This document shows, one piece after another, positions 1-64,000 of a DNA stretch of 64,000 bases. Within the stretch, counting starts at the first letter, position 1; each line of letters starts with the position of its first letter. The stretch is from Octopus sinensis (Eukaryota), in NCBI RefSeq assembly GCF_006345805.1, contig NC_042997.1:202058001-202122000 (forward strand). The letters are read 5' to 3'. The notes beneath the pieces were generated by a model. That model saw only the letters and a list, made by a program, of their open reading frames with translations. It made no database searches and was not told the origin of the DNA. Made by a program: the position numbers and the translations under genes.

Positions 1-235
1 GGGTTGGATGATTTGACTGGGGACTGGCAAGCCAGGAGGTCACACCAGGCTCCAATCTGGTCTGGCAGTGTTTCTACAGCTGGATGCCCTACCTAATGGC
101 AACCACTCCGAGAGTGTAGTGGGTGCATTTTATGTTCCACTGGCACAGAAGCCAGTCAGGCGGCACTGGCATCAGCCACATTCGGATGGTACTTTTTACT
201 TGCCACCAACACAGGGAGCCAGTCAGGTGGCACTA
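1..235 (-). mobile_element. RTE-type LINE 3' end (group B), cut by window edge
   Basis: Reverse complement of the shared core cacccactacactctcggagtggttggcgttaggaagggcatccagctgtagaaac seen in many copies in this window. Confidence 0.8.
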
Positions 236-299
236 ATTGATGAAATCCCTTCCTTTTGAAAAGCTGCTGGCCTTGTGCCAAATTTGAAACAATCATAAA

Positions 300-512
300 G
301 CAGTGAGTTTGCAGAATTGTTAACACATCATACAAAACACTTGGCTGCATTTCTTCCAGCTTTTTATGTCCTAAATACAAGTTACATTGAGGTTAACTTT
401 GCCATTCATCTTTTTGGGATGATAAAATGAAGTATCAGTCAAATACTGGTGTCAATGTAATCAACTAACACCCACTTCCTCCCAAATTGCTGGCCTTATG
501 CCATAACTTGTA
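300..512 (+). mobile_element. Old SINE group C copy
   Basis: Degraded match to the group C head, the ctttgccattcatctttttggg core and the ggccttatgcc tail. Confidence 0.6.
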
Positions 513-730
513 ACCATTGTCACCCTGATACTTATTCGCATGGTATCAGGGTAGGTTTGCACAGCAGTGGGTCTTTGTGATGCATGTCTAGGGATCAGCC
601 TTCTCCCAAGTCTTGTATGCTTTCAAATGATTCTCAGTTGGGGTCCATGTGACCATTGAGGGTTTATACAAGATTTTAATGTTATAATGTATCTGCAGTA
701 AATTGGTTATACTCCTACAATACACAAAAC

Positions 731-940
731 AGGTGCAGGGGTGGCAGTGTGGTAAGTAGCGTGCTTACCAACCACATGGTTCTGGGTTCAGTACCACTGC
801 ATGGCACCTTGAGCAAGTGTCTTCTACTATAGCCTCGAGTTGACTAAAGCCTTGTGGGTGGATTTGGTAGATGGAAACTGAAAGAAGCCCATCATGTGTG
901 TATGTGTTTGTCCCCACCCCTATGATTGCTTGACAACCAA
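731..940 (+). mobile_element. tRNA-headed SINE group A, 3' truncated
   Basis: A-box-like tggcagtgtgg, B-box-like ggttcagtacc, then ttgagcaagtgtcttc...ggaaactgaaagaagccc. Confidence 0.8.
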
Positions 941-954
941 AACGTGATTGATGC

Positions 955-1156
955 CAGGTATGCTTGAGTGGCTCCTGTGCTGGTGACATGTAAAAAGCAC
1001 CCACTACACTCATGGAGTGGTTGGCGTTAGGAAGGGCATCCAGCTGTAGAAAGACTGCCAGATCAGAATGGAGCTTGGTGCAGCCACTGGCTCTCCAGAC
1101 CATCCAACCCATGTCAGCATGGAAAAAGAGACGTTAAACGATGATAAGGATGATGA
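955..1156 (+). mobile_element. RTE-type LINE 3' end (group B)
   Basis: Shared core, ccatgtcagcatgg terminal stem-loop, gacgttaaac(gat)n tail. Confidence 0.85.
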
Positions 1157-2229
1157 ATGTATGGCTGTGGGAGTCCAGTTGAGTAAAATAAGAATCAAAG
1201 CAGTCCTGAAGCAAAAATGGTTGAGAACCACAGGACTTACCAATTAGATTATATTCCTCTATTTAACCCATAACTGGGCCCCTTGACAGGTAATATTACT
1301 CAGGGCCAGGTCAGATCTGAAAATAATGATGACCAAGGAGTAACACCATATTATCCAAAACTCTTGAACTCCTAAACTGGAGCTTCACTGCTAGAAGTAA
1401 TTGAGTATCTTGTCCAGAAAAAATGTTTGGTAGTTAAATTAATTAATCTCTCTTTTAAATAATTGTTAATGAAGCAGACTTCTCCAGCTCTCTCAGATTA
1501 TCTATTTTACCATAAAACCAATCCTCTTGGCAACCCAAGTTTATAATTTGTTTTTGTCTATGGATTGTAACCATTTTATTTTGCTTTCATCATTAATACC
1601 TTTGAAAAGGTATGAACATCATAAACGCTGAATTACATTGGCCTTGTAAATCAAAGGGTTTATCCAGTATTTGAAGAATCAATATTTCTTTGAATGTGTT
1701 TCAGGACCTGGTAGACAGACCTACCATATTCTTATCTTATCAGCATAATGTAGGAAATGACATTGTCTTCAAGACAAGTCAAAGAATCTTTGACAGTCAT
1801 CTCTATAAACCATTCTACATAATGTTCATGTTGTGTAGTAGAGATTTCAAAGATGACATTAGTTCGTACAGCATCAGAATTATTTTTTTTCTTTTTTCAC
1901 CAAATTTCAATGACTTTATCATGTTCTGTCATCGAATAAAAGCCATTCCATATCTGCAGACTGGCTTATATCCTTATATTTTTACCTTGGAACTTATCAC
2001 TTCCAGATGATCACATCTATATAACATCAATATACATTGTCAAAAGACACTGGTTTCCTGCCTTCTAACCACATCATCCACCTCATTTATATTTTAATTA
2101 GTTTCTTGTCATCATCAATAGATGCAGTGCAATAAAGATTATTTCAGTTTTCTGTTGGTATTCTAAAAAACGTTGTGGGTCTGTTAAGTATATTAGTGAA
2201 GTTAATAAATGAGAAAAATCTACCACCAT

Positions 2230-2912
2230 AAACTGGCTATTTGGTGAAGAAGTTTACTTCCCAACCATATGGTCTTAGCTTCAATACTACTGTGTAACAC
2301 CTTGCCAAGTGTTTTCTAGTATAGCCATGGGCTGACCACTGCCTTGTAAGTGGACTTGATTGATGGAAACTGAAAGAAGCCAGTTGTATGTATGTGCGCA
2401 TGGTTGTGTCTCCTTGTCTTGTAATGAGTTTCATGCAAACAGTGTCATTCATTTCTAGCATTCTGTAAAAGCAGATCTGGCAAGGGGAGAAATATACCTT
2501 TTTCTTTACTACCCACAAGGAGCTAAACACAGAGGGGACAGACAAACGGATTAAGTTGATTACATCGACCCCAGTGTGTAACTGCTACTTAATTTATCAA
2601 CCCCAAAAGGATGAAAGGCAAAGTCAACCATGGCAGAATTTGAACTCAGAATGCAGCGGCAAACGAAATACCGCTAAGCACTTCACCTGGCCTGCTAACG
2701 TTTCTGCCAGCTCGCTGCCTGGTAGAAACGTTGTCGAGGGGAGAAATATACTTTGCTTGGAGACAAGTGAGGGTTCGTGACAGGAAGAGCATCATCTGGC
2801 TGTAGAAAATCTGTCTCACTAAACTCTGTCTGAAACAATGCTGGTGATGAGTTTATACAGCTGACCTGAGTGACCCTATCCAACATGAAGAAACACACAT
2901 GAAAACAATGAT
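2230..2912 (+). mobile_element. Old SINE with group A head and RTE-like tail, interrupted by a group C SINE
   Basis: Group A head at 2230-2390; tail caggaagagcatcatctggctgtagaaa...aaacaatgatg resembles group B. Confidence 0.6.
2498..2736 (-). mobile_element. SINE group C with 15-bp target-site duplication
   Basis: aggggagaaatatac repeated at 2483-2497 and 2737-2751 around a full minus-strand group C copy. Confidence 0.85.
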
Positions 2913-3659
2913 GTGCTTCTTTTCTCTTTTTTTAATTCTGCAGAGCTTGCTATTTTCTGTTAGTGATTGGGAATTGATAAAACTCAAAATGTTTTATCTT
3001 TAAGCGAAAATTTTCAAACAGCTTTTATCAAATATTTGCCCTTTCCTTGGTTTCTCATTCACCGTTATCATTCTTCTAAACCAATCTCTGGATTTACTTG
3101 CTGGCTGCATAAATGAGATAACACTTCCATATTTCTCCTGTTTTTGTTTTTTTTAATTAAATTTGTTGTTAATGTGTCTGGTTGAATAATTAATACCAGT
3201 TCTATATCAACAGTTTAATTTAGAAGATACTTTTTATCCTTAACATATTTCAAATGTGCTAAACAATGTGTAAATGCTCATTGTTCCTGTTTTTTTAATT
3301 AATTAATCTAAAGACAGGAGGTTAATAGGATAGATAATTTATTAAGAATATAAAATAGTTTCTGAAATTGTTTAAATTGTATGTCAAAATACAGGTTAGT
3401 TCATAATCATTCAGTTGGTGTATGGTAGAAAATATATTACTTAGAGACGCCATCCACATGAAAAATTAGCAGCTAAGTTAGTGTATGGTTGGTACGGAAG
3501 TATTGTTGTGAAATAAACAAACTTTACAGTCAATTCTGACCTGAAAAATTGCTATTTTCACTGTTTTTTGCCATGGAAGAAAATTCTCACTTTGAACATA
3601 ATGTGTAAAACACCAAAGTCACTTCAGAGCAAACACAAATGCATTTGTTAGTCTATGGA

Positions 3660-3703
3660 CTAACATGTGCATTTCAAGCTCTTTATGCTCTCATCAGTAT
3701 TAG
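3660..3703 (-). ncRNA. Degenerate minimal type I hammerhead ribozyme motif
   Basis: Minus strand CUAAUA CUGAUGA GAGC AUAAAGA GCUU GAAA UGCA CA UGUUAG: stems I and II pair and both core boxes are intact, but the UH site reads CA. Confidence 0.55.
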
Positions 3704-3948
3704 ATACCAAGCTGTCTGAAATGACTAAAAGCTTTTTCTTTTTTGTAATAAATCAGTAGAAATTGTCTACTGACTGTATCAAATATGTCCAAACATATTC
3801 AAACTGATCTTAAATCTTGTTTAGTTAAGTTAGTGTTAACTATTTAATAGTGGTCATTAAAAAAACTTAGAAGTAATTATAGTATGATGAAAAAACAATA
3901 TCAGTCTTTTACTAATATTTTAATTATTATGACAGGAATGATAGGAAA

Positions 3949-3988
3949 TTCCAGGCCTGTTTCAGTCTTATTAGACTTCTTCAGGAAA
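3949..3988 (-). ncRNA. Degenerate hammerhead-like motif
   Basis: Minus strand UUUC CUGAAGA AGUCU AAUA AGACU GAAA CAGGCCUGGAA: perfect 5-bp stem II between intact core boxes; UH site and stem I imperfect. Confidence 0.4.
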
Positions 3989-4594
3989 GCATAAACTTCA
4001 CGGTACTTTGTAAAGTAGTGATGAGATAATCACTAAGACATACAGTATTATACAGTACTTGGAATTAAAAATTAACATATAGCAGAGAAGAAATTTCTTA
4101 GGGGCAGCATCTGCATGAAGAACGACACTTAAGTTAGAATTAATATACTTAATGAAGTGAAGTGGCCTTTTTCACACTTTTAGCCTCACCTGGCCTCCGT
4201 GCCGGTGGCATGTAAAAAGCACCATCCGATCGTGGCCGTTTGTCAACCTCGTCTGGCATGTAAAAAGCACCCACTACGCTCTCGGAGTGGTTGGCGTTAG
4301 GAAGGGCATCCAGCCATAGAAACATTGCCAAATCAGACTGGAGCCTGGTGCAGCCTCCTGACTTCCCAGACCCCAATTGAACCGTCCAACCCATGATAGC
4401 ATAGAAAGCGGATTCTAAACGATGATGATGATGATTACTCAGTGTACCCTTTTGGTTGAAGACAAGGTTGTGATTTGAATGAGATTTGGTTGCTACTTTT
4501 AGCCAATGAAGTAACCGTATACTTTCTCCTACGTTAACTTGTGCTTCTGTAAGTGTACATGAAAGTGTCTACATGTGTATGCATGAATGTACAC

Positions 4595-4953
4595 TTTTAC
4601 TCTGCCTTAGTGAAGGCAGAGGTATTGTTTTCAGTCACGTTTGTTTGTTTGTCCATGAACAACACATCTCAAGAACTGCCTGATGGATTCGGATGAATCT
4701 TTCAGGAATGTTTGGCCATGTGACTGGCAAAAACTGATTAGATTTTGGGATTGATCCAGTACCAGACAAGGAATCTGAATTATTTTTTCCTGTCTTTTTC
4801 ATTTTTGAGAGCAGTTGGGTTCATTTTTAGTATTCTCGTTTGTGAAAGCAGTCAAGTAATAAACTCATTCTCATTTTAAAAATCATCTCTGGCTAATCGT
4901 TGGGAGGACGTTGGTGTTGCCTTGGCAGAGGTTTGCACTCTCTGAGTGCTCTT
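4595..4953 (+). mobile_element. Helentron-associated (HINE/DINE-1-like) non-autonomous element
   Basis: 5' tttt then ctctgcctt-agtg-aaggcagag inverted repeat, internal (gttt)n, 3' subterminal ggcagagg, then gcactc-tct-gagtgc hairpin; second partial copy near 22.3 kb. Confidence 0.7.
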
Positions 4954-4956
4954 ATG

Positions 4957-5036
4957 ATTATTATTATCATTATTATTACTATTATTATTATCATTATTAT
5001 TATTTATTATTATTATTATTACTATTATTATTATTG
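4957..5036. repeat. (ATT)n microsatellite
   Basis: Seen directly. Confidence 0.95.
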
Positions 5037-5250
5037 TGGGTGAACTGGCAGAATCATTAGCACGCGAGGTAAAATGCTTAGCAGTATTTCATCTGCCGCA
5101 GCGTTCTGAGTTCAAATTCTGCTGGGGTTGACTTTACCTTTCATCCTTTTGGGGTCAGTTAAACAAGTACCTGTTATGCACTGAGGTCGATATAATCGAC
5201 TTAATCCTTTCCCCCAAGTTTGAGGCCTTGTGCTTCCAGTAGAAAGGATT
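5037..5250 (+). mobile_element. SINE group C
   Basis: tggcagaatc A-box-like, gagttcaaattc B-box-like, gactttacctttcatccttttggggtc core. Confidence 0.85.
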
Positions 5251-5289
5251 ATAATTATTGCTGTTATTAAGGTGGTGAGCTGGCAGAAT

Positions 5290-6445
5290 TGTTAGCACAC
5301 CAGGCAAAGTGCTTAGCAACATGTCATCCATTTTTACATTTTGAGTTCAAATTCCACTGAGGTTGACTTTGTCTTTCATCCTTTCAGGGTTGCTAAAATA
5401 AGTACCAGTGAAACACTGGGGTCGATAAATTAAATACCAGTGAACCACTGGGGTCGATATATTAAGTACCAGTGAAACACTGGGGTCGATAGATTAAGTA
5501 CCAGTGAAACACTGGGGTCGATAGATTAAGTACCAGTGAAACACTGGGGTCGATAGATTAAGTACCAGTGAAACACTGGGGTCGGTAGATTAAGTACCAG
5601 TGAAACACTGGGGTCGGTAGATTAAGTACCAGTGAAACACTGGGGTCGGTAGATTAAGTACCAGTGAAACACTGGGGTCGGTAGATTAAGTACCAGTGAA
5701 ACACTGGGGTCGGTAGATTAAGTACCAGTGAAACACTGGGGTCGTAGTAGATTAAGTACCAGTGAAACACTGGGGTCGGTAGATTAAGTACCAGTGAAAC
5801 ACTGGGGTCGGTAGATTAAGTACCAGTGAAACACTGGGGTCGGTAGATTAAGTACCAGTGAAACACTGGGGTCGGTAGATTAAGTACCAGTGAAACACTG
5901 GGGTCGGTAGATTAAGTACCAGTGAAACACTGGGGTCGGTAGATTAAGTACCAGTGAAACACTGGGGTCGGTAGATTAAGTACCAGTGAAACACTGGGGT
6001 CGGTAGATTAAGTACCAGTGAAACACTGGGGTCGGTAGATTAAGTACCAGTGAAACACGGGGTCGGTAGATTAAGTACCAGTGAAACACTGGGGTCGGTA
6101 GATTAAGTACCAGTGAAACACTGGGGTCGGTAGATTAAGTACCAGTGAAACACTGGGGTCGGTAGATTAAGTACCAGTGAAACACTGGGGTCGGTAGATT
6201 AAGTACCAGTGAAACACTGGGGTCGGTAGATTAAGTACCAGTGAAACACTGGGGTCGGTAGATTAAGTACCAGTGAAACACTGGGGTCGGTAAATTAAGT
6301 ACCAGTGAAACACTGGGGTCGGTAAATTAAGTACCAGTGAAACACTGCGGTCGATAAATTAAATACTAGTGAAACTCTGGGGTCAATACAATCGACTATC
6401 ACCCTCCTCCGAATTTCAGGCCTTGTGCCTCTAGTAGAAAGTTCT
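5290..6445 (+). mobile_element. SINE group C expanded by an internal minisatellite
   Basis: Head at 5290-5395, tandem array, then normal tail atcgact...ggccttgtgcctctagtagaaa. Confidence 0.85.
5397..6390 (+). repeat. 32-bp minisatellite, about 31 copies (attaagtaccagtgaaacactggggtcggtag)
   Basis: Head-to-tail near-identical units with no spacers; each holds the ccagtg-aaa-cactgg hairpin. Confidence 0.97.
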
Positions 6446-6458
6446 ATAATCATTACTA

Positions 6459-6677
6459 AGGCAGTGTGCTGGCAGAGTCGTTAGCACACTGTATAAAATG
6501 CATAGCAGCATTTTGTTCATCTGTAGATTCTGAGTTCAAATATTACTGAGGACAACTTTGCCTTTCATCCTTCAAGGGTCAATAAAACAGATGTCATTTG
6601 AGCTGTAGGGTATGGTGCCATCAACTAACTCCAACTCCTGCAAAATTTCAGGCCTTGCACCTACAGTAGAAAAGATT
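6459..6677 (+). mobile_element. SINE group C, diverged
   Basis: Same head, core and caggccttgcacctacagtagaaaag tail. Confidence 0.75.
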
Positions 6678-6964
6678 ATTAGCATTGTTATTGTTAGTGC
6701 AGATCTCGTGTTTGTAACTTAAATCGATAATCTGGAAATTTTATTTATTGTTCACTTGTGGAACTGCAGAAATAACAGACAGAATATATCACAAAGACTT
6801 CACTGTTTGGTGGCAGACCATTGTTAAAGTAATCTCAAGACAAAGTGTCTGTCAACTGATAAGGTGACAGCAGAAGCTTATTTGTTGAAAGGCACACAGA
6901 CGCACACATACATCAGTGAGAGAGTGAGGTATATACACACATATATCAATATATATATATATAT

Positions 6965-7364
6965 TCTCCTTTACTCCTTTACTTGTTTCAGTCATTTGAC
7001 TGCAGCCATGCTGGAGCACCGCCTTTAGTCGAGCAAATCGACCCTGGGATTTATTCTTTGTAAGCCTAGTACTTATTCTATCGGTCTCTTCTGCCGAACC
7101 GCTAAGTGACGGGGACGTAAACACACCAGAATTGGTTGTCAAGCAATGCTAGGGGGACAAACACAGAAAAACACACACACACATACATATATACATATAT
7201 ACGACAGGCTTCTTTCAGTTTCCGTCTACCAAATCCACTCACAAGGCATTGGTCGGCCCGGGGCTATAGCAGAAGACACTTGCCCAAGATGCCATGCAGT
7301 GGGACTGAACCCGGAACCATGTGGCTGGTTAGCAAGCTACTTACCACACAGCCACTCCTGCGCC
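6965..7364 (-). mobile_element. Full-length young SINE group A
   Basis: Near-identical reverse complement of 35090-35493; internal (TA)/(TG) tract. Confidence 0.92.
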
Positions 7365-7534
7365 TATATACATTCTTTTATTCTTTTTCTTGCTTTAGTC
7401 ATTTTTGACTGCTGTCATGCTGGAGCATCACCTTAAAAGGTTTTGTGGAACAAATTGACCTCAAGGTATCAGTCTCTCTCTTGCCGAACCACTAAGGTAC
7501 AGAGATGTAAACAAACCAGAGAACCCAGTCATGG

Positions 7535-7916
7535 CTGTCAGATAATTTCTACAACATCACCCCTAAAATCTGACCACCTAACTCCCCAGACTGCAACCCT
7601 ACTTGATTATTATGTGTGGGGTGAAGTTCAGTGAGAGACCAACGAAACTTCTTGTAACACCAAATGATGAACTGAAGGCAAGGATTATGGCAGCATTCAC
7701 CAACTTAAACAAGGAGACTGTCCGGAAGAGTTGCAGGAGATTCCAAAGTCATGTGGAGGCTGTGGTTGAATCCAATGGCGATTTTATTGAATAGATTTAC
7801 TCTTTAGTATTTCAAGACATTTTTATGTAATTTTGGTAAATATATCTGTTAAAATGAGATGTCAGTGTTATTTTCATTTTTGCGTAATTTAGACAACAGT
7901 TTATTCACATTCTGTT
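7535..7916 (+). pseudogene. Tc1/mariner-superfamily transposase C-terminal fragment and probable right end
   Basis: I*PPNSPDCNP/frameshift/LDYYVWGEV then ELKARIMAAFTNLNKETVRKSCRRFQSHVEAVVESNGDFIE*; matches the WPxxSPDLNPxD third catalytic motif; contains stops and frameshifts. Confidence 0.85.
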
Positions 7917-9019
7917 TATACACACATACATATATGCACACATACATACATGCATGCATGCACACATACTTACATATATACATACATACACACGTGTAAA
8001 CATATATATGCACACGCACACACACACACACACATCATTTTGTAACAAATGAAATGCTTGCTAAACAGAATTTCTTGCTTTTCTTTTTACCTTATTTTCA
8101 AACATAGAATTTCATGGAATCATTTCTCTTTTCAACTAAACTGATATGTAGTATTAACATTTCCTTTGTTTCCCATACAATGTCATTTCATTTCTTTTTT
8201 TTTTTATATATCTAACATTCTAGATATTTACTTAATTTATTTTACCCGTTTATTTTATTTGTTAACATATCTACTACAATACAGTGCACTTGGTATCTTT
8301 CACTCGTGGCTACAAAGTAATGATTTTAAATAAAATTCAGTGTAGATTCTGAACATTTCAGTTTGTCAGGTTGACACACATAATCATTTTAATACCACAC
8401 GATTTTCTCAATAAAAACAACAACCTTAGGCTGAAACGAGCTGAATTTATTGTGGACTCTTAATTAAAACCTAAAGAGTGATTCCACAACCAAACAACAA
8501 GGTAGCATAAGCACTAAAAGCCTCTAAACTCATCTGAATTTCTTTTCTTTTTAATATACACTTTGTTATTACTAGAAATTCTAAGATCTTTGTAATAAGT
8601 AAGCAAAAGAAAAATGTATGTTCTGTGAATCTTCTTCCTTGTTCATCAATTTCAAATTCAAACTCCTAATTGCACCAGTTTATCTAGAAATGATTATTTT
8701 CCTTACAGTAACTGGCCACCAGGGTGCACTACATGTTTGAAACCCTTTGCTTCATTTTATGGTTAAGATCATTATCTGTACAAAATATTAAAAAGATTCC
8801 TCTTAAAATGTCATAGCCAACAGTACCAAATATGGTAACACTACTTGTTGAGCAATTCCCAGCTATGGTCATTGTTTCTGGTTCTTTCATGTTCTGAGTT
8901 CAAATCCCACCCAGGTCAACTTTGCTTTTTGCGGCCGATAGAATAAAATACCAGCCAAGTACTTGGGTTGATGTAATGAATTTGCCTCTCCTTTAAAAAA
9001 TTGCTAGCCTTGTGCAAAA

Positions 9020-9127
9020 ATTAGTTGCTTCCCAACCACATAGTTCTGGGTTCAGTCCCACTGCATGGCACCTATATCAAAGCCTTATGAGTGGATCTGA
9101 TAGACAGAAACTGGAAAAAAACCTGTC

Positions 9128-9166
<39 letters not shown>

Positions 9167-9380
9167 TATGTATGTATATGTGTGTTTGTGTGTTAGTATT
9201 TGTCCCCCCAATCACCACTTGACAACTGGTGTTGGTTTGTTTATGTCTCCATAACAGTGGTTCGGCAAAAGGGGCCAGTAGAATAAGCACTAGGCTTAAA
9301 AAATACATCCTGGGGTCAATTTATTTGACTAAAATCCTCCAGCATGGCCACAGTCAAGCGACTGAAACAAATAAAAGAAT
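9020..9380 (+). mobile_element. SINE group A, internally deleted
   Basis: cccaaccacatagttctgggttcagtccc head, (TA)n, ccagcatggccacagtc...gactgaaac tail. Confidence 0.8.
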
Positions 9381-9671
9381 AAATATTTATTCACTTTTAT
9401 TTTGTCTTTTGATTTTCAGCCTTAAGTTCATTTATTTTATTATAAAAGATACACAAACCCTTAAGCACACATAGGCTTAGTCATGGCTTTTTAGATAAGA
9501 AGTATGCATGGCAGACACTTGTTTTTAGGTTCACTCCCACTGTATGGTACCTTGAGCAAGTGTCTTCCTTGCCTCAGGCTGACGAATGTCTTGAGAGGGA
9601 ACTTAGACAGAAACTGCATGGAATCATTCTATACACTCTTATACAGTCATAATACATGGCTGTTTGGTTAA

Positions 9672-9891
9672 CCCTTTCAATACCAGCCTGGCTGAAACTG
9701 CTTCTGGCTCTGTAGTACAAATGTCTTGTTTTCAAAAGTTCTTAATTAAAATTTCCACCAAACCTTAGTCACAATTTATGTTCCTAACACTAGCTTAATG
9801 ATAACTTAAGTTATTTTACTAAATTCCTTGTTACATTTAAAGTAATTGAAAGAAACACAGAGCATCTCAAAATAAATATGGTAACAAAGGG
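9672..9891. mobile_element. TTAA-flanked MITE (piggyBac-type), copy 1
   Basis: TTAA at 9668-9671 and 9892-9895; termini ccctttcaatacc / ggtaacaaaggg. Confidence 0.85.
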
Positions 9892-9911
9892 TTAACAAAT
9901 GATTTATTTAA

Positions 9912-10133
9912 CCCTTTTGATACCAACCTGGCTGAAACCGCCTCTGGCTCTGTAGCACAAATGTCTTGTTTTCAAAAGTTCTCAATTAAAATCTTCCACC
10001 AAACTTTAGTCACAATTTATGTTCCTAACACTAGCTTAACAATAACTAAGTTATTTTACTAAATTCTTTGTTATATTTAAAATTAATTGAAGGAAACACA
10101 GAGCATCTCAACAGAAATATGGTAATGAAAGGG
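9912..10133. mobile_element. TTAA-flanked MITE (piggyBac-type), copy 2 of the same family
   Basis: TTAA at 9908-9911 and 10134-10137; termini cccttttgatacc / ggtaatgaaaggg; colinear with copy 1. Confidence 0.85.
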
Positions 10134-10357
10134 TTAAAGCATTCCCTTTATGACCTTGTTCTCTAAGGGTTCAGTCCAGCTGAGCAGTACCTTATGTTCA
10201 TTGACTTACAGTGCTGACTTGAACTGGCTCCCTTTTGTTCCACAACAAGATATCCCAAGGTTTTGTTAGATAATTTCTCATTGCCTTATTATTGATCCTG
10301 TAAATCCTTAATAGTAACAAAGACTCCATTTGAAAAACTGAATGGTAATTCCAGATA

Positions 10358-10759
10358 TCTATATATATATAAAGCTGAAGTTGTCTGTGTATAGCAGGTT
10401 TGGTAGCCTTCAACTAACTATATCTCCTCCGAGACCCTGCAGCGCAAGTTGATCAAAATTGAGAGTATGATAGAAGAAAGCTTGCTCTTCCTTCTGTAGA
10501 AGAAAAAATTCAAATTGGACCATGTTAATACCAATAATTATTTACTTCAAAACGGTGCTTTTTTTTTTCTATGAAAATACCTATTTTTTACGATTTTTTT
10601 TACTACTGTGTCGCCATTTTCCGGTGTATTTCAACCAGAAAAATGTTCACTTAAAGAGAATAACAAGCTACATAATGCAAAAGTTTTACTTTTCAAAAAT
10701 TCCAATTCTAAAGGGTCGAAAAGAAAACAAGCCCAAGCAACATTGGGCTATACTGCTAG
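10358..10759 (+). mobile_element. Non-autonomous Helitron, complete
   Basis: Starts TC, ends CTAG, sits between A and T with no TSD; agcccaa-gcaaca-ttgggct hairpin at 10730-10749. Confidence 0.88.
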
Positions 10760-12562
10760 TACTTTATGTGTCTACTTCTCATCCTTTTAGCTGCTCCTTG
10801 TGGCCCTTATGTGGTCTGCACTAGCAATACCATGAATGGGGCCTTGATGTTTAGGTAAACCTGGATTTCTAAACAGGACCACTCCAGTCTTGTTCAACAA
10901 ACTATAGTTGATTATGACCATTGTAATTGTCATCATCGTCATCATCATCAGTACCAGCCCATCATCATCATCATCATCATCTCAACCCTCAGTATCACAC
11001 CTGCCGTTTTCATCACACTGTCACCACCATCATCATCGTAATTTCTTTAAGTAAACTGATGTTTAAATAACATTCAATACTTATTCAACAAATGTAAAAT
11101 TTGTATGAAACCATATGAAAATTCTCTATTTAGTGGTTATATCTTCACAAAAGGTTTTTTTTCCCCCCCCTGTATATAATGCAAAAGATTGTGTGTGTGT
11201 GTGTGTGTTTGTAAATCTGTTGTGATTTCTTAAATTCATATTAAGCAATCGTTTATCAAATGTAATTTATTTTACATATCTCAAGACATTGATTAACATT
11301 TCATACAACTTATTTTAATCAAATAATTTCTATATTTTAATACCGAAACGAATTGTAAGAGTTTGCTTTCTTTCTTGCTCTATCGTAAAAATTACCATAA
11401 TTGAAAATAGTCTTATCTCAAGCTAAAGGGAATTGCTTTCAAGTATCATACATAGAATGAACTTTGTCTTCATCATCATCATCATCATTTTATTTTTTTG
11501 TTGGTGAAAGCAATATCTTAAATGGTTTTAAACAGTCATATCAAACCTGAAGCTTATCTCGTTTAGCTTGATACCAACAATTTCTAAACATTCTTTTATG
11601 TTCTTTTTTTTTCTTTTTTTTTTGCCGAAACTTTCTTTTCAGCACAATAATGTGATTTAAGTCTTAAAACCAAGAATTTACGTAGGGAGAAAGCAATTCA
11701 TAAATTCTGATGGCTGTTTATATATTGATTCTTATCAGAAGCAAAATAGATTGAATCTATTTCTCTAAGTTCTTGTTGTTCACCTTTTCCCACTACTATC
11801 AAACCACGAGTCCATTATCTTAATGAGTTTATGGTAGTTTTGTGAATGAGATATATCTCTCAATTAAAATCATTTTGTTTGAATTTCCAAGTCATTATCA
11901 TTTCAAAATTCATTACCAAACTATTAGTGTCAGTACCCCAGGTCCTCTTACAGACACTACCAATGTACCTTTTAGTGTTTAATTCACACAAATTTTAGAA
12001 TATTTCTGTTATTAAGTTTCACTGTTGTATTTTATTATTATTATTGTTTTATCAAATTCCTTTTATTTGCACAGTCTGAGACAGAAAGATGTCAAATTTG
12101 CACTCTATTGGAAATTTGGTTGTTAGTACCATAAAACTGCCATAATGATTTCCATTCAATGAATTTTTTTAAATTTAAATTTATTTTCTCAACTTTATTT
12201 TATTTTATGTTTTAGTTTTATTTTATTTTATTTTTCATTTTTTCTGATTTCATTTCCTCTTTTGGACATAAAATTGAATTAAATGAGAATGTTTAAGTAA
12301 TTACCAGTGTCATCCACCTCTTGATAAAACAGCAGTTATTTCTCTCTGATTACTGCTTTAAGTGTGTGTTTATTGTTTTCTTTTACTGAATCTATTTATG
12401 ATACAGTTAATATGTCTTAGCTTTTACATCTCTGCGTATGATATAAGCTTATCTAGTCAGACAGTGTCACACAGTCAGAATTAAACATTTAAAAATCTTC
12501 ATTACTATAAAATATTCATTATAGTTTTGATATATTTTGACCTTTCAAAAGGTATGTATGTA

Positions 12563-12598
<36 letters not shown>

Positions 12599-12826
12599 AA
12601 TTCAGATTATGATGAACGTAAACAAACAAATGAAGTTTGCTTTAGAAGTGTTGAAATGTCTTAGAAAGTTAAAGAAGTGATTTTAAATTATCAAACGCGG
12701 AATAATGCTAATAATATAGCTTGAACAGGATAAGCTACCACTGTTTTGCAGAAAAAATGTGTTGGCGGCCGGCCATGAGACACGAACTTACACCTTCGTG
12801 ATATATACATATATGTATATATATAT

Positions 12827-13014
12827 CGTGCCAGTGGTACGTAAAAAGCACCCACTACACTCTCGGAGTGGTTGGCATTAGGAAGGCATCCAGCTGTAGA
12901 AACTCTGCCAATTCAAGATTGGGGCCTGATGCAGCCATCTGGTTCACCAGCCCTCAGTCAAAATCGTTCAACCCATGCTAGCATGGAAAGTGGACGTTAA
13001 ATGATGATGATGAT
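12827..13014 (+). mobile_element. RTE-type LINE 3' end (group B)
   Basis: Shared core, ccatgctagcatgg stem-loop, (gat)n tail; follows a (TA)n tract. Confidence 0.88.
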
Positions 13015-13299
13015 AGTTTTATTTTCCATAATTTAAAATAACTTTGTGTATGAATCATTTATATGTATATTTTATATCATCATAATTGGGAAACAATATG
13101 TTTTTTTAATGGACCAATCACAGTTTCACTACAATTCTGATGGAAAGAATATCAAGAGAGTATCTGTAATTCAAAGCAGAACAAATACCTCAAAGGACTT
13201 TTTTTATTCCCTGTAATAAGTATTCGTATCCTTCGCCAATATAGATTTTGATGAATGATGGACTCATAATCATTTTATGCCTGCTTTGGTTAGAAGGGC

Positions 13300-13600
13300 C
13301 ATCACCTTCAAAGTTCATCATCCTGAAATCAGCATTTCCCAACTTTTCCGTGTCTTCCTCTTCTGCTGTTTCCTCTTGGCTCTCCTTTACTCAAATGTTG
13401 TCCTCCATGTGTATCATGCGTCCAACCAGTTCAGTCTTCTCTCTTGTATGCCTTATTTTCTTTCAGTCCATTTGTGCTTCCTCGTTCATACACATCCAGG
13501 AGAGTATACTCGCCTCATTTCTTTCTAATCTACGCATATGCTCAACATTCAAAACCCAGGTTTTGTAACCTAAACAACACTATACATATTGCAGTTCTGT
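13300..13600 (-). pseudogene. Decayed RTE-clade LINE ORF, region C-terminal to the RT domain
   Basis: Minus-strand GYKTWVLNVEHMRRLERNEASILSWMC...RRLNW/GRMIHMEDNI*VK, like the RTE YGSETW...LRW...RLRWFGHV pattern. Confidence 0.75.
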
Positions 13601-13678
13601 ATCATAGCTGGGTTAACAGGTTCCTGAACTTTTCCAACTACATTGTACTCTAGCTATTTTGCTTTGGAACACCCCAGG

Positions 13679-13989
13679 CAGCACTGAACTAACCATTAAA
13701 CAAAATAAGCATGTATTTAGGGCAAAAAGAAAATCACTTTAAACTTGCTAAAATAATATTCAAAGTGGTTTATATGATCAGGAATATAATTTCAAAGTGT
13801 TCATGGTGTCATGGTGAGGATCTGATCAAAGGATTTGCAATGAAAAGAAGTAGAAGACTTCTCAAATTTAAATAAAATGGAAGTATACAAAAATAAACAT
13901 TATTTTCCATCTTACTGTTAGTTTTGTTTCCTTTTGAAAAGTAAAAATTATCAGTGTTTAGGGCTTCTATTGGTCTTAACCCAGCCCTA
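13679..13989 (+). mobile_element. hAT-type MITE, diverged and deleted copy
   Basis: Colinear with 60558-61362; right end ttaacccagccct. Confidence 0.7.
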
Positions 13990-14245
13990 CTCTCACTTCA
14001 GTTTTTCCCACACCTCCTTCTTGCCTTTGCCTTCTTCCTCTTCATTTCATCTCTCTTTCTTTCTACTTCTCTCACCAAGTTCCTCTTCTTACTCCTACTT
14101 TTCCTGTGAATTTTCCTAAATCACACAAACACGAAATTCCTACACAGTTTTCTCCTACCAAATTCAAACTTATTTGGTCAGCTGGAGATTTTAATAAAAG
14201 AAAATGCCATTTCCCATCATTGCTATGCTATGAGATTGAACCCAG

Positions 14246-14610
14246 GGCCAAAAGGGTGACCCCCTTCAGTCTTGAATGACCATAGGATTGCACCTAGAAA
14301 GTTAACCTCCCGGACACAAGCTCAGGCAAGGTTGTTTATGAAAGACCAGCAGTTGCCCATGCATACCGGCCTCCCCTCTCCATGCCACCAATGTAATCCA
14401 AGGAAAGGCAAAGGGGGCCGATACAGCTTGGCACTAGTGATGTTGCAACTCATTTCTACAGCTGAGTGAACTGGAGCAACATGAAATAAAGTGTCTTGCT
14501 CAAGAACACAACACACAGCTCGGTCCAGGAATCAAACTCACAACCTCACGGTCACAACCTCACGGTCATAAGCTCAACGCTCTAACCACTGAGACATGTG
14601 CCTTCACACA
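14246..14610 (-). mobile_element. tRNA-headed SINE group D inserted in an old group A SINE
   Basis: Minus-strand head ctcagtggttagagcg...gagtttgattcc, ttcttgagcaagacacttt box; gaacccag duplicated at 14238 and 14611; matches 36582-36921. Confidence 0.85.
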
Positions 14611-15458
14611 GAACCCAGAACCACATGCTTGTGAAATAAGTTCCTTAACCTCACTGCCATATCTGCACCCTTGTCTTACACTAGTGCCAATTAGACAGGT
14701 TTTACCTGCCATTTCCAATAACTTCCCTATAATTTCACTTCATTCTCAACACGGCTGTGTGACTTCAACAACCTAAATTAGATTGATATAAACGCACACA
14801 CGCACACCCCCTACACACACACAAGTTACTGGCAGCGCTTGATTGACATTTGCATTAATTCTTCCACTGAGTTCACATTGATGATAGTAACCAATATTTG
14901 CAGCAACAATAGTTTCTCTCTAATGATTTCTTTTTTTATATATATATTTTTTAAGATTTATATATATTTTTGTTCTTTGTTTCTTGTGGATAGACAAACC
15001 CAGATATTTGCTCTCACAATAAATATGTTGTTACTGTTTTAAAAGAACCAAATTAATTGGAACAGATTTCCGTTTTTCTTACCTGTGCTTTAAATTATAT
15101 ATTGAACAATTATTATACCTATTTATTTGTTTTTGTTTCAGCTGCTAAACATCTATGATTTTTACTGCAAATGCTACAAATTATGTATAATTATATCCCT
15201 TAACAACCTTATAAACAATGAAAGGTTAACTATACTTATTCCCTGTTTGCAGTGTTTCGTTAATGCAATTTAATATCTATTGTTGTCTCTGATTTTGTTT
15301 TAAATCACCACAATTTTTGTTTTAAGTAGAGAAACATTTCTTTCTTTCTGGTTCGGTATAATTTTATTTCAATAAAATTACTGTGATAAAAATTTTAGGA
15401 CACAATTTTTCCTCCAAGTTTTGTAAAATCATATTCTTCAGCTCAATAACTGGAGTTT

Positions 15459-15871
15459 AGGGCAGCAAGCTGGCAGAATCATTAGCACACCAGGCGAAAT
15501 GCTTAGCGGTATTTCATCTGCCGCTACATTCTGAGTTCAAATTCTGCCAAGGTCAGCTTTGCCTTTCATCCTTTCGGGGTCAATTAAATAAGTACCAGTT
15601 ACGCACTGGGGTCGATATAATCAACTTAATCCATTTGTCTATCCTTGTTTGTCCTCTCTGTGTTTAGCCCCTTGTGGGTAGTAAAGAAATAGGTATTTTG
15701 TCTGCTGTTACGCTCGGAGTTCAAATTCCGCCGACTTTACCTTTCATCCTTTCAGAGTTGATTGAATAAGTACCGATTACACACTGGGATCAATGTAATC
15801 GACTTAATCCCTTTGTCTGTCCTTGTTTGTCCCCTCTATGTTTAGCCCCTTGTGGGCAATAAAGAAATAAA
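15459..15871 (+). mobile_element. Dimeric SINE group C
   Basis: Full monomer then a second monomer starting at ggtattt right after gtaaagaaata. Confidence 0.88.
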
Positions 15872-15939
15872 TAATTGTGGAGTTTTTTTCTTTCTATATT
15901 TTGATTTCTATCACGAGATGTCAACCCAAGGATGCACAC

Positions 15940-16130
15940 ATCTACAGACACTCACATATTTACATACAGGACAAACTTCCTTCGGTTTCCATCTACAAAT
16001 CCACTCACAAGGCTTTTGTTCGCCTGGGGCTATAGCAGAAGATATATACGCAAGGTGCTGCATAGTGAGATTGAACCCAAGACTACATCATTGGGAAGAA
16101 AGCTTCCTACCCACACAGCCACTACTGTAC
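15940..16130 (-). mobile_element. Old SINE group A head
   Basis: ttcggtttccatctacaaatccactcacaaggc...ccacacagccac. Confidence 0.75.
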
Positions 16131-17334
16131 CTATATATAATTAGTTATTCAGAAAATTTAGTTAAAACTTACCTCAGTCATTATCACTCCTGCAGCTGTG
16201 CAATTGGGTTTATCTTTCCGTCTAAGTTGTTATTTAGAAAGAAATGATATCTTAGTTAGGTAGCACAGATATGCTTTGGTTCATGATTTCACTTGCATCT
16301 GGTTTGTAGGGTGAAATCTCTGAAATAAAATGTCATCTTAATAAGATTAGAAGTGTGTCAACGTATAAAATTCCAATTCCATTTAAACCTGCTCTCGGCC
16401 AGAACATGCCATCTCTGTTACAACAGCAGTACAAATGATATAAAATGTTCTTTTCCTATTCACAGAAGACTCAGTTAATATTGTGTAAAGTAAGGTGATA
16501 TCGAGCAGAGTTTTAACAACTAATTCCCACATGGAAAATAGCAAAGCATTGCTGTAAATAGTTCGGTAGTTGATGGCAATAACTTGCTTGAAACTTCCCA
16601 CTTACCAACTAAAAGCTCCATGCTATCATTCAACGTATTTTAATGTTTTGGAAAGAAATTAATCTAAAAATATTGTAACTTTTGACTACTTTATCTTGAC
16701 ATCAGTTTGCTATAAAGTAAAAATTTGAAACCTTTTAAGGTATCGTAAAACAGGTGAAACTTTCAAGTTCAACTTGGAAAATACAAACTCTGCAAACAGC
16801 ACTTCCTTGCTACGACTACACTTTCCATTAGATAGAAATATAATGTAATTAATTTTACATCTCACTGTTATCGATAAGCAGGCATTAAATACCCATAAGC
16901 ATTCTCTTGTAACTTTCTTAGCTGCAAGTTCTCCAGTTATATCAAGTTGAGTGGCAAGTTAGTTCTAACATTTGCATCATCATCAGATGATTCTGGTCAG
17001 ACATAAATTCTACTCCCTCTCTCTTTCCCTCTCTCTCCTGTGCATACACAATAAATGTAAATATAATTGTCTGTTACAGTGTGTGTCAAAGCTTGTTCTT
17101 TCATCATTTTTAAACCAATAGATTTCAGGAATGCTTTCTTACAACAACAAAATATTCAGTTTAAAAACAAATTCACCAGAAAAGTAGTAAGTGGCGGCTG
17201 CTTTGTATCTCTGTAGATATTTATGCATGAAACAAGTACATAAGATGTTTGGCCTCAAGTCACATTGTCATGTCAGCACTTATAAGTCTGTTTATCTCCA
17301 CCCACCACCACCACCACTCTCTCTTTCTATTTCT

Positions 17335-17530
17335 TCGTTTAACACTCTTTTTCCATGGTGGCATGGTTGGATGCTTTGACATGATCTGGCAAGCTGCAGG
17401 GCTGCGTTGTGCTCCAATGTTAGCTTTGGCATGGGCTCTATGGTTAGATGTTCTTCCTAATGCCAACCACTTTACAGTATGTACTGGGGTCCTTTTTCAT
17501 GCCACCAGCACTATTGAAGTCATCAAGTAA
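17335..17530 (-). mobile_element. Old group B 3' end
   Basis: gatgttcttcctaatgccaaccactttacag core in reverse. Confidence 0.7.
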
Positions 17531-18047
17531 CTCGCAAGACAAGAAAATACCCCCTTAACTAAATAACTTTGATAGGTTTCAGCCAGTATAGGCCCAGGCC
17601 ATGTCTAACTTAATAGCACCACCTGTTGAAGTCTTTTAGTCATATACAGGGCACCATGGCCCACTCTAGCAGAGTTATTATTGTTGGAGACATATCCGAG
17701 TGTAGGAGGTTGGTCTGGGATTTTCTGAAGAAATTTGTGCAGTGAACATTTGAATTTTATGGGATCCGTTTCCGTTTTGCTATTAAATATCCGTTATGAT
17801 ATTAAAGAGAGCTGGACCAGTTAAGGTAAAGTAATTGTGATGTAATGTTGCTATGTGTCCTGAGTTCAGTATTTGTAGTCGAAACCACATGTAATGAAGC
17901 AACGACACCATACAAACAAGAGAAAGATAAGAGGATATTGATGGGGTACCAAGAAGATGGTAATGGTGAGGTACCTCAGAGAGAGTAAGAGAGAGAATGT
18001 GTTTGTGTGTAGCAGTCAGTCTCCAGAAATGTTCAAGTTATAAAATA

Positions 18048-18517
18048 TATTTATTTCTTTATTGCCCATAGAGGGATGGGGCTAAACATAGAGGGGACAA
18101 ACAAGGACAGACAAAGGGATTAAGTCGATTACACTGACCCCAGTGCATAACTGGTACTTATTTAATAGACCCCAAAAGCATGAAAAGCAAAGTTTACTTT
18201 GGCAGAATTTGAACTCAGAACAGAATGGCAGACGAAATACTGCTAAGCATTTCGCCTGGCATGCTAACATTTCTGCCAGCTTACCACCATGGAGTGACCA
18301 AAATATTCTTTTCTACTCTAGGCACAAGGCATGAAATTTTAGGGGAGGGGGCCAGTCGATTAGATCAACTCCAGTATGCAACTGGTACTTAATTTATCAA
18401 ACCCAAAAAGAGAAAAGGCAAAGTCGACCTTGGCGGAATTTGAACTCAGAACGCAATGGCAGACTAAGTACTGCTAAGCATTTCGCCCAGCGTGTTAATG
18501 TTTCTTCCAGCTCGCTA
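18048..18517 (-). mobile_element. Two tandem SINE group C copies with different tails
   Basis: Copies at about 18048-18287 and 18300-18517. Confidence 0.85.
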
Positions 18518-19168
18518 CCCTAAAGTTATCAAATATATTGGCATTCAGTCCAACTGTGTAGATTTACATCTGACTGTATAATCTTGTAAGTGTAGGTCAA
18601 GAAAATTACTACTCCTCCTGTTACTGCTACTGTCACTATTGCTGTTGGTGTTTGCATATCGCATACATAGTGACAGTGGTGGGGGGGATGTAACAGAAAC
18701 TTCAGCTGATGTAGCTATTATTACTTGTGTTGCTTATCCTTGAATAACAATATCGATTGATTTATCAGCTTTCTATGATTGTACTTATTCTCTGGATGAA
18801 CCAATTGCCTGGCCCACTTTCACTATACCATCCTTACAATTCCTGACTGGAGCCAATCAACTTCATTTACACCACTCATATTTTTAACAATAGTAAAAAT
18901 GTCACATCTAATTTCTTCTTCTCTAAAAAATCTGTTTTCTAAGTTTGTTAACATGAAACCCACAAAACAGACAGTAAATTTTGGGAGTTTTTTTTTTTTT
19001 CTTCTTTCTATTATTCTTTATAAGTCCATAAATTTCAGTCACACCAATAATATAATGAATTTTAGAGCTGTAATCTCTGACTAGTTACAATATAAAGTTA
19101 TAGATTTGTCGCTAATCAAAGTATATAGCCAAAACAGTAAATGTGTGACATTATTTTGTTGGCTTATC

Positions 19169-19200
<32 letters not shown>

Positions 19201-19480
19201 TTATATAGGCTTCAAAATTATTGCCAAAAAAATTATTATCATCAATGAGAAAAAAGATTACAATAAAAATCATTGTGAATGAGAACATTACTTGCAGTAA
19301 AATGGGATTGATAAAGGTAGCCTCCTTCCACAAAATGATTTAATTGAACATTAGATAGGGCTGGTATTGATAATGAAATTAGATTTATGTGGATATGCAT
19401 CGACGTATATGATAAAAATTGAGTGGAAAGAGGAAAATGGCTTCTAGTTTACTGTAGTTAACAAATGTAAATTCTTCTTT

Positions 19481-19775
19481 GTCATCATCATCATTTAATG
19501 TCCGTTGGGTTGGTCAGTTTGACTAGGAACTGGTAAGCTGCACCAGGCTCCAATTGTCTGTTTTGGCATGGTTTCTATGGCTGGCGGCCCTTCTTTACAA
19601 AGTGTACTGGGTGCTTTTTATGTAGTACTAGCTTAGGAGCTATTTTACATGACATCAGCAAGGGTGCTTTTCACATGGCACCACCACAGGTGCTTTTTAT
19701 GCGGTGGCTTCAAAAGACCCCTCCAACCCATGCTAGCATGGAAAAGTTGGCATAAAACTCTGAAATTGAGGATGA
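19481..19775. mobile_element. Group B minus copy joined head-to-head to a plus-strand group B stub
   Basis: catcatcatttaatgtcc tail at left; ccaacccatgctagcatggaaa at 19722-19745. Confidence 0.65.
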
Positions 19776-20134
19776 TTTTAAGTCAGGTTCATTTTCACAT
19801 TGTTGCAGTCTTTGCTCATTCTCACACCAAATTTGAACCCTCCTCCTCTGCCAGTTTACCAATCTATTATATAAAAGTCTTTACTTGCAACACTTTCTAT
19901 TAGTTTGTTGACCATACCAAACACAGTCTGTGATTGTAGCTACCCCAAAAATGAAATGAATATATCATAGGGTAGAGAGAGCTTTTGAGTTTGGAAAGAC
20001 AAAAACAGCCCTGGTGTTAATAAAAATAATTGGCTTTTGTTTTGGTTTTTTTTGCTCTTTTTTTAGGGTCACATATTCTGATTGTTGGGAGGGGAGTCTG
20101 TCATTATCATCATTGCCAACAACAACAACAACAA

Positions 20135-20330
20135 CATCTGTTTTTCATGTTGGCATGGATTAGACTGTTTGATAGAAGCTGGCAAGGCCAGGAGCTGCAC
20201 CACGTTCCATTGTCTGTTGTTTTGGCATGGTTCCTGCTGCTGGATGCTCTTCCTAACATCAACCACTTTACAGAGTGCACTGGATGTTTTTTAAGTGTTA
20301 TCAGCACTAGTGCTTATTACGTGGCACAAC
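20135..20330 (-). mobile_element. Old group B 3' end
   Basis: ctggatgctcttcctaacatcaaccactttacagagtg core in reverse. Confidence 0.7.
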
Positions 20331-22249
20331 ACCAAGGCTGCATATAGACAACCTAAATGATTTCAGTACGTTACTGATTCATATTTCATTGACTATGGAG
20401 AGATAAGAATAGGCCCCCTCAGAATTTGAACTTGAAATGTAAAGGAGTGTTATTATATTACTAAACACTGCAGAGCATCTTGCCTGATGCACCACTAATT
20501 CTAGCATTAACTTATATTGGAATGAATCTGTTGGAACATTCATTTGTGAAGTAAAATACCTCCCAAACTGTTTTTACTATGTAACAAATACCAGCTTTAG
20601 AAAACTTGAGCTTTACTACCTGTTTAGAAAACAAGCACTTAAAATAAAAAACGAGGGTGATGATTGATAGTTTGAACTCATTGTTCTGTTTCAATTGTTT
20701 GTTTATGTTATTTTATTTATTTTTTATCGCTGTTTACTAATAATGTGATGTTTACATTCAGAATTGCTACATGGAGAAAATAGTGGAAAATTATAGATAT
20801 TTTAACTTTTTGTTAAGAAATTTCTTAAGCGTTCCAATTCTGAAAATAAGAGTTTACTAAATGATTCTTGTTCTACTTTCAACTGAATAACTATTTTTAT
20901 AAATGAAATATAGAATAAAGAAAATATCGGGGAATTAGTATCTAATATTTCTTGAGTTTTTCGCACAAACTGTTCCTTGTTAATTCTGTTTTGTTTAGAA
21001 ATTTAAAGTTTACAGTTTTCAGAGAGTAAGATTCCTTTAGAGCATATTCTAATACTGTCATAGTTTTGTTCCATTTAACTGTTATTACCATGGTCTGTCA
21101 AGTAGAATCTCAAAGTGAAATGTTCTGAGATAGGGATTTCCTAAGTAGGAACGTACTACAGAAGACAAACTACATACAAACCATTACATTGCTGACATCA
21201 AACACACAAATTACTTTTGAACACTGATAGAATGAAGGATTCTTCTGGCTGACAATATGGATTGGAATTTGTGTGTGCTTACATCTGGGGAAAAGCTGAA
21301 ACGACTATTATGTATCGACTTTGAATGGAAAGCCAGACTAGAAAGTGATGTGTTATGGAGGGTTTCCTGTCTTTCCCGTGGGTTATATATTGATGGGAAA
21401 GCTGCTAAGCTGAGAATTCACCAGGTGAACAGTTTCGCAGAATATTAAAAAGTTATTCAATAGACTGAATATTCTGGAACAGCTTTTATGAATTCTGTAA
21501 AGATCCAAGTCATAGAAAACACTGCGTTGTAGGATTGGTAAAAGCGATGACAATGAAAGACTGGAGCCCTAGAAATTAGATATAAAGGGAAGAAAAATTT
21601 AGAGAAAATAATTATTAATGCCACAGTTGGTGTTGGCAGTGGTAGTTGGTGACAGTAGGGTTGGTAGTGGTGGTGGTTGTAGTGATGGTGGTGGTGGTAG
21701 TAGTAGTAGTAGTAGTTGATGTTGTTTAACTACTAGTTTCCCTGATCCAATAGATCTACAATTAAAGACATTCCAACCATAACCATCACATCTTTTTTTT
21801 TTTTGTATATTGAGGGCTACAATGCTCAATTTGTCCTTCAGATGGTAGCGTGAGATTTGAGGGTGATTTAGCTGCTATTACTTACCAGTTGAATGACTGC
21901 ATATGGGTGTCCTTGTTGGCATGTAAGAAGGTGTATGTATAAATATGTAATACTGTATATTAAACCTTTATCTATATGGTGGAAATGTTTAAGGCTTCTT
22001 TCTTTCTTTGTAGATTTTGGGATTGATTGAGTAGCAGACAAGGATTCTGGATAATTTGTTATATTTACTTTACTTTACATGATTACGATCTTATGTTAAC
22101 TTTCAAGTCTTTCTTAATTATTGCCATTTAGGCTGTAACTATTTAGAATGGTGAATTTGTTAACTTTGGCTTGTATGAGATAAGGATAAGCTATTTATTA
22201 CTGTTACTAAATTTTCTACAGCCACCTTCACATTCCATGACTACCATTA

Positions 22250-22470
22250 GGAACGATCAGATATCAGACCAGAATTCTGGGTTATTTTTACCTTTCTTTT
22301 TTTACTTAATTTTTGAAAGTGGTCAGGTTCGCTTTTAGTATTCTCGTTTGTGAGAGCAGTCGAGTTTATTTCAGATGTTCTTCTTTTAAAAATTATCTCT
22401 GGCTAATCGTTGAGAGGACATTGGTGTTGCCTTGGCAGAGGTTTGCACTCTCTGAATGCATGCTTTTGCT
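22250..22470 (+). mobile_element. HINE-like element, 3' part
   Basis: Matches 4760-4950 including gccttggcagaggtttgcactctctga; a further piece lies at 22011-22060. Confidence 0.7.
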
Positions 22471-22566
22471 TTTTATTGCTGAATTGTTTTTGGTGGTGGT
22501 CATGGTGCTAATGATGGTTGGAATATACCTTCTTTGCCTAGTTTTCCTTTGCTCTTATATTTGTAT

Positions 22567-22937
22567 TGGAGGCACAATGGCCCAGCGGTTAGGGCAGCAG
22601 ACTTGTGGTCATGGGATCACAGTTTCAATTCCCAGACCAGGCGTGGTGAGTGTTTATTGAGCAAAAACACCTAAAAGCTCCACGAGGCTCCAGCAGGGGG
22701 TGGTGGTGAACCCTGCTGTACTCTTTCTCTCACTCTTTCTTCCTGTTTCCGTTGTACCTGTATTTCAAAGGGCCAGCCTTGTCCCACACTGTGTCACGCT
22801 GAATCTCCCTGAGAACTACGTTAGGGGTACATGTGTCTGTGGAGTGCTCAGCCACTTACACATCAAGTTCATGAGCAGGCTGTTCTGTTGCTTAGATCAA
22901 CTGGAACCCTCATCGTCGTAACCAATGGAGTGCCACG
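22567..22937 (+). mobile_element. tRNA-headed SINE (group D variant) with 10-bp TSD
   Basis: tggcccagcgg A-box-like, gtttcaattccc B-box-like; atatttgtat at 22557-22566 and 22938-22947. Confidence 0.82.
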
Positions 22938-23219
22938 ATATTTGTATGAGTGAATTAGAAATTATTTTGTTATAAAAATGCAAATTTATTGTTAAATTAT
23001 AAAAGTTCCTCATTAGTAATAACTGTAAAATTTCTAACCACATAGAGCAGTCTAATCACTGCATATTTAATATTTATGTCTTCTTTTTCATGATGCAAAA
23101 TAATTGAACATTAAACGAAAGATGAATTGTTAACTAAAAATATTCTAAAAAACAAGCAGCTTCATTGTAAGAGTAGAGTAGGAATTAATTCATAACTACA
23201 ATTTATTACACACAATCTA

Positions 23220-23545
23220 ACATAGCCCCAGGCCAACTAAAGCCTTGTGAGTGGATTTCACAGATGGAAACTGAAAGAAGTTTGTCGTGTGTGTGGGGGG
23301 GTGGGTGTTTTTGCCTTTGTGTGTTTATGTCTCCTTGTCTTGATATCTTGTTATAGTTGTAAATGAGTGTCACTGTTGCCATTCGTTTCTAGTCTTCCAT
23401 GAAAAGCATGTCTGGGAATAGGGAAATATTACCTTGCTTGGATACAAGTGAAGTTGGCAACAGGAAGGACATCCTGCTGTAGGAAAGGTGCTTCAACAAA
23501 TTCCATCTGATCCATGCAAGCATAGAAAAGTGGACATTAAAATGT
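23220..23545 (+). mobile_element. SINE with group A body and RTE-like tail
   Basis: gccttgtgagtggattt...ggaaactgaaagaag, then caggaaggacatcc...ccatgcaagcatagaaaagtggacattaaaatg. Confidence 0.7.
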
Positions 23546-23562
23546 GAATAAATTTATCATAA

Positions 23563-24012
23563 GTATTATTATTATTATTATTATTATTGAGTGAGATAGC
23601 AGTGCATGCCATCAAAGTGACACTGGGGTAAAATATACAAAGCCCAATATACCCATCATAACTACCCGTCTGATAAGGGTACACCAGGCACATGCATCAC
23701 AACCATATGTGCATGACATGGTGATCTCATATCAAGATAAACAGCACATGACCTTGTAGGTGGGGCCCAGTTAGAATTTTCTTCTGGTCTAGTAGCTCAT
23801 CCCGCTCAAAAGGTCCCTGAATAAGGATTGCTTAAGGATGTTGAACGAACCACCCATGTTTCCAAAGGCGAATTATTCAAACCTCCAAGAACCCCTTTCA
23901 ACACACGTTCATGATGCTCCCCCACTACTTCTGCTCGTGATCAGAGACGCACATATCGTCAGTCACCAAGGGACATGCTCAACTGGTTACGGTCAAACAA
24001 CTGAGAAGCAAA
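23563..24012 (-). mobile_element. Unclassified retroposed element with (AAT)n tail
   Basis: GC-richer block bounded by (ATT)n on the left and (TTG)n on the right; only one copy in the window. Confidence 0.45.
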
Positions 24013-24046
<34 letters not shown>

Positions 24047-24049
24047 CAG

Positions 24050-25110
24050 TAGTATAATTTTTATGATGTGCTTTCACTGCGCAACTCTGTGTACCTTGGG
24101 CATGTGCTGTGGTTTATTGTGGTGCTCTTATTGTCACTGTATTGAAAGGGTTTTACATAGGATGTGTGCGGTGCCTAGTAGTGCTATTTTCTGTATGTTA
24201 TATATACTTGTAAGTCCTGGTGATTTTGTTATGTATTTTTCTGAATATTTTTTTAATCATACCTAATGCACTTATTATGATAGGAATTGTTTCTGTTTAT
24301 AGATTCCACATTCATGTTACCTCTATTTCCAGGGCTTTGTATTTTGAAATTTTCTCCATTTCTTTTAGAGAAACGTTGTCATCTGTTGGTATTGATACAT
24401 AGATTAGAAAACATTTTTTTTCCTTGATGATCTCTGACAACAGTATCTGGCCTATTGTGCATAATTTCTCTATCTGTGTGTCTGTGAATATATTCCTTCT
24501 TAGCCAGGACTGGGCAGCCACAGACAGTATGATTTATTGCTTCTTGTCTATCACATATTCTGTAGTTACTTGTATTTCTTTTCATTACATGTTTTTGGTA
24601 ATTTTTGGTGGGGAGGCTTTGGTCTTGTACTGCAATTAAAAACCCTTCAGTCTCTGCTTTGAGTCCTGAGCTTCTCAGCTATTGTTGGGATTTTACTTTG
24701 TCTATTTCTTTTCTATTTAGTTTAACAGTTTTTTCCATGAAGGGGCTTTTCTTGCCATCATTTTATCATGATCTGTTGCTGTTCTAGTTTTAGTTTGGGT
24801 TTCATTTGTTTTACAGCTTTTGTTGTTTCTTCTTTTTCTTTATAGTCGTTAGGTAGTATGACTTCTTTTTTTTTTTTTTGTCAGCTCCCTTAAAAACTGA
24901 AAACAATTTTTTTGTTTTGTTCATGTTTTGTGGCTATTTGTATTAGTTTTCCTTGCTTCTAAAATAGGTATTTCTGTAGTCCTATGGTGGTTATTTTGTA
25001 ATAATTTTCTAGCTGTATAAGGCCTCTACAACCTTCCATATATTGTATATATGACTTTTCAATGTCAGAATAGTGAGTAAAATAAAATTTGTCGCAAGTT
25101 AAGCATACCC
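24050..25110 (-). pseudogene. R4/Dong-like non-LTR retrotransposon 3' part (CCHC knuckle plus restriction-like endonuclease), decayed
   Basis: Minus-strand RGLIQLENYYKITTIGLQKYL, RICDRQEAINHTVCGCPVLAKKEYIHRH, HNRPDTVV...CFLIYVSIP...EKISKYKALEIEV...QKIALLGTAHIL; stop at 24134-24136. Confidence 0.88.
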
Positions 25111-25841
25111 AGTTCTGTGATATATATGCGTGCATTTATATGCATGCACATGTATGCCATATGTGTGTGCATATAAAAACAAAAGAAAGGGACAAAAAAT
25201 TTTCAATTTTGTTATAAAACTTTGATGAATGTTATAGAGAAGGCTACTGAAGTATGAAGAAATGAAGACAGAAAACAGTTAATTACTTATTGAACTCATT
25301 TGTGGATCCTATTGGCTTCTTTTGATTTTATGTTTTAGCGATTGAGAAGAAGTGTTACGTTTTGTCTTTGCTCCAAACATTGGTATAGGTGATGTGACTG
25401 GGAATCAATCTCACAGACTTGACTCTCAGGAAAACATCCAAGAAAAACGAAATAAACTACTGTGTAATGTTGACTTCCAGTAATCAGGAAATAAACTATT
25501 TAATGTAATTCTTATGATAATTCCTATTAACAACAAATTATTTTTAAAAACGCATAACGATGTCTTGGAGTTGATAACTTAGATAGTGAAATATTTTTGT
25601 TTTGTATTCACTAAAGATAACAAGAATATCATCGACTTTGAAGAGTTCTCCACCACGAAAATTCTCAGTCTGGAAGACTCTTTCAGGAGACACACTTTTA
25701 CTTTTTTACTTTGCTTTTTTGTCAATTACCAATGACAATACTACCACCAACACCCGCAAGAATACAATAAATATTATCTTGGCAATCCATTTCTTGCTCT
25801 TTCATACAAGCTTAGGAAATGGAAATGAATTTTTTCCTAAA

Positions 25842-25842
<1 letters not shown>

Positions 25843-25919
<77 letters not shown>

Positions 25920-26233
25920 ACTCACTCCCTCACTCACTCACTCACCACTCACTCACTCACTCACTCACTCACTCACTCACTCACTCACTCACTCACTCAC
26001 TCACTCACTCACTCACTCACTCACTCACTCACTCACTCACCACTCACTCACTCACTCACTCACTCACTCACTCACTCACTCACTCACTCACTCACTCACT
26101 CACTCACTCATCACTCACTCACTCATCACTCACTCACTCCTCACTCACTCACTCACTCACTCACTCACTCACTCACTCACTCCTCACTCACTCACTCACT
26201 CACTCACTCACTCACTCACTCACTCACTCACTC
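25843..26233. repeat. Compound (TC)n(TCAC)n microsatellite
   Basis: Seen directly; source of the SLTH ORFs. Confidence 0.97.
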
Positions 26234-27199
26234 TGTTGCATTCACAAATTGTAGGTTTGGCTTCCAGGCAAGGGGAGGTTGGCAACAACTGTAAAGATTG
26301 GGTAAGGCTGAAGGGTAAATGTAGGGAATCATTGAATAGATTTGATAACATCATGATAGACATAATCAACCCTTTTGCTGATGGCAGGCTCTTCAGAATT
26401 CAGGAAACCAGCTTTGAGTGTTGCTGAAAAGCTTCTGTTTATTTAAACAATTATTCTTCTGCATAAAATTCTTCTCTGCTAGGGTTTCTGAAAGGTGACA
26501 TGAAAGTGATACAATCCTGTAATTGTTTGTTTGTGATAAGTGTCTTCACTTTCACACTTTATCAACGGAGTCAAAAGGCCAGGTCAGCTATCTAGACAGG
26601 TTACTGAGTCAGTTATATCATTGCATTTATTCTTAACAGAATAGTTATGATTAGTTCACTGCTAGAATATATCAAAGTGCAGTCTATTGTTCTTTCCATG
26701 CTTAAGAGGGACACATTTGTATTGCTCTTTGCATTGACATCAAATCTGGGAAGAATTTTAGAGCAGACTACTTTCTTCCTTTCTTTTTTATTTCAAGACT
26801 AAATTCTCATAAGCATAGCAGAAGAAAATCTTTGGAAGATTTAACTTTATCTGCTTAGTCAGTGAGGTTTTGTGTTCTTGATTGTTATTCTTAATAAAAT
26901 GTATCATAGCAGCTACATTCAATATTTCACTTCTCTTTCAATTGTTTCTGTGAAACTTTATAATTAATCTCTTTAGCAATATTCAAACATTTACTTGTCT
27001 AGATTCGCCTGTACCTGGAATTGTATGGTTGCCAGCATGGGATTTGACTGACTGCAGTATATCTTGGTACAGAAATTTGGGATGAACCTGCCTGGAATGC
27101 TCATGTCTATGCAATCAAAGCTGACCAGGGGTTAAACAACATCTTTTGCTAAGTACATTAGTGAGATTTTTGTTTTAGTCAATGGAAGAGTGGCGAAAG

Positions 27200-27660
27200 C
27201 ACCAGTGTCCAGAGGAGTGGACATTTTTGGAAGCAGGATGCATGCAGCTGGGCATTTCAGTTGTGCAGGGGTTATTGTAGCAGTGGCAAAGAGGAAGAAC
27301 ATATCTGTGAACCAGTGCTTATAATAGGAATAGATTCTTTATCAGCTCAGAGATCAGCTTTCTGAGAGAAGTTGAAACGGAGATTGTAGTTGAGATGGAA
27401 TTGATGGTTTAGAAAGAGATGGATGAAGAATAGGTGTTGGAAAAGAATTTGGTTAACAGTTTACATCTTAGCAAGATGTGGTGTACAGGTTCGGTGGTTG
27501 ACTAAAATTCATAGATGTTGGTGTGGAGGAGAAAGAATTATTTTGTGGATTGGTTCTCAGAGTGGAAGTAAAGATGGTACTGATTTGGTTAAAGTTTGGT
27601 TTCTATAGATTCAGAAGCAATTATATACAGTGTGTTGTATTGATGTCTTCAGGAAGAATA
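27200..27660 (-). pseudogene. Possible heavily decayed Penelope-like element linker/GIY-YIG region
   Basis: Minus-strand KPNFNQISTIF...MNFSQPPNLYT resembles the PLE YxP...F/YRQPPNL linker; many stops. Confidence 0.3.
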
Positions 27661-29212
27661 ACTGAAAGTGAGAACCATGACGTGTACACTTTTAACTGAA
27701 AGCAAACTTCAGCATCTTAAAATACCAGCTCAAGCATGTTTCTTATACAGTTTCACATTTGCAAACACTATAGATTCTTTCCATAAGGGCAGTGTGTGTG
27801 TGTGTGTGTGTGCTTTGTGCTGTATTGAATTTCTGTAACTGCATATCATATAGTTCAAGATGCATTATTGTGAGAAAGATATGAAATTCAAATTGATATA
27901 AGCATGATTGTCATAATGGCAAATTGCAAATTTATTTACTTTTTATTTATTTCCTAATCTACATATTTCAATTTAAGTAATGGGAAAGACTGTTGCTGGG
28001 AAAGATAGCTAAAAATAGATCAATGCATTAAGATATATGTATATATATATGTGTGTGTGTGTGTGTGCGTGATGGAACAAGAAAGTGTCAAAGTAGTAGC
28101 ATGTTGATGTTTTAAATATCAACAGCTCCAGTTTCGACCAATTCGCTGAACTATGAGGCTATCGACTGTGTTGTATCTTCTTCCAACTAATAAATGGTTT
28201 TCTATATTGCAATCATAAATTGTGTGATTAATGTGTTGGACAATATAAATGTGCCAAGCAGTATATTTGGAAACCTAAAAACAAAAACAAAACCCAAAGA
28301 AATATGTTTGTTTTAGATATATGAATGAAACGCTGGGTTCGTATGAAGCAGAAAAGTTTTTGGAAATTAGTGGTGTCAATAACAATGACGAGTGAAGTTT
28401 TCACAGGAGCAAAGTGAGTAAAGAGAGAGGAAGGCTGTAGCCAAAGTATCTGTAGATGGAAGAAATAAAGTAATTTATGTTGTCATGACACAGTGACAGT
28501 TCTTTGAATAATGACAAATAATTAGGAAGTAAAGCAAGAATAAAAAGCAAAAATGGGCCCAAAGGAATCTACAGCAAGAAATACATTTATAAATATATCC
28601 TTTAGTCTGATTTTATTAGCGACAGCATTTAAAGTGTTTCCTTCGAAACCTCACACGTTCTTTCCAACTGCTAATTTACAAGAACTCCAACCATAACTAC
28701 ATTAACATCACTTGTCTGTTCTTTATATCTTAACAAAGGGATGAGAGAGACAGAGGACATCAAAATGTCAAGAATGTTGCTCACTCTGTGATGTTATGTG
28801 TGTGTGTGTGTGTTTGTGCAATAATGATATCTAAAGTCAGAGATGTTGCCATTGTATAATTCTGATTATGTCTAACCTAGCAAATATGTGACAGAGCATA
28901 TCGATGTGGTATCAACTCTTTGCTCTGAGTCCAAATCCCGCTGAAGTGAACTTTGCCATTCACCCTTTAGGGGAGCTCAATAGAAAAGCACCAACCTTGG
29001 TTGGTGGAACGGTAAGATCATCATATCGGATGTCATACAGTATCTGTCCCAGGTAAAGTATTGTAAGTTCAAATTTCATCATGGCCTACCTGGCTAGGTA
29101 AACCCAGTCTGCTTCTTGGTGAAAATACAAGCACTGTCTTTCTGCTTGACTAAAGAACTTCAGGGAAAATACCTTGCTATAGTATCTTCTCTCATGTATG
29201 TCAACATAGATG

Positions 29213-29552
29213 CAGGCATGGCTGTAAAATAAGAAAGTTTGCTTCCCAACCACATAGTTCCGGGTTCAGTTCCACTTTCAGCAAGTGTCTTCTACTATGC
29301 CTTCATGCCAGCCAAAGTCTTGTGGGTGGATCTGATAAACAGAAATTGAAAGAAGCCCCTTGTATGTGTGTGTGTGTGTATCCTTGTGTCTGCTCCATCA
29401 CTTAGTGGTTTGGCAAAAAAGATCAGTTGATTAAGTACCAGGTTTAAAATATAAATAAGTACTGGAGTTGGTTTGTTCAACTACAATTCTTCAAGGTAGT
29501 GCCCCAGCATGGCAACAATCTAATGACTGAAACCAGTAAAAGGTAAAAGATA
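29213..29552 (+). mobile_element. SINE group A, older copy
   Basis: caggcatggctgt head, ccagcatggc...tgactgaaac tail. Confidence 0.8.
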
Positions 29553-29712
29553 GACTATCAGTAAAGATTAACAATTCAGTAAAGATTAATAATTGCATGT
29601 GAAATTCTATTTTTGTCTCAAAATCTGAATTGGTTGTGATGTGTGAAGCTTACTTTTAAATCATAAGTAGTAATGTTTTATATGCATCGTATAATAATGA
29701 TTTATGAAAGAG

Positions 29713-29930
29713 GGAGGCAAAGTGGTTGAGTTCCTTTCAAGAATTGGGCCCCATGGAGGCAAAGTGGCTGAGTTACTTTCGAGCATTGGGCTTCATGGAG
29801 GCAAATTGGCTGGGTTATTTTTAAGCATTGGACCTCCCGGAGACAAAGTGGTTGAGTTCCTTTTGAGTGCTGTGCCTCTCGGAAGCAAAGTGACTGAATT
29901 CCTTTCAAGTGTTGGGCCTCACAGAGGCAA
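29713..29930 (+). repeat. 42-bp diverged tandem repeat, 5 copies plus a partial one
   Basis: Unit ggaggcaaagtggttgagttcctttcaagaattgggccccat. Confidence 0.9.
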
Positions 29931-30202
29931 CAACCGAGACCTTTGGCATTATGTCATGCTTCAGAAGAAGACCCATCAAGCCAAGTAAAATCGCAGTCAT
30001 AGTAGATACTGGTGCCACGCAAATGGCACCCATGCCAGTGGCATGTAAAAGCACCCATTACACTCTTGGAGTGGTTGGCGTTAGGAAGGGCATCCAGCCA
30101 TAGAAAGCATGCCAAATCAAACTGGAGTCTGGTGCAGCCTTTCAGCTTGACAGCCCTGGTCAAACCATCCAACCCATGCCATGATGGTGATGATGATGAT
30201 GA
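29900..30202 (+). mobile_element. RTE-type LINE 3' end that includes the last codons of the ORF
   Basis: VLGLTEA../RDLWHYVMLQKKTHQAK* resembles the RTE terminal DRxxWR motif and runs directly into the group B core and (gat)n tail. Confidence 0.75.
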
Positions 30203-30660
30203 GTGAGAGCAGACGAAATTGACCAAAACCCCTAATGAAGCTGCTAGATCAATGACATCATTCGTTTTAATTAAATGTAGTGACTGACTTTAAGTTTGTA
30301 ATTATATATTTACTTTGGTTCAATTGTTACAATGTTTTCCCTGTTGAGAATGTCATTAACTTTATTTTTATTTTAACCTGAAGCACCATATTAATTTAGG
30401 TAACAGTTTGCAGTATTTTAATTCAAAAATAATTGCTGCCAAAATATTTCCTTTTTAAAACGAAAAAGAAATGTATTTCCATTCTTACAGTGCAAGAACA
30501 GTCTTTCATAGAAGTCACATTTCCCACAATTTTCAAACTAAATTAATTATATTCTCTTAATTATGTTCACTTAATTGATAAGTGCTACTATAAATTAATC
30601 ATTTTGTTAAATGAGAAATGAAATTGTTTGAAATTATGTTCAATAAATATATATATATAC

Positions 30661-30691
<31 letters not shown>

Positions 30692-33600
30692 AGTAGATAG
30701 AAAGAGTTGTCTGGCAAAGTATATAACTTCATTTATTTTATAAGATTCTTTTTTTTTTATGAAATACATTTCTGTTATAAATCTATGAAATATGGATTGG
30801 AGAAGGAAACATTGAGTTCAGTAATATCAAATTAGTTACAGTATAGCCATCATGTAAATCATCGTGATGATAAATCATTACTTTGTTCATGTGTGTGACT
30901 TGTATCAGTGTAGTAAAACCCATTGGTAAAACTGATCAATATTTTTTGTTATTGGGTAAAATTTTTACTGTGTAAGTTTTTTTGCTTCCTTTGTTATAAC
31001 AACAACAATAATAATAATGATGATGATAATGATAGTTATTATTACTATTATTATTATAAAATTTGTTTAGTTACATATATTTAGATCAAAAGTTATTGAT
31101 ACCTTCATCAATACCACATATAAAAAGAATGGAATTAGTTAAGTTGGATTGATTAATTGATTTTAGCAAACCATATTATAGAATGATCTGAAATATTTAT
31201 TTGCTTGAAATTGAAAGCCAATTTTCTTTGATACGATTTTGTAAATGAAGCGGCCAAGGGAGGTCACTGGAGATAGTGAGTCACAGTGTAAAAGATGAGT
31301 ATGTCTTGATTCAAGTATTGATTATATAAAAGGTGGTGGGTATATAATACTGTGGTTCTTGCAAAGTAAACCATGTCTGGATGCGGGTCTTGTTACATGT
31401 TAACTCATTATTGAACCCCACAGAAGATTAGGAAGGTGAACTCCATTGTTGCTGAGACAGGATTAGAGGGAAAAAAATTCATACTAGAATGTTGAATTTA
31501 TAGGAAATTTTGAGCTGAAGGCAGGAGTGCACTAATTTGTCTGCTGCAAAATGAGCCACGTGTTTATGTCATGCACGATTTCAATTAGGCACTCATAGAG
31601 GTAGATTAATTAAATTGCTTTGTTGAAATAGGTGATAATTCTAGAGAAAAACTATGATTAATAAATTGATAAGGGTTTGCCATCTAGGTAAGTGGATTCA
31701 GTGATACTTAAGAGATAATAACTTAATCAAACTACATCAGTTTGGTAGCCAAGTGGTACAATGTGATAGAGTTGTGTGTGTTTAATGTAATTTGTCAGTG
31801 ACCAAAGGAGCTGGAGACGAAATGTTGAAGACTTTAGCATGCCTGACTGATAGAATTATTTTGGTTTATAAGAGGAGGCTAGATTTGACAAGAGATGTCA
31901 ATACCCAATTAACCAGGAGGTATGAAATTTTAACCTGAACTGCAAGCTGTTATTTCCAGTTACTTGGCAATAAAATCAGATATTAACCATGCAACTATGA
32001 ATAAAAAGGGGAAAGCAGAGAAGATGGATAACCAAGTCAGACTGATGAGGTCTAACTTACAGATGTGGATATCTTCTTTGGCTTCCCATCATAGGTCAAT
32101 ATTGACTGTTCTTGTTCAGTAATCATCTCTGGCAGGCTCTTATGTGAGCTATATGACCTGCTCTTCTGAAGCTATCTGATGCAATGGAGAAGTGTTGCCT
32201 CTCGTGCTCTTTCCTATTCTCTCTGTTGTTTCTCTTCAATGGATGGAATTATGAATTTCTGCAATTCATAGTGCCACAGGGCCTTCTCCTCCCATGTATC
32301 TGTGGAGATGCCAGAGTTCTTCATATCTCTTTTCAGCTCGTCCCTGTATTGCAACCTCCAACCACTATGGTTCTGCCTGCCCTGACAAAAGATTTAAGAT
32401 TATACTTTTCAAATAAAGGAGGTGACAGTCAATCTTTTGGTCAACCCAAGGAAACTGTTTCCAGTGATTTTATTTGTTTTCAGATTGCTGATAACATCTG
32501 TTGTTCAAAACTCAGACAGTAGTGTCGATGGATTTTGTTACAAGGTAGGGTCTGAACACTTATGCACAGACCCAGAGCATATACCACCAGACATCCTGTC
32601 AAACAATTTCACCAATCTACCACCATGAAATAGTACAGGACCAACAGGTATTGGAGGGGAGGGTTGGCAAAGCAGCAAGGGTCATAGTTTTGAGGCAGGA
32701 GAAATAGGGTAGATACCCTCGTATGATTTGCTGGTTATATGGTTTAGCTCTGACCAGTTCTGAGTGGACAGGGCTATGATCAGACATTCTTGGAATCACC
32801 ATCTCATAGTATCAGATATGTGTAGTTTCAGAGAAATTTGGTTGATATTTCTAGTAGGTCCTTCAACAGTTTAAAAGTTCCATCAATAACTCATGCCTCT
32901 TATTATTCAGTTAGAGCCTTAAAATTGTAATTTCTGTACAAAACCAAGGCAAAAATTGGTTTGTTTCTTTGGTAAGCTGCACGACTCGACTTTCAATGAC
33001 CACCATCTGAATTTTACTCTGTGTGTGTGTGTGTGTGCATATGTGCACATGTGTGTTTGTGCATTTGTGTGCACATGTGTATGTGCGTGCCTGTGATTGT
33101 GAAAAAAAAAGAGCTTTATATTTCTTGCAATTTCTGCTGATATACCTGTATTCAAAGATGTTATCTGCCAGCAGATGATTTGGTAAAGAATTAAGAGATG
33201 GAGAACGATAAGGAATAATGCGATAAAGCGATGGAGATAAATCAGCATTAGCAAGATGATACAATACAAAGCTTTCTTTAATTAAATTTTATTACCAACT
33301 TGTGTATAATTATACACACTTTTATATTTCACCAGTGAATTCTGAGATATTCACAGAATAATTCATGTCTTTCATTACAGAATCTATTCTACTTCTTAAA
33401 CAATTGAGCTTCTAGGAGCTTTTACTTGGTTTTAATGCCAGCCCCTCACCCACAAGTGCTTTTAACGGATTCACACTGTGAAGACATGTAGCCTACTGGT
33501 TAAAGTGTTGCATTTACAATCACAAGGTTATGGTACATTTGATTTCCAGATCAGGCAGTGTGCCATGTTCTTGAACAAAATATTTCAGTTCATGTTGCTT

Positions 33601-34022
33601 TACAATCACTTTGGCACTTGATGCATGGTACCCTCTGCACCTGTACAAGTGGTGTCAATTTTATTGAGGTTAGGGTGAGGTAATGTACCTCAGAAGCATT
33701 CAGTTATATTAACCCCATGTCAAGAGTTCTTTTTACCAGGCAACTAAGTTGCACTGACAGTAATTGGCTCGACTAAGATCAGCAATTACTGCACAACAAT
33801 GGTTCAGCATATATTTACATCAACTGCTTTAAAGCATGCACTGTTTATTTATGTGAACTGTCATCACTGCGAAGACTGTAAATTCAATGAAACTGGTGTA
33901 GTTGGATGTAAGTCTAAATTCCATAAAGGACCAGAAGAATTTGCTGAATGTGTACGAATTTGATAGGAAGTCATAGTGGAAATGGTTGTGTAAACGCCAG
34001 AACTGCTGCTTTTATACTATTA

Positions 34023-34265
34023 CTAGCAGTATTGCCCGGCATTGCTCGGGTTTGTTTCGACCCTTTAGAATTGGAATTTTTGAAAAGTAAAAATTTTGCA
34101 TTATGTAGCTTGTTATTCTCTTTAAGTGAACATTTTTCTGGTTGAAATACACCGAAAAATGGTGACACAGCAGTCAAAAAGTCGTAAAAAATAGAGATTT
34201 TCATAGAAAAGTAGGCACCTTTTTGATGTAAATAATTTTTGGTGTTAACGTGGTCCGATTTGAAG
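34023..34265 (-). mobile_element. Helitron, 5'-truncated second copy
   Basis: Reverse complement of about 10508-10759 with CTAG end and GC hairpin. Confidence 0.85.
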
Positions 34266-34794
34266 CTTGCCATCAGAAGTAAAAGATGAAGTAAAATATT
34301 AACAAAATAAAACAAATACTGTGATGTCTTATGTAGCAGCAGGTCAGTTCCTCACCCCCTTGCTGATTCTAGAAGAAAATGGATGTGATAGTCATTGCTG
34401 GAACATTTGTGATTATGTCTACTCAAACAGGACTGACCCAGGGTTAATCAACAACAACAACATTAAAAGACACTTGCAAGAGTGACATGATCAATGGGGA
34501 GATTCCAGGGGTATGATGTTCTGGGGAGGAAGGACTTTGCATAAGGATTAGTGTGGGTGGGCCCTTGTGGGTTGTATGCATGAAGAGTAATGAGAAGAGA
34601 AAGAGAAATCGGTCAGGGGTACGTGTGTGGAGGAAGTACAACCAGTCAGATTTAAGGAACAGAAGCCACTTTAGTTGCAATGGAAAAGACAGAGAGAGGA
34701 AACGGCAGACCTGTAAGCCAGAGGCTGGAATGAATGAGTTAGTGATTTAATGCTTAAATAACCACATTAGTCATAGATTGTTTATAGTCATAAT

Positions 34795-34965
34795 AATATT
34801 GATTTCAAATTTTGGCACAAGGCCTGCAATTTTGGGAGAGGGGTTAAGTTGATTAAATCGACCCCAGTTTTCAACTGGTATTTATTTTATCAACACTGAA
34901 AGGATGAAAGGCAAAGTCAACTTTGGTGGAATTTGAACTCAGAACGTGTAAACAGACAAAATGTA
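34795..34965 (-). mobile_element. SINE group C, partial
   Basis: gaaaggatgaaaggcaaagtcaac...gaatttgaactcagaac. Confidence 0.8.
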
Positions 34966-35089
34966 TATAGTCATAGTAATATTAATTAATCCACTAAGAT
35001 GTTTTAAAAAAATTGAACCAATTAGAGTCTTTACATGGTTACTCAACTTGCTAGAAATGGTAGCCAAATTTTTCCTAAATCATACCCTA

Positions 35090-35493
35090 GGCGCAGGAGT
35101 GGCTGTGTGGTAAGTAGCTTGCTAACCAACCACATGGTTCCGGGTTCAGTCCCACTGTGTGGCATCTTGGGCAAGTGTCTTCTGCTATAGCCCCGGGCCG
35201 ACCAATGCCTTGTGAGTGGATTTGGTAGACGGAAACTGAAAGAAGCCTGTCGTATATATGTATATATATATATATATGTATGTGTGTGTTTGTGTGTCTG
35301 TGTTTGTCCCCCCTAGCATTGCTTGACAACCGATGCTGGTGTGCTTACGTCCCCGTCACTTAGCGGTTCGGCAAAAAGAGACCAATAGAATAAGTACTGG
35401 GCTTACAAAGAATAAGTCCCGGGGTCGATTTGATCGACTAAAGGCGGTGCTCCAGCATGGCCGCAGTCAAAATGACTGAAACAAGTAAAAGAG
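35090..35493 (+). mobile_element. Full-length young SINE group A
   Basis: ggcgcaggagtggctgtgtggtaag...gggttcagtccc tRNA-like head, internal microsatellite, gactgaaacaagtaaaagag tail. Confidence 0.92.
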
Positions 35494-36581
35494 TACTTGT
35501 TTTAAAAACAAATGAAGGATACAATGAATAAGGAAGTCCTGGATACAGCGTCTGGAAAATGGATGCGAAAGTCATAGCTGGACCATTTGTGATCATATGT
35601 CTACTCAGACAAGGCTGACCCAGGGTTAAAAAATAACAAAACAACAACACAGACATTAAAAGACACCTGTAATCTCCACATTGGCAAAAATCGATTCCAA
35701 GACCAGATAACATCGGTGTTTAGTGAGAAGAGTTAAAATGTTCTTCAGACACATAAAGTCTATCAGGGGCTTTTAAATGTATATTCACCTTGACTAATAT
35801 CCACTTCATTTTCAAAATGACCATTCCATTTAAATAGTTATTCTCAGTAGAGATATAACGCTAAAGCATCAAGCTGAGCTCCGGCAGAAGTTTCTATAGA
35901 ATATCTAAAATATCATGACAGGTTGATGTAATGTTCTTTACTCCAGCAACCAACTATTTGCTTTAGTGAATAACAACTTTTCAGCGAAAATTCAAAATTC
36001 TTGAATACCTGTGAGATTTAGTGCTGTAAGCATTTAGGTTAAATTATTTGGATTTAAAAAAAATTTATTATTACTATTATTATTATTATTATTATTTGAT
36101 GCAGTTACTGCATTGTCTGTAAAGTCTATCTTAGTTATTCTTTCACCAAATGATTGTGGAAACGATGTTCAGTGACTGACATTGAAATATATTGATCAGC
36201 AGTTATTTTTTTTTATTGTGTATTAAAAAATGTAACTTTACTCCAAAATGTGAACTATTTATAAATTGCTGAAAGTGGAAATGCTTAAACTCTCATGTAG
36301 TACTTTGGTAGAAGTTCTTTGTTTACCATCATCCCCAGCAGTTTTGGAAATTTATGAGAAGAATATGAATTAATACAGGGTGGGCATGGCTGTGTGTTTA
36401 GGAAATTCTCTTCCCAACTACATGGTGTCAGATTCAGTCCTACTGAGTGGCACCTTGGGCAAATGTTTTCTGCTATAGCTCCAGGTAATCAAAGCTTTGA
36501 GTGGATTTAGTAACTGGAAACTCAAAAAGGTCATCATGTATGTGTGTGTATGTGTGTGTAAGCTTGTTGCCATGTATAAGT

Positions 36582-36921
36582 GCTGAGACCCCCTTCAGTC
36601 ATGACTGACCGTGGGATTGCACCTAGAAAATTACCCTCCCATGCACAAGTCCGGGCAAGGTTGTTTGTGGAAGACCAGCAGTTGCCCATGAATACCAGAC
36701 TCCCCTCTCCATGCCACCGGTGTTATCCAAGGGAGAGGCAAAGGGGCCAATACAGCTTGGCACCAGTGATGTCACAACTCATTTCTACAGGTGAGTGAAC
36801 TGAAACAACGTGAAATAAAGTGTCTTGCTCAAGAACACAACATGCAGCCCTGTCCAGGAATTGAACTCACAACCTCACAATCATAAGCTCGACGCTCTAA
36901 CCACTGAGCCATGTGCCTTCA
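36582..36921 (-). mobile_element. SINE group D with 12-bp TSD, nested in an old group A SINE (about 36378-37115)
   Basis: ccatgtataagt at 36570-36581 and 36922-36933. Confidence 0.9.
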
Positions 36922-37413
36922 CCATGTATAAGTAGTGTCATTGTTTTTGTTGTCATTTTTATGAACAAATCATGTTTGTTTCATGCATGGATGATGCAAG
37001 ATAACCCTTACTTGAAAGATAGGGAGGTTAGCAGAAAGAAGGGCATCCAACTGTAAAACAATGTCTATAATATATTACTCTAGTCCTTGCTTTCATGGAA
37101 ATACCAACATAAAAATAAATGAATAATGTTACAAAATTATCTAATCTTCTAGTTTGACATCACAAGATATCTACAAATCTGTGATTTACTTCACTAACCC
37201 AAAACGTTTGGTTGGTAGACACCCTACCACACACACACACATCTCCCTTTTTTTATTACTATCATTGATGTTTTGTATACTGTAATAGATAAAAGATTCT
37301 CTAAAATAAATTTATTAAAACCCTTTTAAATTTATTTTTATTTATTATTTTCTCTTACAGTAAACACTAAATCTTTTACAAGAGAAAAATATATCCTCTT
37401 AATACTATGTTAA

Positions 37414-37610
37414 CCCTTTAGCATTTAAACCAACCAGAATATTCTACCTGGTTTAATGTTTAAAGCAGCCAGACCCAGCAATTTACACCTACCTTACACA
37501 CCTTACTCTGTCATTGTAAAAGTAGACAATCCCATCATTAAAATCTTGAAGCTACGAGATAACGCATGAGTAAGCATCACATTTGACAGAGGAATGTAAA
37601 CACTAAAGGA
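37414..37610. mobile_element. TTAA-flanked MITE, second family, diverged
   Basis: TTAA both sides; ccctttagcattt / cactaaagga termini; reverse match to 50120-50347. Confidence 0.75.
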
Positions 37611-39479
37611 TTAAATATGCAAAACCACCACAGACTCGAGGAATTAAGGATTTTTAAATAAGTTTCTCTCATCTATAAAACATTTTGTTAGTACTTATTT
37701 TCTGTATTGTTTTCATGACTGATAGATATTTCAACACTCCGATTTTCAGTGGAAAAGTACCGGAAGATATTTGACAAACTAAAACTTTGAGGATAGACTT
37801 AGAAAACCTAAATAAAAGATGGAACAAGAATTCCAACATTCTTACTTTATTTTGTAGACAATTAACCTTTTCACTTAATTAGCCCCTAGCTGTCTGTCTT
37901 TTTCTCCTTTCCCACACCCCACTTGCTGTCTTTCTCTCTCTCATTAGTTATTTACAGAGCTGTTCAACATTTCAGATGTTATGTCATGGAACTTACAGAC
38001 ACATTCAACTTCTTTTTCTTAGTTGGCATTTATCAAATCTTCAATGTTTCTTTATTTCTTTATTAATTTTGATACCAGTTTCAGTAAAATATAGATATAT
38101 TAATTTATCTTGCAAGATTAAAACTGTTTAATTGACACATTGGGTGTATGTGTGTGTGTCTCGTTAAACTTCAGTTAGGCTTTTAAATAAAAGTGCAGTA
38201 AATTTATTAGTGTAGCTGACATTATTTTCACTCCTAATTGGAAGGTTATGGGTCAGCATAATTGTTTACCATAACTCGTACTGGAAAACTGGAAGTAAAT
38301 CAACAAAGCCTGTTGACATGGCAACCAAAATATTAGGTATCAGAATTGGTCGGTCAAATTACATTCCAGTGTTTCTGAAATCACTGGAATATTTAATAAA
38401 GTTCAGTTTGCTATTGCATTTATATCAGTGCAACTAATTAAGCAAACGCTTTTTTAAATCAATCCACCCTCCATGTTGATAAATATTAATGTTTGTTTCA
38501 TTAACACAACATTTCAAAATTATCATTTTTCCTTTACTTACAATAAATAGTAGGAAAGAATTCCAATCACGTTTCTTGGTTCACTATTACCTCAACAGCT
38601 TCTTTATAGGATCCAGTGGCTAAAGACATCATCAGGAGGAACCATGTCCAATTCTAGCCCCTACACCTCTACCATTTCCGACATGGCACCCCACCCCTTT
38701 CAGAGGTGTCTTCAGCACTGGTATTGAGTGCGTTTTTTTTTCCTTTCTACTTTTTTCTTTGACATTTTCTTCTTTGGTTTCTTCAATGTAACATCACCAA
38801 ATGTCAGTGGGGCAAATGACCATCCTGCCAAATTTCCCTTTAAATACTTGCCAGTAGGCTCCAGCAGCTAGCACAATCTAACTGTCACATGACACTATCT
38901 AAGCTTCAACTGACCAATAGAGGGGAAGGGCACATAGTTTTGGCCCACGCCTTCTCTAAACCTACCTTCCAATGGCGTTGTGTTAGTTTCAGTTCCAGCT
39001 GCCAGAACCAACATCAAATCAGTCTTTTATAAAATTTGTAGCAAGTCTGACTCTTTACCTTTTTTTCCACAGTTTCCTCATCAGTATTCTCCTTTTCCTA
39101 CTTATTTTTCAGATATTTTTTCTTTTAGACCTAATTAATTTATTAGAAGAAAAAAAAGGTCTCTGACGACTATTGAACCTCTTTACAAAATGTGTTGAAA
39201 ATAAATTCTTCTTCTGAAGCCTCTGTTCTACTTGTACTCCCCAATCCCACTGTTCCCTATAGATAGATCCCAATACATCTCCAATACCATCTATTTTTCT
39301 CTCTCTTTCTCTAACTATGTCTCTGTCTCTCCCCTTCCTCTCCTGGGGTAGCTAAGTATCCCAACAACTATCTCCATCCCTCTGTTATACTCCAACCTCT
39401 CACCTGGCTCACACCCACTTCCCTCAGTTCCACTCCATCTTTCAGCTGAGAGTTTCTTTGTCTTTCAAGCTATTTGTTT

Positions 39480-39712
39480 AGGATGGTGCTTGTTTATGGT
39501 ACCACATAAAAATCCCTGGTGCTGGTGCCATGTAAAAAGCACTCAGCATGCTCTACAAAGTTCTTGGTATTAGGAAGGGCATCCAGCTATAGAAACCTTT
39601 CCAAAACAGACAACTGAAGCCTAATGCAGCTCTCTGGTTTTCCAACTCCCTTTGAACCAGCCAACCCATGCCAGCATAGAAAACCAGATGTTAAATGATG
39701 ATGATGATAATG
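39480..39712 (+). mobile_element. Group B 3' end
   Basis: Core, ccatgccagcatag, (gat)n tail. Confidence 0.8.
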
Positions 39713-39814
39713 AAGCACTAGGACTTGTAAAGTCGGTTACCCTGTTTCCATGATGTATAAAGTGACCAAGATCACAACATTCCCCTGAATGGAATATCAA
39801 CCCATTGCAAAGTC

Positions 39815-40012
39815 CAAGGTCAGCAAATTTGAAAGGGTGGGGTCAGTCAATTACACAGACCCCGGTACTTGGCAGGTACTTTATTTTATTGACACTGGAG
39901 GGATGAAAGGCAAAGTTGACTACGGCAGGATATGAACTCACGGTGTAAGGATCTGAAAGAAATGCCACTAAGCACGTCTGATGTGCTGATAATTTCACCT
40001 TCGTGTTGCCTT
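39815..40012 (-). mobile_element. Old SINE group C
   Basis: ggatgaaaggcaaagttgac core in reverse. Confidence 0.65.
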
Positions 40013-40551
40013 ATTTAGGAAAAGATAAAGACAGAAAAAGAAAAACGTTCTAGACAGAATTAACAATGATTGATAACTACATAGGTGGGAAAATGTCTGC
40101 TGTATTGGAAGATAAAGAATTTTAAACGACTGACACTATATAACTGTGAAATTTGGGCAATAGAAATAAATTCACAAGGCTTGAGAAAAAAAGTGTCAAG
40201 TATTATTTGGTGAATGTTTGATGTGAACTTTGATCTGAATACAAGTATAAATCTCCATCTTTGAAACATGACAACTTTAATGGGAACATAAGACTCTAGC
40301 CATTCAACTATGGAAGACCTGAAGTGTTATAGTTAACGTGACACTGTATAACAACTCAAGACAAAATGAGATGTGATTCCCAGAATTCTTGACTATTAAG
40401 ATTGCATGCAACTGTGAATATTGTCTCACCTTTCTTGGGATATAAAGTAAACAGAAATGTAATTTAAAATGTTCATGATAATTTTACATCCACTCTCTAT
40501 TCTGGCATGGGTTGGTCGGGTCCTTCTGGTCTGAACTGGTTCTTACTGGAG

Positions 40552-40875
40552 TTAACTGGCACTCCATCAGTTATGGCAACGAGGGTGTCAGTTGATCTGA
40601 TCAAATAGAACAGTCTGCTCATGAAATTAACATGCAAGTGGCTGAGTACTCCACAGACATGCATACTCTTAACGTAATTCTCAGGGAGATTCAGCTTGAA
40701 ACAGACTGTGACAAGGCTGACCCTTTGAATTACAGGTACAATTCATTTTTGCCAGCTGAATCAACTGGAGCAATGTGAAATAAAATGTCTTGCTTGAGAA
40801 CATGTGTAGCCAGGAATTGAACTCACAAGCTTATGATCATGACTCAAATACTCTAACCACTAAGCTACATGTCCC
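40552..40875 (-). mobile_element. SINE group D variant
   Basis: Head like 36921; 3' part like 22790-22935. Confidence 0.75.
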
Positions 40876-42812
40876 CACTTACTGGATTTACTGTTCTCTT
40901 AGATGGGTCAAATCACCACATCTTGTTCACACATGGCATGGTTTCTACAGTTGGATGTCCTCTTCCTGACACTAAACTCTTTACAGAATGTATTGGGTGC
41001 TTTTTATTGTAGTGCCAACACCAGAGAAGTTGTCATGTCCTCAACAAGAATGAAAACTTCTCTGAACCCCATTCAGAAGGTACTGGTGTACTGTGGCAAT
41101 CCATTGCGCATACTCGTGTGTACTTACTCCTGAAAACTTGCTGAACACTGGACACTGAAATCTGTTGACATTTCCTTGTGAGCAAATCATCTGGTAGCTT
41201 GGTGCTTTCAAAGACAAGTCACTAACCCTTCCTTAAAAAAACAAGGGTTAGTGACAGGAAGGGCATTCAGTTGTACAGACAATGCTTCAGAAATATTTGT
41301 TCATCTAACCCATGCCAGCATAGAAAAATAGAACAAACATATCTTATCTCTTACTGTCTTATATTTGTTTCAGTCATCTGGATTGTGGCCAAGATGGGAC
41401 ATACTTCAAGTTTTAGTTAAACAGACCTCACCCCCAGTACTTATTCAATTGCTCCCTTTGTTGCTATTTTGGAATGTGAGCAAACCAATACTAATTGTCA
41501 AGTGGTGGTGTTGGTTTCCATCTACCAAATTCACTCGCAAGACATTAGTTACAATACTTTCCCAAGCTATTGCACTGTGGGATTGAACCCAAAGCCACAT
41601 GGGTGCCAAGTGACACACACATGCTCTCACATACATACACTTATGTTGTTGTTGTAATTTTTATGATAGTGAAATATGCTTAACATTTATTGACAGCAAA
41701 GCAAAATATCAAATATATTATGTTTGTTATATGTCACTCATATGGAGTTTTCTGTTATTGTAACAGACTCCAATTTAAAACCAGGAAGCAGTAATGATTA
41801 GTGGAATGGTAATTTCACTCAAAATTATTACTGACCATATTGAGGTATAGTTGTCTTTTGTTCCCATTTGTGGAATTTGAAGAATGCCTGATGAAATTCC
41901 ACTCGGGTCATTATTTGATTTATGATTCCAAACGGTAATATTTGAACTTGGAAATACAAAAAAAAAGTCAAAGCACCAGAGATTGCTGTAATTCAAAGAT
42001 ATAAAACATAATTAAATGATATGATTCATTATTGTCAATGAGTGAAATTTAAATTCATTACATTAGGAATTTTTTAAAAATTCCGTTATTGTTATATATT
42101 CATTGTAAAGAAAATAGGTGATTCTACAAACCAGACTCATCCCTATCATAAATATAAATGTCCAATCTTTATAGATATTAAAATTCACATATAAAGTAAA
42201 TTCTTTTATATTTTATTTAATTATTGCTTCAATTTTTCTTTTTTTTTCTCTTCTATTGTTTTTTTTACCAGTGAAGATGAAAATAGCCAAATATTTTGTT
42301 TATATTTTCCCCCAAAACAACAATAAATTGGGTTCAAAATATCAAATAATTTATTTTATTTTCTAAAAAGAGAAACTTTATTTCTCAAAATGAAATTAAA
42401 ATTTCACTTTCATTTATAATTTTTGTTTGTTTTTTTTAAAAAAAGATTCTCTAATATAATTCCATTCTTTGTAATTTAATTTGTCCCAATTTTTTTTTTT
42501 TTTTTAATCATATAATTTAGATGGTGCAAGTGTATGAGTTGCCATAGATTTTCATCTCTAAAGCTTTTCACTGCCTGGTGAGGTCAAAGGGCAATTGTTA
42601 TTGGACTTGAACCTCTATAGATTAATGTCTGAAGGAGAAATATAGGAATTGGTAAAGTTCCATTGAAAGTATTACCGTTCTTGTTATATAAAGGTTTGGG
42701 AGGAAATATTTATTGCTTTGTTCTTGGAGGTGAGACTCAGTAGGGATAATGAAATGAAGAGAGCCAGGGGAATCAGGTGATAAAATACATGCTATTTAAA
42801 GCACCAGGAAAA

Positions 42813-42837
42813 GTAGCAGCAGTAGTGGTGGTGGTAA

Positions 42838-42868
<31 letters not shown>

Positions 42869-43022
42869 GGTGGTGGTGGTGGTGGTACTAGTAGTTGTAG
42901 TGGTGGTGGTGATGGTACTAGTAGTTGTAGTACTAGTGGTGGTGGTGGTGGTACTAGTAGTTGTAGCAGTAGTAGTAGTAGTGGTAGTAGTAGTAGCAGT
43001 AGTAGTGGTAGTAGTAGTAGTA
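42813..43022. repeat. (GTA/GTG)n trinucleotide tract
   Basis: Seen directly; source of the poly-Val and poly-Leu/Pro ORFs. Confidence 0.95.
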
Positions 43023-43420
43023 TCAAAGAGGTTGTATTAACATGCAGCTGATTGCAATGTTTTGCAGTGCAGATGTTTGCCAATCAGTCAGGTGACCAGT
43101 GTCTGTGCGTCTAGCAGTAGTTTTGTTCTTGATATGTCAGCTATTCTCATATAAAGGAGTTTACTTTGTTTCAGTATGTGCATTTAGAACTGAGGAAGTT
43201 TCCAACTTGGAAAAGGAAGCGTATGCCTTTGAGGTGCAATTTTTTTTTTTTTAATTGTCTGTTGGCACCATGAAAGGTCAGAAGAGATTGTGTGTTTAGC
43301 ATTTGTAAATTTCAGGAAAATTTTGTTTCAAAGTTGTTCATGATTAAAAGAGAGCATAGTATTGTGTTTCATTGGTATGTGTAATGGCTGTGTTCTGTGT
43401 ACTGCTGAAGGAAATTTGTT

Positions 43421-43728
43421 GCATGGCACGTAAAAAGCACCATCCGATCGTGGCCGTTTGCCAGCCTCGCCTGGCCTCTGTGCCTCTGGCACGTAAAAAG
43501 CACCATCCAACCGTGGCCGTTTGCCAGCCTCGTCTGGCACCTGTGCCGGTGGCACGTAAAAAGCACCCACTACACTCATGGAGTGGTTGGCGTTAGGAAG
43601 GGCATCCAGCCGTAGAAACATTGCCAGATTAGACTGGGCCTGGTGCAGCCTTCTGGCTTCCCAGACCCCAGTTGCACCGTCCAACCCATGCCAGCATGGA
43701 AAGTGGACGCTAAACGATAATGATGATG
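43421..43728 (+). mobile_element. Group B 3' end with internal tandem units
   Basis: Three ggcacgtaaaaagcacc boxes about 60 bp apart, then core and tail. Confidence 0.9.
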
Positions 43729-43732
43729 AAAT

Positions 43733-43965
43733 ATATATTTCTTTATTGCCTACAAGGGGCTAAACATAGAGGGGACAAACAAGGACAGACAAAAGGATTA
43801 AGTCGATTACATCGACCCCAGTGCGAAACTGGTACTTATTTCTCGACCCCGAAAGGATGAAAGGCAAAGTCGACCTCGGCGGAATTTGAACTCAGAACGT
43901 AACGACAGATGAAATACTGCTAAGCATTTCGCCCGGCGTGCTAACGTTTCTGCCAGCTCACCACC
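43733..43965 (-). mobile_element. Young SINE group C, tail-to-tail with group B
   Basis: CpG-rich copy matching 15459-15690 in reverse. Confidence 0.9.
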
Positions 43966-45294
43966 ATTATTGCATGAAATATAATTAGAATCAAAGTAAG
44001 TAGCAAACACGGTGCCATTATTTTCCCATTTATTGCTTATAGAAACTTTTTGGATAAAGAGAAGCATTCAGAATGTTGATACTCTCCCTAGTAAAGGACC
44101 ATAAAACCTATTTGTAATTTGGAATGTGAGAGATCCCTAATCTTAGATTTATTATGTGGTAGATTGAAAACTTTGAAGGAGAGAAATTTCCTCCTTGTAA
44201 TCAGTATCAAGGGTCCAACTGCATGTTGGGGTCTATTTTGGGTATTTGGGTTATGAACGTTTTGGGTTCAGTCTCACTACAAGGTGATACCTTGGGCAAG
44301 TATCTTCTGCTATAGCCTTGGGTCAACCAAAGCCTTGTGAATGGACTTGATTGATGGAAACTGAAAGAAGCTCATCATATATATATATGTATATGCTTTT
44401 GTGTGAATGGACGTTTGTGTTTCTTTACATCTGTGCTTTTTCACACAAAATCACTGCACCAACAATTTGTTAGTTTTATACCTTTGAAATGTGCAGAATA
44501 AAGTATCCATTACTTGAAAGTAGATAGGGGTTGGTGACCAGAAGGGTGTCAGGCTATAAGACAGAAGCTCAGTAATGTAACCAAAACAAAACTTTTTCTT
44601 GTTTGGAGGATGTGGAGGTACTTATCAAAAAGCATAACTTTAGTAGCCAGTCTTTGGTGGTTCCATGTTGAAATATATTTACTGTCAACATAGGAATGTC
44701 AGACTGTTGACCAATTAGCTGACTTAATATCTAAAAAAATCAAACAGAACTTTACCTGCAAAGAGGAGGTGGGGGTCATGTTTGATTCCTAGTCACTCTA
44801 GTATATGATACAATAAGTATTGGTCAGTCTAAAGTTCATGAGAAGAGACGGACTTCAGAACTTAAAAATGGTAAAACAGAATATGACTGCTGGTAATGTT
44901 AATAAACTGAAAGCTGCCTGTACAGTGTGTACTAAAATCTAACTCTCCTAAGATACTAATTATTTTAAAGTACCTTCCTTGCTGGATACCACGTATACCA
45001 CTTGTTACAGTCAGACATTTTAAACTTATTTATTAAAAGCTTTTTAGCTGTAAAGTAGGTTTTAGCTCTGAAGTAGAAACTTTTCATCTTGAAGGATGAT
45101 TATCTTATAAATTCACAAACCTTTATATGTAAGTGTATGCGATTATATTCGGTGCTTACTGTTGAATAATTTCTTACTTAGTTTATTCCTGTTTAGATTT
45201 TAGAGTGCTTTGAAAAAGTCTCTGGTCATTCTCTTTCTTCCACACAATTACAAAACTGAAGAAATAAGTTCAATTTCCTGGAAGACAAATATTG

Positions 45295-45640
45295 CTAGAC
45301 TACCCTCTGACTGGCCCCCGTGCTGGTGGCACATAAAAAGCACCATCCAAATGTGGTTGAGGCCAGTGCCCTCTGACTGGCCCCCATGCCAGCGTCATGT
45401 AAAAAGCACTATCTGAACGTGATCAATGTCAGACCCACCTGACTGTCTCCTGTTTCAGTGGCACATGAAAAGCACCCACTACACTCTCGGAGTGGTTGGC
45501 ATTAGGAAGGGCATCCAGTGGTAGAAACTCTGCCAGATCATATTGGAGCCTGGTGCAGCTGCTGGCTCTCCAAACCTCAGTCAAACCATCCAACCCATGC
45601 CAGCATGGAAAACAGACGTTAAACGATGATGATGATGATG
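45295..45640 (+). mobile_element. Group B 3' end
   Basis: Tandem units, core, (gat)n tail. Confidence 0.85.
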
Positions 45641-46143
45641 AGAATGTCATGCTAAACAGTAACAAGAATCCAAACTAGGGACCTCATTAGATCATTGGCA
45701 TCAAGGGTCTGAGGACAAGTATGGAATCTTCCTATTCAAATATTTCTGATCAGACTTTGTTTAACTGTATCTTATAAGAAACTTCGTAGTGGTTGCTTTC
45801 AATATTGAGACACACACACACTCTCACTCTCTCTCTCTCTCTCATGCCCATTGTAGCCATTCTTTCTAATTTCTCTATAAATGTGAATGTTTTGTCTTCA
45901 ATTCCCCCTTATCCAATATGTTGGTTGGATTTGTCATCAAGGTATTATCTCACTTGTTTATACCAGTTCAAAATTTTATCTGAAGATGGTGGATTGTATG
46001 ATGTAATTTATGAATGCATCAATAAAACTCTCAAAGGTGAAATGATACTAAAACATTTTATAATCAAACCCCAGGCTGACCAAAACTTTGTCACAGAATT
46101 AGGTAGATGAAAACTGAAAGTGCTCTATTTATGTATGTGGGTG

Positions 46144-46521
46144 CAGTGCAAGATTAATCATTAAGCAAAATGATCACATGCTTAGGGCATCAAAAGAAGA
46201 GGAGGGGCACCACAGAAATAGTAAATGGTTTACAGCACAAAAGAAATCACTACAAACTTGCTAGATTAATATTTTGGATGCCTTATCTCTAGTAAGTATA
46301 GAAGCAGATGTGTTATGTGAGATAAATTTTGAGAGAAAACTTTTCCAATATAAATAAAGTACAGAAATTAACATTATTTTCCATCTTACTGTTAGTTTTG
46401 AAAAGATGGAAAGTAAAAAATTATTTTATGGTTAATTATTGTTTATATTTTGAATTATGGTACAGGGGTCACCAAAATCTTTTAGGTGCTTAAGGCCTCT
46501 AAAGGTCTTAATCCAGCCCTA
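46144..46521 (+). mobile_element. hAT-type MITE
   Basis: Termini cagtgcaagattaa / ttaatccagccct; colinear with 60558-61362. Confidence 0.8.
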
Positions 46522-46974
46522 TGTGTGGTGTATCCTTGCATTGGAATGCAATAGTAGTAAGCAAGCAGCGCATCATCATCATACAAGCAATGTCCTTAGT
46601 TTTTGACCTTCCATAGAAACTTGTTTGGAAACAGGTGAAGTTCAGCAACAGGAAGGGCACTAAATTATGATATAACACAAATATAACCAACTGTTGTTAG
46701 GTGGGGCATTTATGTTTTATATAGATTATTCTTTTATCCTTTTAATTGTTTCAGTCATTTGACTGCGAGCACGGTGGAATTGATAGAAGAGAGTACCAGT
46801 TGAACACTGGGGGTCAATGTAATTGACTTACTCCCTCCCCTAAAATTGCCGGCCATATGCTAAAATGTGAAACCAATATTTTATCACACTTCTCCCAAAA
46901 TATCTGTTTGTTTCTACAAATGTACCAAAAGTTGTGAAACTATTTCACGGGTTTTACTAAAAATTACTTCTAAT

Positions 46975-47260
46975 ATTCGAGTGAGGTCGTTGTCAGTGCC
47001 GTTGGACTGGCTTCTGTGCAGGTGGCACATAAAAAACATCATTTGAGCATGGCTGCTGCCAGTACCGCCTGACTGACCCTCGTACCGGTGGCACGTAAAA
47101 GCACCCACTTCATTCTCGGAGTGGTTGGCGTTAGGAAGGGCATCCAGCTGTAGAAACTCTGCCAGATCAGATTGGAGCCTGGTGCAGCTATCTGGCTCGC
47201 CAGTCCTCAGTCAAATCGTCCAACCCATGCCAGCATGGAAAGCGGATGTTAAATGATGAT
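46975..47260 (+). mobile_element. Group B 3' end running into (ATT)n
   Basis: Core and tail. Confidence 0.88.
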
Positions 47261-47677
47261 TATTATTATTATCATGATTATCATTATTATTATTATTATT
47301 GTTATTATTATTTCAAAGACTATAAAAGTGCATTGATACATTCCCACTTTGAAGATGATTTAAATGATACATAACCATTTTGTTTTTCTTAAAATTATCT
47401 CCTGACTAAATTTATTTCTAATTATAACCATAAATTGCACAAAATCGAAATAGTGGCATTGATATTTTATATGTGTTGCTATCATTCTTATTTCTGGTGG
47501 TTAAAAAACTCCTCATAAACAATTTAACGTCATTTTTTTTCTTTTATTTATAAATCTTCTAATACTTTATTTCATACTTTTATCGTTTAAATTAAAAATG
47601 CTTCATGCATACGTACATATGCACTACCAATACCTGCATACAAAAAAATTCCAAATTGTAGCTATATGTATATATAA

Positions 47678-48132
47678 GCCAAGCAAAATTGCAGTCATGG
47701 AAGATACTAGTGTTACGCAAATTGGCACCCATGCTGGTAGCATGTAAACACACCCCAGTATCACATGAATGGCACCCATGCCAGTGGCACATAAAAGCAC
47801 CCTTTGCACTCTCGGAGTGGTTGGTGTTAGGAAGGGCATCTAGCCATAGAAAATCATGCCAAATTAGACAGGAGTCTGGTGCAGCCTTCCAGCATGCCAG
47901 CTCAGTCAAACCATCCAACTCATGCCAGCATGGACAACAGACGTTAAATGATGACGATGATGAAGAGGATATATACATATGGTTGGCATTAAGAAGGGCA
48001 TCCAGCCGTAGAAAACCATGCGAAATCAGACTGGAATCTGGTGCAGCCTTCCAGCTTACCAGCCTTGGTCAAACCACCCAACCCATGCCAGCATATACAA
48101 TGGACGTTAAATGAAGAAGAAGCAGAAGAAGA
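47678..48132 (+). mobile_element. Two tandem group B 3' ends
   Basis: Copies at about 47678-47963 ((gat)n tail) and 47980-48132 ((gaa)n tail). Confidence 0.85.
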
Positions 48133-48140
48133 TACACAAA

Positions 48141-48175
<35 letters not shown>

Positions 48176-48178
<3 letters not shown>

Positions 48179-48376
48179 GATTGCCATGTTGAATCGCTAG
48201 CTTCTGCACGCATTTTTTTTCTCTGTGTTTCTTTTCTGTGTATCTTTCTGTTGAAGAGCGTAGGCTCAAAACGTAAAAGACTTGTTTTATTTATTTTCCT
48301 GAGCGCTATACTAATACAATTGTTTGTTTGTACTCCACCTGCCTTCGTCTTTTGTTTAATTTCAAAAAGCTTCCCG

Positions 48377-48378
<2 letters not shown>
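48176..48378 (+). mobile_element. Microsatellite-embedded element of about 200 bp with a hammerhead-like fold
   Basis: Between (TATC)n and (TA)n; homologous to 61817-61996; TCTTT CTGTTGA A GAGC GTAG GCTC AAAA CG TA AAAGA at 48243-48280. Confidence 0.7.
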
Positions 48379-48429
<51 letters not shown>

Positions 48430-48857
48430 TGCATTCTCTTCTGATATTCATATATTCATTTAATTATTTTTTCTTTTACATTTCATTATATGTAAACCCC
48501 AAACACTTTCTGTCTTGTGTTGTCCCCCTCATCCTTTGCCCTGGTGGCAAATAAAAGAAATCATTATTATTATTATTATTTCTGCTTAAATTTTATATTT
48601 AATCAAGATTTGAATTAAAAACACTTAAATGAATGATGCAAAGATTCCATGAAGATTAAGCATTCCCATTTTAAAATGCAGTCCTTGAGTCATGCAGTTT
48701 CACCTACATTTGTCTAGGAGTTTATTTATCTATTTTATATTCAGTCTCCAAAAAAATCAAATAAAAGATGCACAGTTACCATTATGTGGGAAATATATCA
48801 ATACTATGTCTGTTTTGTTTGTGCATTTTGGAAAACACACACACATTGATACATACA

Positions 48858-48908
<51 letters not shown>

Positions 48909-49431
48909 TATATAGTATGTAGTATTTTAGTAGAGATTGATTTGAACTGAAATTCCATTTGATGTTTTTATTCATCATAATATAATGATATATCGACAAG
49001 TTAAATCCAGAAGATCAAAATTATTTGAAGATATCATAAATACACTTTTGTCTTGCTGACAAAAGGTTATTGATTCTGTCATTACTTATTTTGATGAATA
49101 AATTTCATTTTTGATGCTGCATAGCTTTCAGTTTTCAAGAAAAATACTTTCTATCGCTTTTTTCCTTTTTCCATTTTCCTTTCTTTTTTTTCAAATCAGT
49201 ATAGATTATGTGAGTGTGCAAGGCCGTGTAAAACAAAGTTATGGAGTTACGAAGATGTAAGTGTGTGACTGTGTGAATGCTAAGAATAAAGGAGAGAATA
49301 GAATGCTTCCATATGAATTAAATACATCTTTAATCTGTTCATGTATGTACTTATTCACATTGTGTACTCGTATTTACAGCAGAGATCTCATTTATGCTGC
49401 TTGTTACATGCAAAAACCTAATGCACTTTAT

Positions 49432-49444
49432 ACATATATATATT

Positions 49445-49522
<78 letters not shown>
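49432..49522. repeat. (TA)n(GA)n microsatellite
   Basis: Seen directly. Confidence 0.95.
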
Positions 49523-49526
<4 letters not shown>

Positions 49527-49644
49527 TACAGTGTACATTCAAACACATAAGAGATAACCAATAATAGGATATCTGACTCACTAGAAAGAGCAGTTAAAAC
49601 TCCAAGCCACTAATAGTTGCAATTCTGAAAGGGAATGAAAAATA

Positions 49645-49761
49645 AAAACATTTACCCTATTTTTCCTAGACTATGCATAGTTTCTGCAATCTTATATAAT
49701 TTAAAATAAAGTAATTCTAATTTATATCTTGTGCTGCTTCGTCAGTAGGATGTAAATTTTT
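49645..49761 (-). ncRNA. Type I hammerhead ribozyme candidate with complete core
   Basis: Minus strand UCCUA CUGACGA [long stem II] GAAA CUAUGCAUAG UC UAGGA; GUC cleavage triplet; stem I continues as AUUUAC/GUAAAU beyond an internal loop. Confidence 0.8.
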
Positions 49762-49972
49762 CCTTCTCGCTAGACCACCGGTAACAAAGTATTTTTTTAT
49801 GAATATTTTTGCTACCCTAAGATTTTTTAAATATATATATTTATTTATATATTATGATTGTGTTAGTGGTATTAACTTTGCACATCTAAAATGCACATAT
49901 GTGAGTAAGTGCACATTTGTGATAAATGCATTTTTATTACAAATATTAGAAATACGTATTGTTGCATCACAG

Positions 49973-50062
49973 TTTCTGCTGTATGAGGACCCAATCCAGA
50001 GCAGAAGCCTCGACATCAGCAATTCTCGACATGGGATCTAGACCTCCCAGTATTTCCGCAAG
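49973..50062 (+). CDS. Candidate 90-nt internal exon (phase 2-2) of an unidentified gene
   Basis: tgttgcatcacAG acceptor, AAG/GTAATA donor, GC-rich non-repeat island, one open frame FCCMRTQSRAEASTSAILDMGSRPPSISA; no homology recognised. Confidence 0.5.
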
Positions 50063-50119
50063 GTAATAGTGGGTGGGCTCTTTGGGCTTCATTCAAGTTT
50101 CTTTTTTCTTTTTTGTTAA

Positions 50120-50347
50120 CTCTTTAGCATTCAGTTTACTCTGTCAAGTGTAATGCTTTATTTCTTCACATGGTTTTGAATTAATCATGCATTATCTTGT
50201 AGCTTTGAAATTTTGATGATGTGCTTGTTTATTTTTAGAATGACATTGTAGGGTAAGTGTGATAGGTTGGATTTAGCTATAGGTTGGTTTCAACACAAAA
50301 CATGTAGAACATTTGGGCTGGATATGGCCAGTTTAAATGCTAAAGGG
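50120..50347. mobile_element. TTAA-flanked MITE, second family
   Basis: TTAA at 50116-50119 and 50348-50351; ctctttagcatt / aatgctaaaggg termini. Confidence 0.85.
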
Positions 50348-51304
50348 TTAAAGTAGTGATTTTTTTAGTATTAGAATGTTTTGTGCTATTGGCTCTGACT
50401 CTCTGTACTTTGAATTCAAACTCCACTGAGGTCAACTCTGCCTTTCATTATTTCAGGCCTAGAAACTGTAAGGCCATCAGGCCAAATGCTTTGCAGTATT
50501 TTTTCTAGCTCTTTGTGTGCTGAGTTCAAATCCAGCCATGACCTACTTGATTGATTGACTTAATCCATTGCCCTTTTTAACACCACCATCTGGCTACTGG
50601 CTACCTTCAGTGCCTCTACTGGAATACACTTTGTTATAAGCTTTTGTGCCAGGGCTTTGGTTTGTGGAGGACTTTGTCACAACAGCCTCAGAGACATTGT
50701 GAAGGGTCAAGGGCACTGATGTTCCTTCTGAATTGAAAGATCAAAGAAATATATAATTTATTAATTTTTTGTTTTAATTGTTTCAGAAAACAAACAAAAC
50801 TGGTGGTTGGTATGTACATAAATATACACATACAAATAAAGGCCTTATGGCAATGAGACAGTATTATGACAAGACATGTGTAGACTCCTACACAGTTCCT
50901 GCTTGCTAAATTCATTTACAAGGCATTGGTCATCCCAGGGCTACAGTAAAAGACATTTGTCCAAAGTTTGGTGCAATGGGACTAAACAAGAACCCTAATT
51001 GTTGCAAATGAATCTTCTGAACCTTACAGCCATAACCAGGAACATTTGTATTCATATCATTTCCCCATTAGTACAATAATGACATGAGTATTATCAACCG
51101 ATGTAGGTAGTGATAATGTTGCTGGCAACTTGTGTCTCCAGGAGAAATATTTATAGCCTGTCCATAGTTCCATACATTTAAGAAACCTTTTAAATGGAAC
51201 ATCCTTTTAATCTTTTCTTGGCCGTTCAATGTTGAATGAATAGTTGAAAAACTAATTGGAAATGTATAAATGTGGCACATAAGGTAATTACTTAAAGGTG
51301 TCAG

Positions 51305-51340
<36 letters not shown>

Positions 51341-51857
51341 GTGTGTGTGTCCGTGTGTGTGTGTGTCCGTGCGTGTCAGTCACAGTCATTCTTGAACGTG
51401 ACCAGATGCATTTTAAGAATTAGGTTTCAAGCTAATTGATTTTACTTAGTAATTTAAGCTTCATTGAAAATGCTCTGATTTCAAATTGTCCACTTTGCTG
51501 ATATTCTTATCATGGCACCCTTCACTCACCCCTCTTTTTCTGTGCGTGCACACAAACACACACACACACATGTAATCTAATATATATATATATATATATA
51601 ATGTGTATGTGTATATGCAAGAATATACGCATGAAATACATTTCATACTACAATATTAATATTAAGATGACTATCAATTTGTTTCCGACACAGTGCTGTG
51701 TTTCGATTGCAAACTCAGCCTCATCAGTAGTAGAGTGTGTGTATACAGCATTCATTTTAAATAAAGCACACTTACACACTGCTTGTGTTAGGTAAAGAAA
51801 CCAACACCATTTTTTTTAAAGTAAGTTATATATTCACACCAAAGCCTCTCTCTCTCT

Positions 51858-51924
<67 letters not shown>

Positions 51925-52434
51925 CTCCATTAATCTCATTATATTCACTTCAGAAATAAAACTGCAAAGCTGCCATTTATGCAAGTTTATATTATCACTA
52001 TTATCCATCTTTATCTCTGTCTCTCTTCCTTCCTCTCCCACCCCCTCTCTCTCTCTCTCGTTACAGGTCTATTGACTATGTAACATATTGTGGTGTTTAA
52101 TGGTTGTGTAGGCAACAAGTTCACCTGACAGCCATGTGGTTCTGAATCCACTGCATAGCACAATGAGTTAATAACTTCTACCATGGCCTTGGGTTGACCA
52201 AAAACTTGCGAATGTAATTTCATACACAGGAATTATACACGAGATCATAAGTGTCACTCAAATGATTTTGTATAAAAAATATAGAGATAAGTGTTTCTCA
52301 ATAGCCTTTGTATAATATTTCAGGATATATTCAAACATCAGATAATTTAGGAGGCTACAGACTCAGATTACTCTCTGAAGGAGTGGAAACGTGAAGCTCA
52401 AAGAATTGGCAATTTAGAGTCATTCAGTTAAAAT

Positions 52435-52860
52435 CATCATCGCCGTCGTTGTTGCTTAACATTTACTTTCCATGCTGGTGTGGGTTGGATAGTTTGAATG
52501 AGAACTGGCAGGCCAGGAGGCTGCACCAGGCTCCAATCTGATCTGGCAAGGTTTCTACAGCTGGATGCCCTTCCTAATGCCAACCACTTTACAGAGTGTA
52601 GTGGGTGCTTTTTATGTGCCACTAGCACAGGAGCCAGTCAGGCGGCACTGGCAACAGCCACACTCAAATGGTGCTTTTTATGTGCCACTGGCATAGGTGC
52701 CTGTCAGGCGGCACTGGCATTGGTAATGCTCAAATGGTGCTTTTCACATGTTACTGGCACAGATGAAGTCCAGCGGCACCAGCATCAGCCATGTTCAAAT
52801 GGTGTTTTTTTTATGTGGCACAGGTGCCAGTCTGGTGGCACTTGCATTATCCACGCTCAA
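52435..52860 (-). mobile_element. Group B 3' end with about four internal units
   Basis: Reverse core and repeated ggtgctttttatgtgcc boxes. Confidence 0.85.
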
Positions 52861-52921
52861 AAATGTATCATAAAAGTAATAAAAATATTACATTTTGAGT
52901 CCTATAATTTATATTTAATTT

Positions 52922-53627
52922 TCATGTGTCGGTGGCACATAAAAACACCATCCGAAGACCCGGCGACGTAGACAGTCCACCTGTGCATACCTTCCTTCTT
53001 GTGACACTTGTGAAGACCTGTTGAGGCAAGTGAAAATCAAATCAAATCAAAACAAATCAAAATAGATGAACATAAATGGAATTTGTATCTATGTGGTACC
53101 AATGCCGGTGGCACACAAGAAAATCATCCGAACGTGGCCGTAGCCAGTACCGCATAGACTGGCCTCCGTGCTTTGGGGACGTAACAACACCATCCGATCG
53201 TGGCCGTCCGCCAGCCTCATCTGGCACCTGTGTCGGTGGCACATAAAAACACCATCCGAGCGTGGCCGTCTGCCAGCCTCGTCTGGCACCTGCCAGCCTC
53301 ATCTGGCACCTGTGTCGGTGGCACATAAAAACACCATCCGAGCGTGCCGTCTGCCAGCCTCGTCTGGCACCTGTGTCGGTGGCACATAAAAACACCATCC
53401 GAGCGTGGCCGTTCGCCACCTCGTCTGGCACCTGTGTCGGTGGCACATAAATCACCCACTACACTCTCGGAGTGGTTGGCGTTAGGAAGGGCATCCAGCT
53501 GTAGAAACACTGCCAGATCTGACTGGCCTGGTGCAGCCTTCGGGCTCCCCAGACCCCAGTTGAACCGTCCAACCCATGCTAGCATGGAAAACGGACGCTA
53601 AATGATGATGATGATGATGATGATGAT
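52922..53627 (+). mobile_element. Longest group B copy (3' UTR-like region, tandem units, tail)
   Basis: gaagacctgttgaggcaagtgaaaatc leader, repeated tgtcggtggcacataaaaacaccatccga units, (gat)n tail. Confidence 0.9.
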
Positions 53628-54010
53628 GGTGCCCCAGCATGACCACAGTTTTAAAGCTGAAATCAATTAAAGAAATTAGTGTCTGTTTTCCAAACTGTTC
53701 ATGGGTCTGATGGGTGAACAAGATCTGATATCTTGGGAGGAATGCATCATACGCCATTATCTGCTTTACCATGGTTTGTCCGACTGGATGCCCTTCCTAA
53801 TGCCAACCACTTAAGAATGTACTGGATGTGTTTTGCATAGCACCAACACTAGTGAATATTGCCTCGTAATTTCCAAGACTAAGAGAGAGGAGTGGTGAGG
53901 TACAGTAAGATGAAAGGGAGAGTCTTGTGGGAGTGGAAAGAGTATCAGAGTAGATATTGATGGGGAGAGAGTATAACAGAGAAGAGAGGAAGGGGAAAGT
54001 ATAAATATTA

Positions 54011-54157
54011 TGGTAAGTAGCTTGCTAACCAACCACATGGTTCCAGGTTCAGTCCCACTGCGTGGCATCTTGGGCAAGTGTCTTCTGCTATAGCCCCGGG
54101 CCGACCAATGCCTTGTGAGTGGATTTGGTAGACGGAAACTGAAAGAAGCCTGTCGTA

Positions 54158-54208
<51 letters not shown>

Positions 54209-54209
54209 G

Positions 54210-54277
<68 letters not shown>

Positions 54278-54509
54278 GTGTGTGTGTGTGTGTTTGTGTG
54301 TGTTTGTGTGTGTCTGTGTTTGTCTCCCTAGCATTGCTTGACAACCGATGCTGGTGTGTTTACGTCCCCGTCACTTAGCAGTTCGGCAAAAAGAGACCGA
54401 TAGAATAAGTACTGGGCTTACAAAAAGAATAAGTCCCGGGGTCGAGTTGCTCGACTAAAGGCGGTGCTCCAGCATGGCCGCAGTCAAATGACTGAAACAA
54501 GTAAAGAGT
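54011..54509 (+). mobile_element. Young SINE group A with long internal microsatellite
   Basis: Near-identical to 35090-35493 except for a short 5' truncation and the expanded (TA)(TATG)(TG) tract. Confidence 0.92.
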
Positions 54510-54924
54510 ATATACATTTGTGTGTGTGTGTTTGAGCATATTGTCATCAGCAATGTAAAAATCAGCAAAGAAAATGAAAACAAAATAATTTTTAATTAAA
54601 AAATAAGCCAGTACTTTTGAATGAAAATATCCTGTGTGGTATTTGTTTCACTAAGTTCAATCCCCTGTCAGTTTTTCCATCAGAGGTTCATTGAAGCAAT
54701 GATTGGTTTGTTTTAAAACTGTAACCAGTTGCAATATCTAAAAAAAAAAAAAATTAATTTAGATTAAAAATAAAAAATTAAGAACAGTGTAAAGAATAAA
54801 CTAGTTCAAAAATATTGGAAAATATATTTCTTTTTATATTTAATTTCTTTGTTATATATCTTAGCAGAGAAATATGGAAATTTTTCTGAAAATTTAGATA
54901 TTTCATTATTATTTCAGCATTTAA

Positions 54925-55335
54925 GGTGGCCAGCTGGCAGAATTGTTAGCATGCTGGATGGAATGCTTAGCGGTATTTTGTCTGCTGTTACGTTCTGAGT
55001 TCAAATTCTGCCGAGGTCGACTTTGCCTTTCATCCTTTCGGAGTCGGTTAAATAAGTACCAGTTACGTACTGGGGTCGATATAATCGACTTAATCCGTTT
55101 GTCTGTCCTTGTTTGTCCCTTCCGTGTTTAGCCCCTTGTGGGTAGTAAAGAAATAGGTATTTCATCTATCTATATGTTCTTAGTTCAAATTCTGCTAAGG
55201 TCGACTTTGCTTTACATCCTTTTGGGGTCAATAAATTAAGTACCAGTTTACCAGTTGCACACTGGGGTTGATCTAATCAACTGGCCCCCACCTCCACAAA
55301 ATTTGGACCTTGTGCCTAGAGTAGGAAAGAATATT
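54925..55335 (+). mobile_element. Dimeric SINE group C
   Basis: Same gtaaagaaata/ggtattt junction as 15459-15871. Confidence 0.88.
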
Positions 55336-55681
55336 TGGTTTGTTTCCTTTCTTTTGTCAACTGTGTGAGGTTTATATCTCTAGACATGTTTAATTAAGAC
55401 TAAACCATCATGATAAAACAGATAATAGAAAAAATATAATTAAACAAATGCAGGTGATTGTACTATTACTACTAATACTTTGTCAATTTTTTTTTCTCTT
55501 CACTTACCCAATGTTTTGATTAATTAAATGTCTGATGTATTTTTTTTTCTTTTCATTTTTTTTGTGTTTTTCAATTTTTTTGGTTTCAGTCATTGGACCT
55601 GGTCATGCTGGGGCATCACCTTGAAGGATTTAAGGATTTAGTCAAACAAAATGTCCCCCAGTACTTATTTCTTCAAGTGAT

Positions 55682-56052
55682 GCAGGCATGGCTGTGTGGT
55701 AAGAAGTTTGCTTCCCAACCACATGGTTCCAAGTTCAGTCCCACTGTGTGGCATCTCAGGCAGGTTTTCTATTATTGCCACAAGCTGACTAAAGTCTTGT
55801 GAGTTGATTTGGTAGGTGGAAACTGAAAGAAGCCTATCATATGTGTGTGTGTGTTGTGTCTGTGTTTGTCCCCTACCACTGCCTCACAACCGGTCCAGTA
55901 TTAGTGCATTTATGTTCCTGTGACTTAGCAGTTCAGCAAAAGAGACTGATACAATAAGTACCAGGCTTAAAAAATAAAGTACTGAAGTCAATTCATTGAA
56001 CACTTCAAAGCAGTGCCCCAGCATGGCCACAGTCTTAACGATTGAAATAAAT
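55682..56052 (+). mobile_element. SINE group A, older copy
   Basis: Head, short (TG)n, ccagcatggccacagtc tail. Confidence 0.82.
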
Positions 56053-56269
56053 AAAACATGATACATATAAGCTATTTACATAACATATTTCTCTGCATGA
56101 CAACTGGTTTAATTTGTCTATTACTAAATTTCTCTTATTTTGTTGTATGTTCTGGTAAAGTTAGAATTAGATAAAGTGAAAACATATCTTTGAACTAATA
56201 TTTCTTTGTTTCTGCTAACATGTAATTTTGAAATACCACGTTTCTTATATATATATATCTCAGGGCAAT

Positions 56270-56567
56270 TGCTGTTCCACAGTTGTGTGTGTGTATATAT
56301 GTATGTGTGCATATATGCATGTGTGAGTGTAATTATAACCAAAGAAAATGAAATCGCTATGCGTGAGCATATTATGTATGGGTGTGTGTGTATATACACA
56401 CACACACAATATATATATGCTTACATTCATATTTATGCATACATACATTTTTAATATGTATTCATATATATATATGAATATATATTACATATGTATGTAT
56501 GCATATATATGAATGTAAGTATATATGTATATATATATATAGACACACACACACACACACACACACA

Positions 56568-56605
<38 letters not shown>

Positions 56606-56701
56606 CTTATGTATGTATGCATATATATGAATGTAAGTATATATACACTCAATATATATGTATATATGAATATGTATGTATGCATATGTATGAATGTAAG
56701 C

Positions 56702-56738
<37 letters not shown>

Positions 56739-57053
56739 ATCACAGTTATATAAGCACAGTATTTCAGAAACTTTTCCGTGTTGATTAAAAAATTTGCTTA
56801 TTCATTTTGCCTCACCACTTTGATAAATACCTTCGCTGGTGCCAACATCATCCAAGATGTTACTAGATTATTGTGAAGCCATTTTAATCATTCATTATAT
56901 AATCTTTAGAGTTTAGCTCTAAGTCAACATCCATTATGTTATTATTAATATTATGCAAAGCAATACACTTTGCTGCCTCCTCACAATATAACTCATTTGT
57001 GAAGAAAAGAATGTGTTGATGTGCGTGTACATACATATGTGTATGTATATATC

Positions 57054-57097
<44 letters not shown>

Positions 57098-57383
57098 CAC
57101 ACATATGTGTGTGTATATATATACACATACATGTGTGTGTATGTAAGTATGTGTATATATATATATATACACATATGTATGTGTGTATATATATATATAT
57201 ACACATACATGTGTGTGTGTATGTAAGTATGTGTATATATATATATACACATGTGTGTGTGTATATATATATACATACATGTGTGTGTGTATGTGTGTGT
57301 GTGTGTATATATATATACATACATGTGTGTGTATATATATATATATATACATATGTGTGTGTGTGTATGTAAGTATGTGTGTG

Positions 57384-57457
<74 letters not shown>

Positions 57458-57504
57458 TGTGTGTGTGTGTATGTAAGTATGTATGTGTATATATATATAT
57501 ATAT

Positions 57505-57537
<33 letters not shown>

Positions 57538-57587
57538 CACATGTGTGTGTATATATATTTATATATATATATATATATATATTATAT

Positions 57588-57665
<78 letters not shown>

Positions 57666-57702
57666 GGTATATATATATATATAGGCATATATATATATAT
57701 AT
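56270..57702. repeat. Complex (TA)/(TG)/(CA) microsatellite field with a unique island at about 56740-57012
   Basis: Seen directly; source of the YI/CV/HT ORFs. Confidence 0.95.
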
Positions 57703-59239
57703 TAAAAATATAATCATTTATCTCGGAGTAAACTCCCTAAAATGAACAGTCATAGAATTTGTATGTGTAAAGTGATGATGATGATGATGATGATGGATGG
57801 GGGTGGATGGAAGGAAAATGGAAGCTGCTTAAAAGGGAAATATTAAAAATATGTTTTTAAAAAATAAACAAAAGAATCAGATCTTTTGTCATCTGTGTTG
57901 TTGATTAATTCTTGGAAGTGATTTTGATCTTTTTCGTTGCTAATCAGGTGACTAGAACATGCTGTAGTTGCAACATGTTGCAACAGCTACAGGTTTCATG
58001 TGTTGCAAACACGGATATATATGTAGACACACAAACACACCACATACACATACACACGCAAAGTGGGATTTTAAAAAATCTTAATATTTCATATGCACCC
58101 ATTTCCAAAATTTATAGGAAATCTGACATTAGGCAGCATAGGTTTTGGCTGTCGATTTTTATATGTATTTCATACATAAATCAGCATTGAATATAATAGA
58201 GTTTGTCATGTGTGCAGATATGTGTGAAATTAAGTGGGAGGAGAAAGAGAGAGAGTGGGAGTGAGAATGTGGCATATCGTTAATGCACACAAGTTTGAAA
58301 AAATTTCTGAATTTTAACAAAAACACTAATACTTTAATACTTTTCTCAATTCTTTGTGACAGGACAGAGATAAGACTTCACAGAGCATGTTGTTTCCACT
58401 GTTCTGACTGCTTTATTCTCCTTAGGAAGGATTAAAAATATATATACATACAAATGAACAGTGCATAGATGCGTGTGCATGTGTATGTGTGAGTTATTTT
58501 CTGAATGGCTGTTATGGGTAACATTCTTGCTTAAGGCCATTATTATCCAGAGAAGCTAAATATAATCACAGGATGTTACCAGACAGTCCTGGGTTAATGT
58601 TCAGTGCTAGTTTCCTACCTACTTGCATTCAGGAATTTCAAAATTGGTCAAAGATTAGCTTCAACAATCTTTTATCTGTTTCATATAATTGTTTTCTTTT
58701 GTGTTCATTCACCAACATTCTCACTTGTAACACTAAGAACAAATTTTAATGTCAAATATAAGCTGGAGTCTGAGATTTTCCATCACAGAATTCTACCAGA
58801 ATGTCGAATAGCTTCTCAAATAAAGCAGTCAACTGTTGTAGGTTAACATCTTTTAACTATAGCAATCAACCACATTGTTGACATCCTTGTTAAACTAAAC
58901 AAAGAACTTCAGGAACCTTCCATGCATTAATGTAGAGTCTTGTAACACAAAAACATATTTTCTCTTTGACTTCTATGTTAACTACTAGCTTCCATGTAAC
59001 ATGGCAAGACTGGTTCCATGCCTGTACCCTAAACTAAAACTACCACCCTATTCTTATGTTTATCGTCATTGTTTTAACTTCCACTTTTCCATGCTTGCAT
59101 GGGTCAGATGGTATCCATTGATGCAGATACACTACAGTTGAATGCCTTTCCTGTCACCAACCCTCACCTGTTTCTGACTATAACTAAATGTACGCAAATA
59201 ACGGCTCTGGCTCCTACTAACAACATACTCTGCTAATCT

Positions 59240-59750
59240 AAATAATAATGAAATTATTGTATACAGTGCTCAGGTGCACCACAACTTGTCAAAAGTGCAT
59301 ATAAAGTACATGCAGTAATGTAGAAATGTCTGGAAAGTGAACAGTGTATGAGTCAGATACATGCTTGTGTGTGTATGGAGGGGAGAAAATCAAGTGTAGT
59401 GTTGGCGAATCTCAGGAAGCATGGAAGTTTTGAAGGATGCAGTGCTCCGACAACTAACAACTGATGCCGGCAGTTTGTTCCATGCTTCAGCAACTCTCAG
59501 CATGAAAAAATGTTTCCTGAAGTCATGGAAGGAGCTGTGCTGTTTTCTTACTTTGTAAATATGTCCACGGGTGTTAGATGGGTGGAGTTTGAAGAGGTGC
59601 TCAGAGTTATTGTTTGTAAGATGGTTGATAATTTTATGGGTGTCTGCCAAGTCAGCTGCCAGACGTCGGAGTTTCAATGTGTCCATGCCCAGGGAAGTAA
59701 GGCGTTCAGGATATGGCAAATGCCTGATGGAGGGTATTCTTTTGGTTGCA
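59240..59750 (-). pseudogene. CR1-clade LINE 3' end (ORF2 C-terminus and 3' UTR)
   Basis: ATKRIPSIRHLPYPERLTSLGMDTLKLRRLAADL...TRGH...RKHFFMLRVAEAWNKLP matches the CR1 YxERLxxLxLxSLxxRR / TRGH / FFxxRVxxxWNxLP pattern. Confidence 0.9.
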
Positions 59751-60557
59751 CTCTCTCTCTTTCTCCTCCCACTTAATCTACTTTCACTCTGCTTTGTCAC
59801 CAACAACCTGAATCAACAACTCACCTTATTATGATCATAAATCATTTCAATTATTATTATTATTATTATTTTAGAAGGACACAATGATACAATCCTCAAC
59901 AAATAATGAAGGCCTCATATTTTTATACCAACAATATATTAAATTTAATCATAAGACTTAAGCCAGTCATATCTAAGTCCTAATCTTTCTTATGAAATGT
60001 AAAAATGTTGTGAATTATTATAATATGGTAAACTTCACATTACCATAGCTGCATAAATGACATTTCTAGACACAGACAGTGATATTAGACTTAATATTTC
60101 GATCCCCATGACCGAGGGTCAGGAGTTCTCAGATACTAGCATCATTCTCACTGGTTCATTGTGTCTTTATGCTCTTTTAGGATCAGTGGGCCCCAAGTCC
60201 TCTTTTGACCTGATTTACTGTCAGGATTGACTCTATTAGGCTTCACTCCTTTGTAGATATTCACAGACAATGAAGGTTTACATATGAAATTGTCCTTCTT
60301 CTCATTTAACTGCCAAGCCCAGACTGCTCACCCAATCATACTGTCTGTGTTGCTGAAGACACAGTAGTACCCTCTCCTGGAGGCATGTGGTTACGTGGTT
60401 AGGGTATTTAGCTCAAAATTATATTTTCTCTTGTGTAGTCAACTTTGCTACAAGAACTCAGGCCATGTCTTCAGTCTGAGGGGAGTTTCCTTCTTTTCAC
60501 TCCTGAGTGTTGGAGATTCTACAAAAGGTCATGAGTATTGTCTTCCTTGGAACAAAC

Positions 60558-60988
60558 CAGTGCTGGATTAACCACTAAGCATAATATCAGCATACTTAGG
60601 GCACCAAGGGACGGAGGGGGCACCACAGAAATGGTAACTGGTTTACAGTACAAAAGAAATCACTTAAACTTACTAAAATAATATTCAAAGTGGTTTACAT
60701 GGTTGGAAATATAATTCTGACATGTTCATGGTGTAACAGTGAGGATCAAATCAAAGACTTTGCTGTTAAAAGAAGTAGGAGAAATCTTTTTTTCAAATGT
60801 AAATAAAGTGGAAGTATACAAAAATAAACATTACTTTCCATCTCACTTAGTTTTGTCTCATTTTGAAAAATAAAAATCTTATTTTATGGTTTATCATTGT
60901 TTATATTATTTACATTATTTACATTTGTAATGTACATAATTCCTCATCTCTTAAATATAGAGGTGTATTATTGTTTATATTTTGAATT

Positions 60989-61038
<50 letters not shown>

Positions 61039-61077
61039 TCATCATCATCGTTTAACGTCCGTTCTCCATGCTAGCAT

Positions 61078-61129
<52 letters not shown>

Positions 61130-61362
61130 CCACTACACTCATGGAGTGGTTGGCGTTAGGAAGGGCATCCAGCCGTAGAAATATTACCAGATCAGACTGG
61201 GCCTGGTGCAGCCTTCTGGCTTCCCAGACCCCCAGTTGAATTGTCCAACCAATGCTAGCATGGAAAGCGGACGCTAAATGATGATGATGATGATGATATA
61301 TATATGGGGGCAGCAAAATCTATTAAGTACTTAGGGCCTCAATAGGTCTTAATTCGGACCTG
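60558..61362 (+). mobile_element. hAT-type MITE with perfect 8-bp TSD and nested insertions
   Basis: gaacaaac at 60550-60557 and 61363-61370; termini cagtgctggattaa / ttaattcggacctg. Confidence 0.9.
61036..61297. mobile_element. Head-to-head pair of group B ends separated by (TA)n
   Basis: Minus stub 61036-61080; plus copy 61126-61297. Confidence 0.88.
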
Positions 61363-61785
61363 GAACAAACATTTCAAAAAGAACCAGGGCAGCACATTAA
61401 CGATCATTTCAAGCCATTATCTCTGCCACCCAATTTGAACAAACAATAAACTTATATACAGACTGAAAAAGTTACTATATTAACCACACAAGGAACTGAG
61501 ATTGTTGCAAAGCAAGCAAATCAATTTTGTCTGCTGCAGCCAGTGTCAGAGTCTTCAATCATCTGAAAACAGACTGGATAGTAAAACAGATAACGTTCCA
61601 TGCCTGCTACACTGCACCCTACACACTTATAATATTCCATGAATGCTAGAATATTACAATGCACTCTGCAGATAGAATATTTTATGGCCGTGACATTGCA
61701 TTCTGTAGACATAACACTCTATGGTTGACAGCCTACAATATATATGTATATACAGCTCTCTCTCTCTCTCTCTCTATGTATGTAT

Positions 61786-61816
<31 letters not shown>

Positions 61817-61817
<1 letters not shown>

Positions 61818-61996
61818 GCTAGCCACTACACATTCTTTATTTTCTCTCCTTGTTTCTTTCTGTGTTCTTTTCTGTGGAAGAGCGTAGGCTCGAATTGTTA
61901 AAGACTTTTTCACTTCCTTAGCATTATACTAATACATCTGTTTGTTGTCTACACCACCTGTCTTTGTCTTTCGTTTTTTTTTTTGTGAATTCTCCC
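61817..61996 (+). mobile_element. (TA)n-flanked element homologous to 48176-48378
   Basis: TCTTTT CTGTGGA A GAGC GTAG GCTC GAAT TG TT AAAGA; shared tatactaataca and ccacctg segments. Confidence 0.75.
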
Positions 61997-62208
61997 TATA
62001 TATATATATATAATATATATATATACACTTACATATATGTACATACCTACATATATATGGATATATACATGCATATATGGGTACAGCACATCAAAAAAAC
62101 CTGGACAGAATGAGAAACGAAAACATAAAAAACAAAAACATAGAAAACAAACTATTTTCGAACAACGAAAGAAACAAATAGAGAAATGAGGCAGGCAACA
62201 TAAAGAGC

Positions 62209-62302
62209 ATTCCCTTCATCAGTTGTGCCCTGTTTTATCTACTCTGTATAGAAGGTAAGGAACATGGAGTAGATAAAACAGGGGACAACTGATGAAGGGA
62301 AT
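62209..62302. repeat. Inverted repeat, 36-bp arms (35/36 match), 22-nt spacer
   Basis: attcccttcatcagttgtgccctgttttatctactc versus gagtagataaaacaggggacaactgatgaagggaat. Confidence 0.92.
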
Positions 62303-62369
62303 ATTCTTCTTACCACACAGCCACATATATTGTCAAATATACATTTCACATGTACTGGAATTTACAGTG

Positions 62370-62756
62370 ATGCCAGGTCAGATTGGAGACTGGTGCAGCC
62401 TTCTGGCTCCCCGGCCCTCAGTCAAACCGTCCAACCCATGCCAGCATGGAAAGCAAACGTTAAAAGATGATGATGATAGGCTGTTGCATTGGGTGATATG
62501 ATATGCTTGAGAAGACTTGTTGAATCAAGTAAAACCAAAATCGTAGCCAAGCCCACCTGACTGGCTCCTGTGCCGGTGACACATAGAAAGCACCCATTAC
62601 ACTCTCGGAGTGATTGGCGTTAGGAAGGGCATCCAGTTGTAGAAACATTGCCAGATTAGATTGGAGCCCTGTACAGCCGCTGGCCTTCCAGACTTCAATC
62701 AAACCATCCAACGCTTGCCAGCATGGAAAATGGATGTTAAACGACAACGACGATGC
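62370..62756 (+). mobile_element. Two tandem group B 3' ends
   Basis: Copies at about 62370-62477 and 62500-62756. Confidence 0.82.
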
Positions 62757-63341
62757 CATGTTGCCCAGTATAGAATCATGGAGTATTGTACCTGTAAAAT
62801 GTATTGTAATAGTTGCAAAGTGTCATATCCATAGCTGTAGAATGTAACGTAGAATATGGTTTGACCCACCCACCTCAAAAGTTGATTGACGTTAGTAGTC
62901 AGAGAAAAAAAAAAAAAAAGGAAAAGTAAAATAGCAAAGACCGTGACATAAAAAGCAAGCATAAAATTTGTTGATGTAATCCTCATCCTGTTCTTAGTGG
63001 ATTGACAAATGGTAGTAAACGATGACTGTGACAGTGTAATATATTGTTTGATATAAAACACTCCAGACGTAGCAGCTTAAATGGATTTGTTGCCTTTAAC
63101 GTACTGTCTGGAAATAAACCTAGCAGACACATACACACGCACACACGCAATGGCTATGACATATTTTAACTTTCCCCGACTTGTGTTATGAATAATTTAA
63201 AATAAATCTTTCTTAAGTGTACTGTACTTAAAACACTGGAAATGCTATGCTGTTGGACACTTTTAGCTTTGACATGGTGCTAAAATCCAAGAAAAAGTCT
63301 TAGACTTTTGGTTAAGCTAAAAACTAAATTTGTCAAACATT

Positions 63342-64000
63342 AGGTGTGGCTGTGTGGTAAAAAGTATGCTTCCCAACCGCAGGGTTCCAATTTCAGTCCC
63401 ACTGCATGGCACCTTGGGCATGTGTCTTGGATTGACCAAAGCCTTATGAATGGATTTGGTAGATGGAAACTGAAGGAAGCCCATTGTGTATATACATATA
63501 TATATATATTGTTATGTCTGGAGAGAGTCATTTTCTTTTAGTGCCTTATAGTTTAACACACTTACCAATAAAATTTCCACTCATTTACTTATTTATTTTT
63601 CTAAAATTTTCGTTGCATCTTGTAACCTTTTCAATAGTTTAGACTCAAAACTATTGAAAAGGCTGCAAGATGCAATGAAAATTTTAGAAAAATAAAAAAA
63701 TAAATAAATGGAAATTTTACCGGTGAACGTGTTAAATTATAAGACACCAAAAGAGAATGACTCTCCAGACACAACAGAATATGCTTCAACACACAAACTC
63801 ACATAAAAAAATTTTGCAAACCAAATCCAAAAACGAAATGTGTGTGTGTGTATATGCTCAAGTGTATGTCTTTGTTCCCTACCACTACTTGTCAACCAAT
63901 GTTGGTGTGTTTATGTCTCTGTAACTTAGCAGTTTGGCAAAATAAACTAGTAGAATAAGTAGCAGGCTTACAAAAAACCAGGGTTTGATTTGGTCAGCTA
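63342..64000 (+). mobile_element. SINE group A split by an insertion in its internal microsatellite
   Basis: Head 63342-63485; 3' half resumes at about 63840. Confidence 0.82.
63510..63776. repeat. Fold-back element, arms about 130 bp, 7-nt loop
   Basis: tgttatgtctggagagagtcatt...ttttcaatagttt / agactca / aaactattgaaaa...aatgactctccagacacaaca. Confidence 0.92.

Follow-up and report, generated by a model that had tools for sequence, protein, structure and literature searches.

Insertions of several hammerhead-bearing repeat families, one of them a Penelope-like element, in a window of the Octopus sinensis genome

Introduction

The 64,000-nucleotide stretch of Octopus sinensis DNA analysed here (NC_042997.1, positions 202,058,001 to 202,122,000; hereafter the window) contains several hammerhead-like folds and fold-backs beside (TA)n tracts, which raises the question of how they came to lie there and whether selection has shaped the strands on which they are found. 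The original prediction was that a community of Penelope-dependent non-autonomous elements uses microsatellites as landing pads, and that selection removes active ribozymes from the sense strand of a host gene on the plus strand, leaving intact cores on one strand only. We set the window in the 2.7-Gb genome and sought relatives of each family genome-wide. Very probably, the window holds independent, mostly decayed insertions of several hammerhead-bearing families, of which at least one corresponds to the pLTR at the end of an autonomous Penelope-like element (PLE), with target-primed reverse transcription at TA-rich sites as the likely route of insertion and an orientation that likely reflects chance rather than ribozyme-specific selection. 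The short repeats are mostly the worn tail ends of Penelope-type elements in TA microsatellites and, taken as a system, the set of elements is ordinary PLE biology. Two of the hammerhead designs, the A6U core of family A and the permuted arrangement of family E, are unusual, and their ribozyme function is predicted.

Repeat families in the window

The window contains copies of 5 hammerhead-bearing families, one permuted-hammerhead family and one tRNA-SINE. As anticipated, several unrelated sequence types carry hammerhead folds, which are of type I and each have relatives elsewhere in the genome: family A (48,248 and 61,872, plus strand), B (3,984, minus), C (3,697, minus), K (49,745, minus) and F (63,654, plus, and 63,634, minus). 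The inserts and fold-backs noted at 12.6, 48.2, 49.5, 61.8, 62.1 and 63.5 kb are all present. The features are as follows.

3568..3776, minus: family C copy; stem I of 6 bp in a minimal type I hammerhead (C3 at 3,697); predicted inactive, with C in place of U16.1
3848..4037, minus: family B copy; minimal hammerhead (C3 at 3,984) with a broken stem III palindrome and C at 16.1; predicted inactive
12603..12801, minus: family G SINE-like element, 5'-truncated, ending at (TA)n; without a hammerhead
48178..48378, plus: family A copy of pLTR size; core CUGUUGA (A6U) at 48,248, private G12A lesion
49524..49752, minus: family K copy; type I hammerhead (C3 at 49,745), apparently intact; 3' end at (GA)n(TA)n
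49753..49830, plus: inverted piece of the family K unit, abutting the preceding copy at the 5' end of the latter
51680..51735, minus: singleton motif without stem I; CUGAUGA (51,727), GAAA and a stem III hairpin present
61817..61996, plus: family A copy flanked by (TA)n at both ends; core CUGUGGA at 61,872, lesions A15.1U and C15.2U
62013..62311, minus: family E fold-back; arms at about 62,211-62,300, CUGAUGA at 62,222 (minus) and 62,289 (plus)
63507..63838, no strand assigned: family F fold-back inserted in the TA stretch of a SINE; tail on one side only, about 60 nt long

The family A copy at 48.2 kb lies between a (TATC)n tract at its 5' end and a (TA)15 tract at its 3' end. Family B is old, with identities of 68% to 88%. 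Full copies of family G have a tRNA-Thr-like head, and ARAGORN identified a tRNA in 4 of the 7 loci scanned.

Families A, B, C, F and H (a sister family of A) resemble the minimal PLE hammerheads described by Cervera & De la Pena 2014 (PMC4209133) in their short stem I, the extra base between positions 9 and 10.1, the G10.1-C11.1 pair and the palindromic stem III. Most of the copies described there are single and truncated, as they are here.

Family A belongs to an autonomous Penelope-like element

The ends of family A are continuous with one ORF that encodes a reverse transcriptase (RT), a C-x4-C-x2-C linker and a GIY-YIG domain (Pfam RVT_1, E=6.7e-08; GIY-YIG, E=0.0013), which shows that family A is the 3' end, or pLTR, of an autonomous EN+ Penelope-like element. 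The ORF was read in separate segments across frameshifts in 2 loci (L031 and L032), and homologues with both RT and GIY-YIG were found in other animals. The linker in both loci agrees with the CX2-5CxxC linker that Craig et al. 2021 (PMC8557442) describe for Neptune/Nematis-type EN+ PLEs, with which the C-terminal GIY-YIG domain and a DKG motif are also shared; judged by these linker and domain features, family A is a candidate member of that type.

All 20 copies with a 5' UTR that were fetched, from 40 listed, had the hammerhead pLTR upstream and continued through ...CCCGTTATATATTA(C/T)GCG, whereas the short copies stop at the TATA run of this sequence and are followed by (TA)n. The 5' ends of family A form a ladder of truncations, and many copies of families A and H begin at a common, favoured point some 75 nt before the core. 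A start of the full-length copies at the hammerhead cut site, suggested by L032, was ruled out by the 20 others.

The family A core is CUGUNGA genome-wide, with A6 in only 133 of 13,349 exact matches and U6 in 28 of 29 unselected copies, and the A6U core is thus fixed in the family, a lineage trait rather than a loss after insertion. Family A thereby departs from the CUGANGA core of minimal PLE hammerheads, which has A6, although stems I and II, the insertion 9.1, the G10.1-C11.1 pair, GAAA, the palindromic stem III and UH are all present in the 29 unselected copies, in which position 17 is never G. For the sister family H there are 3,035 exact matches, and 98 of the first 100 have A6. Lunse and colleagues reportedly described dimeric PLE hammerhead variants in 2017, which may include A6U-type cores. 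Among the 56 representatives in Fig. S3 of PMC4209133, A6 is present in all rows examined, none of which is from a cephalopod. Among the papers listed by a literature search, none describes a natural A6U hammerhead core in its title or abstract; the sequence files that supplement PMC8557442 and the supplements of a bioRxiv preprint (10.64898/2026.07.22.740005) may bear on the point.

Two sister families that differ at a single catalytic-core base offer a clean natural experiment on the role of the PLE hammerhead; exact copies of the U6 family are about four times as numerous as those of the A6 family (13,349 vs. 3,035). Cleavage by the A6U variant would widen the natural repertoire of cores, whereas an inactive variant would mean that a highly successful PLE retains a non-catalytic fold, pointing to a protein-binding or structural role.

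Families K, E and F

The family K hammerhead at 49,745 has a long stem II, an extra A before GAAA, the stem III ACUAUGCAUAGU and C17. It lies in a head-to-tail unit with a period of 464-489 nt, found in 7 of 7 loci tested, and the longest open frame in L308 is 51 codons; the unit is ORF-less and thus non-autonomous. Its circular form folds better than shuffled sequences (z=-3.7, 40 shuffles) and 94% of the helix cells are paired, with an A-U/G-C swap in stem I. Covariation overall did not exceed that of shuffles (2 pairs, reached in 377 of 500), and only the closing pair of stem I is compensatory. The tandems in fetched stretches of 521-821 nt were longer than one unit, but only partial. We consider family K to be a 489-nt retrozyme-like unit with predicted ribozyme activity. 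The non-LTR retrozymes described by Cervera & De la Pena 2020 (PMC7229834) and Li et al. 2026 (bioRxiv 10.64898/2026.07.22.740005) are likewise ORF-less, low in GC and arranged head-to-tail, with type I hammerheads that co-occur with PLEs. Their circles are reported at about 170-400 nt, as compared with about 489 nt for the family K unit, and vertebrate consensus units reach 972 bp. Family K differs in its very long stem II, in the additional A that precedes GAAA and in its occurrence as partial tandems that carry 5' inversions; a circular RNA form is putative.

In family E, the cleavage-site strand is followed by GAAA and then by CUGANGA, the order (S-G-C) of the type-SGC hammerheads of Eckert et al. 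2023 (PMC10085705), which also have four helices. The family differs from these in that the 5' strand of stem II, the partner of the strand preceding GAAA, lies upstream of the cleavage strand and not directly after CUGANGA; 4 of its 5 pairs are compensatory. In a set of 8 sequences, from which the structure was also drawn by eye, both partners change in 10 of the 24 pairs, a value reached by none of 500 shuffles. By strand order and covariation, family E is a non-circularly permuted four-helix hammerhead, for which cleavage is predicted. If it is a real ribozyme, it represents an animal-genome case of a permuted hammerhead overlooked by standard descriptors; the SGC ribozymes of PMC10085705 come almost all from metatranscriptomes, whereas family E is an animal repeat. 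Neither family E-type nor A6U type I hammerheads were found in print in the literature searched. A 14-nt family E motif was not found in the one supplementary file searched, and Naiad_Ovul is annotated as HHR_half_core in a metadata file. The copy at 62.1 kb, a truncated 3' part in which GAAA is mutated, begins 4-6 nt past the predicted cut site, and the element itself contributes part of the TA-rich stretch beside it. Counts of where family E copies begin were set aside, as they mirror the truncation of the query itself.

Each arm of family F carries a minimal hammerhead with a U3-A8 core, of a kind described for Schistosoma in PMC4209133. The search for an autonomous partner, with a pattern that barred A as the next base, gave no common continuation beyond the tail among the 100 of 106 matches listed, and no partner was seen for families B, C, E or K, in contrast to the EN+ PLEs of PMC8557442.

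A bolder combination is conceivable, in which PLE-type elements would carry a working A6U minimal hammerhead under selection, a working family E ribozyme whose cut would set the 5' end of new insertions, and in family K a 489-nt ORF-less retrozyme with a long stem II that uses the same machinery. Across the subfamilies of family A the core varies only at 7 and 17, the two positions that the motif leaves free, which is consistent with the selection component; judged as a whole from sequence comparisons, the combination falls a little short of probable.

Insertion at TA microsatellites

The idea of microsatellites as landing pads held up well for the intronic copies of family A, in which TA adjacency is far above chance. 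A (TA)5+ tract was found within 60 nt of the 3' end in 13 of 18 copies (background 5.7%) and within 110 nt of the 5' end in 6 of 18 (background 8.7%), whereas control SINEs had such a tract at the 3' end in 0 of 123 and 4 of 184 copies. TA targeting is already known for PLEs: PMC8557442 describes (TA)n target sites, along with inverted copies truncated at the 5' end and tails on one side only, and partial tandems and microsatellite targets are likewise shared with the PLEs and Naiads of that study.

These features suggest a mechanism in which the nicked 3' end of a (TA)n tract would pair with the internal UAUAUA of the element and prime reverse transcription. Early termination would then leave 5'-truncated and pLTR-sized stubs, and snap-back or template switching could generate the fold-backs of families E, F and K. 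The minimal PLE hammerhead is inactive as a monomer (PMC4209133), cleavage does not occur without the PLE protein and RT initiates internally (PMC11167929). Lone minimal hammerheads with a palindromic stem III would presumably need a partner copy or an element protein for cutting, so that a single stub in an intron would cause little damage whichever way it points and would decay neutrally.

Alternatively, the short copies could derive from true non-autonomous masters, such as pLTR-only mini-elements or retrozymes, rather than from truncated full-length RNA. For family K, with its ORF-less repeating unit and circular fold, this is likely right, and it is compatible with the insertion history favoured here. 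As a general account it seems rather doubtful: the favoured start of the A and H copies is equally explained by transcription start inside the pLTR, the 5' ends also form a truncation ladder, and the family A pLTR is continuous with a full ORF. The predicted link to PLEs stands, and family K is non-autonomous, but a non-autonomous community is not an apt general label because the copies of family A are fragments of an autonomous element, either 5'-truncated or of pLTR size, and the insert at 12.6 kb is a tRNA-headed SINE without a hammerhead.

Strand of the motifs and of the host gene

Core-by-core inspection of both strands, with family F included, did not confirm the claim that intact cores occur on one strand only. 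Four minus-strand candidates have both boxes (3,697, 3,984, 49,745 and 51,727), two of which have lost U16.1 and one of which is without stem I, so that only 49,745 looks intact; it passes together with the minus arm of family F. The motifs at 3,697 and 3,984 are predicted to be inactive since U16.1 is changed to C, and in the latter the stem III palindrome is also broken. U16.1 is present in 4 of 4 relatives of the former and in 3 of 7 relatives of the latter. Both plus-strand motifs considered broken come from one family in which CUGUNGA is the norm; each copy also has lesions of its own, G12A in the one at 48.2 kb and A15.1U with C15.2U in the one at 61.9 kb. The plus arm of family F, previously missed, keeps both boxes (UUGAAAA...GAAA AU UU) and has a stem II lesion. 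The 3-to-2 strand split of the five original motifs gives a Fisher p of 0.10.

A host gene on the plus strand is indirectly favoured by base composition. Of 24 neighbouring 10-kb blocks, 23 have more T than A, a pattern also seen on the sense strand of 107 of 140 intron blocks, and a control SINE is skewed (21 vs. 56) in the same direction as in sense introns. No host exon was identified for the window, so the skew is the sole basis for the host strand: Pfam searches of 26 window ORFs gave nothing convincing as a host gene, a heuristic scan of 244 kb gave 23 plus-strand and 21 minus-strand candidate exons, and assembled contigs compared with 44,001-56,200 gave repeat-derived joints only, among the matches listed. 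A candidate last exon 46 kb downstream was dropped for want of a usable homologue.

Orientation in introns

Orientation was compared in 17 gene spans of known strand, 1.38 Mb in total, which were inferred from co-linear Pfam exon hits rather than annotation and of which one gene makes up 37% of the sequence. Intact motifs numbered 9 sense and 10 antisense or, under a broader rule, 8 and 14 (p=0.29), for which the 95% confidence interval of the sense fraction is 17-59% and the power is low; a modest antisense bias may exist. By family, the sense and antisense counts were 10 and 8 for A, 5 and 5 for H, 3 and 5 for B, and 0 and 5 for E (p=0.06). Families C and G had no intronic match in this sample and K only 3 distant relatives. 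Adjacent exact family A copies no more than 100 kb apart had the same strand in 23 of 47 pairs.

Purifying selection that removes active sense-strand hammerheads from introns, perhaps only those competent as monomers such as family K, would fit the 8-to-14 split, the 2 sense and 7 antisense motifs with a longer stem III (counted by eye), and the position of the one intact motif in the window, that of family K, antisense to the presumed host. Retrozymes are also depleted in Xenopus introns according to bioRxiv 10.64898/2026.07.22.740005. We nevertheless regard such selection as unlikely. The orientation counts do not reach significance, these introns already show a skew for SINEs that lack a hammerhead (86 vs. 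115, p=0.048; 123 vs. 173, p=0.004; about 42% sense), and the ribozyme ratio does not differ from that of the SINEs (Fisher p=0.66). Moreover, 8-9 intact motifs lie on the sense strand, including a K-like motif with an 8-bp stem I (L229), and within the window the plus-strand break is family-wide and most minus-strand motifs are broken too. The predicted selection against sense-strand ribozymes is thus not supported, in keeping with orientation by chance.

Chance matches

The two boxes alone are common in the window, where a CUGANGA...GAAA pattern matches 5 times on the plus and 12 times on the minus strand, and an Rfam search gave no hammerhead among 144 matches at E<=1. Chance similarity in AT-rich DNA could account for these 17 matches and for single short motifs that fold no better than shuffles (z from -1.1 to +0.7, with family K an exception at -2.5), but as an explanation of the motifs it is very improbable and already refuted for families A, B, C, E, F and K by copy numbers of tens to thousands, by reversed-sequence controls with 0-2 matches against 19-22, and by compensatory changes in K and E. 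It is possible for the motif at 51,727, for which a genome search found no relatives and which may be a chance match or a very old relic. A plus-strand match at 9,579 was set aside by eye as a decayed SINE piece.

Hammerhead motifs in the window

The two core boxes alone occurred 5 times on the plus strand and 12 times on the minus strand of the window, and because they are this common each motif was assessed against its own family. According to the original prediction, three motifs with intact cores were all located on the minus strand while two plus-strand motifs had broken cores, which was attributed to selection against sense-strand ribozymes. The three intact motifs had not been listed, and we considered four minus-strand candidates. 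The motifs and fold-back elements were as follows:

3,697, minus strand: family C motif, stem I of 6 bp, C at position 16.1 in place of the U seen in 4 of 4 relatives
3,984, minus strand: family B motif, C16.1, broken stem III palindrome; U16.1 is kept in 3 of 7 relatives
49,745, minus strand: family K motif, meets every rule
51,727, minus strand: motif without stem I, no relatives by BLAST or pattern search
48,248 and 61,872, plus strand: family A motifs, private GAAA lesions in both copies
63.5 kb, both strands: family F fold-back with a U3-A8 minimal hammerhead in each arm, previously overlooked
12.6 kb: family G, tRNA-Thr-like head, hammerhead absent

Several hammerhead-bearing element types are thus real, with relatives or thousands of matches for families A, B, C, F, and K. 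The restriction of intact cores to the minus strand did not hold, given C16.1 at 3,697 and 3,984, the lack of stem I at 51,727, and a family F core on each strand. What looked like a one-strand pattern is explained by the small sample together with a misread family trait.

Family F had 2,116 exact matches, and among the first 100 listed U3 was present in 95 and A8 in 97. In intact copies its tail arm (63,747-63,836, plus strand) has an initial ATG and short open frame, resembling the terminal repeats (pLTRs) of Penelope-like elements (PLEs) that take in the start of the ORF; no full ORF was found. A further fold-back family, family I (L189, L204, L152), has a U3-A8 core and a palindromic stem III of 2 or 4 nt.

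The core of family A

A 29-nt family A pattern with positions 6 and 7 left free gave 13,349 exact matches (6,585 forward, 6,764 reverse; none for the reversed control). Position 6 was U in 99 of the first 100 matches listed, and only 133 matches were obtained when A6 was forced. From these numbers, the apparent break in CUGANGA on the plus strand is family A's own core, with private GAAA lesions in addition in the two window copies. In 29 copies taken independently of the motif pattern, position 6 was U in 28, the remaining one being shifted by a deletion, while position 7 was occupied by all four bases (10, 8, 6, and 5 copies) and position 17 by A, U, or C, never G; the remaining variation was mostly at CpG sites. 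The hammerhead consensus leaves these two positions, 7 and 17, free, and the pattern suggests selection on the master lineages of family A. Loop II was as conserved as the core, and recent ancestry therefore accounts for part of the conservation.

The sister family H, which is homologous to family A in the downstream part, had A6 in 98 of the first 100 listed among 3,035 exact matches. Its copies (genome-wide; L239-L268) are about 210 nt with near-uniform ends, and it provides a natural control for the A6U core. The rows of Fig. S3 in PMC4209133 have A6 throughout, and a natural A6C core is described in PMC3088659 as cutting slowly (k_obs < 0.1 per min). No natural A6U core was located in the literature searched, the coverage of which was incomplete. 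The A6U core and the predicted permuted fold of family E (below) may be the parts of most interest to a ribozyme specialist.

Family A as a Penelope-like element

The predicted link to PLE termini was borne out for family A, in which the pLTR is continuous with an ORF: longer copies run into PLE-type RT motifs, a C-x4-C-x2-C linker, and a GIY-YIG domain (Pfam; homologues). In all 20 copies with the 5' UTR that were fetched, out of 40 matches listed, a whole hammerhead pLTR with U6 was located upstream of the 5' UTR, and the sequence continued through CGTTATATATTA(C/T)GCG. Short copies end inside this TATA run and are followed by (TA)n. Many copies have their 5' start some 75 nt before the core, and the others form a truncation ladder. 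The end structure of family A fits reverse transcription that starts internally, as demonstrated in vitro for a PLE from an anole, an element with nicking activity on AT-rich DNA (PMC11167929); a nicked (TA)n would pair with the internal UAUAUA of family A.

The association with TA tracts was also real. (TA)5 or longer was found within 60 nt of the 3' end in 13 of 18 family A copies (background 5.7%) and within 110 nt of the 5' end in 6 of 18 (background 8.7%), and the excess at the 5' end argues for insertion into pre-existing tracts. The association was likewise strong in family H (6/9), weak in family F (2/7), and absent in family B (0/5). PMC8557442 describes PLEs with microsatellite targets, one-sided tails, and 5' copies in inverted orientation. 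The elements found here and their association with TA tracts agree with what is known of PLEs and retrozymes. In L032 (minus strand), a full-length family A copy is directly preceded, upstream of its 5' pLTR, by a further fold-back insert whose centre resembles a hammerhead.

Families K and E

Family K (49.5 kb) is an ORF-less head-to-tail unit, and its period was 464-489 nt at all 7 loci tested. Inversions at the 5' side were seen among the twenty fetched copies, whose 3' ends lie at (TA)n. Its 27-nt exact pattern had 21 matches (11 forward, 10 reverse). The helices were paired in 94% of cells, compared with 31-42% when slid, and the closing pair of stem I alternated between A-U and G-C (8 vs 9), with overall covariation no better than in shuffles; one circular unit had a folding z of -3.7. 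The unit resembles the non-LTR retrozymes described in PMC7229834, which according to a 2026 preprint (bioRxiv 10.64898/2026.07.22.740005) derive from PLE pLTRs. Distant relatives (L229:141-246, minus strand; L136) keep a long stem II and an extra A before GAAA, with compensatory changes in stem III, and in L229 the motif is intact and has the sense orientation within an ion-channel intron.

For family E (62.1 kb), first read as a half core, a permuted hammerhead was tested. Across 8 uncut copies, pairing in four helices held in 87% of cells, and both sides were changed in 10 of 24 pairs, a number that 0 of 500 shuffles matched; the structure was drawn by eye from those same 8 sequences, and the figures ignore kinship. 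The strand order, from cleavage strand to GAAA to CUGANGA, is like that of type-SGC as described in PMC10085705, whereas the 5' strand of stem II lies upstream, unlike in that description. The window copy, a fold-back in which GAAA is lost, starts 4-6 nt past the predicted cut, and five truncated copies met by chance start about 0-18 nt past it, as judged by eye.

Orientation in introns

Small contigs of the 2.72 Gb assembly (e.g. C2502, C8702, C9497) are gene-dense, carry short-intron kinases and myosins, and probably represent a co-sequenced organism, and all tests were therefore confined to chromosome-scale contigs. Orientation was tested in 17 gene spans, delimited by co-linear hits to exons of myosins, ion channels, and kinases. 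Of the 169 intron blocks planned, 140 were analysed (1.38 Mb, of which a single gene contributed 510 kb). The antisense bias expected from the original prediction was not recovered: lesion-free motifs numbered 9 sense versus 10 antisense (reversed control 2), and a rule allowing a long stem II and requiring G10.1 gave 8 versus 14 (p = 0.29, CI 17-59% sense, control 0). The ribozyme ratio did not differ from that of two hammerhead-free SINEs pooled (Fisher p = 0.66).

Sense and antisense copies by family in the intron blocks
Family A: 10 vs 8, with 7 weak cross-hits from family H excluded
Family H: 5 vs 5, including one weak antisense match
Family B: 3 vs 5
Family F: 12 vs 8
Family I: 3 vs 3
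Family E: 0 vs 5
Hammerhead-free SINEs: 86 vs 115, 114 vs 125, 123 vs 173

Exact family A copies within 100 kb of each other were on the same strand in 23 of 47 pairs. Introns thus contain intact cores in the sense orientation as well, and a modest sense-strand deficit would still be compatible with these counts. No cleavage was seen with single minimal hammerheads of PLEs, either as monomers in the experiments described in PMC4209133 or without protein in those of PMC11167929, and strong selection is for this reason not expected.

No host exon was found by Pfam searches of window ORFs or by heuristic exon scans of 244 kb. Two proxies favour a putative host gene on the plus strand. Of 24 neighbouring blocks, 23 had more T than A, a skew also present on the sense strand of 107 of the 140 intron blocks, and a control SINE was skewed 21 vs 56 in the same direction as in sense introns. 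Some 46 kb downstream of the window, a GC-rich stretch of 56 codons (L046:6481-6651, plus strand) that has both an acceptor site and a stop resembles a last coding exon, with no usable homologue. The window itself, positions 202,058,001-202,122,000 of C1, has 36% GC and abundant (TA)n and SINEs, and at 5,399-6,384 a 32-nt unit with apparent origin in a SINE segment is repeated in 31 tandem copies of 97% identity.

Follow-up and report, generated by a model that had tools for sequence, protein, structure and literature searches.

The hammerhead ribozyme that we followed up in a 64,000-nt stretch of Octopus sinensis DNA (here called the window) belongs to a dispersed family of short mobile units. 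This is a real family of non-LTR retrozymes, not an autonomous Penelope-like element (PLE), and its hammerhead has a shape that is invisible to Rfam. We think it probable that the family is mobilised in trans by the reverse transcriptase and endonuclease of a PLE. As judged by alignment to its relatives, the window element is a 5′-truncated, two-armed copy of the non-coding unit. Taken alone this copy is of little weight, and the interest is carried by the family and by the pattern of its ends. For the return of animal retrozymes to DNA, the family offers countable footprints that bear on the ideas of PLE involvement and of circular templates.

The original prediction placed a complete type I hammerhead on the minus strand of the window, with predicted cleavage after GUC between 49669 and 49668, and this motif was confirmed both in the sequence and by a descriptor scan. 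The core elements CUGANGA, GAAA and NUH occur in this order with stem I open, as in type I hammerheads, and the two core boxes lie at 49745-49739 and 49684-49681 (Table 1). Stem I (UCCUA/UAGGA), a 54-nt stem II region and a palindromic stem III of 12 nt are likewise present as described. The hammerhead was the sole match when both strands of the 64,000 nt were scanned; dinucleotide shuffling, repeated 40 times, left 0.1 loose and 0 strict matches per window. No Rfam hammerhead model matches the window at its gathering score; over 49000-50500, a search at E ≤ 10 returned no hammerhead and only microRNA noise from TA repeats, in line with the expectation that standard searches would miss so atypical an architecture. 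The 141-nt ribozyme region folds at a z of -2.05, and its minimum-energy fold differs from the active one.

Table 1. Parts of the ribozyme and of the insertion that carries it (positions in the window)
Feature	Position	Strand	Remark
Stem I, 5′ strand (UCCUA)	49746..49750	-	Upstream extension and UGGC bulge of the family absent
Catalytic core, first box (CUGACGA)	49739..49745	-	Descriptor match
Stem II, 54 nt	49685..49738	-	A-A mismatch at 10.1/11.1, then basal stem of 3-4 bp
Stem II internal loop, ACAA (family: GCCA)	49732-49729	-	Family comparison
Stem II, distal part: 13-bp AU hairpin	within 49685..49738	-	
Catalytic core, second box (GAAA)	49681..49684	-	Descriptor match
Stem III: 4 bp and UGCA loop, self-complementary over all 12 nt	49670..49681	-	
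Predicted cut site after GUC (C17 = 49669), between 49669 and 49668	49668..49669	-	5′ ends of family copies cluster directly 3′
Stem I, 3′ strand (UAGGA)	49664..49668	-	
Predicted hairpin directly after the cut, competing for the stem I 3′ strand	49637..49665	-	Common register absent across subfamilies
Main arm, 5′-truncated, element -84 to +149 relative to the cut; holds the ribozyme	49520..49752	-	Family alignment
Inversion junction between arms	49752..49753	.	24 nt of element missing between arm spans
Inverted second arm, element +173 to +254	49753..49833	+	Ends at second priming site
Left target microsatellite (TA)n(GA)n	49429..49523	.	Element end merges into (TC)n on minus strand
Right TA-rich target flank	49834..49855	.	

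A search of the genome from which the window comes (2.72 Gb) yielded 1924 candidate relatives, and the 40 that were scored are 79-96% alike. Intact ribozyme cores were found as 204 exact pattern matches (control 0), while two mutually exclusive anchors downstream of the ribozyme gave 396 and 402 matches genome-wide (control 0 each). The insertions are dispersed over many chromosomes. The repeat unit measures 454-495 nt at 31-36% GC; seven units that we compared are 65-90% alike, and their longest ATG-initiated ORFs span 30-71 aa, with none over 71 aa. No tRNA gene was found in five family loci. Head-to-tail tandems show in 23 loci, where stem III motifs recur at the spacing of one unit (25 pairs); 10 of these loci contain at least two complete cores. 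The copies are partial tandems, no long arrays of the unit being seen. Short, low-GC, non-coding units that stand head to tail, each with a type I hammerhead, have the make-up of a non-LTR retrozyme. The link from the motif to retrozymes and PLEs, drawn at the outset, is borne out. The best candidate for a young or source copy is L269, a 2.7-unit insertion between (TA)n runs (L269:1290-2600; C12, ~69.0 Mb) which has three complete cores and 0 mismatches between its two full units. In another tandem (L112:1280-2002) both ribozymes carry the same core change, CCGAUGA, as expected from one shared template. The family pattern had 0 matches in metagenome contigs. Contigs from four sequencing runs, whose label as RNA is a guess, include family-like pieces from the part 3′ of the cut and hardly any from stem II, part of which was skipped as repeat; such contigs are blind to ends and levels, and we did not use them as evidence.

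The unusual length of stem II, first remarked on in the window copy, proved to be a family-wide trait, at 45-66 nt in 151 complete-core copies. Homologues keep the core and all three stems covary: double changes preserve the pairing of each stem in a set of 123 complete-core copies. We drew a structure from 37 sequences (36 of 55 diverse complete-core sequences plus L269), leaving out cut-off 5′ arms, except that of the window copy, and some close or degraded copies. In this structure 89.3% of cells are paired and 19 of 34 pairs have changed on both sides, among them 4 of 5 in stem I, 1 of 4 in basal stem II and 2 of 4 in stem III. None of 500 shuffles reached its paired share or its covariation score, 141 of 500 reached its number of pair types, and slid controls were 28-39% paired. 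The structure was drawn from the same related sequences, chosen for a complete core, and this support is strong, not independent. Where the original prediction saw an extra A on each side of the base of stem II, there is instead an A-A mismatch at position 10.1/11.1. Type I hammerheads usually, though not obligatorily, have a G-C pair at this position, and it is G-C in 77 of the 151 copies.

Beyond this position the family's stem II consists of 3-4 basal pairs, an internal loop with a conserved GCCA and an AU hairpin of free length, and stem I contains an internal loop with a conserved UGGC. A UGGC/GCCA pseudoknot with all five pairs is possible in 95 of the 151 copies, as against 6 of 151 when the arm is shifted upstream; four of five pairs are easily reached by chance (91/151 in the shifted control). 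Compensatory changes in the pseudoknot are few, at one or two sequences per pair, and its support is mostly conservation. Pairing of stem I with stem II in a pseudoknot is known to accelerate hammerheads (PMC3088659). A sister family with a short stem II and the same stem III was considered and rejected: its four matches, the only ones, are apparently deletions of the AU hairpin. Loci L366-L369, which have lost the AU hairpin and have a stem II of 15-27 nt, are natural controls for the role of this hairpin, and a subfamily of 11 of the 151 copies (L152, L235, L255, L256) carries one additional U directly behind the first core box, with a G-C pair next to it.

Stem III is self-complementary in all three main variants, with the loop UGCA in 147 of 151 copies, a figure that is partly due to how the copies were found. 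Its predicted homoduplex (-16 to -20 kcal/mol) compares with 0 to -1.7 kcal/mol for the hairpin, and ViennaRNA predicts the hairpin of the window's subfamily at 0 kcal/mol. In all six stretches tested the active fold lies 4-9 kcal/mol above the ensemble in the same program, which ignores the core and tertiary contacts. The self-paired circle of the unit is predicted at z -2.5 to -4.3. A predicted hairpin at +2..+35 after the cut would sequester part of stem I in 109 of the 151 copies taken singly. We considered whether this hairpin acts as a conserved 'lock', which remains a guess, as RNAalifold returned no common structure from 30 sequences.

To map both ends of the genomic copies we used segments with a downstream anchor, in genome order. 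The first 100 of the 396 matches gave 98 of them, and the first 100 of the 402, as a second, independent anchor set, gave 99. The 3′ ends are fixed, with 190 of 197 lying in two TA-rich zones at +95..+180 (112) and +205..+270 (78), and 174 of 197 abut TA or TC repeats. Of 29 loci in which the anchor occurs on either strand, once in each orientation, 26 use one 3′ zone per arm (p 7e-7). An adjacent inverted arm was found at 105 of 194 junctions, where loci with two anchors are counted twice, and 86 of the 93 that could be classified pair the two zones. The 5′ ends are scattered at ~0.005 per base and rise to 0.0175 at 0..+9. This interval, directly after the predicted cut, holds the ends of 23 of 142 at-risk segments, while 5 of 119 end at -10..-1 (3.6 times background, p 3e-7). 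Some insertions contribute more than one segment, which makes these p values optimistic. The interval was picked after the first anchor set had been seen and held in the second (9/75, p 0.009), where the effect is weaker (p 0.047 over a wider 0..+24). Within the pile-up no single base stands out. It persists at junctions that have no inverted arm (11/70 at 0..+9 and 2/59 before the cut), which rules out fold-back at the post-cut hairpin as its sole cause. The cut site is crossed by 119 of the 197 segments, and 11 of the first 98 are longer than one unit; a linear monomer cannot be the template of these. Variable 5′ ends, fixed 3′ ends, inversions and microsatellite targets indicate dispersal by reverse transcription. 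PLE insertions are known for partial tandems, an inverted 5′-truncated copy, a tail at one end only and (TA)n targets (PMC8557442), and the family shows this whole set, down to the one-end tail and the microsatellite target. We found nothing in the literature on twin priming in Penelope elements.

These end patterns suggest that cleaved and circular templates are copied by an enzyme of the Penelope type. An enzyme that stalls at the folded ribozyme could likewise produce the pile-up, and read-through fits uncleaved multimers as well as circles. A rival account takes the ribozyme for a fold that is conserved without being catalytically active, the template for an uncleaved multimer and the pile-up for a product of reverse transcriptase stalled at structure. 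Such an account would suit the finding that 84% of the cDNAs reaching +9 pass the cut site (119/142), the active fold that is not favoured in ViennaRNA, the hairpin at +2..+35 and the A-A mismatch at 10.1/11.1 in 54 of the 151 copies. We nevertheless regard it as very unlikely: units that are 65-90% alike retain the core and the three stems, the step in 5′ ends is located at the cut site with no such pile-up at the stronger stem II hairpin, and active natural hammerheads with U-U mismatches at 10.1/11.1 do cleave (PMC3088659; PMC7229834).

From the observed family, its conserved structure and its end patterns we infer a cycle of transcription, cleavage and circle formation in which a PLE enzyme acts in trans. 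Loci with two or three complete ribozymes would be transcribed on the hammerhead strand and the ribozyme would cut after GUC, likely aided by the UGGC/GCCA pseudoknot, with which the long stem II would behave like an ordinary 4-bp stem that bears an additional AU hairpin. Monomers would be ligated to circles, in which the hairpin directly after the cut may keep stem I from closing. At the target, a nick in (TA)n or (TC)n would prime cDNA synthesis at two fixed TA-rich RNA sites, one per target end; the ends are those seen in the genome, and the enzyme is presumed. The cDNAs would stop at random, stop near the cut on linear templates or read through for up to 2.7 units, and two arms would join head to head, giving the structures observed; the window copy would have lost its bulge at this point. 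As the arms of one insertion frequently copy a shared stretch, each insertion might draw on two RNA molecules. The full account is one that we put forward tentatively and with considerable doubt: the genome would record the retrozyme cycle, with ends at the cut site derived from linear RNAs, read-through beyond one unit from circles, a PLE enzyme priming two RNA sites ~90 nt apart, the two RNAs of an insertion perhaps held by the 12-bp palindrome of stem III, and a ribozyme of a new type, with a long stem II and a loop-loop pseudoknot, that standard models miss. If this were true, long-stem II families may be under-counted in animals because standard models miss them. A cycle of cleavage, circles and copying by PLEs was proposed earlier (PMC4209133; PMC7229834). 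PMC7229834 puts forward PLEs and circular templates without direct evidence, and a preprint (10.64898/2026.07.22.740005), in its available text, argues a PLE origin from phylogeny and co-occurrence only and reports no in vitro cleavage for 8 of 9 retrozyme dimers. Loci L269, L263 and L272 are suitable constructs for testing.

A different relation to PLEs would be that the unit is the pseudo-LTR of an autonomous PLE and the copies its truncated ends, rather than an independent non-autonomous element. The insertion anatomy is indeed PLE-like, PLE hammerheads of the Hydra clade have a mismatch at the base of stem II (10.1/11.1), a similarly short self-complementary stem III and a (TA)n target (PMC8557442 File S2), and this genome contains GIY-YIG-like PLE fragments (Pfam E 0.01, below cut-off). 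We consider this alternative unlikely, however. What lies upstream of the unit start is more unit, up to 2.7 units, and not the end of an ORF; a reverse transcriptase or endonuclease was found directly upstream in the same orientation in 0 of 279 loci (with crude protein queries); and the 3′ end of the PLE family located nearby bears no relation to the unit. An autonomous PLE has an ORF for reverse transcriptase and GIY-YIG endonuclease between pseudo-LTRs, and no such ORF was found in the unit or joined to it in the loci examined. The unit matched nothing in the one PLE family sampled in this genome, and two family motifs are absent from the consensus files of PMC8557442. The GIY-YIG fragments beside L008 and L030 were considered as the autonomous partner and rejected, since (TA)n sets them apart as insertions of their own and their 3′ end is unrelated. 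They belong to a separate PLE-like family of 734 candidates (L008:300-1390, L030:1-1120, L091-L110) that has a C-terminal GIY-YIG-like domain, a CxxxxCxxC linker and an end in (TA)n, and whose 3′ region contains a GAAA-palindrome hammerhead half with no canonical first box. At L052:1900-2440, on the minus strand, a family copy occupies a CT-rich part of a degraded region for a reverse transcriptase of the Penelope type.

Within the window, what had been described as a roughly 300-bp block between (TA)n(GA)n and a TA-rich run is in fact two arms of one insertion in opposite orientation, the main arm being 95.6% identical to L004 over 228 nt. At stem I, where the extension of the window copy reads AUUUAC/GUAAAU, its relatives show CCCUG/UAGGG and a UGGC bulge. 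The two strands of this predicted extension are able to pair, but the 5′ one derives from the inverted piece and is private to the window copy, and the family's own extension and UGGC bulge were lost because the inversion junction at 49752/49753 removed them. The suggestion of a possibly active ribozyme consequently fits the family better than the copy in which it was made: since the stem I bulge, and with it the predicted pseudoknot, is lost and the partner loop has changed from GCCA to ACAA, the window copy, a partial monomer, is probably a slow or weak, minimal, dead-end ribozyme with no role at the locus. Its intact core needs no selection, because the copy is only ~4% diverged from its nearest relatives.

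Co-option of the window copy, as a working ribozyme that acts in antisense on a gene beside it, seems to us highly improbable. In its favour, the core is intact and a 6-bp substitute for the stem I extension can form; yet an intact core is expected at ~4% divergence, the bulge and two bases of the partner loop have been lost, and the neighbouring exon is unsupported. The candidate exon, to which the ribozyme was said to lie antisense and ~210 bp upstream, is single-copy in the genome and matches nothing in Pfam, its only protein match being a spurious one to a repeat protein. The sole contig over it (run X1, depth 3, RNA status guessed) passes unspliced through both putative splice sites. Elsewhere in the window, 50112-50570 and 50877-50980 are other very high-copy repeats, heavily represented in the run contigs, and 5399-6384 is a tandem array with a 32-bp unit (31 copies, 97% matches). 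At 59390-59812 on the minus strand a 140-aa frame resembles what we take to be the C-terminal end of a CR1-type LINE protein.

A conserved stem II of 45-66 nt with a loop-loop pseudoknot is not described in the available text of PMC7761336, PMC6155905, PMC6962438 or the other papers cited here, and literature on hammerheads or ribozymes of octopus and other cephalopods, with subscription papers and repeat databases largely outside its scope, yielded no such family. Mollusc ribozymes of a similar kind may be listed in the supplements of PMC7229834 and of preprint 10.64898/2026.07.22.740005. Typical type I stems II have 4-5 bp, and 6-8 bp is called long (PMC13725137); variants in PLE hammerheads reach 7-8 bp (PMC4209133), and in PMC8557442 File S2 only spike-moss PLE-X elements, marked there as deviating, have a long loop 2 (28-35 nt).

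The family resembles the metazoan non-LTR retrozymes (PMC7229834; 10.64898/2026.07.22.740005) in its type I hammerhead per short, low-GC, non-coding tandem unit, in the dispersal of monomers to trimers through the genome, in its predicted self-paired circle and in the presence of PLEs in the same genome. Its unit of 454-495 nt exceeds the ~170-400 nt of PMC7229834 and falls within the 51-972 nt allowed by the preprint. It differs from those retrozymes, as they are presented there, in having a stem II of 45-66 nt instead of 4 bp and a small loop, a predicted Watson-Crick loop-loop pseudoknot in place of the usual contacts between loops 1 and 2, no long arrays seen and a competing hairpin next to the cut. 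With the pseudo-LTR hammerheads of Hydra-clade PLEs (PMC4209133; PMC8557442 File S2) it shares, besides the self-complementary stem III and (TA)n targets, an unpaired or mismatched foot of stem II, the inverted 5′-truncated arm and a tail at one end only. Unlike these elements it has no ORF, its tail measures ~90-100 nt as against 30-40, and their stems II have 3-7 bp with short loops. The Rfam hammerhead families have the same catalytic core, but no model among them recovers the window copy. The closest parallel for the predicted contact is the pseudoknot-stabilised hammerheads (PMC3088659), in which, as here, a 4-5 bp pairing between stems I and II would replace non-canonical contacts; unlike in those, both putative partners here are internal loops of a type I ribozyme from an animal retroelement.
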